DNA from: an uncultured Gemmatimonadaceae bacterium | GTDB taxonomy: Bacteria; Gemmatimonadota; Gemmatimonadetes; Gemmatimonadales; Gemmatimonadaceae | DNA length: 64,000 nt | NCBI GenBank assembly: GCA_963781585.1 | Contig: CAWAGQ010000013.1 | Coordinates: forward strand, 288,001 to 352,000 | Direction: 5' to 3' | In this document: positions 1 through 64,000 of the stretch, piece after piece | Layout: each line of letters starts with the position of its first letter | Numbering within the stretch: position 1 is the first letter of the stretch | The notes under the pieces: generated by a model | What the model saw: the letters and a program-made list of their open reading frames with translations, nothing else | What the model was told of the DNA's origin: nothing | The model's database searches: none | Position numbers and translations under genes: made by a program

Positions 1-349
1 TGCCGACGTAGATGACGTTCGGATCGCTCGGCGCGATCGCGATCGCGCCGATCGAGGAGATGTCCTGGTCGTCGAAGATCGGACGAAAGGTGACGCCGCC
101 GTTGGTCGTCCGGATGATGCCGCCGTTGGCGCCGGCCACGTAGTAGGTCGAGGGATCGCCCGGCACCCCGGCCACCACCGAGACGCGACCGGCGTTGTTG
201 GCCGGGCCGACGGAGCGCCAGTCGATCGCCCGCAGCGCGGAAGCGATGGGATCGGAGGGCGGCGCGGCCGGCCGGGCCACCTGCTGGGCGCCGGCGGCGG
301 CGGACGCCGCGAGAGCAAGCGCGGCGAGGCAACGGGCGGAAGGACGCAT
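1..349 (-). CDS. Secreted VPS10/BNR-repeat (sialidase-like) beta-propeller glycosyl hydrolase, N-terminal part, runs off window
   Basis: Manual minus-strand translation from ATG at 349: signal peptide, then WRSVGPANNAGRVSVVAGVPGDPSTYYVAGANGGIIRTTNGGVTFRPIFDDQ...SIGAIAIAPSDPNVIYVG, the typical N-terminus of this family. Confidence 0.75.
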   Translation of the reverse strand, partial: MRPSARCLAALALAASAAAGAQQVARPAAPPSDPIASALRAIDWRSVGPANNAGRVSVVAGVPGDPSTYYVAGANGGIIRTTNGGVTFRPIFDDQDISSIGAIAIAPSDPNVIYVG

Positions 350-591
350 CTGTCGAAATCCCCGGAAAGAGGCTGAAGCGTGGCGTGCGGACGCGAAAAC
401 GGCCGCAACAATATGATAGGGCAGTGTTCCCACGAAGCCAGACGGGAGGAAACACCTGCATGCCAGCGGCGGGGGGACCGGGACGCGTACTGGTCCGCGA
501 TCAGCGCGGCCCATGGATGGCTCGGGAGGCACCCGCCTCCGCGGCTCCTCGCCGACGTGACGCGCGCCCTCAAGCAGGATCATATTCAGGC

Positions 592-1011
592 GTGACGTCC
601 ACGTCCGCCGGGTATTCCGGCACGCCCCTGGCCGCCAAGCTCGGCATCAAACCGGGATTCCGGGTCAAGGTGAAGAACGCGCCGACGAACTACCAGGCGC
701 TGCTGCGTCCGCTGCCTAACGACGTCCAGATCTCTCCGCGCCTCAAGGCCCCGGTGCAGCTCTGGCATCTGTTCGTGCGGTCGCGCGCGGAGCTCGCTCG
801 GCATCTGCATCGGGCGCTGCGCGAGATGGCACCCGGCGGGATGATCTGGATCTCGTGGCCGAAGAAGGCCTCCGGGGTGAAGACGGACATGACCGAGGAT
901 GCGGTCCGGGCGGCGGCGCTGCCGATCGGCCTGGTGGACGTCAAGGTCTGCGCGGTGGATGAAACGTGGTCGGGGCTCAAACTCGTCAGGCGCAGGGGCG
1001 TGCGAGCCTGA
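592..1011 (+). CDS. DUF3052 family protein
   Basis: AGYSGTPLAAKLGIKPG...WISWPKKASGVKTDMTED...GLVDVKVCAVDETWSGLKLVRR; GTG start at 592 chosen within ORF 385..1011. Confidence 0.8.
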   Translation: MTSTSAGYSGTPLAAKLGIKPGFRVKVKNAPTNYQALLRPLPNDVQISPRLKAPVQLWHLFVRSRAELARHLHRALREMAPGGMIWISWPKKASGVKTDMTEDAVRAAALPIGLVDVKVCAVDETWSGLKLVRRRGVRA

Positions 1012-1019
1012 GCCGGGGC

Positions 1020-2564
1020 CTACCGCTTCGGGAACGCGTGACCGGCGAGTTGCGCGGCGATCCAGTCCTGCACCCGCTCCACCTGCGTGTTCGGCACCGT
1101 GTAGTTGTTCGCCTGGAACGAGAACAGGAGCATGCGCCCGTCGGCGGTGGTCACGTAGCCCGAGAGCGCGTGTGACCGATCGACCGTGCCGGTCTTGGCG
1201 TGCACGTTCCCCTCGGCCGGGGTGCCTCGCATGCGGTTCGCGATCGTACCGTCCACGCCGCCGATGGGCAGGGCGTCGTAGAACACCTTGAAGTCGTCGC
1301 GCTTGCGCATCGCGTCGAGGATCCTGACGATCGTTTCCGGCGTGACATAGTCGTGTCGCGACAGCCCGCTGCCGTCGCGCACCACCAACCCGGCTGTGTC
1401 GGCGCCAAACGCGACCACCTGGCCTTCCACCACCCGGCGACCGCTGTCCGCCGATCCCACGCCGGCACGCTCCAGGCCGAGGGTCCGCAGCAGGATCTCG
1501 CCGATCTGGTTCTGCGACGGCTTGAAGAACTTCGGCATGATCTCACCGAGGGTCGGCGAGGACATGTCGAACAGATGGGTCTGATCGGCGATGACCGCGT
1601 CAGGCGTGCGGACGATTTCACCACGCATCGCGATCCCTCGGTCACCGAGCGCCTCGGCGAACGCGCCCAGCCAGGCGCTCGCTGGATCGCGGAGGGTCAC
1701 CTGGGCGCTCACGCTGTCGTGGGGGAGCACCCAGCCCGTCAAATGCACCACCGGTCGCGGCCCGCGCATGTCGGACGTGGCGCGTACTGCGCCGCCACGG
1801 GCTCCTCCGCGGCCCCCACCACCGAAGCCGCCTCCTCCGCGACCGCCTCGCGCGGCGGGCGCCGCCGCCACGGTGACGAAGTCGGCGACGATGTCCGGCA
1901 CCGTCCGCGCGGGCGCGGTGCGAACAACTACCGAATCCCCAGCGTAATCGCCGCCAAAAACCGTGACGCGCGCGACGCCGTTGTTGAAGAACAATTCATC
2001 CACTGCGGCGCCCGACGGCGTGTCGAGGTTCCCCCAGTCCCACGGTCCGATGGTGGTATCCGGGAACGCGTTGCCCCCCTTGACGAGCGACCCCGCGATC
2101 TCGCGGACGCTGCGCGCATACAGCGAATCGGCGGCTGCCCGGAGCGGCAGCATTGCGTCCCCCATCATCGCGTCGCTCACCGATGGATCGCCCCGTCCGG
2201 CGACGATGAGGTCGCCGCGGAGCACGCCGTTCTCCAGCGGTCCCGAGGCAAAGAACGCGGTCGTGAAACGATAGTCGGCGCCAAGTTGCACGAAGGCGGT
2301 CGAGCCGGTGAGCAGCTTCTCGTTGGAAGCGGGCATGAAGAGCTTGCCCGCGTTGTGCGAATAGAGCGTGTCGCCGGTGGCGGGATCGACGATCAGGATG
2401 CCCCAGTTGGCATTCCGGAACATCGGATCGGCCACGAGCGAATCGACGCTCCGCCGGAACGCGCTCCGCGTCACGACCGGGGTCGGGGGGCCGCCCGCGG
2501 GGGGCCCGGGATGGCAGGCCACCGCGGTCCCGGCAACGCACAGCAACCCGAGGAGATTGCGCAT
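1020..2564 (-). CDS. dacB: D-alanyl-D-alanine carboxypeptidase/endopeptidase (PBP4, peptidase S13), lipoprotein
   Basis: PASNEK (SxxK), SQN (SxN), DGSGLSR and KTGT motifs; lipobox-like AVAC. Confidence 0.9.
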   Translation of the reverse strand: MRNLLGLLCVAGTAVACHPGPPAGGPPTPVVTRSAFRRSVDSLVADPMFRNANWGILIVDPATGDTLYSHNAGKLFMPASNEKLLTGSTAFVQLGADYRFTTAFFASGPLENGVLRGDLIVAGRGDPSVSDAMMGDAMLPLRAAADSLYARSVREIAGSLVKGGNAFPDTTIGPWDWGNLDTPSGAAVDELFFNNGVARVTVFGGDYAGDSVVVRTAPARTVPDIVADFVTVAAAPAARGGRGGGGFGGGGRGGARGGAVRATSDMRGPRPVVHLTGWVLPHDSVSAQVTLRDPASAWLGAFAEALGDRGIAMRGEIVRTPDAVIADQTHLFDMSSPTLGEIMPKFFKPSQNQIGEILLRTLGLERAGVGSADSGRRVVEGQVVAFGADTAGLVVRDGSGLSRHDYVTPETIVRILDAMRKRDDFKVFYDALPIGGVDGTIANRMRGTPAEGNVHAKTGTVDRSHALSGYVTTADGRMLLFSFQANNYTVPNTQVERVQDWIAAQLAGHAFPKR

Positions 2565-2741
2565 GGCGCGAAGATCAACGTGGGCGGGATGGCGTCAAGC
2601 CCGACGCGCTCCCCCGGCTCGGCGATCCGGATGCGAGCTCCATCTGGCGGAACATGGCCACGCGCGCGAACGTGGAGCCGTCGAGAGCCGCCCTCCGGTC
2701 GCGCGGGAGGGCATGCGCGAACCCTCCACTCGCAGCGTCAT

Positions 2742-5700
2742 ATGCGCACCCACGTCTTCCTGCTCGCAGCCGCCGCGATGGCGGCCTCCTCGTCCGTTCC
2801 GGCTCAGGCACCCGCCGGGCCGACGCGGCTCCTGCGCAGCCCCTCAATCAGCGGCGAGTCCATCGCGTTCGCCTACGCCCAGGACATCTGGGTGGTCGAC
2901 CGGAAGGGGGGCATCGCCAGGAGACTGACCTCCTCACCGGGAGAAGAGAGCAACCCGAAAATCTCGCCGGACGGGAAGTGGGTGGCCTTCAGTGGACAGT
3001 ACACGGGCAACACCGACGTGTACGTGGTCCCGATCGAGGGCGGGATTCCCAAACGCCTCACGTTTCACAACGGCGCCGACATGGTGCAGGGCTGGTCGCC
3101 GGACGGGACGAAAATCCTCTTCTCGTCGAATCGCGAGACGAACGGCCCGAACGCCCAGGCGCGGTTCTTCACCGTGCCGGTGGCGGGTGGCCTCGAAGTG
3201 GCGCTCCCGATGAATCGTGCGTATCAGGGCCGGTATTCGCCCGACGGCACGCACATCGCCTATCGCATGAACTCCTCGTGGGACGAGGAGCGCCGGAATT
3301 ATCGTGGCGGCCAGAATCGCCCGATCTGGATCATCGACCTCAAAACGCTCGAGGTCACCTCGCCCCCCGGCTGGACGGATTCCAAGCAGATGGAGCCGGC
3401 GTGGGTCGGCGACGTCGTGTACTACATCGACGACGTCGACGGCGTCGCCAACGTGTGGGCGTACGACACGAAGGCGAAACGCCCGCCCACCCAGATGACC
3501 CACTTCTCCGATTACGACGTGAAGACGCTCGACGCGGGCTCCGGGGCAGTGGTGTTCGAGCAGGCGGGGTACATCCACGAGCTCGACCCGAAGAGCGGAC
3601 GCGAGCATGTGGTCAACATCACTGCCGCGGGTGACTTCCCCTGGATGGTGGCCGAATGGAAGGACGTCGGCGGAAATCTCACCAACATGGCGATTTCGCC
3701 GACGGGCCGCCGTGCGGTGGTCGAGGCGCGGGGCGAGATCTTCACCATCCCTGCGACCACCGGCGACGTGCGCGACCTCACCAACTCGGCGTCGTCTGCC
3801 GAGCGCGAGCCGGCGTGGAGTCCCGACGGCAAGTGGATCTCGTACTTCAGCGACAAGTCGGGCGAATACAAGCTCGTGATCGCAGACGCGACCGAGGCGA
3901 CGCCGCCGCGCGAGATCGCGCTCCCTCATCCGACGCATTACTACACAGCCGAGTGGTCGCCCGACAGCAAGATGCTGCTGTACCACGACACCAACCTGCA
4001 CCTCTGGGTGATGGACGTCGCCACCGGCAAGGCAAAGATCGTGGGCGACGATCCATGGATGGTGCCCACGCGCACGATGAATCCGACCTGGAGTCCCGAC
4101 TCCAAATGGATCGCCTATGTCCGGCACCTGAATTCGCTGTTCAAGCAGGTCGTCGTCTACAACGTCGAGACGGGGAAAACCACGCCGGTCACCGACGGTC
4201 TCGCTGACGCCACCTGGCCGGCGTGGGACGCGAGCGGGAAGTACCTCTGGTTCCTCGCTTCCACCGACTACGCGCTCCGGTCGCAGTGGCTGGACATGTC
4301 CGCCACCGATCACACCGAGGACTTCAGCGTCTACCTCACGGTGCTGGGCAAGAGCGATCCGTCGCCATTCCTGCCCGAGAGTGATGAGGAAGGCGGGCCG
4401 CCGACGTCCACCAACAGCGGCGGACGTGGTGGCGGTGGGCGCGGCGGTGCGGGGCGCGGTGGCGCCCCCGGCGGGGCAGCCGAGACGGAAGCCCAGACGC
4501 CGTTGCCCCAGCGCGGGCCGGCCACGGTCAACATCGATTTCGACGGCCTGTCGAACCGGATTCTCGCGGTGCCGGGGATTCCGGCCCGTGCCTACACGCG
4601 CCTCAAGGCGGGCGTGCCGGGATTCATCTACTACACGGATCCGGGTGCGGGTGGTGGCGGGCGTGGGGGACGCGGCGCGGCGGGTGGCGGGGCAACGGTG
4701 CAGCGCTATTCGCTGCGCGACAAGCGCGCGACCACCTTCCTCACCGGCGCCACCGATTTCGAGATCAGTGCCGACGGGCACAAGATGCTCTATCGCTCCG
4801 GTGGCGGTGGTGGTGGACGGGGCGGACGTGGCGGCGGCGCGGCGGCGAAGCCGTCGCTCTTCATCGTCGACGCGGACCGCAATCCTCCGGCGGCCGGCGC
4901 GGGCGCCATCAGCAACACGTTCCGCATGTCGTGGGATCCGCGCGACGAGTACGCGCAGATCTTCGCCGAGGCGTGGCGCAACCAGCGCGACTATCTCTAC
5001 GTCCCCAATCAGCACGGCTCCGATTGGCCGCGGATGAAGACCATGTACGGCGTGTACCTGCCGTACGTGAATCATCGCGCCGATCTGAACTACGTGGTCG
5101 ACATGATGGGGTCCGAGATCGCCATCGGACACTCGTACGTGCGCGGCGGCGAGATGCCCGAGAATCCCACCGGCGAGAACGCGCAGGGTGGCCAGCTCGG
5201 CGCCGACTTCACGATCGATCAGGGTCGCTACAGGATCACCAGAATCTACGACGCCGAAAGCTGGAACCCCGATTTGCGCGCCCCACTCGCGACGCCGGGC
5301 GTGGACGTGCGGGTCGGCGACTATGTAGTTGCGGTCAACGGCCAGGAGCTGAAGGCGCCCGACAGCATCTGGCGCCTGCTGGAAAACACCGCGGACCATC
5401 AGACCACGCTGCTCGTGAATCAGCGTCCCACGATGGAGGGGGCGCGCACCGCGCGGGTGATGCCGGTCGCCAGCGACCAGGGGCTGCGCACACGCGCGTG
5501 GATCGAAGGGAACCGGCGGCTTGTCGATTCCCTCTCACACGGAACGTTGGCCTACGTGTATCTGCCCAACACCGGTGGCCCGGGTTACGAGAGCTTCAAC
5601 CGTTACTACTTCGCCCAGCAGGACAAGCAGGGCGCGGTCATCGACGAGCGGTACAACGGTGGTGGTCAGGCGGCCGACTACATCATTGATGTGCTGGAGC

Positions 5701-6176
5701 GGAAGTTCGACGGCTACTTCAACAACGTCGCGGGCGATCGCGTGCCGTTCACCAGCCCGGCGGCCGGCATCTGGGGCCCGAAGGTGATGATCATCAATGA
5801 AATGGCGGGATCGGGCGGTGACCTGATGCCCTACATGTTCCACTACCGCAAGATCGGCACGCTGGTAGGCAAGCGGACGTGGGGCGGATTGGTCCACACT
5901 GCCGACACGCCACCGTTCATCGACGGCGGATCGGCGATCGCGCCGCGCGGCGGCTTCTTCGGCGTCGACGGCAAATGGCATGTGGAGAACGAGGGCATCG
6001 CTCCCGACATCGACGTCGAGGATTGGCCCAAGGACATCGCGGCCGGTCACGACATGCAGCTCGAGCGCGCGGTGCAGGAGGGGATGAAGCAGCTGGCGGA
6101 TCACCCCGTCGCACGGCTGATGAAGGAACCGGCGCCGCCGACATGGGGGGCGCGGAAGAAGCCGATTCAGCCGTAG
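2742..6176 (+). CDS. Tricorn protease homolog (S41, PD40 propellers + PDZ)
   Basis: ATG at 2742 with signal peptide; repeated WSPDG; DERYNGGG, AGSGGD, GKRTWGG, ENEGIAPDI motifs. Confidence 0.9.
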   Translation: MRTHVFLLAAAAMAASSSVPAQAPAGPTRLLRSPSISGESIAFAYAQDIWVVDRKGGIARRLTSSPGEESNPKISPDGKWVAFSGQYTGNTDVYVVPIEGGIPKRLTFHNGADMVQGWSPDGTKILFSSNRETNGPNAQARFFTVPVAGGLEVALPMNRAYQGRYSPDGTHIAYRMNSSWDEERRNYRGGQNRPIWIIDLKTLEVTSPPGWTDSKQMEPAWVGDVVYYIDDVDGVANVWAYDTKAKRPPTQMTHFSDYDVKTLDAGSGAVVFEQAGYIHELDPKSGREHVVNITAAGDFPWMVAEWKDVGGNLTNMAISPTGRRAVVEARGEIFTIPATTGDVRDLTNSASSAEREPAWSPDGKWISYFSDKSGEYKLVIADATEATPPREIALPHPTHYYTAEWSPDSKMLLYHDTNLHLWVMDVATGKAKIVGDDPWMVPTRTMNPTWSPDSKWIAYVRHLNSLFKQVVVYNVETGKTTPVTDGLADATWPAWDASGKYLWFLASTDYALRSQWLDMSATDHTEDFSVYLTVLGKSDPSPFLPESDEEGGPPTSTNSGGRGGGGRGGAGRGGAPGGAAETEAQTPLPQRGPATVNIDFDGLSNRILAVPGIPARAYTRLKAGVPGFIYYTDPGAGGGGRGGRGAAGGGATVQRYSLRDKRATTFLTGATDFEISADGHKMLYRSGGGGGGRGGRGGGAAAKPSLFIVDADRNPPAAGAGAISNTFRMSWDPRDEYAQIFAEAWRNQRDYLYVPNQHGSDWPRMKTMYGVYLPYVNHRADLNYVVDMMGSEIAIGHSYVRGGEMPENPTGENAQGGQLGADFTIDQGRYRITRIYDAESWNPDLRAPLATPGVDVRVGDYVVAVNGQELKAPDSIWRLLENTADHQTTLLVNQRPTMEGARTARVMPVASDQGLRTRAWIEGNRRLVDSLSHGTLAYVYLPNTGGPGYESFNRYYFAQQDKQGAVIDERYNGGGQAADYIIDVLERKFDGYFNNVAGDRVPFTSPAAGIWGPKVMIINEMAGSGGDLMPYMFHYRKIGTLVGKRTWGGLVHTADTPPFIDGGSAIAPRGGFFGVDGKWHVENEGIAPDIDVEDWPKDIAAGHDMQLERAVQEGMKQLADHPVARLMKEPAPPTWGARKKPIQP

Positions 6177-6361
6177 CGGCCCGCGCGGGTCGACTCGCGG
6201 TAGTGACCAGCCTGGTCGCAACTTCGCATCGCGCGCCTCCAGGCGCGCGGTGTCACGGCGCGCGATCCTCCTTGCTGCCGTGGGCGATCAGCTGCATACT
6301 GCGCCCCGCTCCGTGCGCCAAAACTCGCACAATGTTGTGGGCACTACCGGAGGTGTGACCG

Positions 6362-7540
6362 ATGCCCGAGATCCTGACGAGATTGTTCAAGGAGTTCGAT
6401 CACGGGACGATCTCGCGCCGCCAGTTGCTGCAGGCGCTCGGGATCGCCGCAGTGGCCGCTCCCGTCTCGGCGCTGGCACAGGGACGCTGCGGCGGGACGC
6501 GCGCCGGCTCGCCCGAGTGCGACAGGACGCCCGCCAAACCGCCGTTCGAGCCAACGGGTTGGAAGACGGTATTGCTCGATCATTTCACGATGCAGTGTGA
6601 GGACCCGCGTCGTGAGGCGGCGTACTACACCACGCTCATGAACTGGAAAGTCCGCAGCGACGACGGATCGACGATCGTGCTGGACATCGGCGACGATGTC
6701 GGCGGCGTGGTCATTCGCGGCGGATATCAGGGGCCGCCGCCGCCTCCGCCACGGGCCGATGCGCCACCGGCCGACAGCGCGGCGGCCGGGCGCGGTCGGG
6801 GAAGGGGCGGCGCACGCGCCCCGCGCCACGTGGTGTGGGACTCGTTCTGCTGGGGCATCGAGCCGTGGGATACGAAGAAGGTGGAGACGGAGCTCAGGAA
6901 GCGCGGCCTCAATCCCGTGGCCGACCACGCGGGGAGCGATTTCCAGAGCTTCCACGTGAGGGATGCAGACGGATTCGATCTGCAGATCAGCAACGGCAAT
7001 CGCCGGAACCGGAGACGGGGGGCCGCGCGCGGCCAGCTCACCGCTGCGGCGCCGTTCGATCCGACCGCCTGGAAGACGGTCTGGCTCGATCACATCTCGT
7101 TCCAATCGTCGAACTACAAGGAGAGCGTTGCATTCTACAGCGCCTTGTTAGGCTGGAAGGGAACGGGTGATGAGGGGAGCCAGAACGAGTGCGAGATCGG
7201 CGACGTGGGCAACATCATCATCCGCGGCGGGAACCCGAACGCGCGCGGCGGCGGGCCGGGACGTGCTGGCGCGGCGGGCGACAGCGCAGGCGGACGCGGC
7301 GGCCAGGCCGGCACGCCGGCCCGGCGTGCGACGATCGACCACATCGCGTTCGGGATCTCGCCCTGGGACCCGGACCAGGTGAAGGCGGAACTCGACAAGC
7401 GCGGGCTGACGGGTCGTGCCGACACGGGGGGCAACGGCGACATTCACGTCGCGCCCTACCAGAGTTATCACACGACCACGCCCGACGGATTCGATCTCCA
7501 GATCAGCAACGCCACGCGCGTGGGCCGCGAAGTGCGGTAG
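6362..7540 (+). CDS. Duplicated VOC/glyoxalase family protein with Tat-like signal
   Basis: SRRQLL twin-arginine; two internal repeats (WKTVxLDH ... DGFDLQISN). Confidence 0.75.
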   Translation: MPEILTRLFKEFDHGTISRRQLLQALGIAAVAAPVSALAQGRCGGTRAGSPECDRTPAKPPFEPTGWKTVLLDHFTMQCEDPRREAAYYTTLMNWKVRSDDGSTIVLDIGDDVGGVVIRGGYQGPPPPPPRADAPPADSAAAGRGRGRGGARAPRHVVWDSFCWGIEPWDTKKVETELRKRGLNPVADHAGSDFQSFHVRDADGFDLQISNGNRRNRRRGAARGQLTAAAPFDPTAWKTVWLDHISFQSSNYKESVAFYSALLGWKGTGDEGSQNECEIGDVGNIIIRGGNPNARGGGPGRAGAAGDSAGGRGGQAGTPARRATIDHIAFGISPWDPDQVKAELDKRGLTGRADTGGNGDIHVAPYQSYHTTTPDGFDLQISNATRVGREVR

Positions 7541-7654
7541 CCAACCGGAAGCCGCGCGCGACTGCGCGGGGATGCCAGGCTGTGCGCGCCGTCGTCGCGT
7601 CGTGGGCCGCGGCGCCGTCATGAGCTGCCGTGCGTCGCGGCCTGGCTGCGGCTC

Positions 7655-10819
<3,165 letters not shown>

Positions 10820-11005
10820 GGCGGGACCTCGGGGGCACGAGCCGAGAGAAGATGCGGTATCCCGAAAATGTACGACGTGAAGGGGTGCCGGGCGAGGCGG
10901 AGGGGGGCCGGTGCGCGCGCGTGCCACCCGGTGACGAGGTGCGTGAATGCTGGTGGTGGGAGTCGAGGCGGGTGCGTAGACCGCGGGCCGTCTGGTGACC
11001 TCTCA

Positions 11006-11410
11006 ATGCAGCCGAATCCGAAACTCCTGCGCTCGTGGCGTGCGAAATTGTGCGTTGGGGATTTCAGCCGGCGGACGGAGGAGTCGTACGTGAGCTGGGG
11101 TGCGTCGCTTCATCGAACGCAATCAGCTCCGCCACCCGCAAGACATGAGGGAACGCGAAGTCGTGCAGTTTCTGACCTTCCTTGCCGTCGAGCGCACACT
11201 CGCTGCCGCCACCCAGGCCCAGGCAGTTGCGGCGCTCCAGTTCCTGTAACCCTGCGCCATTCCTTTGCGACGCATTTGCTTGGAGGCAGGCCATGACATC
11301 CGAACGGTACCGGAGCGATTGGGGCGTCGTGACGTATCGACGACGATGATCTACACGCGCGTGCTGAATCGCGTTCGGTCGGGTGTTCGCAGCCCGGTGG
11401 ACCGCGTATT
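11006..11410 (+). pseudogene. intI: Integron integrase remnant: internal deletion and two frameshifts
   Basis: N-term FSRRTEESYVSW/VRRFIERNQLRHPQDMREREVVQFLTFLAVERTLAAATQAQAVAALQFL joined at ~11250 to C-term [48 protein letters not shown]; the C-terminal tail is characteristic of IntI. Confidence 0.85.
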
Positions 11411-11490
11411 CGGGCCCGCAGGGTTGTCGGATTCGGCTGCGCTCCGTATGGTGGGCGCTGGTTGGGGTGTTGGGAGGGGAATGGGAAGAG

Positions 11491-11514
11491 GGGTTCAATA
11501 CTTGTTAGACGCCT
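11491..11514 (+). other. Putative attI site / start of first cassette
   Basis: GTTRRRY core GTTAGAC at 11504-11510, preceded by AT-rich GGGTTCAATACTT, ~100 bp 3' of the intI remnant; GTTAGACGCCT is the exact reverse complement of AGGCGTCTAAC at 19508-19518. Confidence 0.65.
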
Positions 11515-11549
11515 ACAATCATCGCGGCGGAGCAAACCCTGGAGATCCG

Positions 11550-12053
11550 ATGGCGTATCGTAACAAGGTGTTTGTCTCATTCGACGGCGACTCGGATATC
11601 CACTACTACCGGCTCATGCGCGCGTGGAAGCAGAACGACCGCACGGACTTCGACTTCGTCGATGCTCATGATCTGACCCAAGCTCGCGATACGAGCACTG
11701 AAGACTCGATCAAGCGCAGCCTGTTGCAGCGGCTCGCGAACACCAAAGTCTTCGTATCTCTTATCGGGGAGAAGACGAAGTACCTCTATAAGTTTGTCCG
11801 ATGGGAGCTCGAGCAGGCAATTCGCCTCGATGTCCCGATCATCGGCGTAAACCTGAACGGCCGGCGCTCGCAGGACGCCGACCGATGCCCGCCACTTCTG
11901 CGCGACCAACTCGCCGTCTACGTCACGTTTAACCCTGCGATCATCCAGTACGCCCTCGAGCACTGGCCAACCGAGTGGCAAACCCTTCGACGCGAAGGCA
12001 AGACTGGCGCGCGGTACTATACGGACAGCGTGTATTCACGGCTCGGCCTGTAG
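11550..12053 (+). CDS. thsB: TIR-like (MTH538/DUF1863) protein, Thoeris ThsB-like
   Basis: ATG 11550 after [32 protein letters not shown] (catalytic Glu context), VPIIGVNL. Confidence 0.8.
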
Positions 12054-12065
12054 CCGCCACGGCGC

Positions 12066-12992
12066 ATGTTGAGCACCTCTATTGCCGCTGTCCGGCACAT
12101 CTCGGTCGTCAAGTTGGGCGAGTCGATCCTCGAGGCGCTGGGCGTTCTATGGCTCATTCTCGAGATCACGGCTTACTTTTCCACCCAGTCGTCCGCGGTC
12201 ATCAGGCCGTACTGGTGGCTGTTTCTGATCGGGGGCGTTGGAGCAGGCCTCGTCCGCGCTTGGCCTCGACTCGCGGCTTCAGAGATTGTCGAGGGATCGG
12301 ACTGCACCATCGAGATCCGAGTGTGCGATATCCTCTCTCTTCGACACGTCGCACTGGTTGTCGGAACGAACGACACTTTCGATACCGCGCTTTCTGATGG
12401 CACGATTAGCAGCGAGAGCGTTCAGGGTCAGGCGACACTCCGCTTGCTTGCATCTCCGGAACAGCTGAATCGAGAACTCGACCATTCACTCGCTGGAACG
12501 GCGGCCACCGAGTTGTCTTACGATGACAAACCCTTCGGCAACTTAAAGCGATACCCAATTGGGACCGTGGCGAGTGTGGATGCTGGTACGCGGCGCATAT
12601 ACTTCGCCGCCATCGCCTCGCTCAACGCGCACCGCGTGGCCCACACAACCCGCCGGGATATCGCCGATGCGCTACCCCGGATTTGGGAACACATCCGCGA
12701 GCGAGGAGGGCTACACCCCCTGGCGTGTCCCGTGCTCGGATCGGGCTACTCACGATTGGACGCTACACGCGAGGAGCTCATTCGGGAGATCATCCGGTCA
12801 TTCGTGCCGGCAGTGAGGGCTGGAATGTTCTGCCGCGGACTGACGATCGCGGTTAGTCCCCGAGACTTTCGTGATGGACGCGTGAGTCTCACCGCGCTCG
12901 GGAGCTTCCTCGCGCACGAGTGCAAGTACGGAAGCGCGGGGCTGAGCCGGGACGTGGGCGGGCCACTCGGAACACCTCAAGGTTCAGCCTGA
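12066..12992 (+). CDS. thsA: Two-TM + macro-domain protein, type II Thoeris ThsA-like effector
   Basis: Two N-terminal hydrophobic helices, then IEIRVCDIL, VVGTNDTFDT, SVQGQ, YPIGTVA, PVLGSGYSRL macro-fold motifs; directly downstream of the TIR gene. Confidence 0.72.
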   Translation: MLSTSIAAVRHISVVKLGESILEALGVLWLILEITAYFSTQSSAVIRPYWWLFLIGGVGAGLVRAWPRLAASEIVEGSDCTIEIRVCDILSLRHVALVVGTNDTFDTALSDGTISSESVQGQATLRLLASPEQLNRELDHSLAGTAATELSYDDKPFGNLKRYPIGTVASVDAGTRRIYFAAIASLNAHRVAHTTRRDIADALPRIWEHIRERGGLHPLACPVLGSGYSRLDATREELIREIIRSFVPAVRAGMFCRGLTIAVSPRDFRDGRVSLTALGSFLAHECKYGSAGLSRDVGGPLGTPQGSA

Positions 12993-15900
12993 TGCCTCGG
13001 ATCTTCGACAACATCCACGATGATCTGCTTCCTGCCCTGCGCGCCATGCTGGAGGTCGCGAATCGTTCCGACTTCAGCGTTGGCTATTTCAACCTCCGCG
13101 GATGGAAGACCCTCGATGATCTCGTCGAGCGGTGGCCGGGAGGTGGGGGCAACCAGTGCCGGCTTCTGGTCGGAATGCAGCGACTCCCGCAGGATGAGCT
13201 CCGCGCGGCCCTGAGTGTCGCTGCCCCGGGGCACGATGAACTCGACAACCAAACTGCGCAGCGACTCAAGAAGAAGCTTGCCGAGGAGTTTCGCAATCAA
13301 CTGACCTTCGGTGTCCCGTCCAATGCAGACGAAGCAGGGCTGCGGCGTCTTGCCGGGCAACTCAGGGCCGGCAAGGTTGTCGTCAAACTGTTCCTCCGGC
13401 ACGCGCTGCACGCCAAGCTGTACCTGCTCTTCCGCACGGACCCCGTCAATCCGATCGTCGGTTACCTGGGCAGCAGCAACTTGACGCTGTCCGGCCTCTC
13501 GCATCAAGGTGAGCTGAACATCGACGTCCTCGATCACGATGCCGCCACGAAACTGGCGAACTGGTTTGAGGACCGCTGGAACGACCGCTGGTGTGTCGAC
13601 ATCACCGAGGAGCTGATCCAGGTCATCGGCGAAAGCTGGGCGCGCGAGGAGGCACTGGCGCCGTACCACATCTACGTGAAGATGGCCTACCATCTTGCGC
13701 AGGAAGCCCGCGCCGGCCTCGCTGAGTTCCGCATCCCTCCAGAGTTCGGGAATCGGCTCTTCGACTATCAGGTTGCTGCCGTCAAGATCGCCGCACACCA
13801 TCTAAACAAGCGCGGCGGCGTGCTGATCGGCGATGTCGTGGGTCTCGGCAAGACGTTGATGGCATCTGCCTTGGCCAAGATCTTCCAGGACGATCACTTC
13901 ACCGAAACCCTGATTATCTGCCCCAAGAATCTCGTGAAGATGTGGGAGGACTACGTCTCCGAGTACCGATTGCTCGCAAAGGTCCTCTCAGTCACCCGCG
14001 CCGCTCGCGAGCTCCCGGAGCTTCGGCGCTATCGCGTGGTGCTCATCGACGAGAGCCAGAACCTCCGCAATCGCGAGGGCAAGCGCTACCGCGCCATTCA
14101 GGAGTACATACAGGAGAACGAAAGCAAATGCATCCTGTTGTCCGCGACGCCCTATAACAAGACCTACCTCGACCTCTCGAGCCAGTTGCGCCTGTTCGTT
14201 GCCGAAGACAAGGACATGGGGATTCGCCCGGAGCGTCTTCTCCGTGAGCTGGGTGAGACCGAGTTCATCCGACGTCACCAGTCACCGGTACGCTCGCTTG
14301 CCGCGTTCGAGAAGAGCGAATATGCCGATGATTGGCGCGAATTGATGCGTTTGTACATGGTGCGCCGGACGCGGAGCTTCATCCAGGACAACTACGCCGC
14401 AACCGATCCGGCAAATGGGCGCAAGTTCCTGACCTTCGAAGACGGCACGCGATCGTACTTTCCTGACCGAATACCCAAGACAGTCAAGTTCCGCATTGAC
14501 GAGAAGAGTCCTTCCGATCAGTACGCGCGGCTTTTCGCCCCTGACGTTGTCGTCGCGATCAACGGGCTTAGCCTGCCCCGGTATGGACTTGCGAACTACG
14601 TGGCCGCCACGCCACACAAGGCACCCACGACAGCGGAGGCAAAGCAGTTGCAGGATCTGTCGCGCGCAGGCAAGCGCCTCATGGGCTTCTGCCGCACCAA
14701 CCTCTTCAAGAGGCTCGAAAGCAGTGGCGATGCTTTCGGACAGTCCATCGAACGACACGTTCTGCGCAACTACATCGTCCTGCACGCCATCGAACACGCC
14801 TTGCCCCTGCCGCTGGGAACGCAGGATACAGGCCTCCTTGACGCTGGCAACTATGACGAAGATGTCGACGACGAGGCTGCGACAGCCGAACTGTTCGAGG
14901 ACGAGAACGGCGATGGTGTGACCGCCCCGCCGCGTGCCGCGCTGCGCAGCGTCGAAGATTTCAAGAAGCGAGCGGCGGAACTCTACGAATCCTACGCGAC
15001 TCAATTCAAGCGGCGCTTCAAGTGGCTCCGGCCGGACTTGTTCGTCAAGTCACTCGCAACCGATCTTGAGGCGGATGCCGTGAGCTTGCTCGAGGTCCGC
15101 ACACGCTGCGGCCAGTGGGACCCGTCAAAGGATGCCAAACTCGATGCGCTCTATAACCTTTTGGAGAAGCGCCACCCCCGCGAGAAGGTACTCATATTCA
15201 CCCAGTTCGCAGACACAGTCCGTTACCTCGAGGCGCAGCTTCGCGCACGCGGAGTCAAGCGGCTCGCTGGCGTCACCGGAGAGGACGAGGACCCCACGAG
15301 CTACGCCTGGCGCTTCAGCCCGGACAGCAACAAGAAACGCAAGCGCCTGCGGCCCGATGAAGAGCTACGTGTTCTGCTCGCGACCGATGTCCTCAGCGAA
15401 GGCCAGAACCTTCAGGACGGGGCCATCATCGTCAACTTCGACCTCCCTTGGGCCATCATCAGGCTCGTTCAGCGGGCAGGTCGCGTCGATCGCATTGGGC
15501 AGAAATCGGAGAAGATCCTTTGCTATTCTTTCCTGCCGGCTGATGGCGTCGAGAACCTGATCCGCCTGCGCGCGCGGGTGCGCCAGCGGCTGCACGAGAA
15601 CGCCGAGGTTGTTGGCACGGACGAAGCTTTCTTTGAGAACGAGAGAGAGCGCCAGAAGCTCCTCGACCTTTACCACGAGAAGTCAGGCATTCTCGATGGG
15701 GAAGCGGAGACCGAAGTGGACCTCGCTTCATACGCCTACCAGATCTGGAAGAACGCCATTGACCGTGATCCAGACCTGCGGAAGTCAATTCCGGCGCTCC
15801 CGCCGGTGGTCTTCTCGACTCGTCCACACGAAAGCACCGAGCGGAAGCCGCATGGCGCCCTCGTCTACCTTCGGACTGCCGAAGGCAATGACGCGCTCGC

Positions 15901-16387
15901 GTGGGTCGACAAGGCCGGCAACAACGTCACCGAGTCCCAGTTCGAGATCCTGAAGGCGGCGGAGTGCACACCCGATACCCGCGCGTTACCCCGCCAAGCA
16001 GATCATCATGACCTCGTACGGAAGGCGGTTGACTTTGTCGTGTCCGAGGAGAAATCGGTCGGCGGCCAGCTGGGCCGCCCATCCGGTGCCCGGTTCCGTA
16101 CTTACGAGCGCCTTAAACGCTACGCCGAGCAGGTCAAAGGCACGCTATTCCAGTCGCCCGAGCTCGCGAAGGCCATCGAAGAGATCTACCGCTTTCCACT
16201 TCGGCAATCGGCCACCGACACCCTGAATCGCCAGCTGCGAGCTGGGATCTCGGACGATAAGCTGGCCGAGCTGGTGATGGCGCTCCGCGACGACGATCGG
16301 CTGTGCTTGGTCCACGAGGAAGAGCACTCCGCCGAGCCCCAGATCATCTGCTCCCTCGGCCTGGCCCCGGCCGAGAGCGGGAGCTGA
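12992..16387 (+). CDS. PLD-nuclease / SNF2-like helicase fusion (restriction-type subunit)
   Basis: ATG overlaps the previous stop (TGATG); HAKLYL...GSSNLT...ELN PLD motif; GDVVGLGKT, DESQN, SAT, SEGQNLQ, QRAGRVDRIGQ helicase motifs. Confidence 0.88.
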   Translation: MPRIFDNIHDDLLPALRAMLEVANRSDFSVGYFNLRGWKTLDDLVERWPGGGGNQCRLLVGMQRLPQDELRAALSVAAPGHDELDNQTAQRLKKKLAEEFRNQLTFGVPSNADEAGLRRLAGQLRAGKVVVKLFLRHALHAKLYLLFRTDPVNPIVGYLGSSNLTLSGLSHQGELNIDVLDHDAATKLANWFEDRWNDRWCVDITEELIQVIGESWAREEALAPYHIYVKMAYHLAQEARAGLAEFRIPPEFGNRLFDYQVAAVKIAAHHLNKRGGVLIGDVVGLGKTLMASALAKIFQDDHFTETLIICPKNLVKMWEDYVSEYRLLAKVLSVTRAARELPELRRYRVVLIDESQNLRNREGKRYRAIQEYIQENESKCILLSATPYNKTYLDLSSQLRLFVAEDKDMGIRPERLLRELGETEFIRRHQSPVRSLAAFEKSEYADDWRELMRLYMVRRTRSFIQDNYAATDPANGRKFLTFEDGTRSYFPDRIPKTVKFRIDEKSPSDQYARLFAPDVVVAINGLSLPRYGLANYVAATPHKAPTTAEAKQLQDLSRAGKRLMGFCRTNLFKRLESSGDAFGQSIERHVLRNYIVLHAIEHALPLPLGTQDTGLLDAGNYDEDVDDEAATAELFEDENGDGVTAPPRAALRSVEDFKKRAAELYESYATQFKRRFKWLRPDLFVKSLATDLEADAVSLLEVRTRCGQWDPSKDAKLDALYNLLEKRHPREKVLIFTQFADTVRYLEAQLRARGVKRLAGVTGEDEDPTSYAWRFSPDSNKKRKRLRPDEELRVLLATDVLSEGQNLQDGAIIVNFDLPWAIIRLVQRAGRVDRIGQKSEKILCYSFLPADGVENLIRLRARVRQRLHENAEVVGTDEAFFENERERQKLLDLYHEKSGILDGEAETEVDLASYAYQIWKNAIDRDPDLRKSIPALPPVVFSTRPHESTERKPHGALVYLRTAEGNDALAWVDKAGNNVTESQFEILKAAECTPDTRALPRQADHHDLVRKAVDFVVSEEKSVGGQLGRPSGARFRTYERLKRYAEQVKGTLFQSPELAKAIEEIYRFPLRQSATDTLNRQLRAGISDDKLAELVMALRDDDRLCLVHEEEHSAEPQIICSLGLAPAESGS

Positions 16388-16396
16388 GGTGTGCCG

Positions 16397-19393
16397 ATGG
16401 CTCTGAACGCTGCGCGCGCTCGGGAACGTCTCGCCAAGGGTGACCTGCGCGCTCTGTTTATCGAAGAACTCGGATGGGATCGTCATACGGCAACCCTGAG
16501 GGTAACCGTGGACGGCTCAACGCTCGATCTACACGCGCTCGCTCAGAAGCGCGGCATGGTCGCCTACCATTGCCCCGCGCCTGCGGGCCAGCCCCTGCCT
16601 GATTACAGCCACCGCCGCAAGATCGAGCATCAAGTCGCCAAGTCAGCACACGAGCACCTCATCATTTTCACCGACCCGGGCAACCAGACTCAGGTCTGGC
16701 AGTGGGTGAAACGAGAACTCGGAAAGCCGACCGCGTGTCGGGAGCATGCCTACCACCGCTCCCAGCCCGGTGACGCACTGCTCCAGAAGTTGAACGCCAT
16801 TGCGTTCACGCTAGAAGAGGAGGATCGGCTTTCTCTTCCGGACGTCACTCGGCGTGCTCGTGCCGGGTTCGATGTCGAGAGGGTTACCAAGCGCTTCTAC
16901 GACCGCTTCCAGAAGGAGCACGGAGCCTTTCTCAAGTTCATCACCGGCATTACCCAGAGCACCGACCGCGAGTGGTACGCCTCGGTCATGTTGAACCGGT
17001 TGATGTTCGTCTACTTCGTGCAGCGCAAGGGTTTCCTCGACGGCGACCGCCACTACCTCCGCAACCGGCTCGCGCGCATGCGCGCCGAGCATGGCAAGGA
17101 CAAGTTCTACTCCTTCTACCGGTACTTCCTCCTCCGCCTCTTTCATGAGGGGCTCGGCGGCAAGGCGCGCACGCGCGAGCTCGAGGCGCTCGTCGGTCAC
17201 ATCCCGTACCTGAACGGTGGCCTCTTCGACGTCCACGAGCTGGAGAAATCGGATCGCTACGGCAAGACCATCCGGATCCCCGACTCGGCGTTCGAACGCA
17301 TCTTCGACTACTTCGATCAGTACCAGTGGCACCTGGACGAGCGGCCGCTCCGCGCCGACAACGAGATCAACCCAGACGTACTGGGCTACATCTTCGAGAA
17401 GTACATCAACCAGAAACAGATGGGGGCGTACTACACGAAGGAGGACATCACCGAGTACATCAGCAAGAACACTGTGCTGCCGTACCTCTTCGATTCCGCG
17501 CGCACCAAATGCAGAGTTGCGTTCGAGAATGCTAAAGGCCCCACGGTCTGGGACCTGCTGAAGTCCGACCCCGACCGGTACATCTACTCTGCCGTTCGCC
17601 ACGGCGCCGGGGAACCGCTGCCGGCGGACATCTCCGCTGGGCTGAATCCACCGACTTTGCACAAAGCGGTGGGCGACGGCCCCGTCATGACCCTTGAGCT
17701 CAGGAAGGGCTGGAACAGGCCGGCACCCGCGACGCACGCGCTCCCGACGGAGACATGGCGTGAGGTAATCGCGCGCCGGACGCGTTATGAGGAGATCAAG
17801 AAGGGGCTCGCTGCTGGCGAGGTGAGGGACATCAACGACCTCATTACCCTCAACCTCGACATTCGCCAGTTCGCCCAGGATGCCATCGAGAACTGCGAAG
17901 GCCCGGACCTCCTTCGTGCCTTCTGGCATGCCATCGAGAAGGTGACCATCCTCGACCCGACGTGCGGGTCGGGCGCGTTCCTCTTCGCGGCCCTGAATAT
18001 CCTCGAACCGCTGTACGAGGCCTGCCTGGACCGGATGGAGGCCTTCGTTGACGATCTCGCTCGGTCGGGAGAGAAGCATCGCCCGGAAAAGTATTCCGAC
18101 TTCCGGAAGGTGCTGGATCGCATCGCGGCCCATCCCAATCGCCGTTACTTCATCTTCAAGAGCATCATCCTCAACAACCTCTTCGGCGTGGACATCATGG
18201 AAGAGGCGGTGGAGATCTGTAAGCTCCGCCTCTTCCTTAAGCTTGCGGCGCAGGTGGAGCCGGACTCCGCGCGCGACAACCTCGGCATTGAGCCTTTGCC
18301 GGATATCGATTTCAACATTCGCGCCGGCAACACGCTCGTCGGCTACGCGACGCTTGATGCCGTGAAAGAGGCACTCGGCAGCAAGCTCGACTTCGACAAC
18401 GCGGCCGACAAGATCGCGGTTAAGGCCGCAGATCTCCAGCAGGTCTTCGACGCATTCCGGGCGCGGCAGGTGGAGGGCGACGGTTCTGTTCCGGCGGAGC
18501 ACAAGCAGGAGCTCCGCAAGCGTCTGAGCGCCCTGGATGAGGAACTCAACCGTCACCTTGCGAATGAGTACGGCGTCGAGTGGACGAAGAAAGACGCCTA
18601 CACCAAGTGGCTGAAGTCCCATCAGCCATTCCACTGGTTCGTCGAATTCTACGGGATCATGAGCGGTGGCGGGTTCGACGTGATAATTGGGAACCCGCCG
18701 TATCTGGAGTACTCCAAGGTTGCCGAGTATTCAGTCCGCGGGTACGCGACTGAGCGATGCTCGAATCTCTACGTGTATACGGTCGAGAGGTCGCTCGCTC
18801 TGAACGGCCCCCGTGGGAGCTTGGGGATGATCATCCCAATCTCAGCCGCATGTTCCGGCGCCATGCAGCCGCTCCGTGACCACCTCACGCAGCGGGCCGG
18901 ATCGCTCTGGCTCTCTCATTTTTCAAACCGCCCGGGTCAGCTGTTCAATGGAGCCCAGAACCGTCTGACGATACTTGTCGCCTCGAGACGGCGTGGAGAC
19001 CGAAAGGTCTTCTCCACTCGATACCATAGATGGGACGCCAGAAATGGCGAACGAGACAGCCTGTTTCCCGTCTTGCGTTACCTCGAGACAGGCGAGGAGG
19101 CGCCCATGTTTCATGGGCTTCTCCCCAAGATTGGTACTCCCGAAGCAGCCGCTGTGCTGAAGAAGATCAGATGTGCCAAGACGGTCGCGTTCTTCACCAC
19201 AAGGCGCGGCAAGTACAAGCTCTTCTGGGTGCGCGTGCCCGGCTATTTCTGTGTCTTTCTTCCCGGCCGCTTGCCGCGCGGCTTTCAAGGCAGGCCGGAT
19301 CCTGTTCTTGTCCCCGTTCACCAAGCATCCGAGGCGTGTCACGAAGGAGTCTGCCCTCCGGCGCAACGAGGTGGTCGCCGCGCTCGCAGATGA
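16397..19393 (+). CDS. Eco57I-like adenine DNA methyltransferase; C-terminus probably truncated at ~19245
   Basis: IPYLNGGLF, GAYYT, ILDPTCGSGAFL (motif I), GVDI, IIGNPPY (motif IV); last ~45 aa look like out-of-frame read-through. Confidence 0.85.
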   Translation: MALNAARARERLAKGDLRALFIEELGWDRHTATLRVTVDGSTLDLHALAQKRGMVAYHCPAPAGQPLPDYSHRRKIEHQVAKSAHEHLIIFTDPGNQTQVWQWVKRELGKPTACREHAYHRSQPGDALLQKLNAIAFTLEEEDRLSLPDVTRRARAGFDVERVTKRFYDRFQKEHGAFLKFITGITQSTDREWYASVMLNRLMFVYFVQRKGFLDGDRHYLRNRLARMRAEHGKDKFYSFYRYFLLRLFHEGLGGKARTRELEALVGHIPYLNGGLFDVHELEKSDRYGKTIRIPDSAFERIFDYFDQYQWHLDERPLRADNEINPDVLGYIFEKYINQKQMGAYYTKEDITEYISKNTVLPYLFDSARTKCRVAFENAKGPTVWDLLKSDPDRYIYSAVRHGAGEPLPADISAGLNPPTLHKAVGDGPVMTLELRKGWNRPAPATHALPTETWREVIARRTRYEEIKKGLAAGEVRDINDLITLNLDIRQFAQDAIENCEGPDLLRAFWHAIEKVTILDPTCGSGAFLFAALNILEPLYEACLDRMEAFVDDLARSGEKHRPEKYSDFRKVLDRIAAHPNRRYFIFKSIILNNLFGVDIMEEAVEICKLRLFLKLAAQVEPDSARDNLGIEPLPDIDFNIRAGNTLVGYATLDAVKEALGSKLDFDNAADKIAVKAADLQQVFDAFRARQVEGDGSVPAEHKQELRKRLSALDEELNRHLANEYGVEWTKKDAYTKWLKSHQPFHWFVEFYGIMSGGGFDVIIGNPPYLEYSKVAEYSVRGYATERCSNLYVYTVERSLALNGPRGSLGMIIPISAACSGAMQPLRDHLTQRAGSLWLSHFSNRPGQLFNGAQNRLTILVASRRRGDRKVFSTRYHRWDARNGERDSLFPVLRYLETGEEAPMFHGLLPKIGTPEAAAVLKKIRCAKTVAFFTTRRGKYKLFWVRVPGYFCVFLPGRLPRGFQGRPDPVLVPVHQASEACHEGVCPPAQRGGRRARR

Positions 19394-19478
19394 GGCGTAC
19401 GTCGCGCACGTCGCAAGCGGCGGGAAGACAGACCAGATCGTGAAGAAGCTGGCGGAGTGGAAGGTGCCGCTTCTGTGA
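19245..19478 (+). pseudogene. C-terminal fragment of a DprA/Smf-like (SLOG) protein
   Basis: GRILFLSPF...RRVTKESALRRNEVVAALADEAYVAH..SGGKT resembles the DprA RN..IA.LA...V...SG motif; no plausible own N-terminus. Confidence 0.55.
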
Positions 19479-19511
19479 AGACGTCGCGCATTGGAGCCGT
19501 CGAGGGCAGGC

Positions 19512-19569
19512 GTCTAACGAAGTAAAGATTCGTGCCGCGCGATAGCCGCGGCACAATCTGGGGTTGAAC
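19512..19569 (+). other. attC-like site (58 bp, atypical short right spacer)
   Basis: R'' GTCTAAC, stem AGATT-c-GTGCCGCG/CGCGGCAC-AATCT with one unpaired base, R' GTTGAAC. Confidence 0.65.
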
Positions 19570-19782
19570 TCAGTCCGCCCCGCGGCAGGGCCTTGGAGTT
19601 TCAGGCGGGTGCGTGACCCGAGGCGACGTCCAGGACGCCCAGCGAAGCGAGCGTCAGGCGGCCTGCCGAGCCCAGACCGGGGGCCGCGCACCGGACCAGC
19701 CGCGCGCGATTGAGGCCGGCGCAGCGTTGGCCGTGCGCTCCGGCGATCATGGGGCGCGGCTTCGCCGGACCACGCGCGCGGA

Positions 19783-20952
19783 TCATGCGGCGACTGTGGC
19801 AGTCGGTGGGGTGGAGCACGGCGAGGACCACGAGTCCGGCGGCGCGCGCGATCGGGTGAAGTGGTCGATGACCACGAGGCGACCGCGCCGACAGACCGGG
19901 CAGCAGGGGTCCGGCGCGGTTGGTGGCTGGTCGTGCGCGACCGGAGTCTGCGCCGGGATGTTGCTCGCGGACTTCGGGACGCCGTCGCGAGCGTGAAGCT
20001 CGAGGAGATCGCGGGCCCGTTCCAGCTGCGTGCGGCGGCCGGGGCTCAGGAGACCATAGGAGCGGACCTTGGTGAAGCCTCGGGGGAGGACGTGCTGGAG
20101 GAAACGGCCGATGAAGGTGTTCACCGGCAGCGTCAGGCGCCGGGTCTCCCCGGTGCGTGCGTGGGTATAGCGGAAGGTGACGCGATCATTGCTGAAGCGT
20201 TCGATGCGGTGGTTGGTGAGGGCGACGCGGTAGATGTAGCGGGAGAGATAGAGTGCGGCGTGCTGCCCGGTGCCGATGGCCTTGACGTGGACCGTCCAGC
20301 GGTGGGTCCACACGCCGGGATCGACCTCGCCGGCGAGGCCGGCTCGTGCGAACGCGTCGCGCATCTTCGCCCGGAAGATCGGGGAGAGCATGTAGCCCGG
20401 GACGAGGAAACGAGAATGAGCGGGCTTGATCCAGGCCGTGCCGTCCGCGCCGAGGCCGCCGGCGCTGACGAGGAGGTGGACGTGGGGATGGTGCTCCAGG
20501 GTGCGCGACCAGGTGTGGAGTACGGCGAGGATGGCGGGAGTGCCGCCCACCCAGTTCGGGTCCTTACAGAGCGTGAGGACAGTGGCAGCTGCTTCGCGTA
20601 GAAGGGCGGCGTATACCAGGCGCTGGTGCGATCGGGCGACGGACCGCAGCCCCTGTGGGAGGGTGAACGTGAGGAGGTAGTGGCCGGTGTGGAGAAGCCG
20701 CTGCCGGACTCGCTCCAACCATCTCTGGGCCCGATCGTCCTGGCACGTGGGACAGTGGCGGTTGCGGCAGGAGTGGTAGCGGTACGCGAGGGCAGCGCAC
20801 TCGTCGCAGCGGTAGAGCGAGCCACCGAGGGCCGGTGTGCGACACTGGACGATGTCGTTCATGGCCCTCCGGTGGGAGGGCAGGAGCGGTCCGGCGTGGG
20901 TCCGCAGATACTCGGGCCCCGCCCTGCGGAGGATGTCCGCGAGCTCCACCAC
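19783..20952 (-). CDS. IS91-family (HUH, rolling-circle) transposase
   Basis: CRTPALGG, SCRNRHCPTC Zn-binding domain, LHTW...HPHVH (HUH), YLSRY, FLQHVLPRGFTKVRSYG. Confidence 0.92.
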   Translation of the reverse strand: MVELADILRRAGPEYLRTHAGPLLPSHRRAMNDIVQCRTPALGGSLYRCDECAALAYRYHSCRNRHCPTCQDDRAQRWLERVRQRLLHTGHYLLTFTLPQGLRSVARSHQRLVYAALLREAAATVLTLCKDPNWVGGTPAILAVLHTWSRTLEHHPHVHLLVSAGGLGADGTAWIKPAHSRFLVPGYMLSPIFRAKMRDAFARAGLAGEVDPGVWTHRWTVHVKAIGTGQHAALYLSRYIYRVALTNHRIERFSNDRVTFRYTHARTGETRRLTLPVNTFIGRFLQHVLPRGFTKVRSYGLLSPGRRTQLERARDLLELHARDGVPKSASNIPAQTPVAHDQPPTAPDPCCPVCRRGRLVVIDHFTRSRAPPDSWSSPCSTPPTATVAA

Positions 20953-20999
20953 GGCCCGTCTCGGGGGCAGTGGCTGTCTGAACCGACGGGCCTAACGAC

Positions 21000-21872
21000 T
21001 CAAGAGCGACGCGCCATGAGATCGTTGATCGGACTCAGCGCGGCGTCGTGGAGCTCCCGGGTGAGGTGGGTGTAGATGGCGGTTGTTCTGGGACTGGTGT
21101 GGCCCAGATACTCCTGGATCAATCGCAGATTGACACCGGCCTCCAGCAGGTGCGTGGCGTAGCTGTGCCGGAGCGTGTGGACGTGCGCGCGCTTGTGGAT
21201 ACCGCTGGCCCTGACAGCACGGACGAAGGCGCTCTGAAGGCTGGCGCGGGAGATGGGGCCCACGGCCGGGTCGCTCAGGACGCCGGCATGGGATCGGGTG
21301 ATCGTGGGGAAGAGCCAGAGGGGATTACGGTGCGTCCGCCAGTGCTCTCGCAACAGCGCGAGGGTGGCGTCCGGGAGCGGGACGTAGCGATCCTTGCGGC
21401 GCTTGCCGTGAATGTGGAGCAGCTTCCGGGCACCATCGACATCGGGGACCTGGAGGCGGGCGCCCTCCAAGAGGCGGAGGCCGCAGGCGTAGATGGTCGT
21501 CAGGCAGACGCGGTAGACGGGAAGTCGAAGATGATCCAGGATTTGCCAGACCTCGCCGCGGCTCAGGACGACCGGGAGCTTCTTCTCCCCCTTGGGCCGG
21601 GCCACCTTGAGGACCATCCACTCGCGCCCAAGCGTGTGCTGGTAGAAGAACTTGAGGCCGCAGAGGGCGATGGTGTGGGTGCCCCGGGCGACCTTCTGAA
21701 CGGTGGTGAGGTGAAGGAGGTAGTCGCGGAGCTGCTCTTCCGTGAGGGTGTCGGGTGAGGCATGATAGAAGCGGGCCAGCTGAGCGACGGAGCGGACGTA
21801 GGCTTCGACGGTGCGATCGGAGTAGCCGCGGAGCTGGAGATCCTGGATCATGCGTTGGCGGAGCGGTGTCAT
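21000..21872 (-). CDS. Tyrosine recombinase (IS91-associated type, N-terminal SAM-like domain)
   Basis: MTPLRQRMIQDLQLRGYS, YACGLRLLE, HTLRHSYATHLLEAG, LGHTSPRTTAIYTH; RBS GAGGAC; lacks the IntI-specific insertion. Confidence 0.92.
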   Translation of the reverse strand: MTPLRQRMIQDLQLRGYSDRTVEAYVRSVAQLARFYHASPDTLTEEQLRDYLLHLTTVQKVARGTHTIALCGLKFFYQHTLGREWMVLKVARPKGEKKLPVVLSRGEVWQILDHLRLPVYRVCLTTIYACGLRLLEGARLQVPDVDGARKLLHIHGKRRKDRYVPLPDATLALLREHWRTHRNPLWLFPTITRSHAGVLSDPAVGPISRASLQSAFVRAVRASGIHKRAHVHTLRHSYATHLLEAGVNLRLIQEYLGHTSPRTTAIYTHLTRELHDAALSPINDLMARRS

Positions 21873-21991
21873 GGTGTCCTCGCTGAAGGGGTTCAGCGTG
21901 AACATTGGACATCACTCCGCCAACTTCATCAGCCACGGTGGAGTAAGGGCACGCACCGAAATCGCAGTGCTAGACGCCGAAGGCGGATTGA

Positions 21992-22085
21992 GTTCAACCA
22001 CGCGTTGCAGCCGACGCGGGCGCCATGGTGGCGGCTTCGCCGCTTTGATTGGACTGCCCGCGCAGCTGAACGCTAGGCGTTAGGC
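21992..22085 (+). other. attC site
   Basis: R'' GTTCAAC, CGTTGCAGCCGACGCGGGC.../...GCCCGCGCAGCTGAACG stem, R' GTTAGGC. Confidence 0.85.
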
Positions 22086-22098
22086 GGAGCTTCAAGTC

Positions 22099-22593
22099 AT
22101 GAGCACTTCAGAGCTGGACACTCAGTCTGCAGCGGAGCGACGATCGGCGGAAGCCCGGTTGCGGGCGCTTATCGCCAAGTGCGTTCCCGCGCACCAACGG
22201 CTCACCGGCGCATTGCGACGATGGCTGCGAAAGCGCCTGCCCACCGCCCATGAGGTGGTCTATGAGTATTCTGACTGCCTCGTCATCAGCTATTCACCGA
22301 ACGAGCGCGGGTATGACGGGGTCCTTGCCATCCGCGCGAGCGCCGACGGAGTCAAGCTGTACCTCAATCGTGGCACGGGATTGCCGGATCCTGAGAAACT
22401 GTTGCGGGGGTCCGGCAAACAGACGCGCTGGATTCCCGTGGAGGGCGCATCCACACTCGCTCGCTCGGCGGTCGTGGACGTGATCGACAGAGCCATCGCT
22501 CGAAGTCGCGTCCCGTTTGGGCGCACCGGCCTTGGGTTGGTGGTCATTCGTTCGGAAGTGGCCAAGGCGCGTGGGCGGCGTCGCCCCGCCTAA
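22099..22593 (+). CDS. Cassette protein, DUF1801/YdhG-like
   Basis: Starts 14 bp after R'; LPDPEKLLRGSGKQTRWI motif; stop lies in a degenerate R'' (GCCTAAA, 22588) whose context GCCCCGCCTAAA nearly complements the cassette start GTTAGGCGGAGC. Confidence 0.6.
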   Translation: MSTSELDTQSAAERRSAEARLRALIAKCVPAHQRLTGALRRWLRKRLPTAHEVVYEYSDCLVISYSPNERGYDGVLAIRASADGVKLYLNRGTGLPDPEKLLRGSGKQTRWIPVEGASTLARSAVVDVIDRAIARSRVPFGRTGLGLVVIRSEVAKARGRRRPA

Positions 22594-22653
22594 AAAACCC
22601 CTGGAGCTGGCGGGAAGGGAATCTCGTAGAACATTCCTCTCGTAGGACCCTGC

Positions 22654-23618
22654 GTGAGGCACGCACACATCGCGTTCATGGTTGCTGCAGCAGCCGTGCT
22701 GCAAGGGCAGCAACCGCAGCTGCCGCCGGCGCCTGGCAAACTGGTGGATATTGGAGGTAGGCGACTCCACGTCATGTGCAGCGGCTCCGGCTCACCCACG
22801 GTCGTCCTCGAGGCGGGCGCCTCGTCTTTCGCGATCGACTGGACGCTGGTGCAACGGTCGGTGGCTCGCACCGCGTGTCTGTTCCTACGACCGCGGTGGT
22901 ATGGGATGGAGTGATCCGTCTTCGGGTACCTTCATCGACGCCGCAAGAAGACCTCCACAAGCTGCTGGCGGCAGTTTCGGAGCACCCTCCATTCATCCTC
23001 GTCGGGGCCTCACGAGGTGGACTCTTTATCCGTGCGTTTCAGGCCGACTATCCGTCGGAAGTCGCCGGGTTGGTATTTGTCGACCCGTCGACTGAAGACC
23101 GCCTATTCACCGTCTTTGAAGGTCACGACGTGTTGATCGCATCGCTGACCGCCCAGCAGCTTCGCTCGACACTTCCGACAGCACCGGTCGTGGTCCCGCG
23201 CCGGCAACCGCAGACCGGCGCGCCCTTCGACCGCCTGCCGCCGCAGCTCCATCGAACTCGCGTGCTGCTTGACGAACGGCTCATTGCCTCATACCCAGAT
23301 ACCGTCACACCAGAGGTTGTCGCCGCCTTCTCCGAGAGCGAACGAGCGCTCTTGGCGCGCCTCCGAGCGCTTCGTGCTCCGACGCGACACCCGCTCGGCA
23401 GCCTTCCCACGGTCGTTCTGACGCGGGGCAATCCGAGAAACAACGAACGCGAGGCGGCGCATCGTTCCCTGGCCTGTCTCTCGACGGATTCACGCCACAC
23501 CATCGTCGCCGGCGCCGGCCACGAGATCCATCTGTTCAAACCGAACGCCGTCGTTCAGGCAATCGAGGACGTGATCGAAGCCGTTCGTTACAATGCGCCC
23601 CTGCGAACGCTGCGTTAA
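22654..23618 (+). pseudogene. Alpha/beta hydrolase, two frameshifts (~22870, ~22930)
   Basis: LVDIGGRRLH..GSGSPTVVLEAG / RVCSYDRGGMGWSD / ILVGASRGG ... GAGHEIH are distributed over three frames. Confidence 0.75.
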
Positions 23619-23660
23619 CGCGGGCGTGAGACATCACCACAAATCGCGGATTGCAGCCAG

Positions 23661-24368
23661 GTGTTGACTGACCTCGAGCTGATGCAGTTGCACGTGGACG
23701 CCGAATTCACGCAGGACGCGGCTGGCCATCTGGTGTCAACGAATGAGCCAACAGCGGCCCCCGCGCCACGGTTCTTCCTGGGCCAGACCGCGCTCGGCGT
23801 TGTTCGCCGCTACCGGCGCGACGTGTCACTTGCACGCCGAAGGATGCTGGAGGCCGCCCTCGCGGACGCCGGAGGTGATCGCTCCAATGTGGCCCTCGAC
23901 GGGCCGCTCGATCCGACGCCGTTCGAGGAGATTCTGTCAAAGGAAGCGCCCATCCAGCATACCTCAGTTGGAATCGCATTCCGCTTCCCGGACGTGTTGC
24001 CAGCAGATCCTGCCACCCGGATCCTATGTAGCACCGCAGAGGCCTCGCTGCTACATCCGTTGCTTGCGGCATGGGCGCCGGACATCCAGTTGTCCGCACC
24101 ACTCGTGGCGTACGTCTCTTATGGCGTGGCTGTCGCCGTGTGCGGCAGCGTGCGGATCACGCCCCGCGCGCATGAAGCAGGAGTAGAGACGGCTGCACCC
24201 TATCGGGGCCATGGCTACGCGAGTGCCGCCGTGGCGGCGTGGGCGACGACCGTGCGCGCACTCGGAGTAGAGCCGTTGTACAGTACAACGTGGCGGAACG
24301 CGGCCTCGCAGGGCGTCGCGCGGAGCTTGGGGCTTGTTCCATTTGGGCGCGATCTGCATATCACGTGA
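23661..24368 (+). CDS. GNAT family acetyltransferase
   Basis: EAGVETAAPYRGHGYA acetyl-CoA motif; YST..N.ASQ.VA..LG. Confidence 0.8.
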   Translation: MLTDLELMQLHVDAEFTQDAAGHLVSTNEPTAAPAPRFFLGQTALGVVRRYRRDVSLARRRMLEAALADAGGDRSNVALDGPLDPTPFEEILSKEAPIQHTSVGIAFRFPDVLPADPATRILCSTAEASLLHPLLAAWAPDIQLSAPLVAYVSYGVAVAVCGSVRITPRAHEAGVETAAPYRGHGYASAAVAAWATTVRALGVEPLYSTTWRNAASQGVARSLGLVPFGRDLHIT

Positions 24369-24381
24369 CGGCCCTCGTGAC

Positions 24382-24496
24382 GTCTGACAACGCGTTGCAG
24401 CCGGCAGGAACGCAAACGGTAGGTGACACAATCCCCTCCGCGAAACACAGCGTTGATGCCATCCGACCCCTGACGGGCGAATAGTCGCGTTTAGAC
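24382..24496 (+). other. Degenerate attC
   Basis: GTCTGACAACGCGTTGCAGCCG resembles the left arm of attC 21992; GTTTAGAC at ~24489 is a damaged R'. Confidence 0.4.
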
Positions 24497-24625
24497 GAAC
24501 AATTGCCGCTGTCGTGAATATCTGATCAATTCGACAACGGATCGCGAGTTGTGCAGGATGCGGACGTGTCTACGGGCAAGCGCGAGGGCGATGAAGCCGC
24601 CCAGGCTGCCGGAAGAGGTGCCGGC

Positions 24626-25189
24626 ATGAAGATGGCGTATCGAGAACGGTGGGAGGCGGAGATCGCGGCGATGCGGCGGGTGCTCGCCGGCTTTGCGATG
24701 CGGGAGGAGTGTAAGTGGGGTAAGCCGACCTACACGGTGGATGGGAAGAACATCGTCATCATGCAGGGCTTCAAAGAATACTTCGCGCTGGGCTTCTTTC
24801 AGGGCGCCCTGCTGAAGGACCCCAGGAAGGTGCTGGTGCAGCTCCGTCAGGTACACGCCGGGCGGGTGATGAAGTTCACCAGCGTGAAGGACATCACGGC
24901 GAAAGCAGCCACCATCAAGGCCTACGTGCGCGAAGCCATCGCAATGGAGAAGGCTGGGCGGCGGATGGAGCGCAGGAAAACCTCGGATTATCCGGTTCCC
25001 AAGGAGCTGGCGGAGAGTTTCCGAAGGGACCCGCGGTTCAAGCGCGCCTTCGAGGCGCTGACGCCGGGGCGGCAGCGGAGTTACCTCTACCACTTTGCCG
25101 CGGCCAAGCAGTCGGCGACGCGGGTGGCACGGATCGAAAAGGCGAGGCCGGCGATTTTCGAAGGCAGAGGGTTCCTGGAGAGGCGCTAG
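24626..25189 (+). CDS. YdeI/OmpD-associated (DUF1801) family protein
   Basis: EECKWGKPTY, FFQGALLKDP, FEALTPGRQRSY..AKQSATRVARIEK; start could lie upstream (24551). Confidence 0.85.
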   Translation: MKMAYRERWEAEIAAMRRVLAGFAMREECKWGKPTYTVDGKNIVIMQGFKEYFALGFFQGALLKDPRKVLVQLRQVHAGRVMKFTSVKDITAKAATIKAYVREAIAMEKAGRRMERRKTSDYPVPKELAESFRRDPRFKRAFEALTPGRQRSYLYHFAAAKQSATRVARIEKARPAIFEGRGFLERR

Positions 25190-25273
25190 TCATTCACAGC
25201 ACGACGGCCTGACCGGCCGGCTCCTCGAGGAGAAAGCGACCATGAGTCGTCGCAGTGACCGGTCGTTCGCGCC

Positions 25274-25357
25274 GGATAACCAGGCATGGCAGCGGATGAT
25301 TGGACTTCCTCGCTTCGCTCGCGCGGCCACTCGCCGCTGAATGCCACAACGTTAGGC
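25274..25357 (+). other. attC site
   Basis: GGATAAC...GGCATGGCAGCGG/CCGCTGAATGCC...GTTAGGC. Confidence 0.7.
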
Positions 25358-25382
25358 ATACATGACTGGAGGAATGGCAAGG

Positions 25383-25559
25383 ATGAACGCACAACCCACC
25401 TCGCGGCAGACTCTTGGGAAGTGGACCGGCATCGGACTCGCACTTGGTGTGGCGCTCGGCGCAGCGTTAGGCAACGTTGGGCTCGGCGTGGCGTTCGGCG
25501 TTATAGCGGGTGCGGTGATGGGGGCAACGATAAGCAGGCGCTCGAAGGACGACGGCTGA
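25383..25559 (+). CDS. Small glycine-zipper membrane protein (cassette)
   Basis: GIGLALGVALGAALGNVGLGVAFG; starts 25 bp after R'. Confidence 0.6.
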   Translation: MNAQPTSRQTLGKWTGIGLALGVALGAALGNVGLGVAFGVIAGAVMGATISRRSKDDG

Positions 25560-25587
25560 CCTGCACGTCACGCTCGGGCTGACCGTC

Positions 25588-26427
25588 GTGGTGGGCATGG
25601 TGGTGGCGCTCGTTCCAGCGCTGCTGTCGTGGCGCGGCGATCTCGCGCATGCCCTCCGCGGCGGGGCACGGGGCGGGCACAGCGAGGGGGCGCGGTTGCG
25701 TTCCGGATTGCTGGTCCTGCAGGCGACGCTCGCGGACGTGCTGCTGGTGGGCGCCTCGCTGTTCGTGCGCAGCCTCGATGCGGTGCGCGACCTGCGCATG
25801 TCGCCGAGGACGTGGTGCAGCAGAACCTGTCGGGCGGGACGCGCTACCACTTCTACATCCCCATCGAGCAGTTCACGCGGACCTGGGGGAATGGGCTCGT
25901 GGTTCGCGTACGGGGGGACGTGGCTCGCGAGGCCGGGGCCGTGCGGGATGCGCTGCAACGGGTCATCCCGGCCGCCGTCGTACGTCATGGTCCGGCGGCT
26001 CGACGACATCGTCGGCACCGCGCAGCGACCGTGGCGGCTGGGGGCGACGATGTTCAGCATGTTCGGGCTTCTCGCCCTGGTCGTGGCGTCGGTCGGACTG
26101 TACGGCACCATCAGCTATGGCGTGGCGCAGCGCATGCACGAACCTGGTGTGCGCGTGGCCCTGGGGGCGCAGCGAGGGAACATCATGCGCCTGGTGGTAG
26201 GCCACGGATTCTGGCTGGCGCTCGCGGGCACCGTCCTCGGCGCGTTGATCGCACTCGCCGCGGGGCCGCTGATCCAGCCGCTCCTCTTCCGGCAGTCGGT
26301 CCGTGATCCGATCGTGTTCGCGGGCGTCGCTGTGCTGATGGTGGGCCTGGCATTGCTCGCGAGCGCGGTGCCGGCGAGGCGTGCGGTGCGGGCGGACCCG
26401 AACTCGGCGCTGCGTTCGGCGGATTGA
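25588..26427 (+). pseudogene. Internally deleted, frameshifted ABC (MacB/FtsX-like) permease fragment
   Basis: RLRSGLLVLQ..LLVGASLFVRSL joined to C-terminal GLYGTISYGVAQR.HE.GVRVALGA...PARRAVRADP. Confidence 0.75.
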
Positions 26428-26467
26428 GCGCCTGACGCGGCAGCCGGAACCCGGTCCGCGCATGCGC

Positions 26468-26648
26468 CGGAGCGGCGAGGCCGGCGCGGCTTGCAGATGC
26501 CGGTGAGCCGCAGCGCCTCGTCCGCAGCGGGCGTGGGCATCGAACGCAGCGCTCCGCGGGAGGGGAGCGCCCAGCATGCGATTGCGGCGGGCCGATACCG
26601 ACATCAGAATGTCGCGTGTGGTAGTTTTCCAACGCACCGAGCGCCGCC
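26468..26648 (-). mobile_element. Remnant of the 5' end of an ISCR-like transposase and its upstream region
   Basis: Collinear similarity to 46952-47128 (AGCGGCGAGGCC..CGGCGCGGCTTG..GGGAGCGCC.AGCAT.CG..CAGAA.GTCGCG..TTCCA.CGCA); encodes GICKPRRP vs GVYKPRRP. Confidence 0.7.
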
Positions 26649-26739
26649 GCTTACCGTGCTTGCTGCTGACGATCGGGTCCAGGAACCCCGCTGCGCTCGC
26701 GATGGCGTGATCGCCTCGCAGCAGAAGCTGTCGTTAGGC
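26649..26739 (+). other. attC site (R'' degenerate), same family as attC 47129
   Basis: GCTTACC GTGCTTGCTGCTGACGA...TCGCAGCAGAAGC...GTTAGGC. Confidence 0.75.
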
Positions 26740-26776
26740 AGCCGGTGGCGCGCCGAGCAGCCAGACGGGGACTGAA

Positions 26777-26944
26777 ATGAGAAGCCAGACCAGCACCGCA
26801 CTCTACGTAGTGTTGATGGCAGCCGTGATCGTCGCGATCGATGTGTTGTTCTTCAGGAACCGGTTCTGGGAACGGCTAACGGTGAACGTAGGAATCGTCC
26901 TGGTATTCGCAGCCTTCTACTTCAGATTCCTGACACGTCCATGA
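26777..26944 (+). CDS. 55-aa two-helix membrane protein (cassette; absent from ORF track)
   Basis: Manual translation MRSQTSTALYVVLMAAVIVAIDVLFFRNRFWERLTVNVGIVLVFAAFYFRFLTRP*; GGGGA upstream; follows R'. Confidence 0.65.
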   Translation: MRSQTSTALYVVLMAAVIVAIDVLFFRNRFWERLTVNVGIVLVFAAFYFRFLTRP

Positions 26945-27047
26945 CTATGGCGGAGGGCTCACGTGTGGCGATAGTTGGCCGCACCCGCTGCTTAACGCCT
27001 GGTGGTTGGGCCGGCAGGCCCACACATCAACTCTGAGAGGATGGGAC

Positions 27048-28527
27048 ATGCCTCCTGGACTCCGACAACTATTCAAGGGAACCCTGCTGCTCGCCTGCGC
27101 TACTGCTCAGACAGCGGCTCAGACGCCGGCGCTCTCGACGGCGCCAGTCGGGCAGCGGGATCTGTCCGAGTATGAGGGGCTCTACAACTACCGCGACGGT
27201 GGCAGGTTGTCCATCGTCGCAGGCGGCGACCGACTGGTGGCAGTCATCGGCGGAGCGAAGTATCGGCTTCGTGCCGCGGGCGTGGACACGTTCACGAACC
27301 CCGGAGGTGACCCGATTCCCTTTTTGCGTGACGCCAACGGTCGGATCGTGGCCTTCAAGGAGCACGATGATACGTTTCGGAGGCGCTCATCGAGCGTGCC
27401 GGTGTCCGTGCGGCTGCTGTTCGAGCCGCGTCCGAAGGACGCGGCAGGACGGCCGGTCGTCTACCATTACGCACCGCCCCGGCAGCTTGCGGACGGTATT
27501 CGCGCCGGCGTGGCTGGATCGGACACTCTCTGGCCGGCGGTTGCGGGGCGGCTCGTAGACGGCGTCATGGATCGGCACGTACCCCGATGTGCATTCGATC
27601 CTCGTCTATCACAAGGGTGCGTTTCGACTCGAGGAGTACTTCTACGGCTACAATCGCGATCGGCCGCACCAGATGCGCTCCCTCACCAAGAGCGTGATCT
27701 CGCTGCTTGCCGGAGTGGCCGTGGACCGGGGACTGCTCCGCGCCGATGAACCCGTGCTCGGGCAGCTCGGCTATCCGGCCTACCGGAATCCCGATGCTCG
27801 CAAGGGGCGAGTGACGCTGACGGACCTCCTGAGTAACCAGTCGGGCTTCGCCTGTGACGACCACGACGACGCTTCGCCGGGCAATGAGGTGAAGCTGTAC
27901 GACACGCCGGATTGGGTGAAGGCGTTCGTCGATCTGCCCATGGTGGCCGATCCGGGCACCGTCGGACGCTACTGCTCCGGCGGCATTCTCACGGCAGGCC
28001 GAATCGTCGAACGCGCGGCGGGCAAGTCCCTGCCGGCTTTCGCGCAGGAGGCCTTGTTCGGGCCGCTCGGTATTCAACGATCCGAGTGGCACTGGGACTT
28101 CAGGCTCGATCGCAGCCAGCGCAATGAGTTCGGGCAGATCTACCTCACGCCCCGTGACATGCTGAAGCTCGGGATCCTCATCCAGCGCCGCGGGGAGTGG
28201 GGAAACCGGCGGGTTGTGTCCACCACATGGATCGACGCCGCCGTTGCCCGGCAGTCGCATGTCGACGACAGCGACTACGGCCTGGGGATCTGGCATCGCT
28301 GGTACCGCGTGCAGGCGCGAAGCGGGGACCGCCGCGTCGACACCATCATGCTCTCGGGGAACGGCGGCCAGAAGGTGTATCTCGTTCCGTCCCTCGATCT
28401 GATCGTCGTATTCACGGGAGGTGCCTACAACACGGAGTCGCCTGCGAACGAGATGATGGCAGGGGTGCTCCTGCCGGCGCTGATTGAGGCCGAGGCGACC
28501 ATGTTGCGCCCCTCGGGTGGCGGCTGA
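27048..28527 (+). pseudogene. Serine hydrolase (beta-lactamase class C-like family), frameshift ~27570
   Basis: Signal peptide in one frame; SLTK (SxxK), YCS and LSGNGGQ in the next frame. Confidence 0.75.
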
Positions 28528-28734
28528 GCGACAGGTCGTTAGGCTGCGGTAACAATCCTACGCACATGGCAATTGCAGGCGTCCGCCGCCTATGCGGCGA
28601 ATTCGGGCCAGTTTCTGAAGAACACATTTCCCCCGAAGGGAGGCTTCTGTTCGTTGCAGTCGCGATTGACTCATTCGACTGGCGTCAGCAGTCGCGGGGG
28701 ATACTGTGCCCTTGACCGTTAGGCTTTGGGAGGA

Positions 28735-28821
28735 AACGTTACAGCCGACAAGCCGCACACGAGCGTAGTTGGACTTCCAGGTTCAGCCCGCGGCTTGCGG
28801 GTGAACGTCAAGCCGTTAGGC
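28735..28821 (+). other. attC lacking a clear R''
   Basis: ACGTTACAGCCGACAAGCCGC.../GCGGCTTGCGGGTGAACGT...GTTAGGC (28815). Confidence 0.6.
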
Positions 28822-28842
28822 ATACGCATCAAGGACGTAATC

Positions 28843-29193
28843 ATGACGTCTGCTTCCATGTGGCCGGCGGAGCTCGACGCCCTCGTGGCGGCCCCCGCGC
28901 AGCATCGGCTGTTGCTGGAGAATGACAGGGTGCGCGTGCTGGACACGCGTATCGCTCCGGGTGAACGCACACCAGTGCACACGCACCAATGGCCTGCCGC
29001 ACACTACGTCGTGAGTTGGAGCGCGTTCGTACGGCGCGACGCCGAGGGCGCTGTGCTGCTGGATACCCGCGCAACCGCTGGCGCGCCAAGCCCGCCTTCC
29101 GCGCTCTGGGGTGAACCGCTCGCGCCGCATTCGCTGGAAAACGTCGGGCCAACGCCACTGCATGTCATCAGTGTCGAGCTGAAGACCGGGTGA
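28843..29193 (+). CDS. Cupin-domain protein (cassette)
   Basis: LLENDRVRVLDTRIAPGERTPVHTH...HSLENVG..LHVISVELK; AAGGA RBS. Confidence 0.82.
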   Translation: MTSASMWPAELDALVAAPAQHRLLLENDRVRVLDTRIAPGERTPVHTHQWPAAHYVVSWSAFVRRDAEGAVLLDTRATAGAPSPPSALWGEPLAPHSLENVGPTPLHVISVELKTG

Positions 29194-29299
29194 CTGACCT
29201 GCGGGCGTTGATGACGCATTTCACACGGTCGCTGCCGGCGAACCTGGATGCCGAAGATGATCGCTGGCTCGTGACAATCCTCGCCGCGAGACCTCCCGC

Positions 29300-29869
29300 G
29301 TGAACGCCCGCCTCCCGGGACTGCTCGCACTGATCTGCTGTTGCGCCCAGGCGTCGGCGCAAGCGGGGAGGTGCCCGACGATCGAGCGCGCGGCCACGAT
29401 CGAGCGGATCGGCGCGTTCTCGAACACGCGCTACCGCGACGAGCACGCGTACGGCTATTCGGTGATGCTGTGGCGAGCCGGGGATTGCGTGTTCGGCCTG
29501 TTCGAATCCGCCCAGGGGCTCGCCGAGGACACACCGATCGGCGAGTTGCGCGACGTTACCTTTGACCGCCTTTCCGGTCTCCTGACGTTCTCGGCGAAGC
29601 TGACGACCGGGCTCACGACCACGCGCGGGTCGAACGCACTCGTACCCGCGCACGACCTGTTCTCGTTCAGCGGCACGCTGCAGGCGGACACGCTCAGGGG
29701 GGAGATCTCCCACGCCCTTGCCAACGAGCCGGGGGTCGCGGTGGCACGCACCACGGTCGTGCTTCCGGCGTCGAGCACGGCTGCCGAGCTGATGCTCGAC
29801 GCCGCGTCGTACGCGGACTGGGTGACGGCGTGGGAGCCGATCCTGAAGCGCCGCGGGCCGAAGTGGTAG
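29300..29869 (+). CDS. Hypothetical secreted protein
   Basis: Signal-peptide-like N-terminus; coding-like composition; fits between neighbouring genes. Confidence 0.55.
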
Positions 29870-29915
29870 CCCGCCGGCGTTATGTCGATGCGCACTGCCT
29901 AACAAGGAGGTCCCG

Positions 29916-30401
29916 ATGAGCCCAAAAAAGAACAGGCAACAATCCGCCCAGACCGCCACCCCGGTGAACAAGCGGTCCAGGGGGTTCACAGACCCCGAAC
30001 GAATCGCGATGAAGGAGCGCGCCCATGAGCTGAAGTCCGACGCGCGACGCGGCCCGCGCGCGGACCAGGCGGATGGGGAAGGCGACGTGCTCGCGAAGAT
30101 TGCCGAGATGCCGGAACCGGATCGCATCATGGCCCGGCGGCTCCACGCGATCATCAAAGCCAGCGCGCCGACTCTCTCGCCGAAAACCTGGTACGGGATG
30201 CCCGCGTATGCGAAAGACGGAAACGTCGTCTGCTTCTTCCAAAGCGCGCAGAAGTTCAAGACGAGGTACGCAACGTTCGGGTTCAGCGACAATTCGAACC
30301 TCGACGACGGCGCGATGTGGCCCACGTCGTTCGCGCTGAAGCAATTGACCGCCACCGAAGAAGCCAGGATCGTCGCGCTCGTGAAGAAGGCCGTCAGTTG
30401 A
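29916..30401 (+). CDS. DUF1801/YdhG-like protein
   Basis: [47 protein letters not shown]...MWPTSFAL. Confidence 0.85.
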
Positions 30402-30510
30402 GGTTTGCGGCACCTGCTCGTGATGGCGCCGTCAGCCGCAATCGGTGGCATTCTTCGCACGGGCCAACCAGCTCGGCAGACGAAGCGACCTGCCTGACGA
30501 AGCGACCCGG

Positions 30511-30948
30511 TTAGCGGGTCAGCGGCTCCAGAATCGCCACCGCGCGTCGGAGGACCTTCAGGTCCGCGGCGCTGACACCGCCGATCAGGGCTTCCATGGC
30601 GGCCAACCGTCGCGTCCGGGCGTCACGCAACACCCGTTCCCCTTCCCGGGTGGCGCGAATCCTGACCGCGCGCGCATCGTGCGGGTGCGGGGCCCGCGCT
30701 ACCAGGCGCTCCACTTCCATCGCCTGAATCAGGCGCGTCATCGTGGGCGGCCGCACGTGCTCGATGACTGCCAATTCGCCGAGCGTGCGCGGTCCTCCGC
30801 CCAGCACCAGCACCGACAGCACGGACAGTCGGGGACCGGTGATGCCGCCGCGGTCGTCGTGCCGGGCAACGCGCCGCAACAGGTGAACGGCGACCGAATG
30901 CAGCCGGTCGGCGATTGCCGCGCGGCTGTCACGGCGGGTGGACGGCAT
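30511..30948 (-). CDS. MarR family transcriptional regulator
   Basis: LSVLSVLV..GPRTLGELA..EHVRPPTMTRLI..ME..LVAR..D.R wHTH. Confidence 0.85.
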   Translation of the reverse strand: MPSTRRDSRAAIADRLHSVAVHLLRRVARHDDRGGITGPRLSVLSVLVLGGGPRTLGELAVIEHVRPPTMTRLIQAMEVERLVARAPHPHDARAVRIRATREGERVLRDARTRRLAAMEALIGGVSAADLKVLRRAVAILEPLTR

Positions 30949-31008
30949 GGGTCTCTCCGGCCGGCCCGCGCCCGGCTCCCGGGGGCTTGCGCGCCGGCGC
31001 GCTGGCGA

Positions 31009-31029
31009 TTAGTTAGGTACGCTAACTAA
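31009..31029. promoter_or_regulatory. Probable MarR operator
   Basis: TTAGTTAG-N5-CTAACTAA perfect inverted repeat between the divergent marR and ankyrin genes. Confidence 0.6.
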
Positions 31030-31098
31030 ATAACAGCGCATCGCGCCCGGCACAAGGGCACCGGGCCCGGCGCCGCGCGCGGACCCCGGGAGCACTTC

Positions 31099-31797
31099 AT
31101 GCCGACGCTGAGCGAATTGCAGGCCGCCATTCGGGCGCGCGACCTCCCACAGGTGAAGACGATACTGGCGGCCGCGCCCGCGCTGGCCGCTGAGCGCCCC
31201 GCGGGGAGTGCGAGCGCCACGCTGCTCGCGGTCTATGTGGGATCGTCGGAGATGGTGGATCTGCTGATGCCGCTGGTGACGCCCGATGCCTGCGAGGCGG
31301 CAGCGCTGGGCGCCGCCGACCGGCTGCACCAGTTGCTGGACGCAGATCCGTCGCAAGTGAACGCCAGGAGCGGTGACGGATGGACACCGCTCCATCTGGC
31401 CGGCTTCTTCGGACGACGCGAGGCGGCCGAACTGCTCCTCGCCCGGGGTGCCCCGGTCGCCGCGGTCGCCGACACTCCGGACCGGAACCAGCCGTTGCAG
31501 GCGTCGTTGTCGGGCAACCTCGACGAGGCCATCGTGCGCGCCCTCGTGGCGCACGGAGCCGACGTCAATGCCGCCGGTGCCAGCGGCGTTACCGCCCTCC
31601 ACAGCGCGGCCGCCCGCGGAAGCGAGACCATGGTGCGGTTTCTTCTGGAGCACGGCGCGCGCGCGAATGCCACGCTCGGCGACGGGCGCACCCCGGCCGA
31701 TCTCGCCGACGAGCGCGGCCACGCGGCCGTGCGCGACCTGCTGCGCGCGGTCGCCGGCGGATCGGCGGAATCGGCTCGCCAGGCCTGGGCGCCGTGA
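31099..31797 (+). CDS. Ankyrin-repeat protein
   Basis: DGWTPLHLAGFFG, GADVNA..GVTALHSAA..G, DGRTPADLA. Confidence 0.88.
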   Translation: MPTLSELQAAIRARDLPQVKTILAAAPALAAERPAGSASATLLAVYVGSSEMVDLLMPLVTPDACEAAALGAADRLHQLLDADPSQVNARSGDGWTPLHLAGFFGRREAAELLLARGAPVAAVADTPDRNQPLQASLSGNLDEAIVRALVAHGADVNAAGASGVTALHSAAARGSETMVRFLLEHGARANATLGDGRTPADLADERGHAAVRDLLRAVAGGSAESARQAWAP

Positions 31798-31903
31798 TGC
31801 GCGAGCCCAGGTGATATTGCTTTCCATTGCAAAGTACTCTATGCTATGTCCGGAGATGGCAGTCCCGTGATACCTCGAAGCCAACCCGCTCCGGAACCGC
31901 CGA

Positions 31904-32197
31904 ATGAACTGGTCGTCACTGCTGAAGCGCCCGAGCGCCTTTCTCCCCGTGGCCATGTCGCTCGCCGCACTCGCCGTCGTGCTGGGCTACCTCGCCATGT
32001 TCGGCGTCGTTCGGCAGCCCGATGAGGGAACGGCTGCACATATCTGGCAGCTGCTCATCGGCGGGCAACTGCCGATCGTGGCGTTTTTTGCGATCAAGTG
32101 GCTTCCCCGCGCTCCGAGGCAGGCGTTGCCGGTCCTGGGGCTGCAGGCCGCGGCCGGACTCGCGGCCCTTGCGCCGGTCTTTCTTCTGCACCTTTAG
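31904..32197 (+). CDS. Small conserved-looking membrane protein
   Basis: Three hydrophobic segments; DEGTAAHIWQLL motif. Confidence 0.65.
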   Translation: MNWSSLLKRPSAFLPVAMSLAALAVVLGYLAMFGVVRQPDEGTAAHIWQLLIGGQLPIVAFFAIKWLPRAPRQALPVLGLQAAAGLAALAPVFLLHL

Positions 32198-32393
32198 GCA
32201 ACGACTCCGCGAGCGACGCGCGCAGGAGTCGCCGGGACGGCTTCCGATCGAAGCCGTCGGCCGGCAGCGTTACGACATCAGAACCGGCATGACGAAGCGC
32301 GCCGCCTGGCGCTGATTCCGGGTTGCACGCCGGTGCAGGAGTACCGGTAAGCCAGGGACTGGCGCCACTTCCTGCTGAGCAGTATAAATCGCC

Positions 32394-32756
32394 ATGGCCA
32401 CGCGCGCGCTCGGCGAAGCCGAACAGCTCATCCTCTTCGCGCTCGTCGCGCTCCCCGCCGAGGAGTGCTACGGCGTCCCGATCCGCGAGCTGATCGAGCG
32501 GCGCACCGGTCGCTCGATCTCGGCGGGTGCCGTCTACACGGCGCTCGATCGCCTGGCCGCGCGCGGCTTCGTCTCCAGCCGGCTGGGCGATCCGACCGCG
32601 CAGCGTGGCGGACGGCGCAAGCGCCTCTACACTCTGGAGCGGGCCGGCGCGCAGGAACTGTCGCGGTCCTACCAGAAGCTCTCGGCGATGTCGCAGGGGC
32701 TCGTGCGCCAACTCGAGCTGCGCGCGGCGAGCCCGGCGCGCAACCGGAAGCGCTGA
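32394..32756 (+). CDS. PadR family transcriptional regulator
   Basis: LGEAEQLILFAL..YGVPIRELIE..GAVYTALDRL..RGGRRKRLY. Confidence 0.88.
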   Translation: MATRALGEAEQLILFALVALPAEECYGVPIRELIERRTGRSISAGAVYTALDRLAARGFVSSRLGDPTAQRGGRRKRLYTLERAGAQELSRSYQKLSAMSQGLVRQLELRAASPARNRKR

Positions 32757-32758
32757 TC

Positions 32759-35455
32759 GTGACGACGCCGTCCCCGCTCCCGGCATCGCGCCTGCCGGCG
32801 CTCGCGCGTGCGATCTCGGCGCTCATTCGAGGGCCCGACGCGGATGTCGTGCGCGGCGACCTCGAGGAGACGTATCGGCGGAGGATCGCCATCGAGGGAC
32901 CGTCGTGGCGCGCGCGCCTCGCCTGCATCGCCGACGCCGCGGCGTCGCTGCTCCACTGGTGGTCGCCGGCGGCCGCGGCCCGCCGCCGCATGCAGGCGCC
33001 CACGGACCCCGCGGGAGAGAGGATGACGACAATCGGGCACGACCTGAGACTGATGCTGCGCGCCCTCGCGCGGCGTCCCGGCTATGCCGCCACCGTGGCG
33101 ATCACGCTCGGACTCGGCGTCGGCGCGACCACGTCGATCTACAGCGTCATCGACGCGATCCTGGTCCGTCCGCTTCCCTACGGCGCCGCGAACCGGCTGG
33201 TGCTCATCGGCAACACGGTGCCCGGCCGCGAGTGGCTCGAGGGACACGAGGGACTGCAGCGACTCGGCCCGGTGTCGCTCGAGGCCCTCCGCGACCTGCG
33301 GGCGCGGACGCACGCGATCGACGCGGCCGCCGCGATCGACCGGGCGGGGTCGCTCGTCCAGACGCCCGACAACGGCGCGGAGGCGATCGACCTCGCCGTC
33401 GTCCAGCAGGGTTTCTTCGACCTGCTGTCGGTGAAGCCGTTTATGGGACGCCTGCCGCGGGACGGCGACCAGCGCGGCCCCGACGGTCCGGCAGGCGTGG
33501 CAATCAGCTATGCCGGCTGGCAACACCGCTTCGGCGGCGATCCCGACATCATCGGAAAGCGATACGGCGGCTTCACAATCGTCGGCGTCTTGCCGCGCGA
33601 TTTCGTCCAGCCGGCCGCGCTCGTCGGCACCGACGTCGAGTTCTGGCGTCACCTCGATCCCACGGACCCGCGCTACGCCGGTTCACGCCAGCGGGGACTC
33701 CAGGTCCTGGCGCGCCTGGCCCCGGGCGTATCGGTTGACGGGGCGCGTCGCGAGCTCGCCGCGGCGCAGCGGCAGCTCGCCGAGGAGCACCCGGGGGAGA
33801 ACGAGGGCAGGGACGGAGTGCGGCTGGGCATCGGCGTGAATTCCCTCCGCGACGCCACAATCGGCAGCGGGGCACGTCCGGTGCTGATCTTTCTCGGGGC
33901 CGCGGTGCTCCTGCTTCTGCTCGCTGGCACCAACGCCGCAAACCTCCTCATCGTTCGCGGCCTGGAGCGGGACGGTGAGCTCTCGCTCCGGCGTGCGTTA
34001 GGCGCCGGGCGAGGCCGCCTTGCGGCGAGCGTCGTGGGCGAGAGCGTGGTGCTCGCGCTGGCCGGCGGGGTGGTGGGCCTCGCGATCGCAGTCGGAGGCG
34101 TCGCTGCCTTCCGCCGTTTCGGACCGCAAACGCTGCCGCGCATGGGCGAGGTCGCCGTCAATGGCCGGATCGTCGCGGCGGGAGCACTGCTCTCCCTGCT
34201 GGTCGGCATCGTCGTCGGCGTCATGCCCGCCGCGCGGTCGAGTGGGGCCGACCTGCTCTCCAATCTCCGCTCGTCGCTCACGGCGATCTCGCCGCGCGGC
34301 ACGCGGCTTCGTACGGCGCTCGCCGCCACGCAACTGGCCATCGCCCTCGTGCTTGGAGTGGGCGCGAGCCTGCTGTTCCGCTCGTTCGTGGAACTCCGGT
34401 CGCAGCCGCTGGGTTTCTCGCCCGATCGGACGGTCACGTTCTCGGTGCTCTTCAAGAGCCGGAACATGTCGGAGATGTGGGACCAGGTGCTCGACGTGGT
34501 TAGGCGCGTGCCGGGCGTTTCGGCGGCTGCCGGCGGATCGAACCTGCCGTTCGAGAGCCCGATCCTCGCAATGCGGCTCGCCCCGATCGACCAGTCGCCC
34601 GGCGCTCCCGTCGAGAGGGTTGCCACGTACGGCGTGACGCCGGGGTACTTCGCGGCGATGCACATTCCCGTGCTGCGCGGCCGCGACTTCGACCTGACCG
34701 ACAAGGCGGACTCGCGACGCGTCGTGCTCGTGAACGAGAGCTTCGCGCGGTCCGCCTTCGGCGATCGCGATCCGGTGGGCCAACACCTGCGTGTCCCCGA
34801 CGACGATACGGGCGACAGCCCCGAGGTTGTGGGCGTGGTGGGCGACGTGGTGCAGGCGCGCGTCGAGGATGGTATGCGTCCCGCGATCTACGTCCCGTAT
34901 ACGCAGACGATGGCGCTGGTGCACGTCGTGGCGACGACGCGTCGCGATGCCGAGGGAACGGCGCGTGACGTGCGGCGCGCACTGAGCGGCGCGGGCATCG
35001 TCGCGCCCGTCGTCGACCCGACGACGATGAGCGCCCGGGTCACGGCATCGCGCGCGGTGCCGCGGTTCCAGATGCTGCTGCTCGGCGCGTTCGCCGTCGT
35101 GGCGGTGCTGCTCGCGGCGATCGGGCTCTACGGCACACTCGCCTTCACGGTGCGATCACGCCTCCGCGAGATCGGCATCCGCATGGCGATGGGGGCCACG
35201 CAAGAGCAGATCTTCGGACTCATTCTTCGGCAGGGGCTCGCGGTGCTGGGCATCGGCCTGACGGCCGGCGTGCTCGGCGCGATCGCCTTGACACGCTTGA
35301 TGGTGGCGTTCCTCTATCGCGTCCACCCGGTCGATCCCGCGTCGTTCCTTTCCGCGCTCGCGATCCTCACGGTGGCGGTGCTCGTCGCCGCGCTGCGTCC
35401 CGCGCGGCGCGCGGCGCGGGTCGATCCGGTGACGAGTCTGCGCGCCGAGTGGTGA
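32759..35455 (+). CDS. Duplicated MacB/FtsX-like ABC permease (ADOP type)
   Basis: TLGLGVGATTSIYS, two FtsX domains, EIGIRMAMGA, PARRAARVDP; follows padR. Confidence 0.88.
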   Translation: MTTPSPLPASRLPALARAISALIRGPDADVVRGDLEETYRRRIAIEGPSWRARLACIADAAASLLHWWSPAAAARRRMQAPTDPAGERMTTIGHDLRLMLRALARRPGYAATVAITLGLGVGATTSIYSVIDAILVRPLPYGAANRLVLIGNTVPGREWLEGHEGLQRLGPVSLEALRDLRARTHAIDAAAAIDRAGSLVQTPDNGAEAIDLAVVQQGFFDLLSVKPFMGRLPRDGDQRGPDGPAGVAISYAGWQHRFGGDPDIIGKRYGGFTIVGVLPRDFVQPAALVGTDVEFWRHLDPTDPRYAGSRQRGLQVLARLAPGVSVDGARRELAAAQRQLAEEHPGENEGRDGVRLGIGVNSLRDATIGSGARPVLIFLGAAVLLLLLAGTNAANLLIVRGLERDGELSLRRALGAGRGRLAASVVGESVVLALAGGVVGLAIAVGGVAAFRRFGPQTLPRMGEVAVNGRIVAAGALLSLLVGIVVGVMPAARSSGADLLSNLRSSLTAISPRGTRLRTALAATQLAIALVLGVGASLLFRSFVELRSQPLGFSPDRTVTFSVLFKSRNMSEMWDQVLDVVRRVPGVSAAAGGSNLPFESPILAMRLAPIDQSPGAPVERVATYGVTPGYFAAMHIPVLRGRDFDLTDKADSRRVVLVNESFARSAFGDRDPVGQHLRVPDDDTGDSPEVVGVVGDVVQARVEDGMRPAIYVPYTQTMALVHVVATTRRDAEGTARDVRRALSGAGIVAPVVDPTTMSARVTASRAVPRFQMLLLGAFAVVAVLLAAIGLYGTLAFTVRSRLREIGIRMAMGATQEQIFGLILRQGLAVLGIGLTAGVLGAIALTRLMVAFLYRVHPVDPASFLSALAILTVAVLVAALRPARRAARVDPVTSLRAEW

Positions 35456-35647
35456 AACTGACGTCCGCTTCCCTCGCGAGACGAAGTAACTCGTCCCCAC
35501 GCGGCACCCCGGTCCAACCGGGCGATCGAACCATCCCGCGGGCGGCGACGGTGCGCGACGACGGGCACCGACCCGGGGAACCCTTTGCCCCTGGCGCGTG
35601 GTCCAAAGAAGGCACGACACGCGTAGATTCCAGCAACTGAGACGCCG

Positions 35648-37213
35648 ATGGAAACCGTGCCCGCACGTGACCCGGGTCTCCGGCAGCATGCCGGTGCCCC
35701 GCAGAAACCAACCACCCCGAATCGAAGCCGGGCGCGTCTGCGCGGCACACTTGCCGCCGCTGCCCTGCTCGTGTTGCCGCTCGCTGCGGCGCAACACCGG
35801 TGGCAGCCGCCCACCTCCCTCTCCGACGCCGAGTTCTGGAACGTCTTCACCACCATGTCGGAGCCGGGCGGGTCGTTCGCGTCAGAGAACTTCGTCTCGA
35901 ACGAGGTCTCGTTTCAGGAAGTCATTCCAACGCTGCAGCGATCGCTCACCGCCGGCGGCGCGTATCTCGGTGTCGGTCCGGAACAGAACTTCACCTACAT
36001 CGCGAACCTCCGCCCGCGTCTGGCGGTGATCTTCGACATCCGGCGTCAGAACGCGATGCAGCACCTGATGTACAAGGCGCTCTTCGAGCTGTCGCCGACC
36101 CGCGCCGAGTTCGTCGCGCGGCTCTTCTCGCGTCCCGCCGTGGCGCGGCTCGACACGAGCGTGAAGGTGGAGGCCCTGTTCGATTCGGCCACCCGGTCCG
36201 CGCCGAGCGATTCCGCGTTCCACGCGAATCACGACGCGATCCTGAATACGCTGACCCGGAAGCACGGATTCGCGCTCTCGCCCGACGATGTCGCAATGAT
36301 CGAGCACGTGTACGACATCTTCTGCACCGCCGGGCCGGACGTGAGTTACGGGACGCGATCAACGGGGTCGTGGATGGGTCGCGCGGGCTACCCGACGTAC
36401 GGCGCGCTGCAGTCGGGGACCAACGCGGACAGCGTGCAGATGGCGTTTCTGGCCAGCGAGGAGAACTATCGCACCGTGCGTGAGCTCGAGTTGCGGAACC
36501 TGATCGTTCCGGTGGTCGGCGATTTCGCCGGCCCGAAGGCGATCCGGGCCGTGGGTGCGTACCTGCGCGAACTCGGCCTCACGGTGACCGCGTTCTATGT
36601 CTCGAACGTGGAGCAGTATCTGTTTCGCCAGGCCGGTGCGGCCGACGCGTTCTATGGCAACGTCGCCTCGCTCCCGATCGACACCACGAGCACCTTCATC
36701 CGGTCCGTCCCCCGTGCCGCGTCTCCCTTCAGCGTCAGCTGGTTTGGCGGCGGCAGCGCGGGAACGCTCGCTGCCGGCGGGGTGGTGGTGAGCGTCATCG
36801 ACAGCGGCGGTGTGCGCACCACGCGCATGGTGCGTGACAGCGCGGGTGTGCAAGTGGTACAGGTGACGGTGGACAGTACGGCACGCCTGGGGAGGGCAGC
36901 GGTGCCAACGGCTCCCGGCTGCGCGACTTCGCCAACCGCCCCTTGTACGCTCTCGATCGACTCGTCGCGCACCTCAACAGCTGCGCGGCAGGACAGCATG
37001 CTCGCGTCGATGTTGCGGACGCTGATGGTGCGACGGGACAGCATCATGGCGCTCCCCGGCGGGCGGAGCCTCGTGGGCCCGTCGCGCGTGATGATGCTGG
37101 GTGGGCTGCTCACATCCGGACTGGCGTCGATGCGGGAAACGCTGGACGCGTTCTTTGCCGGTACGGTGCACAACTACGACGACGTCATTCGCATGACGAA
37201 GCCGGGTGGCTGA
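35648..37213 (+). CDS. Hypothetical secreted protein
   Basis: Long ORF; LSDAEFW..SEPGG.F.SENFVSNE, YLGVGPEQNFTYIA, AFYVSNVEQYL look like conserved blocks. Confidence 0.7.
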   Translation: METVPARDPGLRQHAGAPQKPTTPNRSRARLRGTLAAAALLVLPLAAAQHRWQPPTSLSDAEFWNVFTTMSEPGGSFASENFVSNEVSFQEVIPTLQRSLTAGGAYLGVGPEQNFTYIANLRPRLAVIFDIRRQNAMQHLMYKALFELSPTRAEFVARLFSRPAVARLDTSVKVEALFDSATRSAPSDSAFHANHDAILNTLTRKHGFALSPDDVAMIEHVYDIFCTAGPDVSYGTRSTGSWMGRAGYPTYGALQSGTNADSVQMAFLASEENYRTVRELELRNLIVPVVGDFAGPKAIRAVGAYLRELGLTVTAFYVSNVEQYLFRQAGAADAFYGNVASLPIDTTSTFIRSVPRAASPFSVSWFGGGSAGTLAAGGVVVSVIDSGGVRTTRMVRDSAGVQVVQVTVDSTARLGRAAVPTAPGCATSPTAPCTLSIDSSRTSTAARQDSMLASMLRTLMVRRDSIMALPGGRSLVGPSRVMMLGGLLTSGLASMRETLDAFFAGTVHNYDDVIRMTKPGG

Positions 37214-37297
37214 GGGCCCGGAGGCCGTCACCGGTTCGACGCGGAAGCGATCCGGGCGAACGGCGGCGCCAGTGATCGTCACCCAATCCCGGACCCA

Positions 37298-37809
37298 ATG
37301 CGACTCGTTCTTCCCGGCCTCATTCTGACTGCTGCCTGCCCGTCCTCGCGGGCGCCGCTACGCCGGGCGTGCGCGTGGCGCATTGCCGGGTGCGCGGGGT
37401 GATCGGGAGCGCGACGCGTTTCGAACTCCTCCTGCCTGACGATTGGAACCGGCGATTCGCGATGGGTGGGGGCGGCGGGTTCGGCGGCTCGGTCGAGAAC
37501 ATGGCGGAATCCAGCGTCAACTCCGGGTACGCCACTGTCGGGACGGACGCGGGTCACGAGGCGAGTGGCCTCTCGGCGAGCTGGGCGCTGCACAACGAGG
37601 AGCGGTTGACCGACTACGGGTACCGTGCCATCCACCGCACGGCGGAGGTAGCCAGGCAGCTCATTCGCGCCTATTACGGGTCGGCGCCACTCAAGTCGTT
37701 CTTCCTCGGATGTTCCAACGGCGGGCGCGAGGCACTCATGGAGGCGCAGCGGTTCCCGACGGACTTCGACGGGATCGTTGCCGTCGCGCCGTGTCCAGTA
37801 TCAGCGTGA
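37298..37809 (+). pseudogene. Tannase/feruloyl esterase N-terminal fragment
   Basis: FELLLPDDWNRRF..GGGGFGG, TDAGH, GCSNGGRE.L.EAQRFPTDFDGI, then abrupt end. Confidence 0.8.
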
Positions 37810-38104
37810 GCAGCGACGATGACGGCTCCACCATACAGCGGTGCTATCACTGCCCTGACGAGCCGCTTCGCATCGTGCAAGTGCGCGAGAATGGCCGCCG
37901 CCTCCGCCGGAACGTCGTGGAAGCACAGCGACGTCACGAGCTTTGCGGCGTCTGCAGCAAATCATGTTAGCCAGCGTCCGCCTCGTCATTTGGAGAATGG
38001 ACCCGAGCTCGTCAAATCCAATGCATCTGAAAGTCCCCACCATCGCCTGAGGACGACGGCACGGAGGAGACAGACGACCTCGTCAGGCGCATCAAGACGG
38101 CGGG

Positions 38105-38259
38105 CGCGGTGCCGGCGATGTTCACGACGTACGCGTACGGGCAAGCTCGCCGACTTCGTGATGCTCGCCGACGATCCGCACGCGGTAGATGCGGGGAAGA
38201 TCAAGGACATCGAGATCGTGCGGACGGTGGTGGGCGGGGGGACGGCGTACCAGGCGTGA
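38105..38259 (+). pseudogene. Amidohydrolase (family 3) C-terminal fragment
   Basis: GKLADFVMLADDPH....IKDIEIVRTVVGG. Confidence 0.65.
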
Positions 38260-38429
38260 GCGGCCGGCATCGCGCCCCTGGCGAAACGCTGCGGGCATTC
38301 CGGCTGTCCCACCGTGGTTCCCGGCCTGGCACGAACCGGGCTTTTGGCTTGCCTGGCGTGAATCTCCTGGTCATGCGGGTCGACCCGGTGCGCGCGGAGC
38401 GGCTCTCCGCGTCGTCGAAGAAGCGACCC

Positions 38430-38726
38430 AGGAGCACCCACGAGATCGGCGTGCGGATCGCGCTGGGCGCGACGGCGCAGCGCATCGTCGGCCTGGTCGT
38501 CGGGCGCAGCGTGGGGCTCGCCGTGGCGGGGCTCGTGGTGGGTCTGGGACTGGCACTCTGGGGAAGCCGCTACCTCGACGGGCTGCAGTTCGATACGTCC
38601 ACGCACGATCCAGCGGTCTATGGCATCGCGTCCGCGACGCTGCTGCTCGTGGCGGTGGCGGCGAGCGTCGTCCCGGCACTGCGCGCGCGGCGGGTCGATC
38701 CGGTGCGGTCCCTGAAGGCGGAATAG
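38430..38726 (+). pseudogene. ABC permease C-terminal fragment
   Basis: THEIGVRIALGA...PALRARRVDPVRSLKAE without the upstream domains. Confidence 0.7.
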
Positions 38727-38755
38727 TCGCCGGCACCCGGGCAACCCTTCAGGGG

Positions 38756-38786
38756 CATAGAGCATCTATGGCATAGATGCTCTATG
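38756..38786. promoter_or_regulatory. 15-bp perfect inverted repeat, probable operator
   Basis: CATAGAGCATCTATG-G-CATAGATGCTCTATG, 70 bp upstream of the permease gene. Confidence 0.6.
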
Positions 38787-38856
38787 GCCGTGTGGCCGGC
38801 GCCGTTGTGGCGGCGCCCGGTCGTCCGGCGAGAGCGGCTTCCCGGGAGAACCACAT

Positions 38857-41481
38857 ATGCGCGCGTTCCTGGCCCGATTGCTCGACTGGCTCCGTCGCGA
38901 CCGGATCGACGGCGAATTGCAGGAGGAGCTGACCTTTCATCGCCAGCGGCTGGAGCGCGATGCGCGCGATGCCGGCGTTCCGGAGGGACGCATCGCCGCC
39001 GCGAGCCGGCGTGCGCTGGGCTCCACGACGCGGACTCGCGAGGCCGTCCGGGAGGGCGCCTCGCTCCTCTGGCTCGACCACCTCGCGACGGACGTGCGCA
39101 TCGGCCTGCGGGCCCTGCGCCGGACACCGACGTTCACGGTGGCGGCGCTGGGGACCCTCGCGCTCGGCATCGGCGCAACGACCGTGATCTTCAGTGTCGC
39201 GTGGGCCATCTGGCTGCAACCACTTCCGTATCGCCAGCCCGATCGCCTGGTGTCGCTCGGCGACGCGTTTCGTGGCGGATCTGGCGGGACGATTTCCGTA
39301 CCGGAGGTCGACGACTACGCCCGGACCGGTGTCTTCGATGGCGTGGCGGCCTTTCAGTACGGCGCGACCATCATGAAACCGGGAGATGAACCGGTGCGGG
39401 TCCTCTCCTTCACGGTCTCGCCGAATCTCTTCGACGTGCTCGGCGTTTCTGCCCGGCTCGGTCATACGTTCACCGGTCGCGACACGATCGGCGCCGAGGC
39501 AGAGACGGTCGTGCTGAGCGATCGCCTGTGGCGGCAACGCTTTCATGCCGATACGGCCATCCTGGGACGCTCGATCGAGGCGTTCGGTGGCCTGCTGACC
39601 GTGGTCGGCGTGATGCCTGCCGAGTTTCGCTTTCCCGAGTGGCTGCCAAGCGAGATGTGGGTGCCGCGCAACTTCCGGTCGGAGGGCGGGAATCGCGGCA
39701 CGCGGTTCCTGAATGCGGTGGCCCGCCTCCGCGACGACGCGACACCCGGGCAGGTCCAGGCGGCGATGTCGGGGCTGACCCGTCAGCTCGCCGCGGATCA
39801 TCCTGACGCCAACCGGGACTGGGCCGCCACCGTCTCCCCACTGGTCGAGGGCACCGTGGGCGCCTACCGCGGCGCGTTAGGCTTCCTGCTCGGCACGGTG
39901 GGCCTGTTGTTGCTCATAGCCTGCGCCAATATCGCGAGCCTGCTCCTCGCCCGCACCACCGCGCGACGGAAGGAACTCGCCGTGCGCGTCGCGCTTGGTG
40001 CCGATCGCGCGCGCGTGACGCGTCTCGTCCTCACCGAGAGCACGCTCCTGGCCGTGCTGGGAGGAGGGCTCGGCATCCTGCTCGCCCGTCTGGGCGTTCC
40101 CCTGCTCGGAGCGCTCTTTCCGTCCTCGATCCCGCGCGCGGATCTCGTCGCGGTCAGCGCGCCGGTCATACTCTTCTCCGCACTGCTGTCGCTGGCGACC
40201 GGGATCGTGTGCGGGCTGGCACCGTCGTGGCGCGTCTCCGCGCTTGCGCCCGCTGAGGCGCTGCAGTCGGCGGGGCGCGCGATCATGGGAGCGGGCCGGC
40301 ACGGATTGCAGGAGATGCTCGTCGTGGGCGAGGTCGCCCTTTCGCTCATGCTGCTCGTCGGCGCGGGGATGATGTTGCGAAGCTTCCTCGCGCTCACGGC
40401 GCGGGACCACGGGTTCGCTCCCGCTCACGTGCTGACGATGCACATCACGCTGCCCTTCGACCGCTACGGCGACGCCAACGCCCGCCGGCAGGCGTTCGAG
40501 GATCTTGCGGCGGGGGTCCGCCGAGTGCCGGGTGTGGCGGATGCCGCCGAGGTCACCGGCTATCCGGGAAGCTCGCTCGGCTACCTGGGCGGCGGCCCGA
40601 TCGGCCCCGATCCGGGAGATCCCGCCCGGCAGGTGGTCGTGAGCTACCGCGCAAGCGGGCCGGCGTACTTTCGCACCATGCAGGCGACGCTGCTTGCGGG
40701 TCGCGACTTCGACCAGGGCGATCGCCCGGGATCGCCGAGTGTGGCCATCGTAAACCGGGAGCTCGCGGCACGCCTCTGGCCCGGTGAAGATCCGGTCGGC
40801 AGGACGCTCCGGCTTCCGGCTTCGCTGACGAACTTCCTGCCCTCGTCGTCCGTCGAGGTCGTCGGCGTGGTCGGGGACATGCGCCTCGGCGCGAAGCCCG
40901 CGGCCGACCTGTTCGTGCCGCTCGCACAGGTCCCGATGTTCTGGAGCGACCTGGTCGTGCGCGTTGCCGGCGATCCGGAAACGCACGCGAACGTGGTTCG
41001 GAGTGCGCTGCGTGCGATCGAGCCTGACCTACTCATCGAGGACGTGGCACCCATGCAACGCATCCTGGCGCGGCAGATTGCCCTGCAGCAGGTGCAGAGC
41101 GTCATCGCCGCGGTGCTGGGCGTGCTCGGATGCGTCCTCGCCGATCTCGGTCTCTTCGGATTGCTGTCGTACCTGGTAAACCGGCGGATGCCAGAATTCG
41201 GAGTGCGCATCGCCCTGGGAGCCACGCGGGCGCACATCTTCACCGCGGTACTGCATCGCGGACTGTCGCTCACCGGGGCCGGCATCACGCTCGGTGCCAT
41301 TGGCGCGTTCGGCCTGGTTCACCTGTTGCGCAATCGCCTGTTCGGCCTGCAAACGACCGACGTGCGCGTCTTCGCAGCGGCGGCCTGCTGCATGACAGCC
41401 GCTGCCATTGCCGCCTGCTGGCTCCCGGCCCGTCGTGCCACGCGCGCGCATCCCGTCGCGGCGATGCGCGTGGACGCCTGA
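38857..41481 (+). CDS. Duplicated MacB/FtsX-like ABC permease (ADOP type)
   Basis: ELQEELTFH prefix, TLALGIGATT, LLIACANIA, EFGVRIALGA, PARRATRAHP. Confidence 0.9.
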   Translation: MRAFLARLLDWLRRDRIDGELQEELTFHRQRLERDARDAGVPEGRIAAASRRALGSTTRTREAVREGASLLWLDHLATDVRIGLRALRRTPTFTVAALGTLALGIGATTVIFSVAWAIWLQPLPYRQPDRLVSLGDAFRGGSGGTISVPEVDDYARTGVFDGVAAFQYGATIMKPGDEPVRVLSFTVSPNLFDVLGVSARLGHTFTGRDTIGAEAETVVLSDRLWRQRFHADTAILGRSIEAFGGLLTVVGVMPAEFRFPEWLPSEMWVPRNFRSEGGNRGTRFLNAVARLRDDATPGQVQAAMSGLTRQLAADHPDANRDWAATVSPLVEGTVGAYRGALGFLLGTVGLLLLIACANIASLLLARTTARRKELAVRVALGADRARVTRLVLTESTLLAVLGGGLGILLARLGVPLLGALFPSSIPRADLVAVSAPVILFSALLSLATGIVCGLAPSWRVSALAPAEALQSAGRAIMGAGRHGLQEMLVVGEVALSLMLLVGAGMMLRSFLALTARDHGFAPAHVLTMHITLPFDRYGDANARRQAFEDLAAGVRRVPGVADAAEVTGYPGSSLGYLGGGPIGPDPGDPARQVVVSYRASGPAYFRTMQATLLAGRDFDQGDRPGSPSVAIVNRELAARLWPGEDPVGRTLRLPASLTNFLPSSSVEVVGVVGDMRLGAKPAADLFVPLAQVPMFWSDLVVRVAGDPETHANVVRSALRAIEPDLLIEDVAPMQRILARQIALQQVQSVIAAVLGVLGCVLADLGLFGLLSYLVNRRMPEFGVRIALGATRAHIFTAVLHRGLSLTGAGITLGAIGAFGLVHLLRNRLFGLQTTDVRVFAAAACCMTAAAIAACWLPARRATRAHPVAAMRVDA

Positions 41482-41543
41482 GGTCGCGGCCGTTGCGCGT
41501 TGATGCCTCACGACGCCGCGGGCGGGCGGGGCTGTCGGGGATA

Positions 41544-43002
41544 GGGGATAGGAAATTCAATCGCGCAGCGCCCGGAAGGTTGCGTCGGCAACTGCGGTGG
41601 GAGAGCCGCGGGTGGGGAACGCCGCGCGCGGAGGGCGCGCCGGACGCGTCCGCGGCGCGTCTGAGACGCGAGCGGGACGGGCGGTGGCGGCGACGCGCGT
41701 CGGGCGTGCCACGGTCGCGCAACCCACGCGTCCCCACGGCACTCAGCCTGAGTCATGGGGGAACGGGCAAACAGGGGTAACGCGTTAGGCGCTTTGACGC
41801 GCGGGGCGTGCCGACGCGCGGCGCGCTGTCGTGCGCGCCGTCGGCGGCGGCCCGCGGGCGGCCTCGCGGGTCCGGCGCATGTGGTCGAGGATCCGGTCGA
41901 TCCCGGCGCGCTGCGTGATGAAGGCGACGATGCGCATCTCGGCGCCGCACTGGGGGCACCGGAGCGGATCGACCTCGAAGAGCTGCCGCAGTAACTCGGC
42001 CCAGCGCCGCCGCGCCTCGCGGAGCGGGAGCGGCACCGCCTCAGCGATCGTCGTCGGTGGCGCGTCCGCGGTCGCCGCGCGCCGGGCACCGCGCACGCGA
42101 TTGGCGTAGTAGCCGTAGTAGCGCGTCATCACCTGGTGCTTGTTCGGCACGTGCGCCAGCACCCGCGCGAGAAACTCCAGCGGATCCACCGTGTCGGTCC
42201 CCGCCGTCGGCCCGTCCGCCTTGTCGGAGCGGTAGCGCACCTGGCGCGCCGGCGCATCGTACTCGAGCCGGTCGAGCGCCACGGGATTGCGCGCGCAATA
42301 CCGCGCCAAGCGCAGCGCGAAGGCCGTGTCGCCATCGGGGACCAGCACCGCATCGTGCACGTGAAAGCCCGAGTGCGGCCAGGCCAGCATCCCCTCGGCA
42401 TCTTCGTGCTCGAACAGCCCGCGCCGCACGAACAGCCGGAGCACGGCGCGACGAAACGCTTCGGTGAGCTGGGCCGTGTCGTGCGCGGGCCATGGCACGA
42501 AGGCGCCATCAGAACGGAAGCCCCCGTCGGTCGCAATCATATGAATGTGCGGATGCCAGTTGGCGAGCGATCCGTGGGTCTGGATGCAGCCCACGATGCC
42601 CACGGCGAGCGTCGGCTCTCGGGTCAGTGCGCGCACGGCGGCGGTCACCGTGCGCGCCGCGACGCGGGCGAGATCGCCCAGGAGCGAGCGGCGGTAGAGA
42701 CACCACGCGCGGAGGCGCTTGGGGATCGTGAGCACCACCTGGCGGTGCGGCACGCCGGGCGCAAGGAGCGAGTCTTCGAGCCACAACGTCCAGAGCGCCA
42801 AGCGCTTGGCGTGACAGCTCGGGCAGAAGTAGCGCGCCTTGCACGAGAAGGCGAGCAGGTACTCGTGCGCGCAGGCGTCGCAGCGCACGCGCGCGAATCC
42901 GTGCTCGAGCACGCCACACGCGAGGAACTTGTCGGCGACTTCGCGCACGACCGGGCGCCAGTCGCCATAGGTCGCGGCGAACCGCTCTTCGTACGCGGCG
43001 TG
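41544..43002 (-). mobile_element. ISCR-like element copy A, 5'-truncated (transposase remnant 41785-43002)
   Basis: Appears identical to 45460-46918 (offset 3916; six-frame ORFs match); oriIS-like end; homology stops at 43002, removing the transposase N-terminus. Confidence 0.85.
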
Positions 43003-43318
43003 CATGCCGTTCTCCCTGAGCGTGCTCTGTCGTCCCGGAGGTTGCCGGTGTGCCCGAGCAGCCCGCAAGGGGCGGCAGGCATGTCCGCGAACCTGCCTCA
43101 GCGCCCGTTCCGGTCATTCGCGGCAGCCGCGCGTCCAGCCGACATAAGCAATCTGGCGTTAACGGTGCGCATTGCCGGATTGCCCTGCGCGGTTCGCCGC
43201 AACATGATGCTGCCAGCGGCGAGCGAGTGAAGGCGACGGGCTCATTCTGCTGGAGAGGGATGCATGCCCGCCCCGTCCATCCTGGCTGCGAATGCTTCGT
43301 CGATCAACGGGAGATATC

Positions 43319-44716
43319 ATGGGCAAGAGACTCCGCTGCATCGTCGCGCTGTCGGCCGGCATGTGCCTCGGCTGCCGGGGCGCGGCCCCGCCTGCGGCCA
43401 GCGTCGCCATTACGCACGTCACCGTGATCGACGCCAGCGGCGCTGCCCCATCCCCGGATGTGACCGTGCTGATCTCGGGCAATCGCATCCAGTCGATCGG
43501 ACACGAAGCGGCGCCTGCAGGCGCCACGGTGGTGGATGGGTCGGGCAAGTATCTGATCCCGGGCCTCTGGGACATGCACATGCACGTTTCACTGCTGCGC
43601 GGACCCGCGATTCTTCCCCTCTTCCTGGCCTGGGGCATTACCGGCGTGCGCGACATGGGCTCGCCGGATTCGATCTTCGTCTGGCGCGACGAGATTGCGG
43701 CCGGCAGACGCGTCGGACCCCGCATCGTGGCTGCCGGCCTGGCGTTCGTGAACCATGCGACCGGTGCGATCACGCCCAGCACCTGGGGTCAGGGGATTAC
43801 CGATGCGGCGGCCGCGCCGCAGGCTGTAGCGCGCGTTGCGGAACACGCCGACTACGTGAAGATCCAGGATTCGTTCATGCGCAGGGACGTGTGGCATGCG
43901 CTCGCCCGCGAGGCCAGGGCACGTCGCATGCCGATTGCCGGCCACGTGCCGTTCGGCCTCGATCTCGAGGAAGCGATCGACAGTGGCCTGACCAGCATCG
44001 AGCACTCGCTCGGCCTCGCGCCCGCCTTCACGAATCGCGAGAGGGATCTGCGCAATCGCGTGCTGGTACAGAAAGACGATGCCCAACGGTACAACGCGCT
44101 GTATGCCGCGGACGCGGAGGCCGTGGCGCACATCGACAGCACGCGCGTCCGCGCGCTGGCTGCGCTCATGGTGCAGCGGGGTGTGGCGCTGGATGCCACG
44201 CTCAAGGATCTGGAATCGGAAGCCTTCGCCGCGTCCGGCCGCTGGAACGACGATCCGCGTCTCGAGGACCTGGCGCCGGACCTCGTGAACGACTGGCGCA
44301 ATCAGGGCGCCCACGATTTCAATGCGACGAGCACCGCGGATCTGCGTGTGACGTTTGCGGCCATGCCGGCACTCGTTGCACGGCTGGAGCACCTCGGCGT
44401 CATGATTCTCGCCGGTACGGATGCGGGCGCGATGTTCGATTTCCCCGCGACCGATCTGCACCGCGAGCTGGAGCTCCTGGTCGAAGGCGGGCTCACGCCC
44501 GTGGAGGCGTTGCGATCGGCCACGCTCGATCCGGCCCGTTACCTGGGACTCGCGGACTCGCTCGGGGTCATCCGCGCCGGCTACGTGGCCGATCTCGTAC
44601 TCCTCGATGCCGATCCCCTGCAGGACATCCACAACACCCGGCGCATCGCTGCGGTCATCCGCAACGGCCACGTGCTGGACCGCGCCGCGTTGGCTGGCAT
44701 GCGCGAGCGCCGGTGA
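43319..44716 (+). CDS. Amidohydrolase family lipoprotein
   Basis: IPGLWDMHMH (HxH), SIEH, AGTD, GYVADLVLLDADPL; CLGC lipobox-like. Confidence 0.88.
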   Translation: MGKRLRCIVALSAGMCLGCRGAAPPAASVAITHVTVIDASGAAPSPDVTVLISGNRIQSIGHEAAPAGATVVDGSGKYLIPGLWDMHMHVSLLRGPAILPLFLAWGITGVRDMGSPDSIFVWRDEIAAGRRVGPRIVAAGLAFVNHATGAITPSTWGQGITDAAAAPQAVARVAEHADYVKIQDSFMRRDVWHALAREARARRMPIAGHVPFGLDLEEAIDSGLTSIEHSLGLAPAFTNRERDLRNRVLVQKDDAQRYNALYAADAEAVAHIDSTRVRALAALMVQRGVALDATLKDLESEAFAASGRWNDDPRLEDLAPDLVNDWRNQGAHDFNATSTADLRVTFAAMPALVARLEHLGVMILAGTDAGAMFDFPATDLHRELELLVEGGLTPVEALRSATLDPARYLGLADSLGVIRAGYVADLVLLDADPLQDIHNTRRIAAVIRNGHVLDRAALAGMRERR

Positions 44717-44757
44717 TGCCGTGACCGGCAGCCCGCGACGGGTCTAACCGTATACTA

Positions 44758-45459
44758 TCAACGCGCCAGCAGGCGGACGGACAATCCGCCGTTCGAGGTC
44801 GCGAACAGCTCGAGCAGTGCCGGGTCGGGAGGCAGTCGCTCGGGCTGGAGCAGTGCGAGCCGCCATTCGCGCAGGGGTCCGCGCTCCAGCGCGTTCAGCT
44901 CAGCGAGCACGGCGAGGGCCGTGTTGCGCTCGCCCGTGCGCACGCCGTAGGGCGGGTTGGTGACCAGCCAGCCGGGCTCTGCGGGCGCCACGACGGCGGA
45001 AAGCGGTCGCACCGCGAACTCGATGTCATCGAGCACACCGGCGCGCGCGGCATTCTCCTTCGCCGCCCGGATGGCCCCGCCGTTCCGATCGGAGGCGACG
45101 ATACGCGTTCCGCTCCGTTCCCGCACCTGCGCTCTCGCATCGTCCACCACCTGCCGCCAGAGCGCAAGATCGAAGCCCGGCCATTGCGTGAAGGCGAACG
45201 CGCGCGGCTGCCGCTCGGCGCCGGCGATGCCGGGCGCAATGTTGCGGGCCAGCAGCGCGGCCTCGATGGCGATCGTGCCGGAGCCGCAGAGCGGGTCGAG
45301 CAGCGGCGCGCGCGGATCCCACGCCGAGGCCAGCAGCATCGCAGCGGCCAGCGTCTCACGCAGTGGCGCTTTCGCGAGTGCCTGACGGTACCCGCGCCGG
45401 TGCAGCAGCGCGCCCGACGCATCCGCGCGCACGAGGCAGCGGTCGCGCAGGAAGCGGAC
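44758..45459 (-). pseudogene. 3' half of an RlmL/THUMP-type RNA methyltransferase, cut by the ISCR-like ori end
   Basis: DASG.LLHRRGYR...APLRETLAAAML, LDPLCGSGTIAIEAA, VTNPPYG; 5' part replaced by the element. Confidence 0.8.
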
Positions 45460-47128
45460 GGGGATAGGAAATTCAATCGCGCAGCGCCCGGAAGGTTGCG
45501 TCGGCAACTGCGGTGGGAGAGCCGCGGGTGGGGAACGCCGCGCGCGGAGGGCGCGCCGGACGCGTCCGCGGCGCGTCTGAGACGCGAGCGGGACGGGCGG
45601 TGGCGGCGACGCGCGTCGGGCGTGCCACGGTCGCGCAACCCACGCGTCCCCACGGCACTCAGCCTGAGTCATGGGGGAACGGGCAAACAGGGGTAACGCG
45701 TTAGGCGCTTTGACGCGCGGGGCGTGCCGACGCGCGGCGCGCTGTCGTGCGCGCCGTCGGCGGCGGCCCGCGGGCGGCCTCGCGGGTCCGGCGCATGTGG
45801 TCGAGGATCCGGTCGATCCCGGCGCGCTGCGTGATGAAGGCGACGATGCGCATCTCGGCGCCGCACTGGGGGCACCGGAGCGGATCGACCTCGAAGAGCT
45901 GCCGCAGTAACTCGGCCCAGCGCCGCCGCGCCTCGCGGAGCGGGAGCGGCACCGCCTCAGCGATCGTCGTCGGTGGCGCGTCCGCGGTCGCCGCGCGCCG
46001 GGCACCGCGCACGCGATTGGCGTAGTAGCCGTAGTAGCGCGTCATCACCTGGTGCTTGTTCGGCACGTGCGCCAGCACCCGCGCGAGAAACTCCAGCGGA
46101 TCCACCGTGTCGGTCCCCGCCGTCGGCCCGTCCGCCTTGTCGGAGCGGTAGCGCACCTGGCGCGCCGGCGCATCGTACTCGAGCCGGTCGAGCGCCACGG
46201 GATTGCGCGCGCAATACCGCGCCAAGCGCAGCGCGAAGGCCGTGTCGCCATCGGGGACCAGCACCGCATCGTGCACGTGAAAGCCCGAGTGCGGCCAGGC
46301 CAGCATCCCCTCGGCATCTTCGTGCTCGAACAGCCCGCGCCGCACGAACAGCCGGAGCACGGCGCGACGAAACGCTTCGGTGAGCTGGGCCGTGTCGTGC
46401 GCGGGCCATGGCACGAAGGCGCCATCAGAACGGAAGCCCCCGTCGGTCGCAATCATATGAATGTGCGGATGCCAGTTGGCGAGCGATCCGTGGGTCTGGA
46501 TGCAGCCCACGATGCCCACGGCGAGCGTCGGCTCTCGGGTCAGTGCGCGCACGGCGGCGGTCACCGTGCGCGCCGCGACGCGGGCGAGATCGCCCAGGAG
46601 CGAGCGGCGGTAGAGACACCACGCGCGGAGGCGCTTGGGGATCGTGAGCACCACCTGGCGGTGCGGCACGCCGGGCGCAAGGAGCGAGTCTTCGAGCCAC
46701 AACGTCCAGAGCGCCAAGCGCTTGGCGTGACAGCTCGGGCAGAAGTAGCGCGCCTTGCACGAGAAGGCGAGCAGGTACTCGTGCGCGCAGGCGTCGCAGC
46801 GCACGCGCGCGAATCCGTGCTCGAGCACGCCACACGCGAGGAACTTGTCGGCGACTTCGCGCACGACCGGGCGCCAGTCGCCATAGGTCGCGGCGAACCG
46901 CTCTTCGTACGCGGCGTGAAACGCGCGGAAGTGGTCGCTCACGAGGCGAAACAGCGGCGAGGCCTGCGGGCGGCGCGGCTTGTAAACGCCCGGCGCCACG
47001 CATGCGGGGACCGCGGACATCGCGCACGGCGCTCCGAAGCACGGGAGCGCCGAGCATACGCCCATCGCGGGCGGACGCCGTCACCAGAAGGTCGCGCGCA
47101 GTGCCGTTCCAGCGCATGTCGCGCCGCG
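45460..47128 (-). mobile_element. ISCR-like (IS91-related rolling-circle) element copy B
   Basis: Downstream end reads CGATTGAATTTCCTATCCCC on the minus strand, similar to ISCR oriIS (...TTGAACTTCCTATACCC); upstream end abuts an attC. Confidence 0.8.
45701..47020 (-). CDS. ISCR/IS91-family transposase
   Basis: CGVLEHGFARVRC, FSCKARYFCPSC, HRQVVLTIPKRLR, HPHIH (HUH), HSGFHV, LARYCAR, RYYGYYAN, RGPP. Confidence 0.92.
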   Translation of the reverse strand: MSAVPACVAPGVYKPRRPQASPLFRLVSDHFRAFHAAYEERFAATYGDWRPVVREVADKFLACGVLEHGFARVRCDACAHEYLLAFSCKARYFCPSCHAKRLALWTLWLEDSLLAPGVPHRQVVLTIPKRLRAWCLYRRSLLGDLARVAARTVTAAVRALTREPTLAVGIVGCIQTHGSLANWHPHIHMIATDGGFRSDGAFVPWPAHDTAQLTEAFRRAVLRLFVRRGLFEHEDAEGMLAWPHSGFHVHDAVLVPDGDTAFALRLARYCARNPVALDRLEYDAPARQVRYRSDKADGPTAGTDTVDPLEFLARVLAHVPNKHQVMTRYYGYYANRVRGARRAATADAPPTTIAEAVPLPLREARRRWAELLRQLFEVDPLRCPQCGAEMRIVAFITQRAGIDRILDHMRRTREAARGPPPTARTTARRASARPARQSA

Positions 47129-47219
47129 GCCTAACGGTGCTTGCTGCTGACGAGCGGCTTGCGGAGACTCGCTGCGCTCGCGATGATGTGACCGCTCGCA
47201 GCAGAAGCTGGCGTTAGGC
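47129..47219 (+). other. attC site
   Basis: R'' GCCTAAC, GCTTGCTGCTGACGAGCGG/CCGCTCGCAGCAGAAGC stem with extrahelical bases, R' GTTAGGC. Confidence 0.88.
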
Positions 47220-47332
47220 ACACGACTCATCGGCGCGGGTGCGATCCCGAAAGAGTTGACAGGGGAGGCGGCGGCATCGCCTTCCCAACTGTGCCGGACC
47301 GCTATATTACGGTAGTCTCACCGGAGCGCGTC

Positions 47333-47569
47333 ATGACTGCCCCCGCCCGCGTAATCCATAGCGATCCCCAGATCTTGGGCGGCACGCCTGTGTTTGTCGG
47401 TACTCGCGTGCCGGCTCAGTCCCTCTTTGACTACCTTGAGGGGGGCGAGACCCTGGACGAGTTTCTGCGCCAGTTTCCGTCGGTAACCCGGGAGCAGGCC
47501 GTGGCGGCCCTGGACCTGGCGCGTGACACCCTCCTCGCCGCCGTTCCGGCCGGTGCGCATACTCCTTGA
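47333..47569 (+). CDS. DUF433 antitoxin
   Basis: IHSDPQILGGTPVFVGTRVP...LEGGETLDEFLRQFPSVTREQ. Confidence 0.9.
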   Translation: MTAPARVIHSDPQILGGTPVFVGTRVPAQSLFDYLEGGETLDEFLRQFPSVTREQAVAALDLARDTLLAAVPAGAHTP

Positions 47570-47873
47570 TGAGAACCTGCCCGTCGATTTGGCGAAGGAG
47601 TTGCCTGGCCACACCGTAGATACCGTCCGGGCGTTGGACTGGAGCGGGGTGGCGAACGGCGAGTTACTCCGACGGACCGCGGAGAACCACGAGGTCTTCG
47701 TCACGATGGACCGAAATCTCGAGCACCAGCAGCGGATTCAGGCGTTTCCGTTTGGGATCGTGGTGATCCACGCCGCCTCGAACCAGCTCAAGCACCTCCG
47801 GCCCATGCTCCCAGAGCTGCTCGCGGTCTTCCAGACCGTGCGCCCGGGCGAGCTGGTGCGGGTCGGTGCCTAA
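47553..47873 (+). CDS. DUF5615 PIN-like toxin
   Basis: RILLDENLP, NGELL, FVTMDRNL..QQ; overlaps the antitoxin; stop codon inside attC R''. Confidence 0.88.
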   Translation: MRILLDENLPVDLAKELPGHTVDTVRALDWSGVANGELLRRTAENHEVFVTMDRNLEHQQRIQAFPFGIVVIHAASNQLKHLRPMLPELLAVFQTVRPGELVRVGA

Positions 47874-47962
47874 CAGACAAATGCAGACTGCCGGCGGTTG
47901 CTGCGTAGCGGCTTTGCCGCTCTGATGATAGAAACCGCCGCACTTGATTCGTAGCGTTAGAT
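47868..47962 (+). other. attC site
   Basis: GCCTAAC...GGCGGTT/AACCGCC and AGCGGC/GCCGCT stems...GTTAGAT; GTGCCTAAC complements the cassette start GTTAGGCAC (47213). Confidence 0.78.
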
Positions 47963-48055
47963 AGCCACACGGCTTCTACGTTATACGGCCAGTTAACTCA
48001 TTGCCTCTCCACTCTGCCTCTCTATAGTACTCGCATGATCTCACCAGGGGATCCA

Positions 48056-48466
48056 ATGAAGGCTCAACGGCTATTGGTATCGCTCACCATCGTCAATTTC
48101 GCGTTGCTGCTGGTCACACTCGCTCACGAGGTTCGTCCGGCGGCAGCGCAGCAGGCGGCGCCAATGCTTCGAGGCCGCGGGCTCGAGATCGTCGATGATC
48201 AGGGCCGCGTGCGGGCGAGCATCACCGTCATGCCGCCGACGAACACGACGGGCGCCGACCGCGGAGCCGAAACCGTGCTCTTGCGGCTGATCACCGAGCG
48301 CGGACGTCCGTCCGTCAAGATCGGCGCATCGGAGCAGGTCGCGGGATTGAGCTTTAACGGTCCCACCGGGACGACCGATACGTACGTCATCCTGCAGTCG
48401 AAGGGGCGCGAAAGCACGCTCACGCTGCGGAACGAGGACGGCAAGGAGCAGATCGTGAAGCCTTGA
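48056..48466 (+). CDS. Hypothetical membrane-anchored protein (cassette)
   Basis: N-terminal TM, LRGRGLEIVDDQGRVRASI motif. Confidence 0.7.
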   Translation: MKAQRLLVSLTIVNFALLLVTLAHEVRPAAAQQAAPMLRGRGLEIVDDQGRVRASITVMPPTNTTGADRGAETVLLRLITERGRPSVKIGASEQVAGLSFNGPTGTTDTYVILQSKGRESTLTLRNEDGKEQIVKP

Positions 48467-48803
48467 CCGTAGGCGATCCAAGGAATGCCCGGCGCTCGAT
48501 CCACGGCCAAAGCCGCATGGGAACGACGCGCGATTCTTGGGCTCGGCGCTGGCGTACTGAATGTCTTGGGGCAGCGCTTGTCACGAAAGCCGAGCGTACC
48601 CGTCCGCCGCGCGGGTTTGCCGCGCTCTCCCCTAGCCATCACCCTGCTCGGCTGGGCCTGGGCGCACCTCAGGACGCGACCGGCGCGGAACGCTGCGCCG
48701 TGAGCGTGGGACCCGTCGATCGAATGTTCGCGACTCCGCCCGATAGCCCCGGCCAGTGTGAGCCGGGACCATCGGACGACCGACCGCGAGATCCACGTTT
48801 CTG

Positions 48804-49322
48804 TTACTGTCCCGAGCTCTCACCCAGGGCGACGAGAAGCTCGTCCAGCTGATCGAACGTCTCGACCATTGCATCGGCTGCTCCGGTGCCGGCAGCGTCG
48901 AGCGCTTCCTTCGAAGGATAGCTCTCGCGCAGGACCACCAGCGTCTTGCCGCCCTTTTCCTCGAAGGTCACCGTGGTGACAGGCCCGCCCTCGCCACCTT
49001 CTTCATTGGTCCACGCGAGGCGCGAGTACGGCTTCACTTCGACATATGAGCCGAAAAACGCGGCAGGCTCGGGGCCACCGTGGTCGAATACCAATCGGTA
49101 CTTGCCTCCGACACGAGCATCCACCTCGCAGGACAGCAGGGTCATTCCCATCGACTTGGGCACCCACCAACGCTTGAGCAGCTCGGCCCTGGTAAATGCC
49201 TCGAACACGATTCGCGCCGGGCCGTTGATGGTCCGCGTGACAACCACCTCGCGGTCCGACTTCCGTTCCACCGTGGTGCGGTTCTTCACGGGGCCGGGCT
49301 CACTTTCGATTCTTGCGTTCAT
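48804..49322 (-). CDS. SRPBCC/AHSA1 family protein
   Basis: SDREVVVTRTINGPARIVFEAFT..LLKRWW..CEVDARVGGKYR. Confidence 0.88.
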   Translation of the reverse strand: MNARIESEPGPVKNRTTVERKSDREVVVTRTINGPARIVFEAFTRAELLKRWWVPKSMGMTLLSCEVDARVGGKYRLVFDHGGPEPAAFFGSYVEVKPYSRLAWTNEEGGEGGPVTTVTFEEKGGKTLVVLRESYPSKEALDAAGTGAADAMVETFDQLDELLVALGESSGQ

Positions 49323-49665
49323 CGCTCTTCTCCTTTCGTGTCAGTTCCTCGACAACCTTGTCCAACGCGTCGAAGCGTTCGTCCCAGCGCTGCCGGTACC
49401 TCTCGAGCCACAGCGTCTCTTCCTCCAATCGGCGCGGGCCCAGCTGGCACGTCCGCACGCGCCCGATCTTCTTCGTGGCGACCAGCCCCGCCTGCTCCAG
49501 AACGCCGACGTGCTTCTTCATGCCCGTGAGCGTCATGTGGAACGTCTCGGCAAGGTCCGTGATCGAAGCGTCGGCTCGTCCGAGCTGCTCCAGAACGCCA
49601 CGCCGCGTGGCGTCCGAGAGCGCGGCGAACGAAGTATCAAGTCGGGTCGTCACATACTGAACCAT
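49300..49665 (-). CDS. ArsR family transcriptional regulator
   Basis: FAALSDATRRGVLEQL..SITDLA..KHVGVLEQAGLV..K.GRVR.C. Confidence 0.88.
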   Translation of the reverse strand: MVQYVTTRLDTSFAALSDATRRGVLEQLGRADASITDLAETFHMTLTGMKKHVGVLEQAGLVATKKIGRVRTCQLGPRRLEEETLWLERYRQRWDERFDALDKVVEELTRKEKSDERKNRK

Positions 49666-49679
49666 ATGGTTCAGTATGT
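49652..49679. promoter_or_regulatory. Perfect 28-bp palindrome, probable ArsR auto-operator
   Basis: ACATACTGAACCAT|ATGGTTCAGTATGT overlapping the arsR start codon. Confidence 0.7.
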
Positions 49680-49820
49680 AACGCAGGCGTTGCGGCATGG
49701 CAAGGGGTGGCCGCGAAAAACGATGCGTCCTACGATCTCCGCAGAGCGCGCGCATCCGTGACCGGTCAGACCACCATCGCTGCCTCTACTGCGACGACGT
49801 CCCCGCCGAACGGCCGCATC

Positions 49821-50110
49821 GTGACGGCCCTCTTTGCCGGCGCCCCGTTTCTCGGTGCGTTCCTGTTTTCGTGCTCGAGCCGATGGTGGCCAAGAGCATC
49901 CTGCCCACGCTCGGCGGCACACCGATGGCGTGGAACACGCGCCTCCGTGGCACTGAGGTCGTGGACCTTGTTGAGGCCGAGGCGGCGCGGGATGACCGGT
50001 TCACGTGGGCGCTCGGCATTTGGATTGTTTCCGAAGGGTTTGCCGCCCGATGTCGTGGAGCGCATTGTCATCGCTGGTGGCAATGCCATTCGGCCAGCTT
50101 AGTCCACGTA
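49821..50110 (+). pseudogene. Chimeric fragments: N-terminus of a fused MFS/spermidine-synthase-like protein joined (~49940) to the C-terminus of a cassette gene
   Basis: FLGAFLF/LEPMVAKSILPTLGGTPMAWNT, then unrelated VVDLVEAEAARDDRFTWALG..., ending just before an attC. Confidence 0.5.
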
Positions 50111-50131
50111 AGTCTGAATCTCGTGCTCGCT

Positions 50132-50229
50132 ACCTAACGACGTTGCAGCTGACAAGCGATCTAGTGGTTGCGCGTGGTTTTGCCACGCGCTCTTATTGAC
50201 TCGCTTGCAGCTGAACTTTGGCGTTATGC
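50132..50229 (+). other. attC site
   Basis: R'' ACCTAAC, GTTGCAGCTGACAAGCGA/TCGCTTGCAGCTGAAC, inner GCGCGTGG/CCACGCGC, R' GTTATGC. Confidence 0.85.
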
Positions 50230-50301
50230 CGACTGTGTACTCTGCGGCAGTCCCCGACGACCTCCAATGTTTGGCGATGTCTCCGTCACCTCCAGTGTGA
50301 G

Positions 50302-51645
50302 ATGAGCCTCTTGATTGGCTTCGTTCTCTCTGCGGTTCTCCTTCTCACCGCCGCCTGCTCGCCCGGAGAGGCGCCCGCTCGGCGGACTGCGATCACCGCG
50401 GCCGCAACAGGTGCCTCTCCCGCCGGCACGGCCAGCCGGACACCGAACCACGTCGCCGTTTCCCTCGTTGAGCCATCGGCGTTTTCCGGGGCCAGCGCTC
50501 GCCGGTACGTCGATCAACTGGCAGGGAGCATCGGTGCGCGGCCCGCCGGGAGCGATCAGGAGCGGACCGCCGCCGCGTATCTGGCCGCGCAATTGACGAA
50601 CTGGGGGTACCACGTCGAGCAGCAGCCCTTCTCGTTCACGACTGTAGTAGACCACTCCGTGCTGCAGGTCCTTACCGGCGGTCCCAGGCAGGTCCCGGCA
50701 TCGCTGATCACCCGCTCCGCTCAAGGAATGGTTCGCGGTCCGCTGGTCGACGGCGGGTTGGGGAATACCCTGACGCTCGGCAGCGTTGGCGGACGCGTGG
50801 CACTCCTGGAGCGCGGCCAATTCACCATCGAGGAAAAAGTCAGCAGCGCGGCTCGCGCGGGTGCAATCGCGGTGCTGATCTTCAACAACAAGCCCGGCAG
50901 GTTCGGCGGGGCGGTGCCGAATCCGTCGACCATACCGGGGCTGACCATCTCACGTGAGGACGGGCTGCGGCTGCGTCAGGCCCTCAGCACTGGCGGCGTC
51001 CAGGTGGAGGTGCGGGCGAGCGCGGAGGTCATCACTCTCCAGAGTCAAAACGTCGTGGCGCAGGCCGGTCGAGAGTGCGCTGTGATCGTCGGCGGACACT
51101 ACGACACATTGGCCGGAGTCGCCGGTGCCAATGACAACGCCTCCGGGACCGGCGTAACGCTGGAAGCAGCGCGGGTCCTGGCTCCCCTGGCCGCCGCGGG
51201 GAAGCTCTGCTTCGTGGCGTTTGGGGCCGAGGAGACAGGCACAAACGGGAGCCAAGCGTTTGTGGCCAAGCTGGATGCCGGCCAGCGCTCGGCGATTCTG
51301 GGGATGATAAACCTCGACATGGTCGGCGTGGGCACGAGCTGGCTCGACGTGGTTGGCTTACGGACGAGCTGGAAAATCTTCGGCGATGCCGGTCTGGCGG
51401 GCATGGCGCGTGACGCCGCGAACCGGGCGAGCGTGCGGACGAGGCTCGACACCACACGGGGTGCAGGGGGAAGCGATCATCTGAGCTTCACCCGCGTGGG
51501 GATCCCTGCCGTGTTCATCCACCTTAACAACGACGCGATGTATCACACGCCACGGGACACGCGGGACCGCGTGGACCCAGCCAACCTGGAGTCGGCGGGA
51601 AGGATCGTCGTGATCCTGGCGCAGAACCTGATGAAGAAACGGTGA
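50302..51645 (+). CDS. M28 family aminopeptidase with PA domain, lipoprotein
   Basis: GHYDT, GANDNASG, GAEE, NLDM, SDH, YHT; LTAAC lipobox. Confidence 0.88.
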   Translation: MSLLIGFVLSAVLLLTAACSPGEAPARRTAITAAATGASPAGTASRTPNHVAVSLVEPSAFSGASARRYVDQLAGSIGARPAGSDQERTAAAYLAAQLTNWGYHVEQQPFSFTTVVDHSVLQVLTGGPRQVPASLITRSAQGMVRGPLVDGGLGNTLTLGSVGGRVALLERGQFTIEEKVSSAARAGAIAVLIFNNKPGRFGGAVPNPSTIPGLTISREDGLRLRQALSTGGVQVEVRASAEVITLQSQNVVAQAGRECAVIVGGHYDTLAGVAGANDNASGTGVTLEAARVLAPLAAAGKLCFVAFGAEETGTNGSQAFVAKLDAGQRSAILGMINLDMVGVGTSWLDVVGLRTSWKIFGDAGLAGMARDAANRASVRTRLDTTRGAGGSDHLSFTRVGIPAVFIHLNNDAMYHTPRDTRDRVDPANLESAGRIVVILAQNLMKKR

Positions 51646-51724
51646 CGAATCACTCGCCGCGAGGGCGCAAGGGGATGAGGCCAGTCTCTTGACGTCATCG
51701 AGGAGTTGTGCACTCCCGACCCGG

Positions 51725-51752
51725 CCACGCAGCAGAACCCTGATCGTTGGGC
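51725..51752 (+). other. Right half of an attC / start of the MazEF cassette
   Basis: CGCAGCAGAA...GTTGGGC; GTTGGGCTGCAC complements GTGCAGTCCAAC (52398-52409) with one mismatch. Confidence 0.6.
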
Positions 51753-51784
51753 TGCACTCGACGCACTGGTGGGCGGCCCGAGCG

Positions 51785-51803
51785 GTGATTACTTTGTAAT
51801 CAC
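51785..51803. promoter_or_regulatory. Probable antitoxin operator
   Basis: GTGATTAC-TTT-GTAATCAC directly before the RBS GGAGG. Confidence 0.65.
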
Positions 51804-51814
51804 GGAGGCTCGCT

Positions 51815-52066
51815 GTGAAGACCCGCATCGTCCGTATCGGTAACTCACAAGGCGTCCGGCTGCCGCGCCCGCTCCTCGAACAGGCCGGCCTCGGCGAGGA
51901 TGTCGTGCTGCGCGCGACGCCGGGGCGCATTGTCATTGAGGCCGCCCGCGAGCCCCGCGCGGGGTGGGATGACGCGGCACGGGCCATGCACGCTGCCGGC
52001 GAGGATGCCCTCCTTGATGCCGCGAACGCGACGCAGTTCGATCGAGACGAGTGGGAGTGGCGGTAA
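51815..52066 (+). CDS. AbrB/MazE family antitoxin
   Basis: MKTRIVRIGNSQGVRLP...PRAGW...FDRDEWEW. Confidence 0.9.
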   Translation: MKTRIVRIGNSQGVRLPRPLLEQAGLGEDVVLRATPGRIVIEAAREPRAGWDDAARAMHAAGEDALLDAANATQFDRDEWEWR

Positions 52067-52386
52067 GTCCGAAGCGGGGGGACGTCGTGTTGGTCCAACT
52101 CGATCCCACGCGGGGCAGGGAGATTCGCAAGACGCGACCATGTGTCGTGATCTCGCCCGACGAATTGAATCGGCATCTGCGCACGGTCATCGTCGCGCCC
52201 ATGACCACGGGCGGCCATACGTACCCGTGGCGCGTCGCCTGCCGGTTTCAGAAACGCGACGGCTTCATTGTCCTCGATCAAGTCCGGACCGTTGATCGCG
52301 AGCGCCTGGTGCGCAAGCTCGGGCGCCTCGCCCCACCGGCGGTCGCTGCAACCCTGGCCCTACTCCACGAATTGTTCACCCCCTAG
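52051..52386 (+). CDS. PemK/MazF family endoribonuclease toxin
   Basis: RGDVVLVQLDPTRGREIRKTRPCVVISPDELN..VIVAPMTT..LDQVRTVDRERL. Confidence 0.92.
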   Translation: MGVAVSPKRGDVVLVQLDPTRGREIRKTRPCVVISPDELNRHLRTVIVAPMTTGGHTYPWRVACRFQKRDGFIVLDQVRTVDRERLVRKLGRLAPPAVAATLALLHELFTP

Positions 52387-52402
52387 TCCGCGCACCCGTG
52401 CA

Positions 52403-52496
52403 GTCCAACATTGCTTGCAGTTGGCAGCCGATCAGTGGGATGCGCGCTATGCTCGCGCGCGTTTGATTCGGCTGCAGTTGAAGCTGGGCGTTAGGC
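52403..52496 (+). other. attC site
   Basis: R'' GTCCAAC, GCTTGCAGTTGGCAGCCGA/TCGGCTGCAGTTGAAGC, R' GTTAGGC. Confidence 0.82.
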
Positions 52497-52559
52497 CGCC
52501 TGACATCCTGTTGCCTTGCGAAGGAGGTTCTCGTGCGAATCGACCCGAGCCACGCCGCT

Positions 52560-53129
52560 ATGACCGAATCTGAAGTGAACCGGCGGGACTTCGTCTTTGG
52601 TGCGGCGAGTGCCGCGGTGAGCGCCTGGCTGGCCACACACGGCGCCGAGTTGCACGCCACGGCAGCCTACGCTGCATCCGCCACCTCTCAGCAACCGTAC
52701 GAGTTCTTCACTGCCGATGAGGCGCGCGAGTTCGACGCGATCAGCGCGCAAATCGTGCCAACGGACGACACGCCGGGCGCGCGCGAGGCACACGTGGTCC
52801 GCTTTCTCGACCACTACCTGGCCACTGTCTTCTCGAACGGCCAGTCCGACTTCCGGAAAAGCTTGACGCAGCTCAGCGACGCGGTCGCGGCCAGCGGGGC
52901 GGGACACCGCTCATTCGCGACGTTGAGCGACGCTGACCAGATCGCGCTCCTCCTCAACTTCGAAAAGAGCAATCGGGCGTCGTTCAATGTGTTTCGGGGG
53001 GCCACTATGACCGGCATGTTTTCGGACCCGGTGCACGGCGGCAATTTCAGGAAGGTGGGCTGGAAGCTGAACGGATACGAGGACCGCTACTCCTGGACCC
53101 CACCCTTCGGGTACTACGACCGTGTCTGA
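52560..53129 (+). CDS. Gluconate 2-dehydrogenase subunit 3 family protein (Tat)
   Basis: NRRDF twin-arginine; IVPTDDTPGAREA; GMFSDPVHGGN...GWK. Confidence 0.85.
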   Translation: MTESEVNRRDFVFGAASAAVSAWLATHGAELHATAAYAASATSQQPYEFFTADEAREFDAISAQIVPTDDTPGAREAHVVRFLDHYLATVFSNGQSDFRKSLTQLSDAVAASGAGHRSFATLSDADQIALLLNFEKSNRASFNVFRGATMTGMFSDPVHGGNFRKVGWKLNGYEDRYSWTPPFGYYDRV

Positions 53130-54795
53130 TCAGACACGCGGCGACGCCGCGGCGGCCTTGCCGCCCATGAAGACCTATCGGCCAAGCGACGAGGTGGATT
53201 TCGTCATCGTCGGCTCCGGTGCGGCCGGCGGCGTCATGGCCCATGAGCTCGCCCGATCCGGCTTTTCCGTCGTCGTGCTCGAGCAGGGCCCCTGGCTCAC
53301 CGAGAAGGATTTCAGCCACGACAGCGACTATGTTCCCCCCGAGAAGCAGCTCAGCTACCGCCCGCCGACGACCCGCCGGGCCAACGAGGGCGAGAAGGCC
53401 GAGCTGGGCAATCACATCGACTACGGACGTCTCGTCGGCGGCGGTACGGTCCACTTCACCGCCAACTACTGGCGCCAACCGGAGATCGAGTTCGAGCAGG
53501 CGACACGACTCGGCGTCCCTGACGGCTCGAGCGTTGCCGATTGGCCGATCAGCTACCGGGAGCTCGAGCCGTACTACACCAGGGTCGAGTGGGAAATTGG
53601 AGTCTCCGGCAAGGCTGGAAACCCCTTTGAACCGTGGCGAAGCAAGGGATACCCCCTTCCGCCGCTCCCGATCAAGTCAGAAGGCGTGCTGTGCGAGCGC
53701 GGCGCGAAGAAGCTCGGCTGGCACGCCTGGCCGGCGCCAATGGCGATCCTCTCGCGTCCGTATCGCGGTCGTTCAGCCTGCGTGGCGTGTGGCATGTGCG
53801 CGGGTTACGGCTGCGAGGTGCGGGCCAAGTCGAGCACACTGGTGGCGATGATTCCCGGCGCCGTGGCCACCAAGCGGTGCGAGATCAGGCCCAACAGCTA
53901 TGTCCGCAAGGTCGAGTCGGGATCGAACGGCCGGGTTACCGGCGTCACCTATTTCGACGCGAGAAGGCGGGAAATCTTCCAGCGCGCGAAAGCGGTCGTG
54001 CTGTCGGCCAACGGCGTCGAAACGCCCAGGTTGCTGCTGCTCTCCGCGAGCGGTGCCTCTCCGGCCGGGCTCGCCAACTCGAGTGGGCAGGTCGGACGCA
54101 ATCTGATGAACAATCCGGGGACCGGCTCGGTCGCCCTGTTCGAGCATGAGGTCAACAGCTGGAAGGGCGTCAACACCTCCCGCGTGGTCTGGGATTTCTT
54201 CGAGACCCCAAGGGCACTGGGTCTTTACGGTGGCGGCGGGATCGACATGCGAAAAGCCAGCAGCGGGAGAAGCGGCGGTGGCTGGCCCGGCGAGCCAACC
54301 TGGGGACGCGAGTGGAAACGACGGGCACGGGCTTACGCCTGTAACAGGGCAGCGACCAACTCCCATCAATCGATGCTTCCGGTGGTGAGCAATCGGGTTG
54401 ACCTCGATCCGGAGGCGAAGGACGCCTGGGGACTTCCGGTGCCGCGCATTACTTCCACCGATCACCCGCTGGACGTCAAGCTGAAGCAGTTCTTCGCCGA
54501 TCGCGCGCGCGACCTGTTGGAAGCGGCTGGTCCGGAACAGATCTCCGATCCCCAGGTCGCGCGTCCCGCAGGAGGTGGTGGTGAGCATCTGCTCGGCACC
54601 TGCCGGATGGGCAACGATCCCGGGACTTCGGTCATCAACGCGGACCACCGCGCACACGACGTGCCCAACCTCTTCCTGGTCGACGGGAGCAGCTTCGTTA
54701 CCTCGGGTCGCGGTCAGCCGACGATGACCATCCAGGCGCTCGCGTTCCGCGCTTCGGATCGCATCGTCCATTTGGCGAGGACACGCGGCATCTAG
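53122..54795 (+). CDS. GMC family oxidoreductase
   Basis: IVGSGAAGG, VGGGTVH, CxxCxxCxxxGC, HLLGTCRMG, DVPNLFLVDGS, QPTMTIQALA. Confidence 0.9.
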   Translation: MSDQTRGDAAAALPPMKTYRPSDEVDFVIVGSGAAGGVMAHELARSGFSVVVLEQGPWLTEKDFSHDSDYVPPEKQLSYRPPTTRRANEGEKAELGNHIDYGRLVGGGTVHFTANYWRQPEIEFEQATRLGVPDGSSVADWPISYRELEPYYTRVEWEIGVSGKAGNPFEPWRSKGYPLPPLPIKSEGVLCERGAKKLGWHAWPAPMAILSRPYRGRSACVACGMCAGYGCEVRAKSSTLVAMIPGAVATKRCEIRPNSYVRKVESGSNGRVTGVTYFDARRREIFQRAKAVVLSANGVETPRLLLLSASGASPAGLANSSGQVGRNLMNNPGTGSVALFEHEVNSWKGVNTSRVVWDFFETPRALGLYGGGGIDMRKASSGRSGGGWPGEPTWGREWKRRARAYACNRAATNSHQSMLPVVSNRVDLDPEAKDAWGLPVPRITSTDHPLDVKLKQFFADRARDLLEAAGPEQISDPQVARPAGGGGEHLLGTCRMGNDPGTSVINADHRAHDVPNLFLVDGSSFVTSGRGQPTMTIQALAFRASDRIVHLARTRGI

Positions 54796-54814
54796 CACAC
54801 TCTTCGCGATCAAG

Positions 54815-54995
54815 ATTGAACAGCCGGAGACATTGGTAACATCGTCAGGTCTCCGATCGGACGGGTTTCGCGCGAAGGTGCACACCGAAGACGTGGCCTT
54901 CGCATTCGTTCAGCTGTCCCAGCAGGTGGGTGTAGCAGTACAGGGCCCAGAGCCCATCGGCAGCCTCCTCGAAGCCGACATCTTCTCTGGGACCC
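54815..54995 (-). mobile_element. IS481-like remnant (transposase C-terminus and end)
   Basis: Minus strand EDVGFEEAADGLWALY..HLLGQLNE followed by TGTTACCAATGTCTCCGG, resembling IS481-type ends. Confidence 0.5.
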
Positions 54996-55898
54996 TCACG
55001 CTCCACGCCCGGTGAGCACGGACGACAGATTGTTGCTGGCCGCGAGCTCGCTGATGCGGCCCTGGACACGCGGGTAGATCGTGTTCGCCTCGGACTGGAA
55101 GCGCGCGAACAGGGCGCGCAGGTCCTGACTGCTCAGCCGCCGGCCCTGCGCATAGTATTGGTCGGTCGCCTTGCCGAGCGCGTAGGTGGTCGCGAACGTC
55201 ACGGCCGCTCCGGCAGCCAGGCCAGCGGTACTGCCTAACAAGCCGCCCAGCAGCCCGCGCCCCACGCCGCGCGCGAATCCGCGGATGACTCCTTCCACCA
55301 CGTGACCGGCGGCACCGATGCCGAACACCGCCGCCAGATCCTTGACCTGCGCCATGTCGAGCTGCTGTCCGTGACGCTGGCCGATGCTGTACGCCATCCG
55401 CAGCTGCAGCGGCAGGATCGCCATGCCGGAGAGGCTGCCCGGGAGGATCGAACAGGCAGCGGTCAGCATGGACTGGTCGAGGATGAACGCGTCGAGATCC
55501 GTAGACGGAGGCCCAGCGCCTTGTCCCGTGGAGGAGGAGGCGGCGGCTGCCCCCATCGCGGCAGTCGCCTCTGGTGAGGCAGCAGTACCACCCAGTGCAC
55601 GCGAGAGCTCCGCGAGAAAGGCGGACTCGCCCGCGTTGGGGATTCCGTCGGCATGGCAGACGGCGGCCGCGGCATCATACGCTGCCAGACGCGCTTCGTC
55701 GCTGGAGAGGGTGGCAGCGAGCGCTTGCAGGTCGACCTTTCCCCCGGCGGCGCGTTCCAGCAGCGCATCGTCGAGGTTGAAGCCGAGACGGCTGGCCGCG
55801 CCGGCGATGTTGGTGCGCTCGGCGTCCGACTGCTGGCCGTCGGCGGTGGCAGCGAGGGTGGCGATGGCGATGATGGTCTGAGCGTCCTGGGTGTTCAT
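54996..55898 (-). CDS. TerB-like + DUF697/YcjF-like membrane protein
   Basis: AATADGQQSDAER and VCHADG..NAGE..FL (TerB-like); ILPLQLRMAYSIG, ATTYALG. Confidence 0.7.
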   Translation of the reverse strand: MNTQDAQTIIAIATLAATADGQQSDAERTNIAGAASRLGFNLDDALLERAAGGKVDLQALAATLSSDEARLAAYDAAAAVCHADGIPNAGESAFLAELSRALGGTAASPEATAAMGAAAASSSTGQGAGPPSTDLDAFILDQSMLTAACSILPGSLSGMAILPLQLRMAYSIGQRHGQQLDMAQVKDLAAVFGIGAAGHVVEGVIRGFARGVGRGLLGGLLGSTAGLAAGAAVTFATTYALGKATDQYYAQGRRLSSQDLRALFARFQSEANTIYPRVQGRISELAASNNLSSVLTGRGA

Positions 55899-56106
55899 GG
55901 CAGCGGGTGGGTGAGGAGTCCGGCGGAGGGTCGTGGCTTGGCGTTCGTGAGGGTAGCCCGATGAAACCTAAATTGGCAGGTTGCGCAGCGGATATCCTCG
56001 GCACGCACCTCCATGACGAGGCGAACACGCCGAGCCGACTCGGCCGACCTCCAAACCATAGCCTCCGGCTTGCGATCTAACCCTCAACGTCCGACAGGGA
56101 TCTGCA

Positions 56107-58668
56107 ATGGCTTGGAATGACCGTATTGCCTCAGACGTCAGCGGGGAGTCCGGAAGCCGGCACGGGGAGGGGGACGGCGAGCGCGACAAGAGGGGAAGCA
56201 GGCTGCTCGACGGGTGGAACGACGTCCGATTTGCTCTGCGTTCGCTGCGCCGGCGCGCCGGGTTCACGACCGTCGCCACGATCACGCTCGCACTGGGAAT
56301 CGGGGCAACCACGACGCTCTTCGGAGTGGTGAAACAGGTCCTCCTCACGCCGCTCCCCTACGGCAATCCCGACGGCATCGCCGTGGTGTGGAGTGCGTGG
56401 AAGGGATTCGATCAGACATGGCTGTCCTACGATGAGTGGGAGGGGTGGCGCGCGCGAATTCCGGCGTTTGCCGACATCGGTCTCTGGACGGACGGCTCGG
56501 TCACCTTCGACGATGACGCTCCCGAGCGGATCCGGTCGGCCAACGTCCACGCCAGCGTCTTTCCGATTCTGGGCGTGCAGCCGATGATCGGTCGATCGTT
56601 CACTTCCGAGGAGGACCGTCCCGGCGGGCCGCGGGTCGTGATGCTGGCGTACGGGCTGTGGCAGCGGCGGTTTGGCGCCGATCCCGCCGTCGTCGGTCGC
56701 GACATCCGGATTTCGGGCCGGACAGCGACGGTGGTGGGCGTCATGCCACCCCGATTCCGGCTGCCGCTCGACTTCGGCGCGAACGGCCAGTCCGAAGCCT
56801 GGTTTCCGCTCGCAACCGACGCGGCCGCCGAGGGCGCCGTGCCGGGTCCCGCCTTCCCCAAGGGCGGGTCCAACCACGGATTTTACGCGGTCGCGCGGCT
56901 CGCCCCCGGTGCGAGTGCGGCGATGGCCAACGCGCAGCTGCGGGCGCTGGTCGCCGAGCTGGAGCAGTATGGCTACATGGCCAACGTGGGCTTTCACGCG
57001 TTCGCCGTTCCGATCGCCCAGCAGATTACGGGGCGCGTGCGACCGGTGTTGCTGGTCGTCTTTGCCGCGGTGGGACTGGTGCTGCTGATCTCCTGCGCGA
57101 ACGTCGCGGGGTTGATGCTGGTGCGCGGAGAAGGACGGCGACGGGAGCTTGCGGTGCGGGTCGCGCTCGGCGCGGGCGCTTTCCGCCTGACGAGACTGTT
57201 GCTGGCCGAATCGACGGTCCTCGCCGCGCTGGGTGGGACGTTAGGCGTGGGACTGGCGATCGTCGGCGTGCGGGTGGTTCGGGCGAGCGCTCCGGCGGCA
57301 CTTCCGCGCGTCGGCGAAACGGCGATCGACGGAGGCGTGCTGGGGTTCGCGCTGGGCGTTGCGGCGCTGGCCGCCGTGCTGGCGGGGATCCTTCCCGCGC
57401 TGCAGGCGCGGCAGGTCGCGCCGGCGGGCGAGTTGCGCGAGGGCGGCCGGGGGGCGACCAGCGGCCGGGCACGGCTCCGCTGGCGGCAGTCGCTGGTGGC
57501 TGGCGAAGTGGCCCTGGCCGTGGTCCTGGTCGTTGCGGCCGGACTGATGATCCAGAGCGTGCGCAATCTGCTCACGATCGACGCCGGTTTCCGCCCCGAC
57601 GGCGTGATCACGATGCGTCTGTCGACGCCTTCCACCTGGTATCCGGATTCCATCCGAGTGGCCGGGTTCTGGGACGAGCTGCAGCGGCGCGTGGCTTCGC
57701 TCCCGGGCGTGCAGGCGGTGGGCGCGGTGGGGGGGCTGCCGCTGGCGACCGAGATGGGGGACTGGGGGCTCCGGATCGCCGGATACACGCCACCGCCGAA
57801 TCAGGGGGCTCCGGGCGACTGGCAGGTTGTGACGCCGGGATACTTCGAGGCGATGGGGCTCAAGTTGCGAGAGGGGAGGGTGTTCGACGCGCGTGACGAC
57901 ATGGCCGCCCCGCTGGCGATGGTGGTGAACCAGGCATTCGAGCAGCAGTACTTTGCGGGTCGTCAGGCGCTGGGCGGTCGGGTGCGCGTGAGCGGCAGCG
58001 ACAGCTCCCAGATCTACACGATCGTGGGGGTGGTGGACGACGTGCACCACAACGCCCTGGTGGGCCGGCCCAAGCCGGGGTTCTACGCCACGCTCGGGCA
58101 ATACGCACGGGCGCCGGGGCTGACCCGGCGCAGCATGAGTCTGGTGATCCGGGCGGCCGGAGATCCGGCGACGCTGGTGGCTCCGGTGCGGGCACTGGTC
58201 CGCGAGATCGATCCGCGGCTCCCCATCTCCGAGGTGCGCACGATGCGGGACGTGGTGTACGCGGCGGTGGCGGGGCCGCGGTTCGCGATGGAGCTCCTCG
58301 AGCTGTTCGGCGTGCTGGCGCTGGTTCTGGCGGCGATCGGTATCTACGGGATCGTGTCGCAGGTGGTGGCCTCGCGGGCGCAGGAGTTCGGGATCCGGGC
58401 CGCGTTAGGCGCCTCGCCGCGTGAGTTGATGGCACTGAGCCTGCGAACCGGAATGCGGCAGGCGCTGGGCGGGCTTGTGATCGGCGGGGCGATGGCGCTC
58501 GGGTTCACGCGGCTGATGACGTCGCTGCTGTACGGGGTGCGGCCCTTCGATCCCTGGACGTTCCTGGGTGTCGTGCTGGTGACTGGCGCGGTGGCGGTGG
58601 CAGCCAGCGCGGGCCCGGCGCGGCGGGCGGGACGCACGGATCCGGCGCGGGTGCTCGGCGGGTCCTGA
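56107..58668 (+). CDS. Duplicated MacB/FtsX-like ABC permease (ADOP type)
   Basis: DVRFALRSLRR, TLALGIGATT, LLISCANVA, EFGIRAALGA, PARRAGRTDP; start uncertain. Confidence 0.88.
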   Translation: MAWNDRIASDVSGESGSRHGEGDGERDKRGSRLLDGWNDVRFALRSLRRRAGFTTVATITLALGIGATTTLFGVVKQVLLTPLPYGNPDGIAVVWSAWKGFDQTWLSYDEWEGWRARIPAFADIGLWTDGSVTFDDDAPERIRSANVHASVFPILGVQPMIGRSFTSEEDRPGGPRVVMLAYGLWQRRFGADPAVVGRDIRISGRTATVVGVMPPRFRLPLDFGANGQSEAWFPLATDAAAEGAVPGPAFPKGGSNHGFYAVARLAPGASAAMANAQLRALVAELEQYGYMANVGFHAFAVPIAQQITGRVRPVLLVVFAAVGLVLLISCANVAGLMLVRGEGRRRELAVRVALGAGAFRLTRLLLAESTVLAALGGTLGVGLAIVGVRVVRASAPAALPRVGETAIDGGVLGFALGVAALAAVLAGILPALQARQVAPAGELREGGRGATSGRARLRWRQSLVAGEVALAVVLVVAAGLMIQSVRNLLTIDAGFRPDGVITMRLSTPSTWYPDSIRVAGFWDELQRRVASLPGVQAVGAVGGLPLATEMGDWGLRIAGYTPPPNQGAPGDWQVVTPGYFEAMGLKLREGRVFDARDDMAAPLAMVVNQAFEQQYFAGRQALGGRVRVSGSDSSQIYTIVGVVDDVHHNALVGRPKPGFYATLGQYARAPGLTRRSMSLVIRAAGDPATLVAPVRALVREIDPRLPISEVRTMRDVVYAAVAGPRFAMELLELFGVLALVLAAIGIYGIVSQVVASRAQEFGIRAALGASPRELMALSLRTGMRQALGGLVIGGAMALGFTRLMTSLLYGVRPFDPWTFLGVVLVTGAVAVAASAGPARRAGRTDPARVLGGS

Positions 58669-58835
58669 CCGACCGGCCGCGATCGGGTCAGCGCGCGCGA
58701 CTACGGTGTGGCGACCGTGGTGCCGTGCCGCGCGCGGAGTGATACTTTCTCCGCCAGCAGAACGTGCCGGGTCGGAAGGTAGCCCGGTCCTTCATCTGTC
58801 GCGCAGATCACGCTCCGTTGACCGGGCCGCCCATC

Positions 58836-61800
58836 GTGACCAATCCCCTCCGCGACCAGCTCCAGACCACGCTTTCGGGCAGCTACACGCTCGGCCGCGA
58901 ACTCGGTGGTGGAGGGATGTCGAAGGTGTTCGTCGCCGAGGAGCACCGGCTCAAGCGCAAGGTGGTGGTAAAGGTGCTCTCGCCCGAGTTGGCGCAGGGC
59001 ATCAGCATCGAGCGGTTCGAGCGCGAGATCCAGACGGCCGCAGCCCTGCAGCAGGCGAACATTGTACCGGTTCTTTCAGCCGGCGACACGGATGGGCTGC
59101 CCTTCTATACGATGCCATTCGTGGAGGGCGAGTCGCTGCGCTCCCGGCTCGCGCGCGGGCCGCTTTCGGTGACCGAGGTGATCGGCGTGGTGCGAGACGT
59201 GTCGAAGGCGCTCGCCTACGCACACCGGCAGGGTGTGGTGCACCGCGACATCAAACCCGACAACGTGCTTCTCTCCGAAGGCACGGCGGTCGTGACGGAC
59301 TTCGGCATCGCCAAAGCCCTCAGCGCCGCGCGCACGGCGAGCGGAGGGGCGACGCTCACGCAGATTGGCACCTCGATCGGCACGCCGGCATACATGGCGC
59401 CGGAGCAGGCTGCTGGCGATCCCCAGATCGATCACCGCGCCGACATCTACGCGCTCGGGGCGATGGCGTACGAACTCCTGTCAGGCAAGGCTGTCTTCCC
59501 CGGCCGGACGCCGCAACGGATGCTCGCGGCGCACATGAGCGAAGCGCCGCAGCCGATCGCCGAGCTCCGCGCCGACCTGCCGCCCGCGCTCGCGGACGTC
59601 GTCATGCAGTGTCTGGCCAAGGACGCGGACGCGCGCCCGCAGAGCGCTGCCGACATCACGCGCGTGCTCGAGACGATCACGAGCGGCAGCGGCATGCAAT
59701 CGTTGCCCGCGGTGCTGCGCGGGGGACCGGGAATGTTCCGCAAGGCCCTGGCGCTGTATGCGGGGGCCTTCGTCCTCGTGGCGGTTCTGGCGAAGGCCGC
59801 GATCGTGGCGATCGGACTCCCCGCCTGGGTCTTCCCGGGCTCGCTGATCGTGATGGCGCTCGGGTTGCCGGTGATCCTGTGGACCGGCTACGTGCAGCGC
59901 GTGGCGCGACGCGCCCTGACCGCGACGCCAACGTACACGCCGGGCGGCTCGCCGAGTACGACCGCTCGCGGGACGATGGCCACGATGGCGCTCAGGGCGG
60001 CGCCGCATGTGAGCTGGTACCGCACTGTACGCGGCGGGATGTACGCGATCGGCGGTTTCATCGCGATCATCGCGGTATTCATGGGCATGCGCGCCTTCGG
60101 CTTCGGGCCATTCGGTTCTCTTCTGGCCACGGGCGCGCTGCGACAACGGGAGCCGGTGATCCTCACGGACTTTCGCACGACGAACACGGATTCCACGCTG
60201 GGACGAGTGGTGAGCGACGCGGTGCGGGCAGGGCTGTCCGGCTCGTCCGCGTTCACGCTCGTGTCACCCGCCGAGGTGGTGGCGGCGCTGGAGCGGATGC
60301 GGCGGCCAGTGACCACGCATGTGGACTCGGCGGTCGCGCGCCAGATCGCCCTGCGCGAGGGGATCAAGGCGGTGGTGGACGGCGACGTGACGGGCGTTCC
60401 GGGTGGATACATCGTGTCGCTCCGATTGGTGCGCGCGGACTCGGGGACCGAGCTGGCATCGTTCCGCGAATCGGGCGACGGCCCGCGCGGACTGATCGAC
60501 GCGGCAGACAAGCTGGCGCGCGAACTGCGGAGCCGCGCCGGCGAATCGCTCCGATCGGTGAATGCTACTCCACCGCTGGTGCAGGCCACGACCAGCTCAC
60601 TCGATGCACTGCGGAAGTACAGTGAAGCCGTGCGGGCCAACGCCCAGGGCGACCCGCGCTCGATCGGCCTCGCGCGCGAGGCCGTTGCGCTGGACTCGAC
60701 GTTTGCCACGGCGTGGAATGCGCTGGCCGCGACGCTCTCGAATTACGGGGCGCCACAGAGCGCCATCGATTCGGCGACCCTGCGGGCGTACCAGTACCGG
60801 GAGAAGCTTCCTGCGCGTGAACGCGACCTCATTGTCGGCCGGTATTACTCGCTCGGCCCGGGGCGTGACCGCGCGAAAGCGATCGCCGCCTACGAATCCA
60901 TCCTGCAGCGCGGCGACAGCATTCCCGCGGCGGTTAATCTGGGGGAGTCGCTCCGCGAGCGGCGTGAATTCGCGCGCGCGGAGTCGCTCAACCTGGCAGC
61001 GGCGCGAATCTCGCCCGGCAACGGCACCGCACTTGGCAACGCCGTGGAAATGCAGCTCGAATCAGGGCAAGCTGAAGGAAGCGGCTGCGACGGTTGAAGA
61101 TCTGTCGAGGGTGTCACCCGGATACGGATCGGCCCGACATGTGAACCTCCTGTTCGCCAATGGAGAATTCGAGTCGCTAGGGCGCCTGGCGGACAGTCTG
61201 TCGCAGCTGACCGCGCCCCAGGCGCGGTCCGTGGGGTTGTCCGTCAGGCGCTCTCTCGCGGTCCGTGGGGGCCGGCTCCGCGAGGCGCGACTCGGGGATA
61301 CGACGCAGATCGCGTACGGGCCGAGCCGTTCTGGTGTGGAAGCCACCATCGAGGACGCCTTGATCGAAGCCGCAATCACCGGACCGTCGGGAGCCCGCGC
61401 TGCGCGCCTCGCCGCGCGCGTCGATACTGCGGCGGCAGCGTTCAGCGAGATGCCGTTGGTGGATCGGCCATATCTCCTTGCCGCGGTGGCGCTCGCCGCA
61501 ATCGGAGATGTCGAACGGGCGCGCGCGATGATCGCGCGATACCGCACCGAGGTCACCGATACGTCGCTGCGCCGGGTGGACCAGGCCGACCTGCACGAGG
61601 CGCTGGCCGAGATTGCGCTGGCCGCGCACCAGCCACGGGAGGCGCTGGACGAGTTCCGGCGCGCCGACGTGGGATACGACGGCGCGCCGGCGAACGAGTG
61701 CGCGCCTTGTCTTCCATTCAACCTCGCGCGCGCGTACGACGCCGCGGCCATGCCCGATTCTGCGATCGCGATGTACGAACGGTATCTCGCCACGCCGTTC

Positions 61801-62022
61801 TGGCCGAAAATGGATGCGGTCCTGGACCCGACCAGGGTGCCGTTCATTCACGAACGACTGGGGCAGCTCTACGAGGAGGCGGGCAACGTGCAGAAAGCGG
61901 CCGAGAATGATCGCGCGTTCATCGGACTCTGGAAGAACGCCGACCCCGAGCTCCAGCCGCGCGTGGCCGCGGCACGCGAGCGGCTGCGGAAGCTCGCGTC
62001 GGTAGAGAAGGTTCCACGATAG
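58836..62022 (+). CDS. Ser/Thr protein kinase with TM and TPR domains; frameshift at ~61060
   Basis: LGGGGMS, VVVK, HRDIKPDN, DFGIAK, GTPAYMAPE; the TPR-like tail continues in ORF 60562..62022 (…LWKNADPELQPRV). Confidence 0.85.
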
Positions 62023-62146
62023 GCAGGTTTGTCCAGGAATCCGTATTGGTGCGTTCGGTCGGGACTTGCGCAGCGGGCCGACTCTCCAGTCGCGCCGCCA
62101 CCATCCACGAATCGCTGAGCGGACGTTGCGCCGAGGCCTTGACCGT

Positions 62147-63071
62147 ATGAGATCGCCATCCACCCAGGAGCAGTTCACCGAAGCGGTCGCCGCTCTGATC
62201 GAGACGGTGAAGGGCGATCGCTTCGATTCTGGCAGCGATCCTGTGCGGCAGCCTCTCGCACGACGTGGTGTGGGAGAAGTCCGACGTCGACCTCGTGTTC
62301 GTGACGACCGACGATCGCACAACCAGCGAACCGGACGTCGCGCTGAATGCTGACGGCGTGAACGTGCACGCGCTGCTGATGCCGCGCAGCGAGTTCCGGC
62401 GACTTGTCGAAGGATCGCTACGCAACTCGTTCGTGCATTCGTTCCTCACCCGGGGAAGGCTCGTCTACACGCACGACGAGACGATCGCCGACCTCTGCGC
62501 CCACCTGGGCGAGATCGGCGAGCGCGACACGGCGGTGCAGCTGCTCCGCGCCGGCACGTACGCGCTGCCTCCGATCTACAAGGCGCACAAATGGTTCGTG
62601 ACCCGCGGTGATCTGGAATACACCGCGCTGTGGATTCTCTATGCCGCCACCGCGCTGGCGCGGATCGAGGTACTCGGCGCCCGGCTCCTGGCCGACCGCG
62701 AAGTGATTCCCCAGGCGATGAAGCTGAATCCCGCCTTCTTCACCATCGTATACGCCGACCTGCTCAACGAGAAGAAGACCGTTTCGCGCATGAAGGCGGC
62801 GCTCGACGCCGTCGACGCGTACATGGCGGAGCGCGCCCGGTCACTCTTTGCGCCGGTGCTGGAGCACCTGCGCGAGGTGGGCGAGGCGCGGTCGAGCCGC
62901 GAGATCGAAGACTGGTTCCAACGGCACTTCGACGTGTCGGGTGCGACCACCGCCTGCGAGTATCTCGCCGACCAGAAGCTCGTTGGCAAGGCGTCGACGG
63001 CCGTGCGCCTCACGAAGCGCAGCAACGTGTCGGTGCAGGAACTGGCGTTCTACGCGCTCCCGTCATCGTGA
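62147..63071 (+). CDS. Nucleotidyltransferase-fold hypothetical protein; frameshift at ~62222
   Basis: [25 protein letters not shown] / [23 protein letters not shown] (hGS..DxD). Confidence 0.65.
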
Positions 63072-64000
63072 AACGCGGGAGCCGCCGGCAGGAAAAGCCG
63101 TCTCCGCGCACGACGATCGCCGTGCAGGGCGCGCGCGTCCATAATCTGAAGGACATCTCGCTGGAGATCCCGCGCGATCAGCTGGTGGTCATCACCGGCC
63201 TCTCGGGTTCCGGGAAATCCAGCCTGGCGTTCGACACCATCTACGCCGAAGGCCAGCGGCGGTACATGGAGTCGTTGTCGAGCTACGCGAAGCGGTTCGT
63301 CTCCCAGGTCGCCAAGCCGGACGTGGACTTCGTCTACGGACTGTCTCCGGTGATCTCGATCGAGCAGAAGACCATCGCCAGCAACCCGCGCTCGACGGTC
63401 GGCACGATGACCGACATCTCGAGCTATCTCAACCTGCTCTACGCCACGATCGGCGAGCCCCATTGTCCGCGCAGCGGCGAGCCGGTGCCGAGCCGATCAT
63501 CGAGCCAGATCCTCGAGGCGATCCTCGCGCTGCCCGAAGGGACGGAGATCGAGCTGCTGGCGCCCGTGTTCGCGCTGTACGGTGAGGATCTGAACGTCCT
63601 GTTCACCGAAGTGCGCCGGAAGGGCTGCCGGCAGATGATCATCGACGGCAAGCGCGTGGACCTCGCCGACCAGGCCGGCTCGGTGGAGAGCAGGGACGAC
63701 GACCAGCCGGAAGGGGATGCCGACGTCCCGGAGATGGATGCCGTGGTCGACCGGCTGATCGTGAGCCGGCGACACGAAAAGGCCCTCAAGGCGGCGATCG
63801 CCGCTACGCTCCTGGTGGGAGATGGACTCATGAAAGTCCACGTCACCAGGGGCGCCACCAGGGAGGAGTCGCGCCGCTTGCAACGGGCGCTCACGAGCGC
63901 CACGCACCACCTCGTGTATGGCGACATCGGGCCCGAGTACTTCGTGTTCAACAACCCCGAGAGTGCGTGTCGAACGTGCGGCGGACTCGGCGTCGACAAG
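63068..64000 (+). CDS. uvrA: Excinuclease ABC subunit A (partial, runs off window)
   Basis: Manual translation from GTG 63068: [51 protein letters not shown]...[19 protein letters not shown]...[15 protein letters not shown]. Confidence 0.92.

Follow-up and report, generated by a model that had tools for sequence, protein, structure and literature searches.

Integron cassettes are now seen as a reservoir of compact anti-phage systems, and the current view, as presented in the surveys cited below, is that cassette size restricts this cargo to one or two small genes. An 8-kb block in a 64,000-nucleotide stretch of an uncultured Gemmatimonadaceae genome (hereafter the window) raises the question of whether a much larger unit can form a single cassette: a block in which clean junctions enclose both a full Thoeris pair and a restriction-like module of three genes would contradict that view. 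Our analysis indicates that positions 11505-19563 are probably one oversized, attI-proximal gene cassette of an old, decaying chromosomal integron.

Cassette boundaries and the 58-bp attC

After the crossover G, the first bases of a cassette complement its own R'' box. The block follows this rule: GTTAGACGCCT (11504-11514) and AGGCGTCTAAC (19508-19518) are exact reverse complements over 11 nt and no further outward, each occurs once in the window, and the 10 nt after the G at 11504 are the complement of the R'' of the block's own attC plus four further bases. The inverted ends proposed in the first-pass annotation were thereby recovered in full. When up to one mismatch was allowed on both strands, the repeat gave three matches, whereas 100 shuffles averaged 0.59 and two of them also reached three. 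In a position-specific control, the run complementary to the flank of the R'' at 19512 was 11 nt at 11504 and the runner-up among the 639 GTT sites of the + strand, a single site, reached 6. The rule also holds for the next cassette (an exact run of 10 nt at 19563, the inverted repeat there being complementary at 17 of 18 nt) and for the cassette at 47214 (9 nt), and fails in four other cassettes of the window.

The right-hand copy of the repeat had been described as part of a 58-bp attC-like hairpin, and both boxes and fold agree with this description. Read on the coding strand, the boxes fit R'' RYYYAAC (GTCTAAC, 19512-19518) and R' GTTRRRY (GTTGAAC, 19563-19569). The bottom strand of the present-day site has a folding energy of -14.6 kcal/mol (z = -3.37), which 1 of 200 shuffles equals. 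The computed circle junction of both ends, whose bottom-strand fold the first-pass annotation had put forward as a check, folds at -23.5 kcal/mol. Its R stem of 11 bp is lengthened by two flanking pairs and separated from the L stem by an unpaired spacer, and a single extrahelical G lies on the 3' arm, which carries GTTRRRY. This is the canonical layout described for the attC bottom strand (PMC5027507), in which an unpaired central spacer lies between the R and L stems and the L''/GTTRRRY arm has one or more extrahelical bases.

Table 1 Features of the integron and its first two cassettes, in window coordinates.
Feature	Position	Strand	Remarks
intI remnant	11006-11405	+	N-terminal and C-terminal pieces only, frameshifted
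Left cassette junction	11504-11514	+	attI side of crossover: G at 11504
TTAGACGCCT in left junction			Cassette's own half of R' plus 4-nt stem extension
Cassette 1	11505-19563	+	8,059 bp, GC 0.610
ThsB, Thoeris TIR sensor	11550-12053	+	167 aa, intact
ThsA, Macro type	12066-12992	+	308 aa, intact to native C-terminus
PLD(HKD)-SNF2 helicase	12992-16387	+	1,131 aa, intact; first gene of module
Eco57I/MmeI-like N6-adenine methyltransferase	16391-19250	+	Truncated at ~residue 950 of ~1,110
DprA-like C-terminal remnant	19230-19478	+	~80 of ~185 aa, other frame; last gene of module
attC of cassette 1	19512-19569	+	58 bp; R'' GTCTAAC, R' GTTGAAC; L''/L' stem with one extrahelical base
Formal cassette 2	19564-22079	-	2,516 bp; both genes on - strand
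IS91-family transposase	19783-20952	-	NF033538, E 1.5e-105
IntI/XerC-like recombinase	21000-21905	-	TIGR02249; without IntI-specific middle part
Resident-family attC closing cassette 2	21992-22085	+	Model R1, 79.8 bits, E 2.7e-16
Further resident-family attCs	25274-25357, 26649-26739, 28731-28821	+	Model R1
Second resident-family attC cluster	47129-47219, 47868-47962, 50132-50229, 52403-52496	+	Model R1

Gene spacing and search for internal attC sites

Because the genes of cassette 1 are separated by 12 nt (ThsB-ThsA), -1 nt (ThsA-helicase, a 1-nt overlap at TGATG) and 3 nt (helicase-methyltransferase), there is no room for an attC between them; the ThsB ATG lies 45 nt after the cassette start, and the last stop codon 33 nt before R''. 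A strict R-box scan of the window returned six sites, one of them inside the block (11927-12074); this candidate, 148 nt long with three hairpins and lying mostly within thsB up to the start of thsA, was rejected. In a relaxed scan for AAC...GTT folds, 107 pairs were obtained in the block, three of which formed single hairpins with at least 60% of bases paired; these fold at -0.05 to -0.09 kcal/mol per nt, compared with -0.16 to -0.31 for eight known sites. A covariance model built on the resident attC family (R1), run with filters off, had no match in 11515-19500 at E <= 10, a negative that says little on other attC types given the specificity of the model, and the generic test for internal sites was our own fold scan, not a standard attC model. 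No internal attC was thus found, and the gaps are too short to hold one; formally, the block of 8,059 bp is therefore a single attI-adjacent cassette. The earlier statement that no attC separates five tightly packed genes holds for the attC sites and the spacing, but three of the genes are intact, not five.

Cargo of the cassette

The first two genes are an intact type II Thoeris pair, with a TIR-like ThsB directly followed by a Macro-type ThsA with a hydrophobic N-terminus. ThsB matches PF08937 (E 1.6e-17) and, over positions 1-167 of 167, the PADLOC ThsB profile PDLC00429 (E 1.7e-76); ThsA matches PF20016 over residues 82-263 (E 7.5e-43) and the PADLOC ThsA profile (E 5.6e-46), and its homologues (298-326 aa) end in the same ...GTPQG tail. 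Two hydrophobic stretches near the ThsA N-terminus (residues ~25-65) were recognised by eye in the translation. Full-length ThsB_TIR and ThsA_Macro matches, adjacency, and the hydrophobic segments are the features shared with type II Thoeris, from which the pair shows no structural difference. Type II Thoeris is reported to signal through a histidine-ADPR conjugate and to end in abortive infection or growth arrest. ThsB is the TIR sensor that makes the signal and ThsA, with its Macro domain and putative transmembrane segments, the effector, which may act at the membrane.

Downstream, helicase, methyltransferase and DprA-like gene belong to one conserved module that occurs across many phyla. 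The helicase is the immediate upstream gene in 51 of 61 related loci, and a DprA-like gene with the same orientation is present downstream in 38 of the 65 with room for it. The helicase carries PLDc_2, SNF2-rel_dom and Helicase_C domains (PADLOC 'HKD+Snf2', E 5.3e-46) and has full-length matches in related loci at 54-84% identity. For the methyltransferase, the PADLOC profile PDLC03628 (E 7e-304) is matched over positions 1-937 of 1100, the alignment to full-length relatives of 1,113 and 1,110 aa stops near residue 950, and the open frame continues out of register to 19393. Using tblastn with the DprA-like proteins of loci L042 and L001 (183 and 186 aa, PF02481), only residues 102-183 aligned, at 73% and 60% identity. 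L042 carries the whole trio, with 91%, 74% and 81% identity to the helicase, the methyltransferase and the DprA-like remnant, the last measured with a 75-aa query from the fragment. Relative to this locus about 0.8 kb or more is deleted at a junction near 19230-19255; the methyltransferase C-terminus and the DprA-like N-terminus are gone, neither a full-length methyltransferase nor a full-length DprA-like protein is encoded here, and the module is disabled. We read the module as restriction-modification-like, made up of a PLD-nuclease/SNF2 translocase, a large adenine methyltransferase whose C-terminal target-recognition region is variable, and a small DprA-fold protein.

The large Eco57I/MmeI-family methyltransferase (REase_MTase_IIG, PDLC03628) and PLD-SNF2 helicase ('HKD+Snf2', PDLC01075) recall type IIG-like and DISARM-BREX-like modules, and there are partial matches to DrmD, BrxH, DrmMI and PglX. 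However, neither the DISARM core genes (DrmA/DrmB) nor those of BREX (PglZ/BrxC) were found beside the methyltransferase: for the five frames, no DrmB or PglZ occurs in the list of the 25 best matches to each protein, and DrmA is represented only by a weak, partial match to the C-terminal domain of the helicase (E 2.3e-15). The module further differs from these systems in its third conserved gene, which encodes a DprA-fold protein related to PsyrA, and in that the present copy is truncated. No named system combining these three genes turned up in the literature covered by our search. The block had been read as five genes in four units that together form a complete layered defence island; its cargo is instead two systems, the second broken by the deletion, in which the methyltransferase is truncated and the DprA-like gene is a C-terminal fragment in another frame. 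Activity of either system is inferred.

Among 79 related loci, none has ThsAB beside the module and none repeats the block as a whole. DNA similarity to these relatives covers 12976-19478 only, and homologous blocks extending past the ends, which the first-pass annotation had named as evidence against its reading, were therefore not seen. Nor was a convincing attC found at the 79 loci: with a structural filter of stringency equal to that passed by the 58-bp attC, 1 of 83 candidates passed, weakly, in 1.3 Mb of these control sequences, and a relaxed scan downstream of the DprA-like gene gave candidates in 3 of 39 loci, none of them among the strict R-box passes.

Integron context

The block sits in a real but decayed chromosomal integron. 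Its intI is a dead pseudogene remnant ending ~100 bp upstream of the left cassette junction, in which ~186 of 315 model positions are missing, the catalytic core included. The remaining pieces are spread over three frames and match the integron integrase model TIGR02249 at positions 26-74 (E 1.9e-11) and 261-315, the latter composed of 273-315 (E 2.9e-14, compared with 1e-4 for XerC/XerD) and 261-273 (E 8e-4, with no stretch passing alone). No integron integrase that is intact in both its catalytic core and its IntI-specific segment was found in the window; the recombinase of cassette 2 scores 201.5 bits, below the cut-off of 265, in two separate stretches. The block had been proposed to be an IntI substrate; since the integron's own integrase gene is a remnant, it is not one in cis, and its excision could occur only with an integrase supplied in trans. 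The remnant lies on the same strand as the cassettes, unlike in the classical divergent layout; this matches the 'inverted integrase' arrangement. The putative attI site was identified from position alone.

Beside the remnant is an attC array in a single orientation, comprising the attC of cassette 1 and four resident sites within 19.5-28.8 kb; four more resident sites occur at 47-52.5 kb. These eight sites form a ~90-bp family, all scoring far better on the + strand (40-79 bits for those other than the site that closes cassette 2), with changes on both sides in 13 of the 19 pairs of the L stem. Loss of sites is evident from a half-site at 24382-24424 and orphan R'-like boxes at 28538 and 28718, and the cassette at 22080-25351 holds an ORF that has no Pfam match in addition to three genes that do. 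Cassette 2 has an 18-nt inverted repeat, complementary at 17 of 18 positions (19562-19579 and 21982-21999).

Origin of the cassette and alternative explanations

Composition and attC type set the block apart from its surroundings. Its GC content is 0.61, compared with 0.68 in samples of the remaining window that avoid the cassette arrays and 0.636-0.698 in neighbouring cassettes, and model R1 scores its attC at 10.3 bits, on the wrong strand. A 58-bp attC unlike the resident ~90-bp family, together with low GC, suggests acquisition from outside. Cassette 1 would have come from a foreign cassette pool and entered by IntI-catalysed attI x attC recombination at the G|TT crossover, ahead of an earlier first cassette, and decay of the integrase gene and the deletion in the module would have followed. 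The block reads as one unit rather than two fused ones, as ThsA is full length to its native tail and the DprA-like remnant belongs to the helicase/methyltransferase module. The proposal of a single giant cassette at attI is thus upheld with respect to both junctions, the attI-proximal position and the lack of internal attC sites found; that the 8 kb were captured in one IntI event is a more tentative part of it. One-event entry is not established, because a cassette of normal size enlarged in place would give the same junctions.

Such enlargement, in which a two-gene Thoeris cassette of ~1.6 kb with the same start and 58-bp attC gained the module between thsA and attC, or conversely Thoeris was inserted ahead of a module cassette, by non-integron recombination, strikes us as unlikely, though it is the most serious competitor. 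The ThsAB-module combination may have been assembled in place, because all 79 module loci lack ThsAB and a convincing attC, and the DNA similarity begins at 12976-12991 and stops at 19478, where the coding sequence of the module itself starts and ends. Mobile integrons are reported to include two-gene cassettes carrying ThsB homologues (10.1101/2024.07.02.601719), the defence cassettes surveyed in 10.1101/2024.07.02.601686 have at most two components, and the module tolerates nested insertions in relatives (locus L006). Against this, the joints are seamless: ThsA retains its native C-terminus with a stop that overlaps the helicase ATG, and the module's last stop is so close to R'' that no flanking DNA remains, which would be unusual for an illegitimate insertion. 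ThsBA and the module are also similar in GC (0.58-0.61), both below every other cassette. An alternative in which adjacent Thoeris and module cassettes fused after loss of the attC between them draws on the attC decay and multi-gene 'cassettes' of this array, but we consider it highly improbable; the start before thsB would be expected to complement the lost attC, whereas it complements the one behind the module over 11 nt, and between a complete thsA and the helicase there is neither intergenic space nor a half-site.

It is just as improbable that the block is not a cassette at all, with the 11-nt repeat a product of chance and the hairpin the end of the neighbouring IS91-family element. Inverted repeats of at least 11 nt are common here (132 pairs in 10900-22300), so an 11-mer repeat alone is unremarkable, and IS91-family ends are described as having subterminal palindromes and abutting a GTTC target (PMC13181058), which is present on the - strand at 19569-19566. 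Yet this repeat begins at a GTTRRRY core ~100 bp past the intI remnant and finishes at the R'' of a hairpin, with a run far exceeding that at any other GTT site; the hairpin is laid out as an attC, its extrahelical base lying on the arm where one is expected; and with GTTC as target the IS would end at 19570, outside the hairpin. We also count against it that no second copy of the element, by which its ends could be mapped, occurs in the window, and no close copy in the 79 loci. Beyond the probable status of the block as one oversized cassette, the stronger claim that an island of at least 8 kb with two unrelated anti-phage systems, packed so tightly that no intergenic space is left, moved between genomes as a single cassette and was captured at attI is possible but doubtful.

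Comparison with known defence cassettes and significance

Like the defence cassettes of sedentary chromosomal integrons and the 'BRiCs' of mobile integrons (10.1101/2024.07.02.601686; 10.1101/2024.07.02.601719), cassette 1 has anti-phage genes flanked by a G|TT start on one side and by their own attC on the other, within an integron array. It differs in having five reading frames, 8,059 bp and two systems, in an integron without integrase and with one system broken. In RefSeq complete genomes, integron systems were reported never to exceed two components, with long loci absent (10.1101/2024.07.02.601686), and relative to the cassettes these surveys report, cassette 1 is a size outlier. Cassette 68 of the V. 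cholerae superintegron (Sucellos plus IS) is likewise an unusually long defence cassette, with an IS in the array; that cassette, however, is long through IS insertion, whereas cassette 1 is twice as long and consists entirely of defence cargo with no IS inside. In a reported capture screen, recovery dropped with cassette size, and this V. cholerae cassette, with attCs 4 kb apart, gave 0 reads (10.64898/2026.03.17.712381); an 8-kb unit would be a poor substrate.

The block would also offer a tangible test case for the upper size of cassette that an integrase is able to move. It calls for caution too, being a fossil whose integrase is dead and one of whose two systems is broken: it shows that such units can exist in arrays and does not imply present mobility. 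If single-cassette transfer is true, integrases would traffic multi-gene, multi-system islands at least twice the supposed size limit for mobility, and cargo of this kind would systematically escape surveys in which attCs are clustered within ~4 kb.

Results

Upstream of the block that carries thsB and thsA followed by helicase, methyltransferase and DprA-like frames (cassette 1, 11505-19563, + strand), we recovered three pieces of an integron integrase, each in a different frame. These match TIGR02249 at positions 26-74 (E 1.9e-11), 261-273 (weakly, E 8e-4) and 273-315 (E 2.9e-14, compared with about 1e-4 for XerC/XerD), and about 186 of the 315 model positions, including the catalytic core, are absent. 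The integron is real but decayed, and its own integrase is dead, so that the claim in the first-pass annotation that the block is an IntI substrate does not hold in cis. A 24-nt inverted repeat (11008-11031 and 11417-11440, 21/24 or 88% complementary) flanks the integrase remnant, with one arm formed by the first intI codons and the other lying directly 3′ of the last ones; over 400 bp, this match is too good for chance.

Features of the integron and its surroundings, with coordinates within the window
Feature	Position	Strand	Remarks
Integron integrase remnant	11006-11405	+	TIGR02249; upstream of the block, same strand
ThsB	11550-12053	+	full-length match to the Thoeris TIR family
ThsA	12066-12992	+	full-length match to the Thoeris Macro family
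attC1 hairpin	19512-19569		R″ GTCTAAC, R′ GTTGAAC
Cassette 2	19564-22079	-	IS91-family transposase; IntI/XerC-like recombinase without the IntI-specific middle part
Resident-family attCs, first cluster	21992, 25274, 26649, 28731	+	follow attC1 (19512)
Second IS91-type transposase gene, two copies	41788-43068; 45704-47065	-	
Resident-family attCs, second cluster	47129, 47868, 50132, 52403	+	recovered by covariance model R1
PIN-like protein	47523-47870		second-cluster cargo
AHSA1/HTH pair			second-cluster cargo
M28 peptidase	50218-51645		second-cluster cargo
MazF toxin	52051-52386		second-cluster cargo

Several approaches were used to search the window for attC sites. A scan at Rfam gathering thresholds returned no match anywhere in the window, while a strict R-box scan returned six sites, of which five fold cleanly into a single hairpin or nearly so. 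A resident family of seven sites, each about 90 bp long, has an L stem in which 13 of 19 pairs show changes in both arms; we built a covariance model (R1) from these seven sites. R1 recovered its seven training sites together with one new site (26649-26739), all scoring far better on the + strand; attC1, the 58-bp site closing the block, scored 10.3 bits on the wrong strand and was not recognised.

The array is decaying, given that the 5′ half of a resident-type attC persists at 24382-24424 between GNAT and DUF1801 genes and that orphan R′-like CGTTAGGC boxes occur at 28538 and 28718. Its cassettes fuse by attC decay; the unit at 22080-25351 holds three Pfam-matched genes plus an ORF that matches no Pfam family. 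The cassette closed by the attC at 28731 carries a gene (27589-28527) with a beta-lactamase/serine-hydrolase fold (PF00144, E 2.6e-28). The second cluster (47129-52496) begins 18 kb past the first array, and its adjacent cassettes at 47957-50223 and 50224-52490 are of equal length (2,267 bp) with no detected sequence similarity, which is probably a coincidence. An exact 1,459-bp direct repeat (41544-43002 and 45460-46918) spans most of the second IS91-type transposase gene and may be a true duplication or an assembly artefact; the second copy of the gene stops 64 bp from the attC at 47129.

To the ends of the block the first-pass annotation had assigned two 11-mers that are exact reverse complements, and both proved to be correctly placed and to occur once each in the window. 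Inverted repeats of at least 11 nt form 132 pairs within 10900-22300, so length alone is not rare, and the weight of the repeat rests on its position: the left 11-mer begins at a GTTRRRY core, and the right one ends as the RYYYAAC box of the attC1 hairpin. As a control, we scored the run complementary to the flank of the RYYYAAC box at all 639 GTT sites of the + strand, which gave 11 at 11504 and 6 at the next best site. Such complementarity between cassette start and R″ was not seen in four other cassettes, those ending in the attCs at 25274, 28731, 50132 (6 nt) and 52403. Compared with 200 shuffles, the bottom strand of attC1 folds better than all but one (z = -3.37). We also carried out the proposed fold of the circle junction, joining the block end in silico to the block start at the G|TT crossover; each strand then formed a single long hairpin (about -23.5 kcal/mol) with an 11-bp R stem and two flanking pairs, an unpaired spacer, an L stem and a single extrahelical G on the GTTRRRY-bearing arm of the bottom strand, an arrangement that matches the attC layout given in PMC5027507. 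Searches with attC1 and with the spacer upstream of the block (11405-11550) returned a single 31-nt match among plasmids (E 0.8) and only matches of 14-18 nt among 79 related loci (E 0.035-0.54).

The absence of internal attC sites was borne out by three tests covering 11515-19500. The sole strict-scan candidate in the block, at 11927-12074, is 148 nt long, forms three hairpins, and lies mostly within thsB and into the start of thsA; it was rejected. A relaxed AAC...GTT fold scan of the block gave 107 pairs; three of them form one hairpin each, and their energies (-0.05 to -0.09 kcal/mol per nt) compare with -0.16 to -0.31 kcal/mol per nt for eight known attC sites. The two lowest-energy pairs (18329-18421 and 17714-17786) are branched, lie in methyltransferase coding sequence without RYYY/RRRY flanks, and were likewise discarded. 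With filters off, R1 gave no match at E ≤10 in 11515-19500, a result that covers the resident family only, since R1 does not detect attC1. With gaps of 12, -1 and 3 nt, the reading frames leave no room between them for an attC of at least 50 nt.

Immediately beyond attC1, the two cassette 2 genes take up precisely one formal cassette, with a complete attC on each side, and the unit is bounded by an 18-nt inverted repeat (17/18 complementary) that doubles as R′ of attC1 and R″ of the next attC. We considered whether the attC1 hairpin is part of an IS end. IS91-family elements are described as having no terminal inverted repeats, with the ori end adjoining a GTTC or CTTG target (PMC13181058). 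GTTC lies on the - strand at 19569-19566, within the R′ box, and insertion of the usual kind would put the end of the element at 19570, outside the hairpin. The hairpin is therefore probably not part of an IS end. The window contains no second copy of the IS, and the 79 loci no close one; the element could be either an IS with attC cores as its target or an IS carried within a cassette.

The Thoeris pair at the start of the block is intact, both proteins matching their families in full, and ThsA has two hydrophobic N-terminal segments, which is type II architecture, and extends to the C-terminal tail common to homologues of 298-326 aa. Clustering at 90% identity leaves this ThsA on its own, its nearest relative being 72% identical.

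For the remaining three frames, a methyltransferase query retrieved 79 loci from many phyla (47-78% identity), drawn from the best 80 of 629 confirmed relatives with one genome per species. Of the 61 loci that extend 3.5 kb or more upstream of the methyltransferase, 51 have the PLD-SNF2 helicase directly before it; of the 65 with room downstream, 38 have a DprA-like gene there on the same strand, in seven cases immediately adjacent. On this gene order the helicase, methyltransferase and DprA-like frames, previously listed as separate units, are one system. The literature searched, PMC12839542 included, gave no named system with this trio. Among relatives, the module ends with the DprA-like gene, and further defence or toxin-antitoxin genes are nested in the stretch that separates this gene from the methyltransferase, such as a HipA-like kinase with DUF3037 and DarT with a Macro protein (locus L006, 13447-18108), or a 207-aa gene of no assigned function (locus L003, 13412-14599). 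The module appears, from its sequence context, to act as the scaffold of a small defence island.

In the window this system is broken. The relatives' methyltransferase has 1,113 aa (locus L042) or 1,110 aa (L001), and their DprA-like protein, which belongs to PF02481 and is related to PADLOC PsyrA, has 183 or 186 aa, respectively. The window methyltransferase matches only to about residue 950 (1-937 of 1100 in the PADLOC profile), its DprA-like frame aligns only to residues 102-183, and the two frames overlap at about 19230-19255. The module is about 0.8 kb shorter than in L042, and the loss may be larger if the ancestor had nested genes as in L003 and L006. The helicase is intact, and the truncated methyltransferase retains the catalytic motifs DPTCGSG and NPPY in its translation; much of its variable C-terminal region is gone, which, by analogy with MmeI-type enzymes, would be the target-recognition part.

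We also looked for homologous blocks running past the ends of this one. DNA similarity between the window and the 79 loci is confined to 12976-19478, the stretch between the beginning of the helicase gene and the stop codon of the DprA-like frame, and ThsA or ThsB occurs in none of them at E ≤1e-3. Nor do these loci hold a convincing attC: over their 1.3 Mb, which also served as the control for the strict filter, there was one weak pass among 83 candidates; a relaxed scan of up to 320 nt after the DprA-like gene gave candidates in 3 of 39 loci, none among the strict R-box passes. In a plasmid collection 33 records matched the block, each of them distantly and through the module alone; the best match spans 33% of the query (65.8% identity), and no record reaches 80% coverage. 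Given this limited similarity, the absence of Thoeris genes and the singleton ThsA cluster, the combination and its packaging are unique among the sequences searched, namely the 79 loci from the best 80 of 629 relatives and the plasmid collection.

Discussion

The block is formally one oversized, attI-proximal cassette in a chromosomal integron, with a length of 8,059 bp against 743-3,272 bp for neighbouring cassettes. Although one could envisage two cassettes joined into one, this is unlikely, given that the start on the thsB side is complementary to the attC that follows the final gene, and that ThsA is complete to its native C-terminal tail. The main rival to one-step capture is a normal Thoeris cassette that was enlarged in place. 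The base composition of the block (GC 0.610, compared with 0.632-0.698 in other cassettes and 0.684 in the window sampled outside cassette arrays), together with its GC3, sets it apart from the host, yet fits capture and in-place assembly alike. The joints make enlargement the less likely reading: thsA and the helicase gene are joined by a 1-nt stop/start overlap, and at the other joint the last stop lies 33 nt from R″, with no foreign flanks.

One-step capture is plausible but unproven. New cassettes enter at the first position of an array, and this position, the low GC and an attC1 of a different type from the resident sites together suggest late acquisition, in which attI x attC recombination would have brought in the block from a foreign pool. 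A promoter scan of 10800-13100 gave no sites against 0.6 expected, which says little for this organism.

The usual detection tool clusters attCs up to about 4 kb apart, which would hide units of this size. That integron cassettes carry defence systems is already established: a survey of complete RefSeq genomes reported 783 complete systems in cassettes, and describes these as never having more than two components, with long loci such as BREX and CRISPR-Cas absent (10.1101/2024.07.02.601686). Two-gene cassettes with ThsB homologues have been described (10.1101/2024.07.02.601719), and in 10.64898/2026.03.17.712381 cassette recovery drops as size rises, a cassette with attCs 4 kb apart yielding no reads. 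In contrast to the surveyed systems of at most two components, the block has 8 kb, five frames and two systems, and it is an outlier among the defence cassettes that these papers describe. The first-pass reading of a single giant cassette holding a complete layered defence is partly supported: the block is formally one oversized attI-proximal cassette, but the cargo amounts to only two systems, one of them broken, and the integrase of the integron is dead.

Follow-up and report, generated by a model that had tools for sequence, protein, structure and literature searches.

The core boxes of integrons follow the consensus GTTRRRY/RYYYAAC, and the insertion that sets integron integrases (IntI) apart reads the bulged bases of the attC site. 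IS91 elements prefer GAAC/CAAG targets, which abut the origin end of the element, downstream of the transposase gene, and are not duplicated; to our knowledge, IS91 elements without a recombinase have no terminal inverted repeats. In the Xer-using integrating elements of the CTX-phi type (IMEX), an HUH protein generates ssDNA by rolling circle, a hairpin mimics the recombinase site, and a tyrosine recombinase integrates the element by a single strand exchange. (The IMEX are treated in PMC4439123 and PMC6744903, and the ori-IS/ter-IS model of IS91 in PMC7923331, all in excerpt.)

Other mobile elements are found in integrons. IS1111-attC insertion sequences and group IIC-attC introns insert in the attCs of cassette arrays in a fixed orientation (PMC9229058, in excerpt, for part of this statement). 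Like the element described here, they target attC, but they do so with wholly different enzymes (an IS110-type transposase, or a reverse transcriptase plus ribozyme) and have no attC-like site of their own. Closer still are IS91 elements with an upstream tyrosine recombinase gene, such as ISShvi3 and those of the ISMno24 family (per RefSeq), which share with our element the gene pair, its order and its orientation, in ~2.4–2.5 kb. ISShvi3 adjoins an attC in a Shewanella integron (excerpt of PMC9229058), and the recombinases borne by IS91 elements have been described as an "Integron-like" subgroup without the insertion of IntI (bioRxiv 10.1101/542381, in excerpt). IS91 elements with a recombinase are already known, then; their combination with an attC-like site and integron targeting was not found in print. 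The openly accessible full texts searched contained no description of an attC-like junction, GTT-core targeting or attC insertion for such elements.

Here we describe an element of 2.5 kb that encodes both a rolling-circle transposase and a recombinase resembling integron integrases, bears a cassette-type hairpin site of its own and is inserted in a recombination site of a cassette array (Table 1). With such a site, and in such a position, it behaves as a self-propelled, mirror-image integron cassette. The window, i.e., the whole stretch of DNA analysed, comprises 64,000 nucleotides from an uncultured Gemmatimonadaceae bacterium. Comparative counts refer to 80 related loci; at least 566 related places occur in reference genomes, and 4141 related proteins were found.

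Table 1. The element and the integron around it (positions in the window).
Feature	Position	Strand	Basis
Dead integron integrase gene	11094..11410	+	N-terminal piece and C-terminal piece on TIGR02249
Element's own attC-like site, integrated (hybrid) form	19512..19569		Covariance model R1 and fold
Mobile element	about 19518..21997 (2480 bp)	-	Limits set by comparing other copies
Terminal inverted repeat, transposase-distal arm (GGTTGAACTCAGTCCGCC)	19562..19579	+	Repeat comparison, chance test
IS91-family HUH/Y2 transposase, 389 aa, intact	20952..19783	-	Zn_Tnp_IS91 and Y2_Tnp
Tyrosine recombinase, 301 aa, intact	21905..21000	-	Phage_integrase and Phage_int_SAM_4
Terminal inverted repeat, recombinase-proximal arm (GGCGGATTGAGTTCAACC)	21982..21999	+	Repeat comparison, chance test
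Rest of interrupted host attC	21998..22085	+	Spacer, L'' (GTTGCAGCCGAC...), L', R' GTTAGGC (22079-22085)

The two genes

The element belongs to a subgroup of the IS91 family in which the HUH/Y2 transposase gene is directly preceded by a tyrosine recombinase gene. The transposase scores 353.1 bits on NF033538 (cut-off 125), also matches PF04986 and PF14319, and has the N-terminal zinc-binding domain that goes with the HUH/Y2 domain in this family. Residues H155, H157, H159, Y235 and Y239 (HxH and YxxxY) are invariant in an alignment of 25 sequences, and homologues are 370–400 aa long, with 62–83% identity. In the original prediction both genes looked intact, and they are: each ORF is uninterrupted and full length relative to its homologues, and 47 nt separate the two. 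The recombinase gene is found directly upstream of the transposase gene, on the same strand, in 77 of the 80 related loci. Related loci occur in Gemmatimonadota, Acidobacteriota, Verrucomicrobiota, Chloroflexota, Planctomycetota and other phyla.

By sequence comparison, the recombinase is nearest to the integron integrases, yet it lacks the IntI-specific insertion and falls below the family cut-off. Its best NCBIfam match is TIGR02249, at 201.5 bits against a cut-off of 265, where true IntIs from nearby loci score 293–468 bits. The best solved structure is that of VchIntIA (2a3v; E 7.6e-37), the alignment covering residues 22–184 and 219–294. At the IntI-specific insertion in the catalytic domain, the recombinase has 34 residues against 66 in VchIntIA (IntI4), in agreement with the subgroup described in 10.1101/542381.

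The same gene pair is carried by alphaproteobacterial plasmids (L081–L084), one of which is annotated as "IS91-like element ISMno24 family transposase". Like the window element, three of these (L082–L084) have terminal inverted repeats; the alphaproteobacterial transposases are only about 40% identical to that of the window, and the end sequences differ. (L082, a 4862-nt plasmid on which only the two genes are annotated, was considered as a dimer of the element and rejected, there being no long direct repeats.) A second pair of IS91/ISCR-like transposases in the window (41785–43068 and 45701–47065) showed no obvious ends of this kind on inspection.

An attC-like site that belongs to the element

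The hairpin at one end of the element is the element's own attC-like site, since it is kept with the element across loci and its stem covaries. It consists of an R''-type box GTCTAAC (19512–19518, of which the first 6 nt belong to the host attC), a spacer, a stem (19526–19559) with C19531 bulged, a GGG spacer and an R'-type box. Covariance model R1 scores it at 75.1 bits (E 8.7e-17) and has matches in 66 of the 80 loci, across many phyla, 195–428 nt downstream of the transposase match; in 8 of 13 loci without one, less than 340 nt of contig remained. The inner stem has compensatory changes in 11 of 13 pairs, with 90.6% of cells paired and a covariation score reached by none of 500 shuffles, in a covariance-model alignment, with the structure entered by hand, that leans towards the model; RNAalifold on a MAFFT alignment had recovered 7 pairs only. 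In addition, the last base of the element covaries with its partner in the repeat (CG 43, UA 7 and GC 3 of 68). The site is 64–112 nt long across loci, a variation due to the loop. Folds and covariation together display what is expected of an attC: R''/R' and L''/L' pairing, a spacer, an extrahelical base, a variable loop, and conservation of structure rather than of sequence.

R1 had zero matches on the four alphaproteobacterial relatives, so the attC-like site is established only for the clade of the window element. An Rfam search over 19000–22600 returned nothing. Any annotation based on attC would take this hairpin for the attC of the neighbouring cassette, as the original prediction did.

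When the two ends of the window element are joined, they fold into an attC-like two-stem hairpin (-33.8 kcal/mol, z -7.3). The repeats form the outer (R-type) stem; the inner (L-type) one comes from the hairpin, which has a single bulged base and a loop that varies in length. Together with the unpaired spacer between the stems, these parts reproduce the way an integron attC site is built. The joined site differs from attC in the length of the outer stem, which is 17–18 bp instead of 7 bp, and in the position of the bulge, which shares its arm with the crossover, the reverse of the canonical polarity. In one contig among the 80 loci (L063), the ends occur naturally joined head to tail, with GTT present only once. 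This contig is 2458 nt long with a 24-nt terminal overlap, which makes the unit 2434 nt, and its junction also folds (z -4.98). The junction could reflect a tandem copy or an assembly effect.

Ends of the element and insertion in the host integron

The element sits between two copies of the GTT/AAC core. At both junctions the crossover lies inside the shared AA|C (+ strand), or G|TT on the gene strand, and no target duplication was seen past the shared AAC/GTT. Among 68 sites, 48 had copies with both ends, with unit lengths of 2357–2499 bp. Three copies in one MAG (L009–L011) are identical inward from TCAA|T, and they differ beyond the limits TCAA|T ... GTTCAA|Y. At the hairpin junction all three have the same base after AA, whereas that base varies at the opposite junction, a pattern that fits crossover at AA|N. 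The tetranucleotide adjoining the hairpin end (TAAC in the window, NNAA|Y generally) resembles the IS91 targets GAAC/CAAG without being identical to them.

Lack of terminal inverted repeats, a trait of IS91, does not extend to this element, and the repeats are kept in its clade. They had been noted in the original prediction and are well above chance: the two 18-nt arms are complementary at 17 of 18 positions, the pattern (≤3 mismatches) occurs at just these two places in the window against a chance expectation of 0.09 matches, and none of 100 shuffles had two or more. The boxes GTTGAAC (19563–19569, transposase-distal arm) and GTTCAAC (21992–21998, recombinase-proximal arm) were likewise found as predicted, and fit GTTRRRY and RYYYAAC, respectively. 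In related loci, the transposase-distal arm is kept as (G)TTGAACTNAATCCGCC or TTGAACTAAGC. The ends, then, are rightly called integron-core-like, but they were not taken from the array, as TTGAAC-type repeats stand at the element end in every phylum examined.

The window carries a + strand cassette array, with GTTAGGC present 18 times on the + strand and 7 times on the - strand, and attC-type sites at 21992–22085, 47129–47219, 47868–47962, 50132–50229 and 52403–52496, with degenerate ones between them. Its intI is dead: 11094–11246 corresponds to TIGR02249 positions 26–74 and 11245–11410 to positions 261–315, with a frame change and ~190 central profile positions missing. This gene had been said to adjoin the element, and lies in fact about 8 kb upstream.

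In the window, the element has split a host attC at the R'' box; the element's genes run antisense to the array, and the insertion left two hybrid attC-like sites. The R'' that the host attC originally had is found at 19512–19517 (GTCTAA). The rebuilt host attC is 94 nt long, with R''/R' paired at 7 of 7 positions counting G–T (-25.5 to -28 kcal/mol), and its R''-spacer-L'' layout matches that of the other attCs in the window; the uninterrupted site is predicted to read GTCTAAC-CACGC-GTTGCAGCC...GTTAGGC. The flank at 21998–22085 varies between loci, and the downstream hairpin with it, which identifies this hairpin as the remainder of the host attC cut by the element. (Splitting of a single attC at its middle was rejected, since both flanking hairpins fold alone and comparison gives one of them to the element.) Of the roles first assigned to the two boxes, that of GTTCAAC as R'' of the downstream attC holds for the hybrid site, whereas GTTGAAC is part of the element's own site and not of an upstream cassette's attC. 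That hairpin travels with the element in other genomes and belongs to it, so the mobile unit is not 19562–22085, as originally delimited.

On the gene strand, the order is TTGAAC, genes, site, G|TT, as in a cassette. Cassettes likewise cross over at G|TT (AA|C), have their site 3' of the genes and produce hybrid sites on insertion. The differences are that the bulge polarity is reversed, that the site is used at the box which is R'' in the orientation of the array, and that the element brings its own recombinase and an HUH transposase. Because it uses the R'' box in attC targets, it comes to lie antisense to the array. The cassette-like geometry and antisense genes of the original prediction are thereby upheld, but with the junctions at RYYYAA|C boxes (R'' side, + strand) and not at two G|TT R' boxes.

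Target choice across loci

All 48 copies with both ends lie at a GTT core, with TT following the element in every one; the preceding base is G in 32 of 44, and a purine comes next in 36 of 46. Judged against same-locus controls at the 5% level, 12 of 40 targets were attC-like, and 25–28 of 40 were not recognisable as attCs. The original prediction had tied non-att targets to different ends; many targets are indeed not attCs, yet the ends are the same.

Five of the attC-like targets, those of the window element and of L067, L059, L041 and L003, show G16 and A23 as bulged bases of the 5' arm when oriented antisense to the element, and the attC-like target of L080 has the opposite bulge polarity. 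Hairpins in general beside the insertion point, in a fixed span of 60 nt, showed no significance (the mean z was -0.38, the Wilcoxon p was 0.29, and 6 of 37 fell at or below the 5th percentile), which limits the claim to the subset of attC targets. An intI or its remnant occurs in the retrieved flanks of 6 of the 80 loci, in addition to the window. At L064 an intact intI is 242 nt away from the element, whose genes are directed away from that intI as those of a first cassette would be. The element family is enriched in integrons.

How does the element move?

The explanation that accounts best for these sequence features, and in which we have moderate confidence, is that of an IS91-subgroup element with an attC-like junction, a strand made by the HUH enzyme and insertion driven by the recombinase at core boxes. 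The transposase would nick at the hairpin end and peel off or replicate the gene-antisense strand to give a single-stranded circle, whose junction would fold into the attC-like hairpin. The IntI-like recombinase would then cut at 5'-GTTCAA|C and exchange this strand with a core of the GTTRRRY/RYYYAAC type. The partner would often be an attC top strand, a mirror image of the bottom-strand choice of IntI; replication would finish the insertion. The logic is the same as that of the IMEX, except that those are phages which borrow the host XerCD and target dif, whereas here a 2.5-kb insertion sequence encodes its own recombinase. That the element also moves neighbouring cassettes is possible, if unsupported.

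Could the HUH/Y2 transposase do all of this by itself? In ordinary IS91-type rolling-circle transposition, the hairpin would be the origin end (oriIS), the adjoining xAAC the target tetranucleotide and the far end (CAAC) the terminator. The recombinase would then have an accessory role, such as the resolution of tandem or multimeric products by way of the repeats, and the likeness to attC would be secondary. The intact transposase with its invariant catalytic motifs, the hairpin downstream of the transposase gene in most loci, the AAC that ends both junctions (on the strand antisense to the genes) and the majority of targets that are not attCs all agree with this. Moreover, the ends also fit a plain IS91 layout (tetranucleotide at the end 3' of the transposase, CAAC at the far end), so that the HUH enzyme alone could explain the junctions. 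However, the 17–18-nt repeats go with the recombinase, both in the window clade and in the alphaproteobacterial one, and on an attC, two recombinase monomers bind just such a site, two-stemmed with a spacer, a bulge and a variable loop. The relatives nearest to the recombinase are IntIs, the family is strongly associated with intI and attCs, and the base pattern after AA in L009–L011 fits crossover at AA|N. We therefore regard transposition by the HUH enzyme alone as possible but rather doubtful.

The original prediction had the element move as a cassette from G|TTGAAC (19563/19564) to G|TTAGGC (22079/22080), recombined at R' boxes by the integron integrase or its own enzyme, owning the downstream attC and adjoining an independent upstream attC. 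In the orientation of the array, each flanking site is plausible as an attC, two R' crossover points do bound the genes, a live IntI could in principle excise such a unit after insertion, and the arrangement at L064 resembles a first cassette. Nevertheless, what is kept with the element is the upstream hairpin, and it is the downstream flank that varies; the three copies in one MAG share the former and not the latter, the natural junction of L063 links the hairpin end to the TTGAAC end, and the resident intI is dead. As the way in which the family moves, this is already contradicted, and we consider it very improbable. Least credible of all is an inert remnant, its repeats and hairpins arising by chance in a GC-rich array and its genes decaying, for which there is the dead integrase of the integron and nothing further, against repeats beyond chance, two full-length ORFs without frameshifts or stops, a covarying site, the same ends in other copies, and the abundance of related places and proteins.

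Implications for integrons and IS91 elements

In 2.5 kb, the element unites the nearest relatives of IntI, a covarying attC-like site and an enzyme expected to make single strands, and it is found inside integrons. It thereby makes two questions testable: how integrons came to recombine folded single strands, and what role the recombinase plays in IS91 elements that carry one. Cassette arrays, for their part, gain hybrid attC sites and antisense insertions from such elements.

A bolder proposal, which we put forward tentatively and think unlikely as it stands, is that the family forms a sister system of integrons, complete in itself, in which the HUH enzyme would supply gene-antisense ssDNA circles and the insertion-less, IntI-like recombinase would act on attC-type hairpins at the R'' box and on the top strand. 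If this were true, the elements could be near the ancestral state that gave rise to IntI and attC recombination, and they could invert, duplicate or move cassettes where the integrase of the array is dead, as it is in the window.

Structure of the element

Two uninterrupted ORFs, encoding a tyrosine recombinase and an IS91-family transposase, lie on the minus strand between inverted repeats that are 17/18 complementary. No further copy of the repeat pattern with ≤3 mismatches occurs in the window (chance expectation 0.09; 0/100 shuffles gave two); the original prediction was thus right that the repeats are real, and right that both genes are intact. It had also assigned cassette geometry to this arrangement. 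The repeats, the antisense genes and the flanking hairpins are indeed present, but the upstream hairpin, which had been taken for the attC of a neighboring cassette, proved to be the element's own: with flanks compared in the window's orientation, it is present beside the element in every locus so compared, and it is the sequence past the opposite repeat that differs in each.

Features of the window around the element
Feature	Position	Strand	Remarks
Dead integron integrase gene (intI)	11094-11410	+	Pieces match TIGR02249 profile positions 26-74 and 261-315; middle absent, frame shifts between pieces
ThsA_Macro-domain protein	12066-12992	+	Defence-type, between dead intI and element
SNF2/helicase protein with PLD nuclease domain	12920-16387	+	Defence-type, between dead intI and element
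Eco57I/MmeI-type methyltransferase	16391-19393	+	Defence-type, between dead intI and element
Short ORF	ends 19478	+	Other frame, overlaps methyltransferase ORF, precedes interrupted attC
Defence-type genes and short ORF together	12066-19478	+	
GTCTAAC preceding hairpin	19512-19518		Upstream of left repeat
Left inverted repeat	19562-19579		
Tyrosine recombinase, 301 aa	between repeats	-	Phage_integrase + Phage_int_SAM_4
IS91-family transposase, 389 aa	between repeats	-	Zn_Tnp_IS91 + Y2_Tnp; NF033538 353 bits (cut-off 125)
Right inverted repeat	21982-21999		
attC, 94 nt, downstream of right repeat	21992-22085	+	Ends in GTTAGGC (22079-22085)
Other attC-type sites of array	47129-47219, 47868-47962, 50132-50229, 52403-52496	+	
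Degenerate attC-type sites	near 24.4, 25.3, 26.7, 28.7, 28.8 kb		
FtsX-type permease fragment	25588-26427	+	C-terminal
Serine beta-lactamase-family ORF	27589-28527	+	PF00144, E 2.6e-28; upstream part appears shifted to another frame (27006-27749)
Second IS91/ISCR-like transposase	41785-43068, 45701-47065	-	Two copies; NF033538 176-177 bits

For this comparison, 25 transposase homologues were aligned and 80 related loci were fetched from reference genomes (Gemmatimonadota, Acidobacteriota, Verrucomicrobiota, Chloroflexota, Planctomycetota and others); at least 566 places gave a match. The recombinase gene is immediately upstream of the transposase gene in 77/80 loci; of the three exceptions, two are truncated at the end of a contig. 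The terminal repeats recur as (G)TTGAACTNAATCCGCC, with TTGAACTAAGC as the Chloroflexota form, and the hairpin has the consensus yTAAC-GAATTAAGGATT...stem...AATCC-GGG-TTGAAC. A covariance model (R1) of the repeat, the hairpin and the next six bases found the site at E ≤1e-5 in the window and 67 loci. The site lies 195-428 nt past the transposase match in 66/80 loci; one site, in locus L050, is part of an additional, incomplete copy. The 13 loci lacking such a match comprise eight with <340 nt of contig left, three with weaker or truncated matches and two with none, the site not being found in L030 and L039 among the 80 searched. In an alignment that was itself fitted to R1, and so favors the structure, 11/13 inner-stem pairs show compensatory changes and 90.6% of cells are paired; the observed covariation was reached by 0/500 shuffles, and pairing falls to 36-42% when the stem partners are slid by 1-3 columns. 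(A second hairpin copy directly past the site, complete in L055 (2892-2925) and partial in L041 (5448-5470), suggests either that the element entered a site that another copy had left or that the site was duplicated.)

Where does the mobile unit end? A matching repeat occurs 2.3-2.5 kb upstream for 48/68 sites, so that the units measure 2357-2499 bp. From TCAA|T-GAATTAAG inward, the three copies L009-L011 of a single MAG are identical, and outside it they diverge; their opposite ends show GTTCAA and then C, T and T. The nucleotide following AA thus does not vary at the hairpin junction but does at the opposite one, as expected if crossover occurs at AA|N on the gene-antisense strand (G|TT on the gene strand); in the window this places the unit at 19518-21997 (2480 bp). 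Covariation between the terminal element base and its pairing partner in the repeat (CG 43, UA 7, GC 3 of 68) shows that this base is inherited with the element.

Joined computationally, the ends in the window give a 94-nt junction of -33.8 kcal/mol (z -7.3 versus mononucleotide shuffles), in which the repeats form a 17-bp outer stem, separated by an internal loop from an inner stem of 5+8 bp that has a single bulged base. A natural junction is found in L063, a contig of 2458 nt whose first 24 nt equal its last 24, so that the unit is 2434 nt, equal to the element at that locus. The junction sequence there, ...TTATTCG|TTGAACTAAGC..., has only one GTT and folds into the same two-stem shape (z -4.98). 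This contig, one of 80, may stem from a circle or a tandem copy, or may have arisen in assembly. The element is a unit with defined ends and a conserved two-stem site, and has a GTT core at both junctions.

Targets of insertion

TT follows the element in 48/48 copies, and the preceding base is G in 32/44 (A in 8, C in 4). After the TT come a purine (36/46), G/T (35/46), a purine (34/46) and a pyrimidine (30/46), a consensus close to GTTRRRY. Each rebuilt target was examined for a structure 45-140 nt long closed by AAC...GTT, against as many as 60 control NTT sites elsewhere in its locus; eight copies with too short a flank were left out. Targets fell at or below the 5th percentile of controls in 12/40 cases and at or below 7% in 15/40, where chance gives about 2/40; the clear attC-like ones are those of the window, L003, L016, L041, L055, L059, L067 and L080. 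A simpler measure, the energy of the 60 nt beside the crossover, showed no significant effect (mean z -0.38, Wilcoxon p 0.29); on the hairpin side 6/37 copies reached the 5th percentile or lower, and on the other side 2/37 did. From both tests, attCs are a favored subset of targets, not the rule. (In L009-L011, from a Verrucomicrobiae MAG, three unrelated places share GTTGA-N5-TCAA|Y-N5-6-TCAAC, which may be a short repeated target, not an attC.)

The rebuilt target in the window, GTCTAA|C-CACGC-GTTGCAGCCGAC...GTTAGGC, has the layout of the array's other attCs, with R''/R' paired 7/7 including G-T. Bulged G16 and A23 lie on the 5' arm, in an orientation antisense to the element, in the window, L067, L059, L041 and L003; the L080 target has the opposite polarity. 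By this polarity, the element is usually antisense to the array and joined at the R'' box of the attC.

Relationship to integrons

The window (67% G+C) carries a cassette array on its + strand, with GTTAGGC 18 times on + and 7 times on -. Its attC-type sites follow the layout RYYYAAC, 3-5 nt spacer, (G/C)TTGCAGC..., GTTRRRY, and the products of its cassettes are small and unrelated to one another (GNAT, hydrolase, DUF1801 and cupin proteins, among others); the PF00144 ORF and the FtsX-type fragment seem to be cassette genes in decay. The intI remnant and the array to the right of it share a strand instead of diverging. The second transposase, 28.6% identical to that of the element, is without a recombinase; each ORF terminates within a GTTAGGC box (41784, 45700), and the two copies share an identical 140-nt stretch ahead of it.

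Association with attC and intI extends beyond the window. In 6/80 loci, the flanks retrieved (up to 4 kb) contain a true or decayed intI: intact in L064 (467.7 bits), at a contig end in L013 (423 bits), with an internal stop in L007 (329.5 bits), internally deleted in L041 and as C-terminal pieces in L003 and L071. In L064 the element begins about 242 nt from the intI start with its genes facing away, like a first cassette. (The L041 deletion resembles that in the window; residues 7-194 and 282-325 remain.)

The recombinase itself is IntI-like. Its top NCBIfam family is TIGR02249 (201.5 bits, cut-off 265), above XerC and XerD, and its top solved structure is VchIntIA (2a3v, E 7.6e-37), to which it aligns in two blocks separated by 34 residues, against 66 in IntI4. 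Recombinases of IS91 transposons are placed in an 'Integron-like' subgroup without IntI's insertion in bioRxiv 10.1101/542381. Alphaproteobacterial plasmids also carry recombinase-transposase pairs, one annotated as ISMno24 family; 17-nt repeats about 2.5 kb apart occur in L082-L084, and the R1 site was not found in the plasmid relatives searched. One of these, a 4862-nt 'plasmid' of Sphingomonas parapaucimobilis (L082:1-4862) annotated only with recombinase and IS91 transposase genes, was considered as an element dimer and rejected; it is not a dimer.

A possible mechanism

How might the element move? IS91 is thought to nick at its origin end, and IntI cleaves the attC bottom strand one base from the inner end of the outer stem. 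PMC7923331 sets out an ori-IS/ter-IS model for IS91. In the element, the HUH transposase would nick at the hairpin end and free the strand from the hairpin to the far repeat, that is, the gene-antisense strand. In the folded junction of that strand, the box 5'-GTTCAA|C would stand on the 5' arm at the very position cut by IntI; the recombinase would then carry out the exchange between this strand and a core of the form GTTRRRY/RYYYAAC, leaving replication to complete the insertion. Alternatively, the HUH enzyme could act alone in IS91 style, xAAC serving as its target tetranucleotide and the recombinase playing an accessory role, which we consider rather unlikely. We prefer the two-enzyme model, and hold it to be moderately probable, because it explains the repeats, the two-stem site, the kinship of the recombinase and the integron association. 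Unlike in a canonical attC, the bulged base of the junction sits on the crossed arm, and, unlike in the IntI reaction, the top strand of the attC target would be used, so that the proposed reaction would mirror that of IntI.

Insertion leaves the genes between two hybrid attC-like sites, and the originally predicted cassette (G|TTGAAC to G|TTAGGC) might therefore, in principle, be excised by a live IntI. An attC-like junction or attC/GTT-core targeting was not found for the IS91-recombinase group in the full-text literature searched; an earlier description is possible. The element is a member of this known IS91-plus-recombinase group; in the strict sense it is probably not an integron cassette, and its recombinase is not an IntI.

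Follow-up and report, generated by a model that had tools for sequence, protein, structure and literature searches.

IS91, IS801 and IS1294 are insertion sequences (ISs) that encode an HUH-Y2 transposase whose N-terminal domain binds zinc, and they are found inserted in unrelated flanks. Their conserved ori end lies downstream of the transposase gene, tnpA, and their ter end, upstream of tnpA, consists of a single imperfect palindrome that is subterminal and adjoins a cleavage site containing GTT. The ISCR elements, of which ISCR28 in sul4 modules is a notable case, are IS91-related rolling-circle elements that occur beside integron DNA and are defined by the absence of a recognisable ter end. 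In integrons and in CALINs, which are clusters of two or more attCs with no integrase close by, each attC is an imperfect palindrome with RYYYAAC (R'') and GTTRRRY (R') cores; its R'' arm is bulged, its loop varies and its crossover point is at G|TT. The units, one ORF or toxin-antitoxin pair each, are uniformly oriented. IS1111-attC and the group IIC-attC introns are mobile elements that are likewise specifically tied to attC hairpins. A further layout, the ISShvi3/ISAzo26 type, combines an IS91 transposase with an IntI-like tyrosine recombinase and small ter hairpins, and its inverted repeats supply the R' or R'' boxes of flanking attCs; it is represented by one element in the window (the whole 64,000-nt stretch of DNA that was analysed) and by a copy on a Salinivibrio plasmid, L082.

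The element described here shares the listed features of IS91, IS801 and IS1294, but its palindrome is about 90 nt long and attC-like, with cassettes apparently recombined onto it; no plasmid-borne relative exceeds 37% identity to its protein, and tandem ori ends are common. Unlike the ISCRs, it has a ter end. The arrays beside it are built like those of integrons and CALINs, except that their first site appears to be a transposon end, inherited with the transposase gene, and that neither attI nor a canonical intI lies nearby. In contrast to the ISShvi3/ISAzo26 type, it has no recombinase and bears a complete attC-like palindrome, and whereas IS1111-attC and the group IIC-attC introns insert into existing attCs, here the hairpin seems to travel with the element. 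A literature search found no paper in which the ter end of an IS91-family element is described as an attC; there were only passing remarks on ISCR28 and ISShvi3, and the one on ISCR28 took the attC link as passive shuffling within cassettes and not as the element's own end. We put the probability at roughly 70% that the element is an IS91-family IS whose ter palindrome is built like the attCs of its host and is used as one.

The insertion sequence and its copies in the window

The initial annotation of the window had described two collinear homologous loci that end at attC-like cores (Table 1), and both MAFFT and self-blastn bear this out. Locus 1 (26478-26742) and locus 2 (46960-47221) each contain the 5' end of the transposase gene, a leader and an imperfect palindrome of about 91 nt flanked by GCCTAAC/GTTAGGC cores. 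They are 75.9% identical over 195 nt (26549-26740 against 47029-47220; E 8e-20), and the homology ends immediately past GTTAGGC, downstream of which the DNA of the two loci is unrelated. The cores lie where they had been placed, at 26649-26655 (GCTTACC, degenerate) and 26733-26739 (GTTAGGC) in locus 1, and at 47129-47135 (GCCTAAC) and 47213-47219 (GTTAGGC) in locus 2. Locus 2 is an intact copy (B) that heads a cassette array; locus 1 is a decayed copy remaining inside one. A third copy (A) is identical to 45460-46918 of copy B over 1459 nt (100%, from self-blastn and translation), and a further transposase gene belongs to an unrelated IS91-family element. An FtsX-only gene fragment adjoins the locus-1 relic.

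Table 1. Features of the window, in order of position
Feature	Position	Strand	Basis or remarks
Unrelated IS91-family element, ISAzo26 type	19563..21998	-	17-bp inverted repeats 19563-19579 and 21982-21998, 16/17 match
tnpA of ISAzo26-type element	19786-20952		NCBIfam IS91, 353 bits; 28.6% identical
IntI-like tyrosine recombinase of ISAzo26-type element	21003-21905		Best family TIGR02249 (integron integrase), 201.5 bits, below 265
attC opening the 22-29 kb array	21992..22085	+	R'' GTTCAAC formed by the terminal inverted repeat of the ISAzo26-type element; R1 24.6 bits, E 9.6e-5; seven plasmid copies compared
Solitary attC past DUF1801/OmdA cassette	25274..25357	+	R1 21.6 bits, E 7e-4
Locus 1, relic, diverged copy (~76% identical)	26478..26742	-	First ~105 nt of tnpA, leader, ter hairpin
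Ter hairpin of locus-1 relic	26649-26739		R'' decayed to GCTTACC; R1 71.5 bits, E 3.3e-18
55-aa ORF downstream of locus 1	26777-26944		
Copy A, with ori end and the greater part of tnpA	41544..43002	-	Without tnpA 5' end, leader and hairpin
DNA separating copies A and B	43003..45459	.	Pfam; junction sequences
Amidohydrolase gene	43292-44713	+	Pfam
RMKL-like methyltransferase fragment	44761-45459	-	Interrupted by ori end of copy B; Pfam, junction sequences
Copy B (locus 2), intact IS91-family IS, ~1.76 kb	45460..47221	-	Ori end 45460 to ter hairpin 47219-47221
tnpA of copy B, HUH-Y2 rolling-circle transposase, 454 aa (P0001)	45701..47065	-	Pfam, NCBIfam
Predicted terIS subterminal palindrome and attC-type site of copy B	47129..47219	+	Fold, covariation, junction
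Integrase-less cassette array directly past copy B	47217..52496	+	R1 matches; Pfam
DUF433/PIN-like toxin-antitoxin pair downstream of locus 2	47291-47873		
attC after DUF433/PIN-like pair	47868-47962	+	R1 match 47865-47965, 13.2 bits, E 0.17, weak
ORFs in copy B array	48035-49761		
attC in copy B array	50132-50229	+	R1 match 50129-50232, 37.5 bits
attC with MazE/MazF in copy B array	52403-52496	+	R1 match 52400-52499, 42.7 bits, E 6e-10

The transposase of copy B contains the Pfam domains Y2_Tnp (4.8e-27) and Zn_Tnp_IS91 (2.1e-19), and across 20 homologues the columns of its H-x-H-x-H motif (H199/H201/H203) are invariant and those of its Y-Y-x-x-Y motif (Y344/Y345/Y348) nearly so. It scores 177.2 bits against the NCBIfam IS91 model NF033538 (cut-off 125) and 145.2 bits against the ISCR clade Ia model NF052416 (cut-off 925); this latter score and the conserved ter hairpin that bounds the element rule out the ISCR-like identity given at first. 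A plasmid search with the transposase returned no relative above 37% identity, so that plasmids supplied no close relatives. This IS91-family insertion sequence, probably specific to Gemmatimonadota, was compared across 79 related loci; the tree of their transposases comes from a quick version of the tree search.

The ori end of copy B, GGGGATAGGAAATTC, fits the family consensus GATTGAAATTCCTATCC; at the loci that yielded this motif, it lies about 280-415 nt past the point where the transposase match stops. Blastn of the ori region across loci gave almost no matches, and it was the motif search that revealed this conserved end; it is present in most loci that reach the transposase C-terminus, marks the start of both copy A and copy B and is commonly duplicated in tandem. 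Where both ends were mapped, the element is mostly 1754-1800 bp long, three examples being shorter. Insertion in the IS91 family characteristically uses a tetranucleotide target beside ori and duplicates no target site. The flank pairs of 18 such elements, with ends uncertain by 2-4 nt, show no obvious target-site duplication, and under the same uncertainty the sequence adjoining ori frequently finishes with CG or AC.

On the other side, a hairpin lies directly upstream of tnpA at a fixed distance, about 65 nt from the start codon, at 27 of the 79 loci. These come from many independent assemblies, one of them a complete chromosome, and their flanks past the hairpin are unrelated; L011 and L012, for example, are 99.9% identical over 1780 bp, hairpin included, in unrelated flanks. 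Because 27 loci carry the hairpin and L011 and L012 share it in this way, it belongs to the element, in all probability as its ter end, and is not an attC to which the element was joined at a common point, as first described. The proposal of a rolling-circle family with an attC-like ter end and independent examples is upheld by the same loci. Like the IS91-family ter site described in PMC13181058, a palindrome beside a GTTC-like cleavage site, the structure is a single subterminal imperfect palindrome upstream of tnpA with a predicted cleavage site. Among the 61 loci whose match extends to the N-terminus, 26 have the hairpin, and it counts against this reading that 35 lack it in full form, including the whole subclade L003-L010, which has a different upstream region, and the nine outgroup rows of the tree are likewise without the full hairpin. 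That the two loci of the window are one old duplication in this genome, of no wider meaning, would suit their spacing of 20 kb and their common orientation, but the recurrence of the arrangement at 27 loci refutes it and leaves it practically no probability.

The terminal hairpin and its likeness to attC

On the + strand, the hairpin of copy B consists of R'' (GCCTAAC), a short internal loop, a 17-bp stem, a variable loop and R' (GTTAGGC), so that the inverted RYYYAAC and GTTRRRY cores of an attC are both present. Two bulged bases, G and A, interrupt the 5' arm of the stem; they differ from the T and G of canonical attC. The predicted fold has an energy of -32.8 kcal/mol (z = -5.3), as good as in none of 200 shuffles, and the hairpin of locus 1 has decayed to z = -1.0, with 29 of 200 shuffles as good. 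In an alignment of 22 copies the inner stem is 97.7% paired, compensatory changes affect three of its pairs, in 19 cells, and the covariation score was reached by none of 500 shuffles; slid controls pair in 28-48% of cells, as against 93% for the hairpin. Pairing between the outer R boxes is lost in 4-10 of about 22 copies. The proximal core GTTAGGC is present in 20 of the 22 aligned copies, the exceptions being L073 and the decayed relic of the window. The stems covary, and the terminal loop differs among hairpin types.

Simple attC scanners were replaced by a covariance model, R1, built from IS-borne hairpins only. A regular-expression and fold scan for RYYYAAC...GTTRRRY hairpins returned the copy B hairpin alone, a second fold scan was mostly noise, and Rfam, of which the curated attC model (IntegronFinder) is not part, gave no match at the gathering threshold in 21900-53000. 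In the window, R1 detects solitary sites of the same polarity, four at E 6e-10 to 7e-4 and one weak. Across the loci it finds 15 solitary matches, of which 12 lie on the ter side in the orientation of the IS (in L012, L013, L022, L040, L047, L048 and L061) and three on the ori side (in L066, in L077 and, inverted, in L056). On three plasmid loci including the Vibrionaceae attC array L082, R1 had no significant match (best 11.6 bits, E 0.2), and the case for equating the hairpin with canonical attC is accordingly one of anatomy and of junction signatures. The IS hairpin is homologous to the local attCs. The suggested comparison of hairpins with transposases gave a divided answer: hairpin types mostly follow the transposase clades, but L019 carries one type on the 'wrong' clade, and the distances show no overall correlation (Spearman 0.10; 422 of 2000 permutations as high).

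These results bear on the alternative that the hairpin is foreign to the IS, which would instead, like IS1111-attC and the group IIC-attC introns, target existing attCs, always at the same point beside R''. Elements that invade attC are described in PMC9229058, the ISAzo26-type element of the window sits between two attCs, and some solitary attCs score close to the IS-borne hairpins (77 bits at 2103-2198 of L012, 71 bits at 300-396 of L040). An attC always follows its cassette, however, and targeting therefore predicts cassettes and further attCs on the ori side, where attC-like matches are confined to the three loci named above. None of the 18 elements mapped at both ends has a GTTRRRY core directly at ori, and the ori end of copy B interrupts a methyltransferase gene. 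IS-adjacent hairpins score 71-108 bits against 20-77 for solitary sites, and both the tracking of hairpin types with transposase clades and the hairpin common to L011 and L012 in unrelated flanks speak for a structure that moves with the IS. We consider such targeting distinctly improbable. The idea that the elements dock into arrays has the order the wrong way round, since the ori side has no core and the cassettes lie on the ter side, at G|TT. For the same lack of a core at ori, the IS as a cassette within arrays was ruled out.

Cassette junctions on the ter side

Cassette junctions fall at the G|TT of the IS hairpin, and the arrays, mainly on the ter side, consist of single ORFs or toxin-antitoxin pairs encoded on the attC top strand. 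Integrase-less attC clusters do adjoin the elements, as had been proposed: the array behind copy B, with three model matches and the IS hairpin, and with no Pfam recombinase in 43-56 kb, is a CALIN. An M28 peptidase gene also lies in this array. At L022, three attCs and the IS hairpin accompany BrnT/A, ParE/antitoxin and HigB/HTH, and arrays of this kind occur in complete genomes, for example NZ_CP050872.1.

At these junctions the bases past G|TT agree with the R'' of the attC that follows and not with the R'' of the site itself; in L022 the matches are 7, 7 and 6 nt as against 1, 1 and 1, and in copy B it is GGTGCCTAAC, the R'' of the next attC, that matches. The last R' of the window array, GTTAGGCCGC, is the reverse complement of the R'' of the IS, GCGGCCTAAC. 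Exact closure by a 9-mer, 315-965 nt away, was found for 10 of 26 IS hairpins, compared with 5 of 648 pairs made with the flanks of other loci and, when the search was made in the wrong orientation, 1 of 26. Four of the ten closures fall at recognised sites, namely model matches in L013, L022 and copy B and a closed hairpin in L038; the site in L066 also folds into a closed hairpin, and the fold script gave none at the five others, one of which is cut by a contig end. Closure of whole arrays was not significant across the loci (2/25 against 14/598 controls). One 736-bp cassette is 99% identical in the arrays of L022 and L061, and its ends are the crossover points. Crossover at G|TT in an attC leaves a hybrid R' within the array and cassettes whose first bases are complementary to the R'' of their own attC. 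Closure and hybrid R' boxes are best read as the signature of cassette insertion by site-specific recombination.

Alternatively, the palindrome could be an ordinary IS91 terIS, its likeness to attC and the neighbouring arrays reflecting coincidence or a shared preference for GTT hairpins, with no recombination there. A ter palindrome beside a GTTC-like cleavage site, as reported in PMC13181058, would by itself explain a hairpin that ends in GTT, and 16 of the 26 IS hairpins have no exact closure. What makes this highly improbable is the frequency of closure relative to the controls, together with the existence of hybrid R' boxes, the breakage of outer R-box pairs around a well-paired inner stem and the detection of solitary attCs by R1 at E values down to 6e-10.

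The elements had also been thought to carry off downstream cassettes. Among 27 ter-side flanks compared, none showed the IS with the same cassette in two contexts, and near-identical IS copies (L011/L012, L022/L023) have different first neighbours, which leaves that claim unsupported.

Possible routes of cassette gain

In the explanation that we favour, rolling-circle transposition of the IS runs from the conserved ori (…TTCCTATCC) to ter, which, like that of IS91 elements elsewhere, is an imperfect palindrome in subterminal position; here it resembles an attC in its RYYYAAC/GTTRRRY cores, in the bulges of its R'' arm and in the variability of its loop. Site-specific strand exchange at the G|TT of the hairpin would have brought in cassettes or joined arrays, and for this reason CALINs would begin at a transposon ter hairpin. 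The transposase may terminate on the top-strand fold and an integron-type recombinase supplied in trans may act on the bottom-strand fold, and read-through of ter, known for IS91, could take docked cassettes along. Strand choice counts against this explanation. Integron integrases prefer the strand other than the attC top strand, and the strand antisense to tnpA here bears that top strand, so that the single-stranded intermediate carries the strand that is not preferred. That the IS91 intermediate corresponds to the tnpA-antisense strand follows from PMC13181058 together with our own reasoning.

No Int/IntI-like gene was found in the flanks, up to about 3 kb, of any of the 79 loci. A canonical integron integrase was located neither there nor in the window, which also counts against the explanation; the one tyrosine recombinase found in the window scores below the TIGR02249 cut-off, and a complete integron, in which an intI with its specific extra domain adjoins attI and the array, is not present. 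It could be that the HUH transposase and not an integrase cuts and rejoins all hairpins, the arrays arising by transposase-driven excision and insertion of single-stranded circles, which would take the integrase-independent shuttle of the initial annotation to its extreme. All attCs in the arrays resemble the ter site, a single-strand cut past GTT would give an identical hybrid-R' signature, and according to Table 3 of PMC13181058 IS91 forms single-stranded circles and, in 11-53% of events, reads past ter. Yet the same attC-type arrays are also present away from any copy of the IS, for example at 22-29 kb in the window, and the integrase search covered about 3 kb around each IS. The same array architecture is attributed elsewhere to integron integrases, and we hold that the transposase as sole agent is improbable. 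The integrase independence of cassette movement, which the initial annotation had put forward, received no support, as the hybrid R' junctions call for site-specific strand exchange.

A wider and rather doubtful extension is that one hairpin serves two single-stranded DNA machineries, rolling-circle termination and, on the other strand, integron-type recombination. IS91 elements might then found, extend and occasionally move CALINs, attC and IS91 ter, both of them GTT-cored hairpins, might share an origin, and the transposase might itself exchange cassettes.

The element bears on the integrase-less origin and movement of attC clusters and on the source of attC sites. A transposon with a putative attC-type site at its termination end would be a ready landing pad for cassettes wherever it is inserted, and since IS91 elements often overrun ter, it could plausibly also transport whole cassette arrays. 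Annotators should be aware that what looks like the first 'attC' of an array may be where a transposon ends, and the published remarks on ISCR28 and ISShvi3 beside attC hint that this link may extend to integron contexts of clinical relevance.

The tyrosine recombinase of the ISAzo26-type element has IntI4 (2a3v) as its closest solved structure and lacks about 32 residues, between the two blocks that align, where IntI4 has its insertion. Next to its plasmid homologues comes an IS91 transposase gene in all seven cases examined (7/7), and the recombinase is therefore assigned to the IS91 element. For the position of this element between its two attCs, two readings were considered, insertion after the R'' of a single attC and insertion where two attCs meet at a GTT|AAC junction.

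An IS91-family insertion sequence in three copies

The window (67% G+C) contains three copies of one insertion sequence (IS), which were delimited by self-comparison and are listed with the other features in the table below. The collinear homology between the relic and the intact copy B, described in the initial annotation, was confirmed. The transposase gene tnpA has relatives almost exclusively in Gemmatimonadota, and its product scores 177 bits against the NCBIfam IS91 model (cut-off 125). Membership of ISCR clade Ia was rejected (145 bits against a cut-off of 925), and the earlier description of these elements as ISCR-like is thus replaced by an assignment to the IS91 family.

Features of the window (strand given where assigned)
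Feature	Position	Strand	Remarks
ISAzo26-type element	19563-21998		17-bp inverted repeats, 16/17 positions matching
Solitary attC-like site	21989-22088	+	R1 24.6 bits, E 9.6e-5
Solitary attC-like site	25272-25360	+	R1 21.6 bits, E 7e-4
IS relic	26478-26742		~76% identical to 46960-47221; ~105 nt of tnpA, leader and hairpin
Copy A	41544-43002		100% identical to 45460-46918; ends within 5' part of tnpA
Copy B, intact IS	45460-47221		from self-comparison
tnpA	45701-47065	-	454-aa protein; Y2_Tnp and IS91 zinc-binding domains
Solitary attC-like site	47865-47965	+	R1 13.2 bits, E 0.17 (weak)
Solitary attC-like site	50129-50232	+	R1 37.5 bits, E 1.9e-8
Solitary attC-like site	52400-52499	+	R1 42.7 bits, E 6e-10

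Copies A and B lie in tandem within 41544-47221 and share 1459 bp at 100% identity; copy A has neither the 5' end of tnpA nor a ter hairpin. Between them lie an amidohydrolase gene and an RMKL-like methyltransferase gene that is truncated by the ori end of copy B. Replication that starts at the ori of copy A, crosses the passenger DNA, and stops at the ter end of copy B would yield an ISCR-like composite; the identical tandem copies could also be an assembly artefact. Immediately left of the relic, a 279-aa ORF (25588-26427) carries a C-terminal FtsX domain only and resembles a truncated form of the large MacB-like permease genes at 32465, 38857, and 56107; it may have been cut by the same deletion that eliminated the IS body of the relic. 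A beta-lactamase-family (serine hydrolase) cassette gene at 27006-28527 is split into two overlapping frames (27006-27749 and 27589-28527) by a frameshift or sequencing error.

The ter hairpin as an IS end and as an attC-like site

An alignment of 20 homologues was used for a genome scan that returned 79 loci, four of which (L015, L022, L040, and L047) are in the complete genome NZ_CP050872.1, and a covariance model was built from 22 of the imperfect palindromes, or hairpins, found upstream of tnpA. This model detects a full hairpin immediately ahead of tnpA in 27 of 79 loci, or in 26 of the 61 whose match reaches the N-terminus. Five further loci keep the tnpA-proximal arm alone. The spacing from the proximal GTTAGGC to the start codon is fixed at ~65 nt, and the flanks past the hairpin are unrelated between loci, save for one orthologous pair (L016/L017). 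At the opposite end, a conserved GATTGAAATTCCTATCC motif marks the ori end; where it was located, it lies ~280-415 nt beyond the transposase match. Elements with both ends mapped are mostly 1754-1800 bp long, with three shorter. Loci L011 and L012 share a unit of exactly 1780 bp, bounded by the hairpin and the ori end, at 99.9% identity, and differ in their surroundings. The stem is 97.7% paired with compensatory changes at three pairs; its covariation score was reached by none of 500 shuffles, and paired cells amounted to 93% compared with 28-48% in slid controls. The ter end of the IS is this hairpin, which is part of the element. This anatomy matches that of IS91, IS801, and IS1294, for which PMC13181058 describes terIS as a single imperfect subterminal palindrome beside a cleavage site of sequence CTCG or GTTC.

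Of the 61 loci, 35 lack the full hairpin; among them are the subclade L003-L010, in which the DNA upstream is of another kind, and every one of the nine outgroup rows in the tree. In this quick version of a tree, hairpin types mostly track transposase clades; hairpin and transposase distances displayed no overall correlation (r = 0.10; 422 of 2000 permutations as high). Locus L019 carries at 589-685 a type-A hairpin, the kind found with the clade of the window, on a clade-II leader and transposase, which suggests that the hairpin is exchangeable as a module. In L033 and L047, two of the five loci with a lone proximal arm, an identical foreign end sequence takes the place of the distal arm at the same loop position, ~130 nt ahead of tnpA; in L047 it is adjoined by an IS3-family (rve) transposase gene. 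This arrangement hints at a hairpin-targeting IS. Tandem duplications of the ori end, 13-90 nt apart, occur in L006, L017, L032, L044, L053, and L063, and a 7-nt partial repeat (GGGGATA) precedes the ori end of copy A (41537-41550).

Read on the + strand, the copy B hairpin consists of R'' GCCTAAC, a small internal loop, a stem, a variable loop, and R' GTTAGGC, with 4 + 6 + 7 bp in the stem and two bulged bases on the 5' arm; no Rfam family was found for it. The ter hairpin appears to be an attC-type site as well. The covariance model R1, built from IS-borne copies only, detects further sites in the window that share its polarity and do not adjoin this transposase (table), and there are 18 GTTAGGC motifs on the + strand and seven on the - strand. 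As in cassette arrays, the units between the sites are small + strand ORFs or toxin-antitoxin pairs. Across the loci, R1 produced 15 further solitary matches. Twelve are on the ter side in IS orientation (two each in L012, L047, and L048, three in L022, and one each in L013, L040, and L061), and the other three, taken up below, are on the ori side. The L022 array comprises three units, namely BrnT/BrnA, ParE/antitoxin, and HigB/HTH pairs.

Cassette junctions, array position, and mobility

In an integron array, the bases following the G/TT crossover point of one attC come from the next cassette, and the first bases of a cassette complement the R'' of its own attC. Because the bases after G/TT belong to the next cassette, they complement the R'' of the next attC. 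In L022, runs of 7, 7, and 6 nt after G/TT match the next attC, versus 1, 1, and 1 nt for the R'' of the site itself. The copy B junction reads GTTAGGCAC, and the following attC starts GGTGCCTAAC. As a closure test, the exact 9-mer (GTT plus 6) was sought as an R'' in the ter-side flank of the same element in all usable cases; it recurred for 10 of 26 IS hairpins at a distance of 315-965 nt, compared with 5 of 648 pairs with the flanks of other loci and 1 of 26 when the opposite orientation was searched. Four of the ten closures coincide with a model match (L013, L022, and window copy B) or a closed hairpin (L038), and the site in L066 likewise gives a closed hairpin on folding; at the five others the fold script found no closed hairpin, and one of these is truncated where its contig stops. 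In 4-10 of ~22 copies, outer R-box pairs of the IS hairpin are disrupted, always through a change on the distal side, which is the pattern of hybrid R' boxes. A 736-bp cassette is 99% identical between the L022 and L061 arrays, and its ends are the crossover points. In these loci, cassettes join the IS hairpin at its G/TT. The common cassette is the HigB/HTH unit (L022 566-1301, L061 1463-2198, in different genomes), of which L022 has an additional partial copy of 205 bp.

The arrays lie mainly on the ter side of the IS. None of the 18 elements with both ends mapped has a GTTRRRY core directly abutting the ori end, and attC-like matches past the ori end are confined to L066 and L077 in IS orientation and to L056 inverted. 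These observations, with the methyltransferase gene cut by copy B, led us to reject landing of the IS inside arrays, the docking proposed initially; they argue that it was probably the hairpin of the IS that received cassettes, or an array's distal part, by recombination. The last attC of the copy B array has an R', GTTAGGCCGC, that is the reverse complement of the IS R'' GCGGCCTAAC, the relation predicted by an insertion of the 5.3-kb array into the hairpin of the IS; whole-array closure across the loci was not significant (2 of 25 versus 14 of 598 controls). No Int/IntI-like gene was found in the fetched flanks of the 79 loci.

Near-identical elements have different first neighbours (L011/L012 and L022/L023), and the IS can therefore move without cassettes. 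Comparison of 27 ter-side flanks found no case of the IS with the same cassette in two contexts; the 2.8 kb that L016 and L017 share on the ter side, with different ori flanks, is ambiguous. According to PMC13181058, IS91 transposes through the 'bottom' single strand as intermediate. By the ori-to-ter direction of replication, this is the strand antisense to tnpA, which carries the attC top strand in this IS. The attC top strand is not the strand that integron integrases are known to prefer, and the transposon circle is therefore not their preferred substrate; the transposase and an integron-type recombinase would use opposite strands of the palindrome. From the initial interpretation, an attC-like ter end with integrase-less arrays on it is retained; transport of cassettes by the IS and independence from an integrase were not supported. 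A full-text literature search found no paper in which the ter end of an IS91-family element is treated as an attC or as the start of cassette arrays.

The ISAzo26-type element

The second IS91-type element has a transposase gene at 19786-20952 that scores 353 bits against the NCBIfam IS91 model, its product being 28.6% identical to the copy B transposase. It also encodes a 301-aa tyrosine recombinase (21003-21905), the only one found in the window, which scores best against the integron integrase model (201.5, below the cut-off of 265) and whose closest solved structure is IntI4 (2a3v), with ~32 residues missing at the IntI-specific insertion. The recombinase family is very large (E <= 1e-20 for 7999 of 8000 scored candidates), and an IS91 transposase gene follows the recombinase in all seven plasmid homologues examined, one of them annotated ISAzo26. 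The inverted repeats finish in or near GT(T/C)CAA(C/T) in all eight copies. In the window, the ori-side repeat GTTGAAC is the R' of a short attC (19512-19569), which recurs at 92% identity in the Gemmatimonadota locus L065 (515-579), and the ter-side repeat GTTCAAC is the R'' of the attC at 21992-22085, the head of the 22-29 kb array. A Salinivibrio plasmid (L082, 3836-6180) has the same layout, with the element between two attCs and a 10-nt cassette closure behind it.

Just left of this element, a defence island of lower GC (0.61-0.63; 11265-19390) contains a Thoeris ThsB-TIR and ThsA-Macro pair, an SNF2/PLD helicase-nuclease, and an Eco57I/MmeI-like methyltransferase. In locus L086 (529-2500), the ISAzo26-type element is immediately preceded by a gene for a group II intron reverse transcriptase, and the ter-end sequence of the element stops at GTT.
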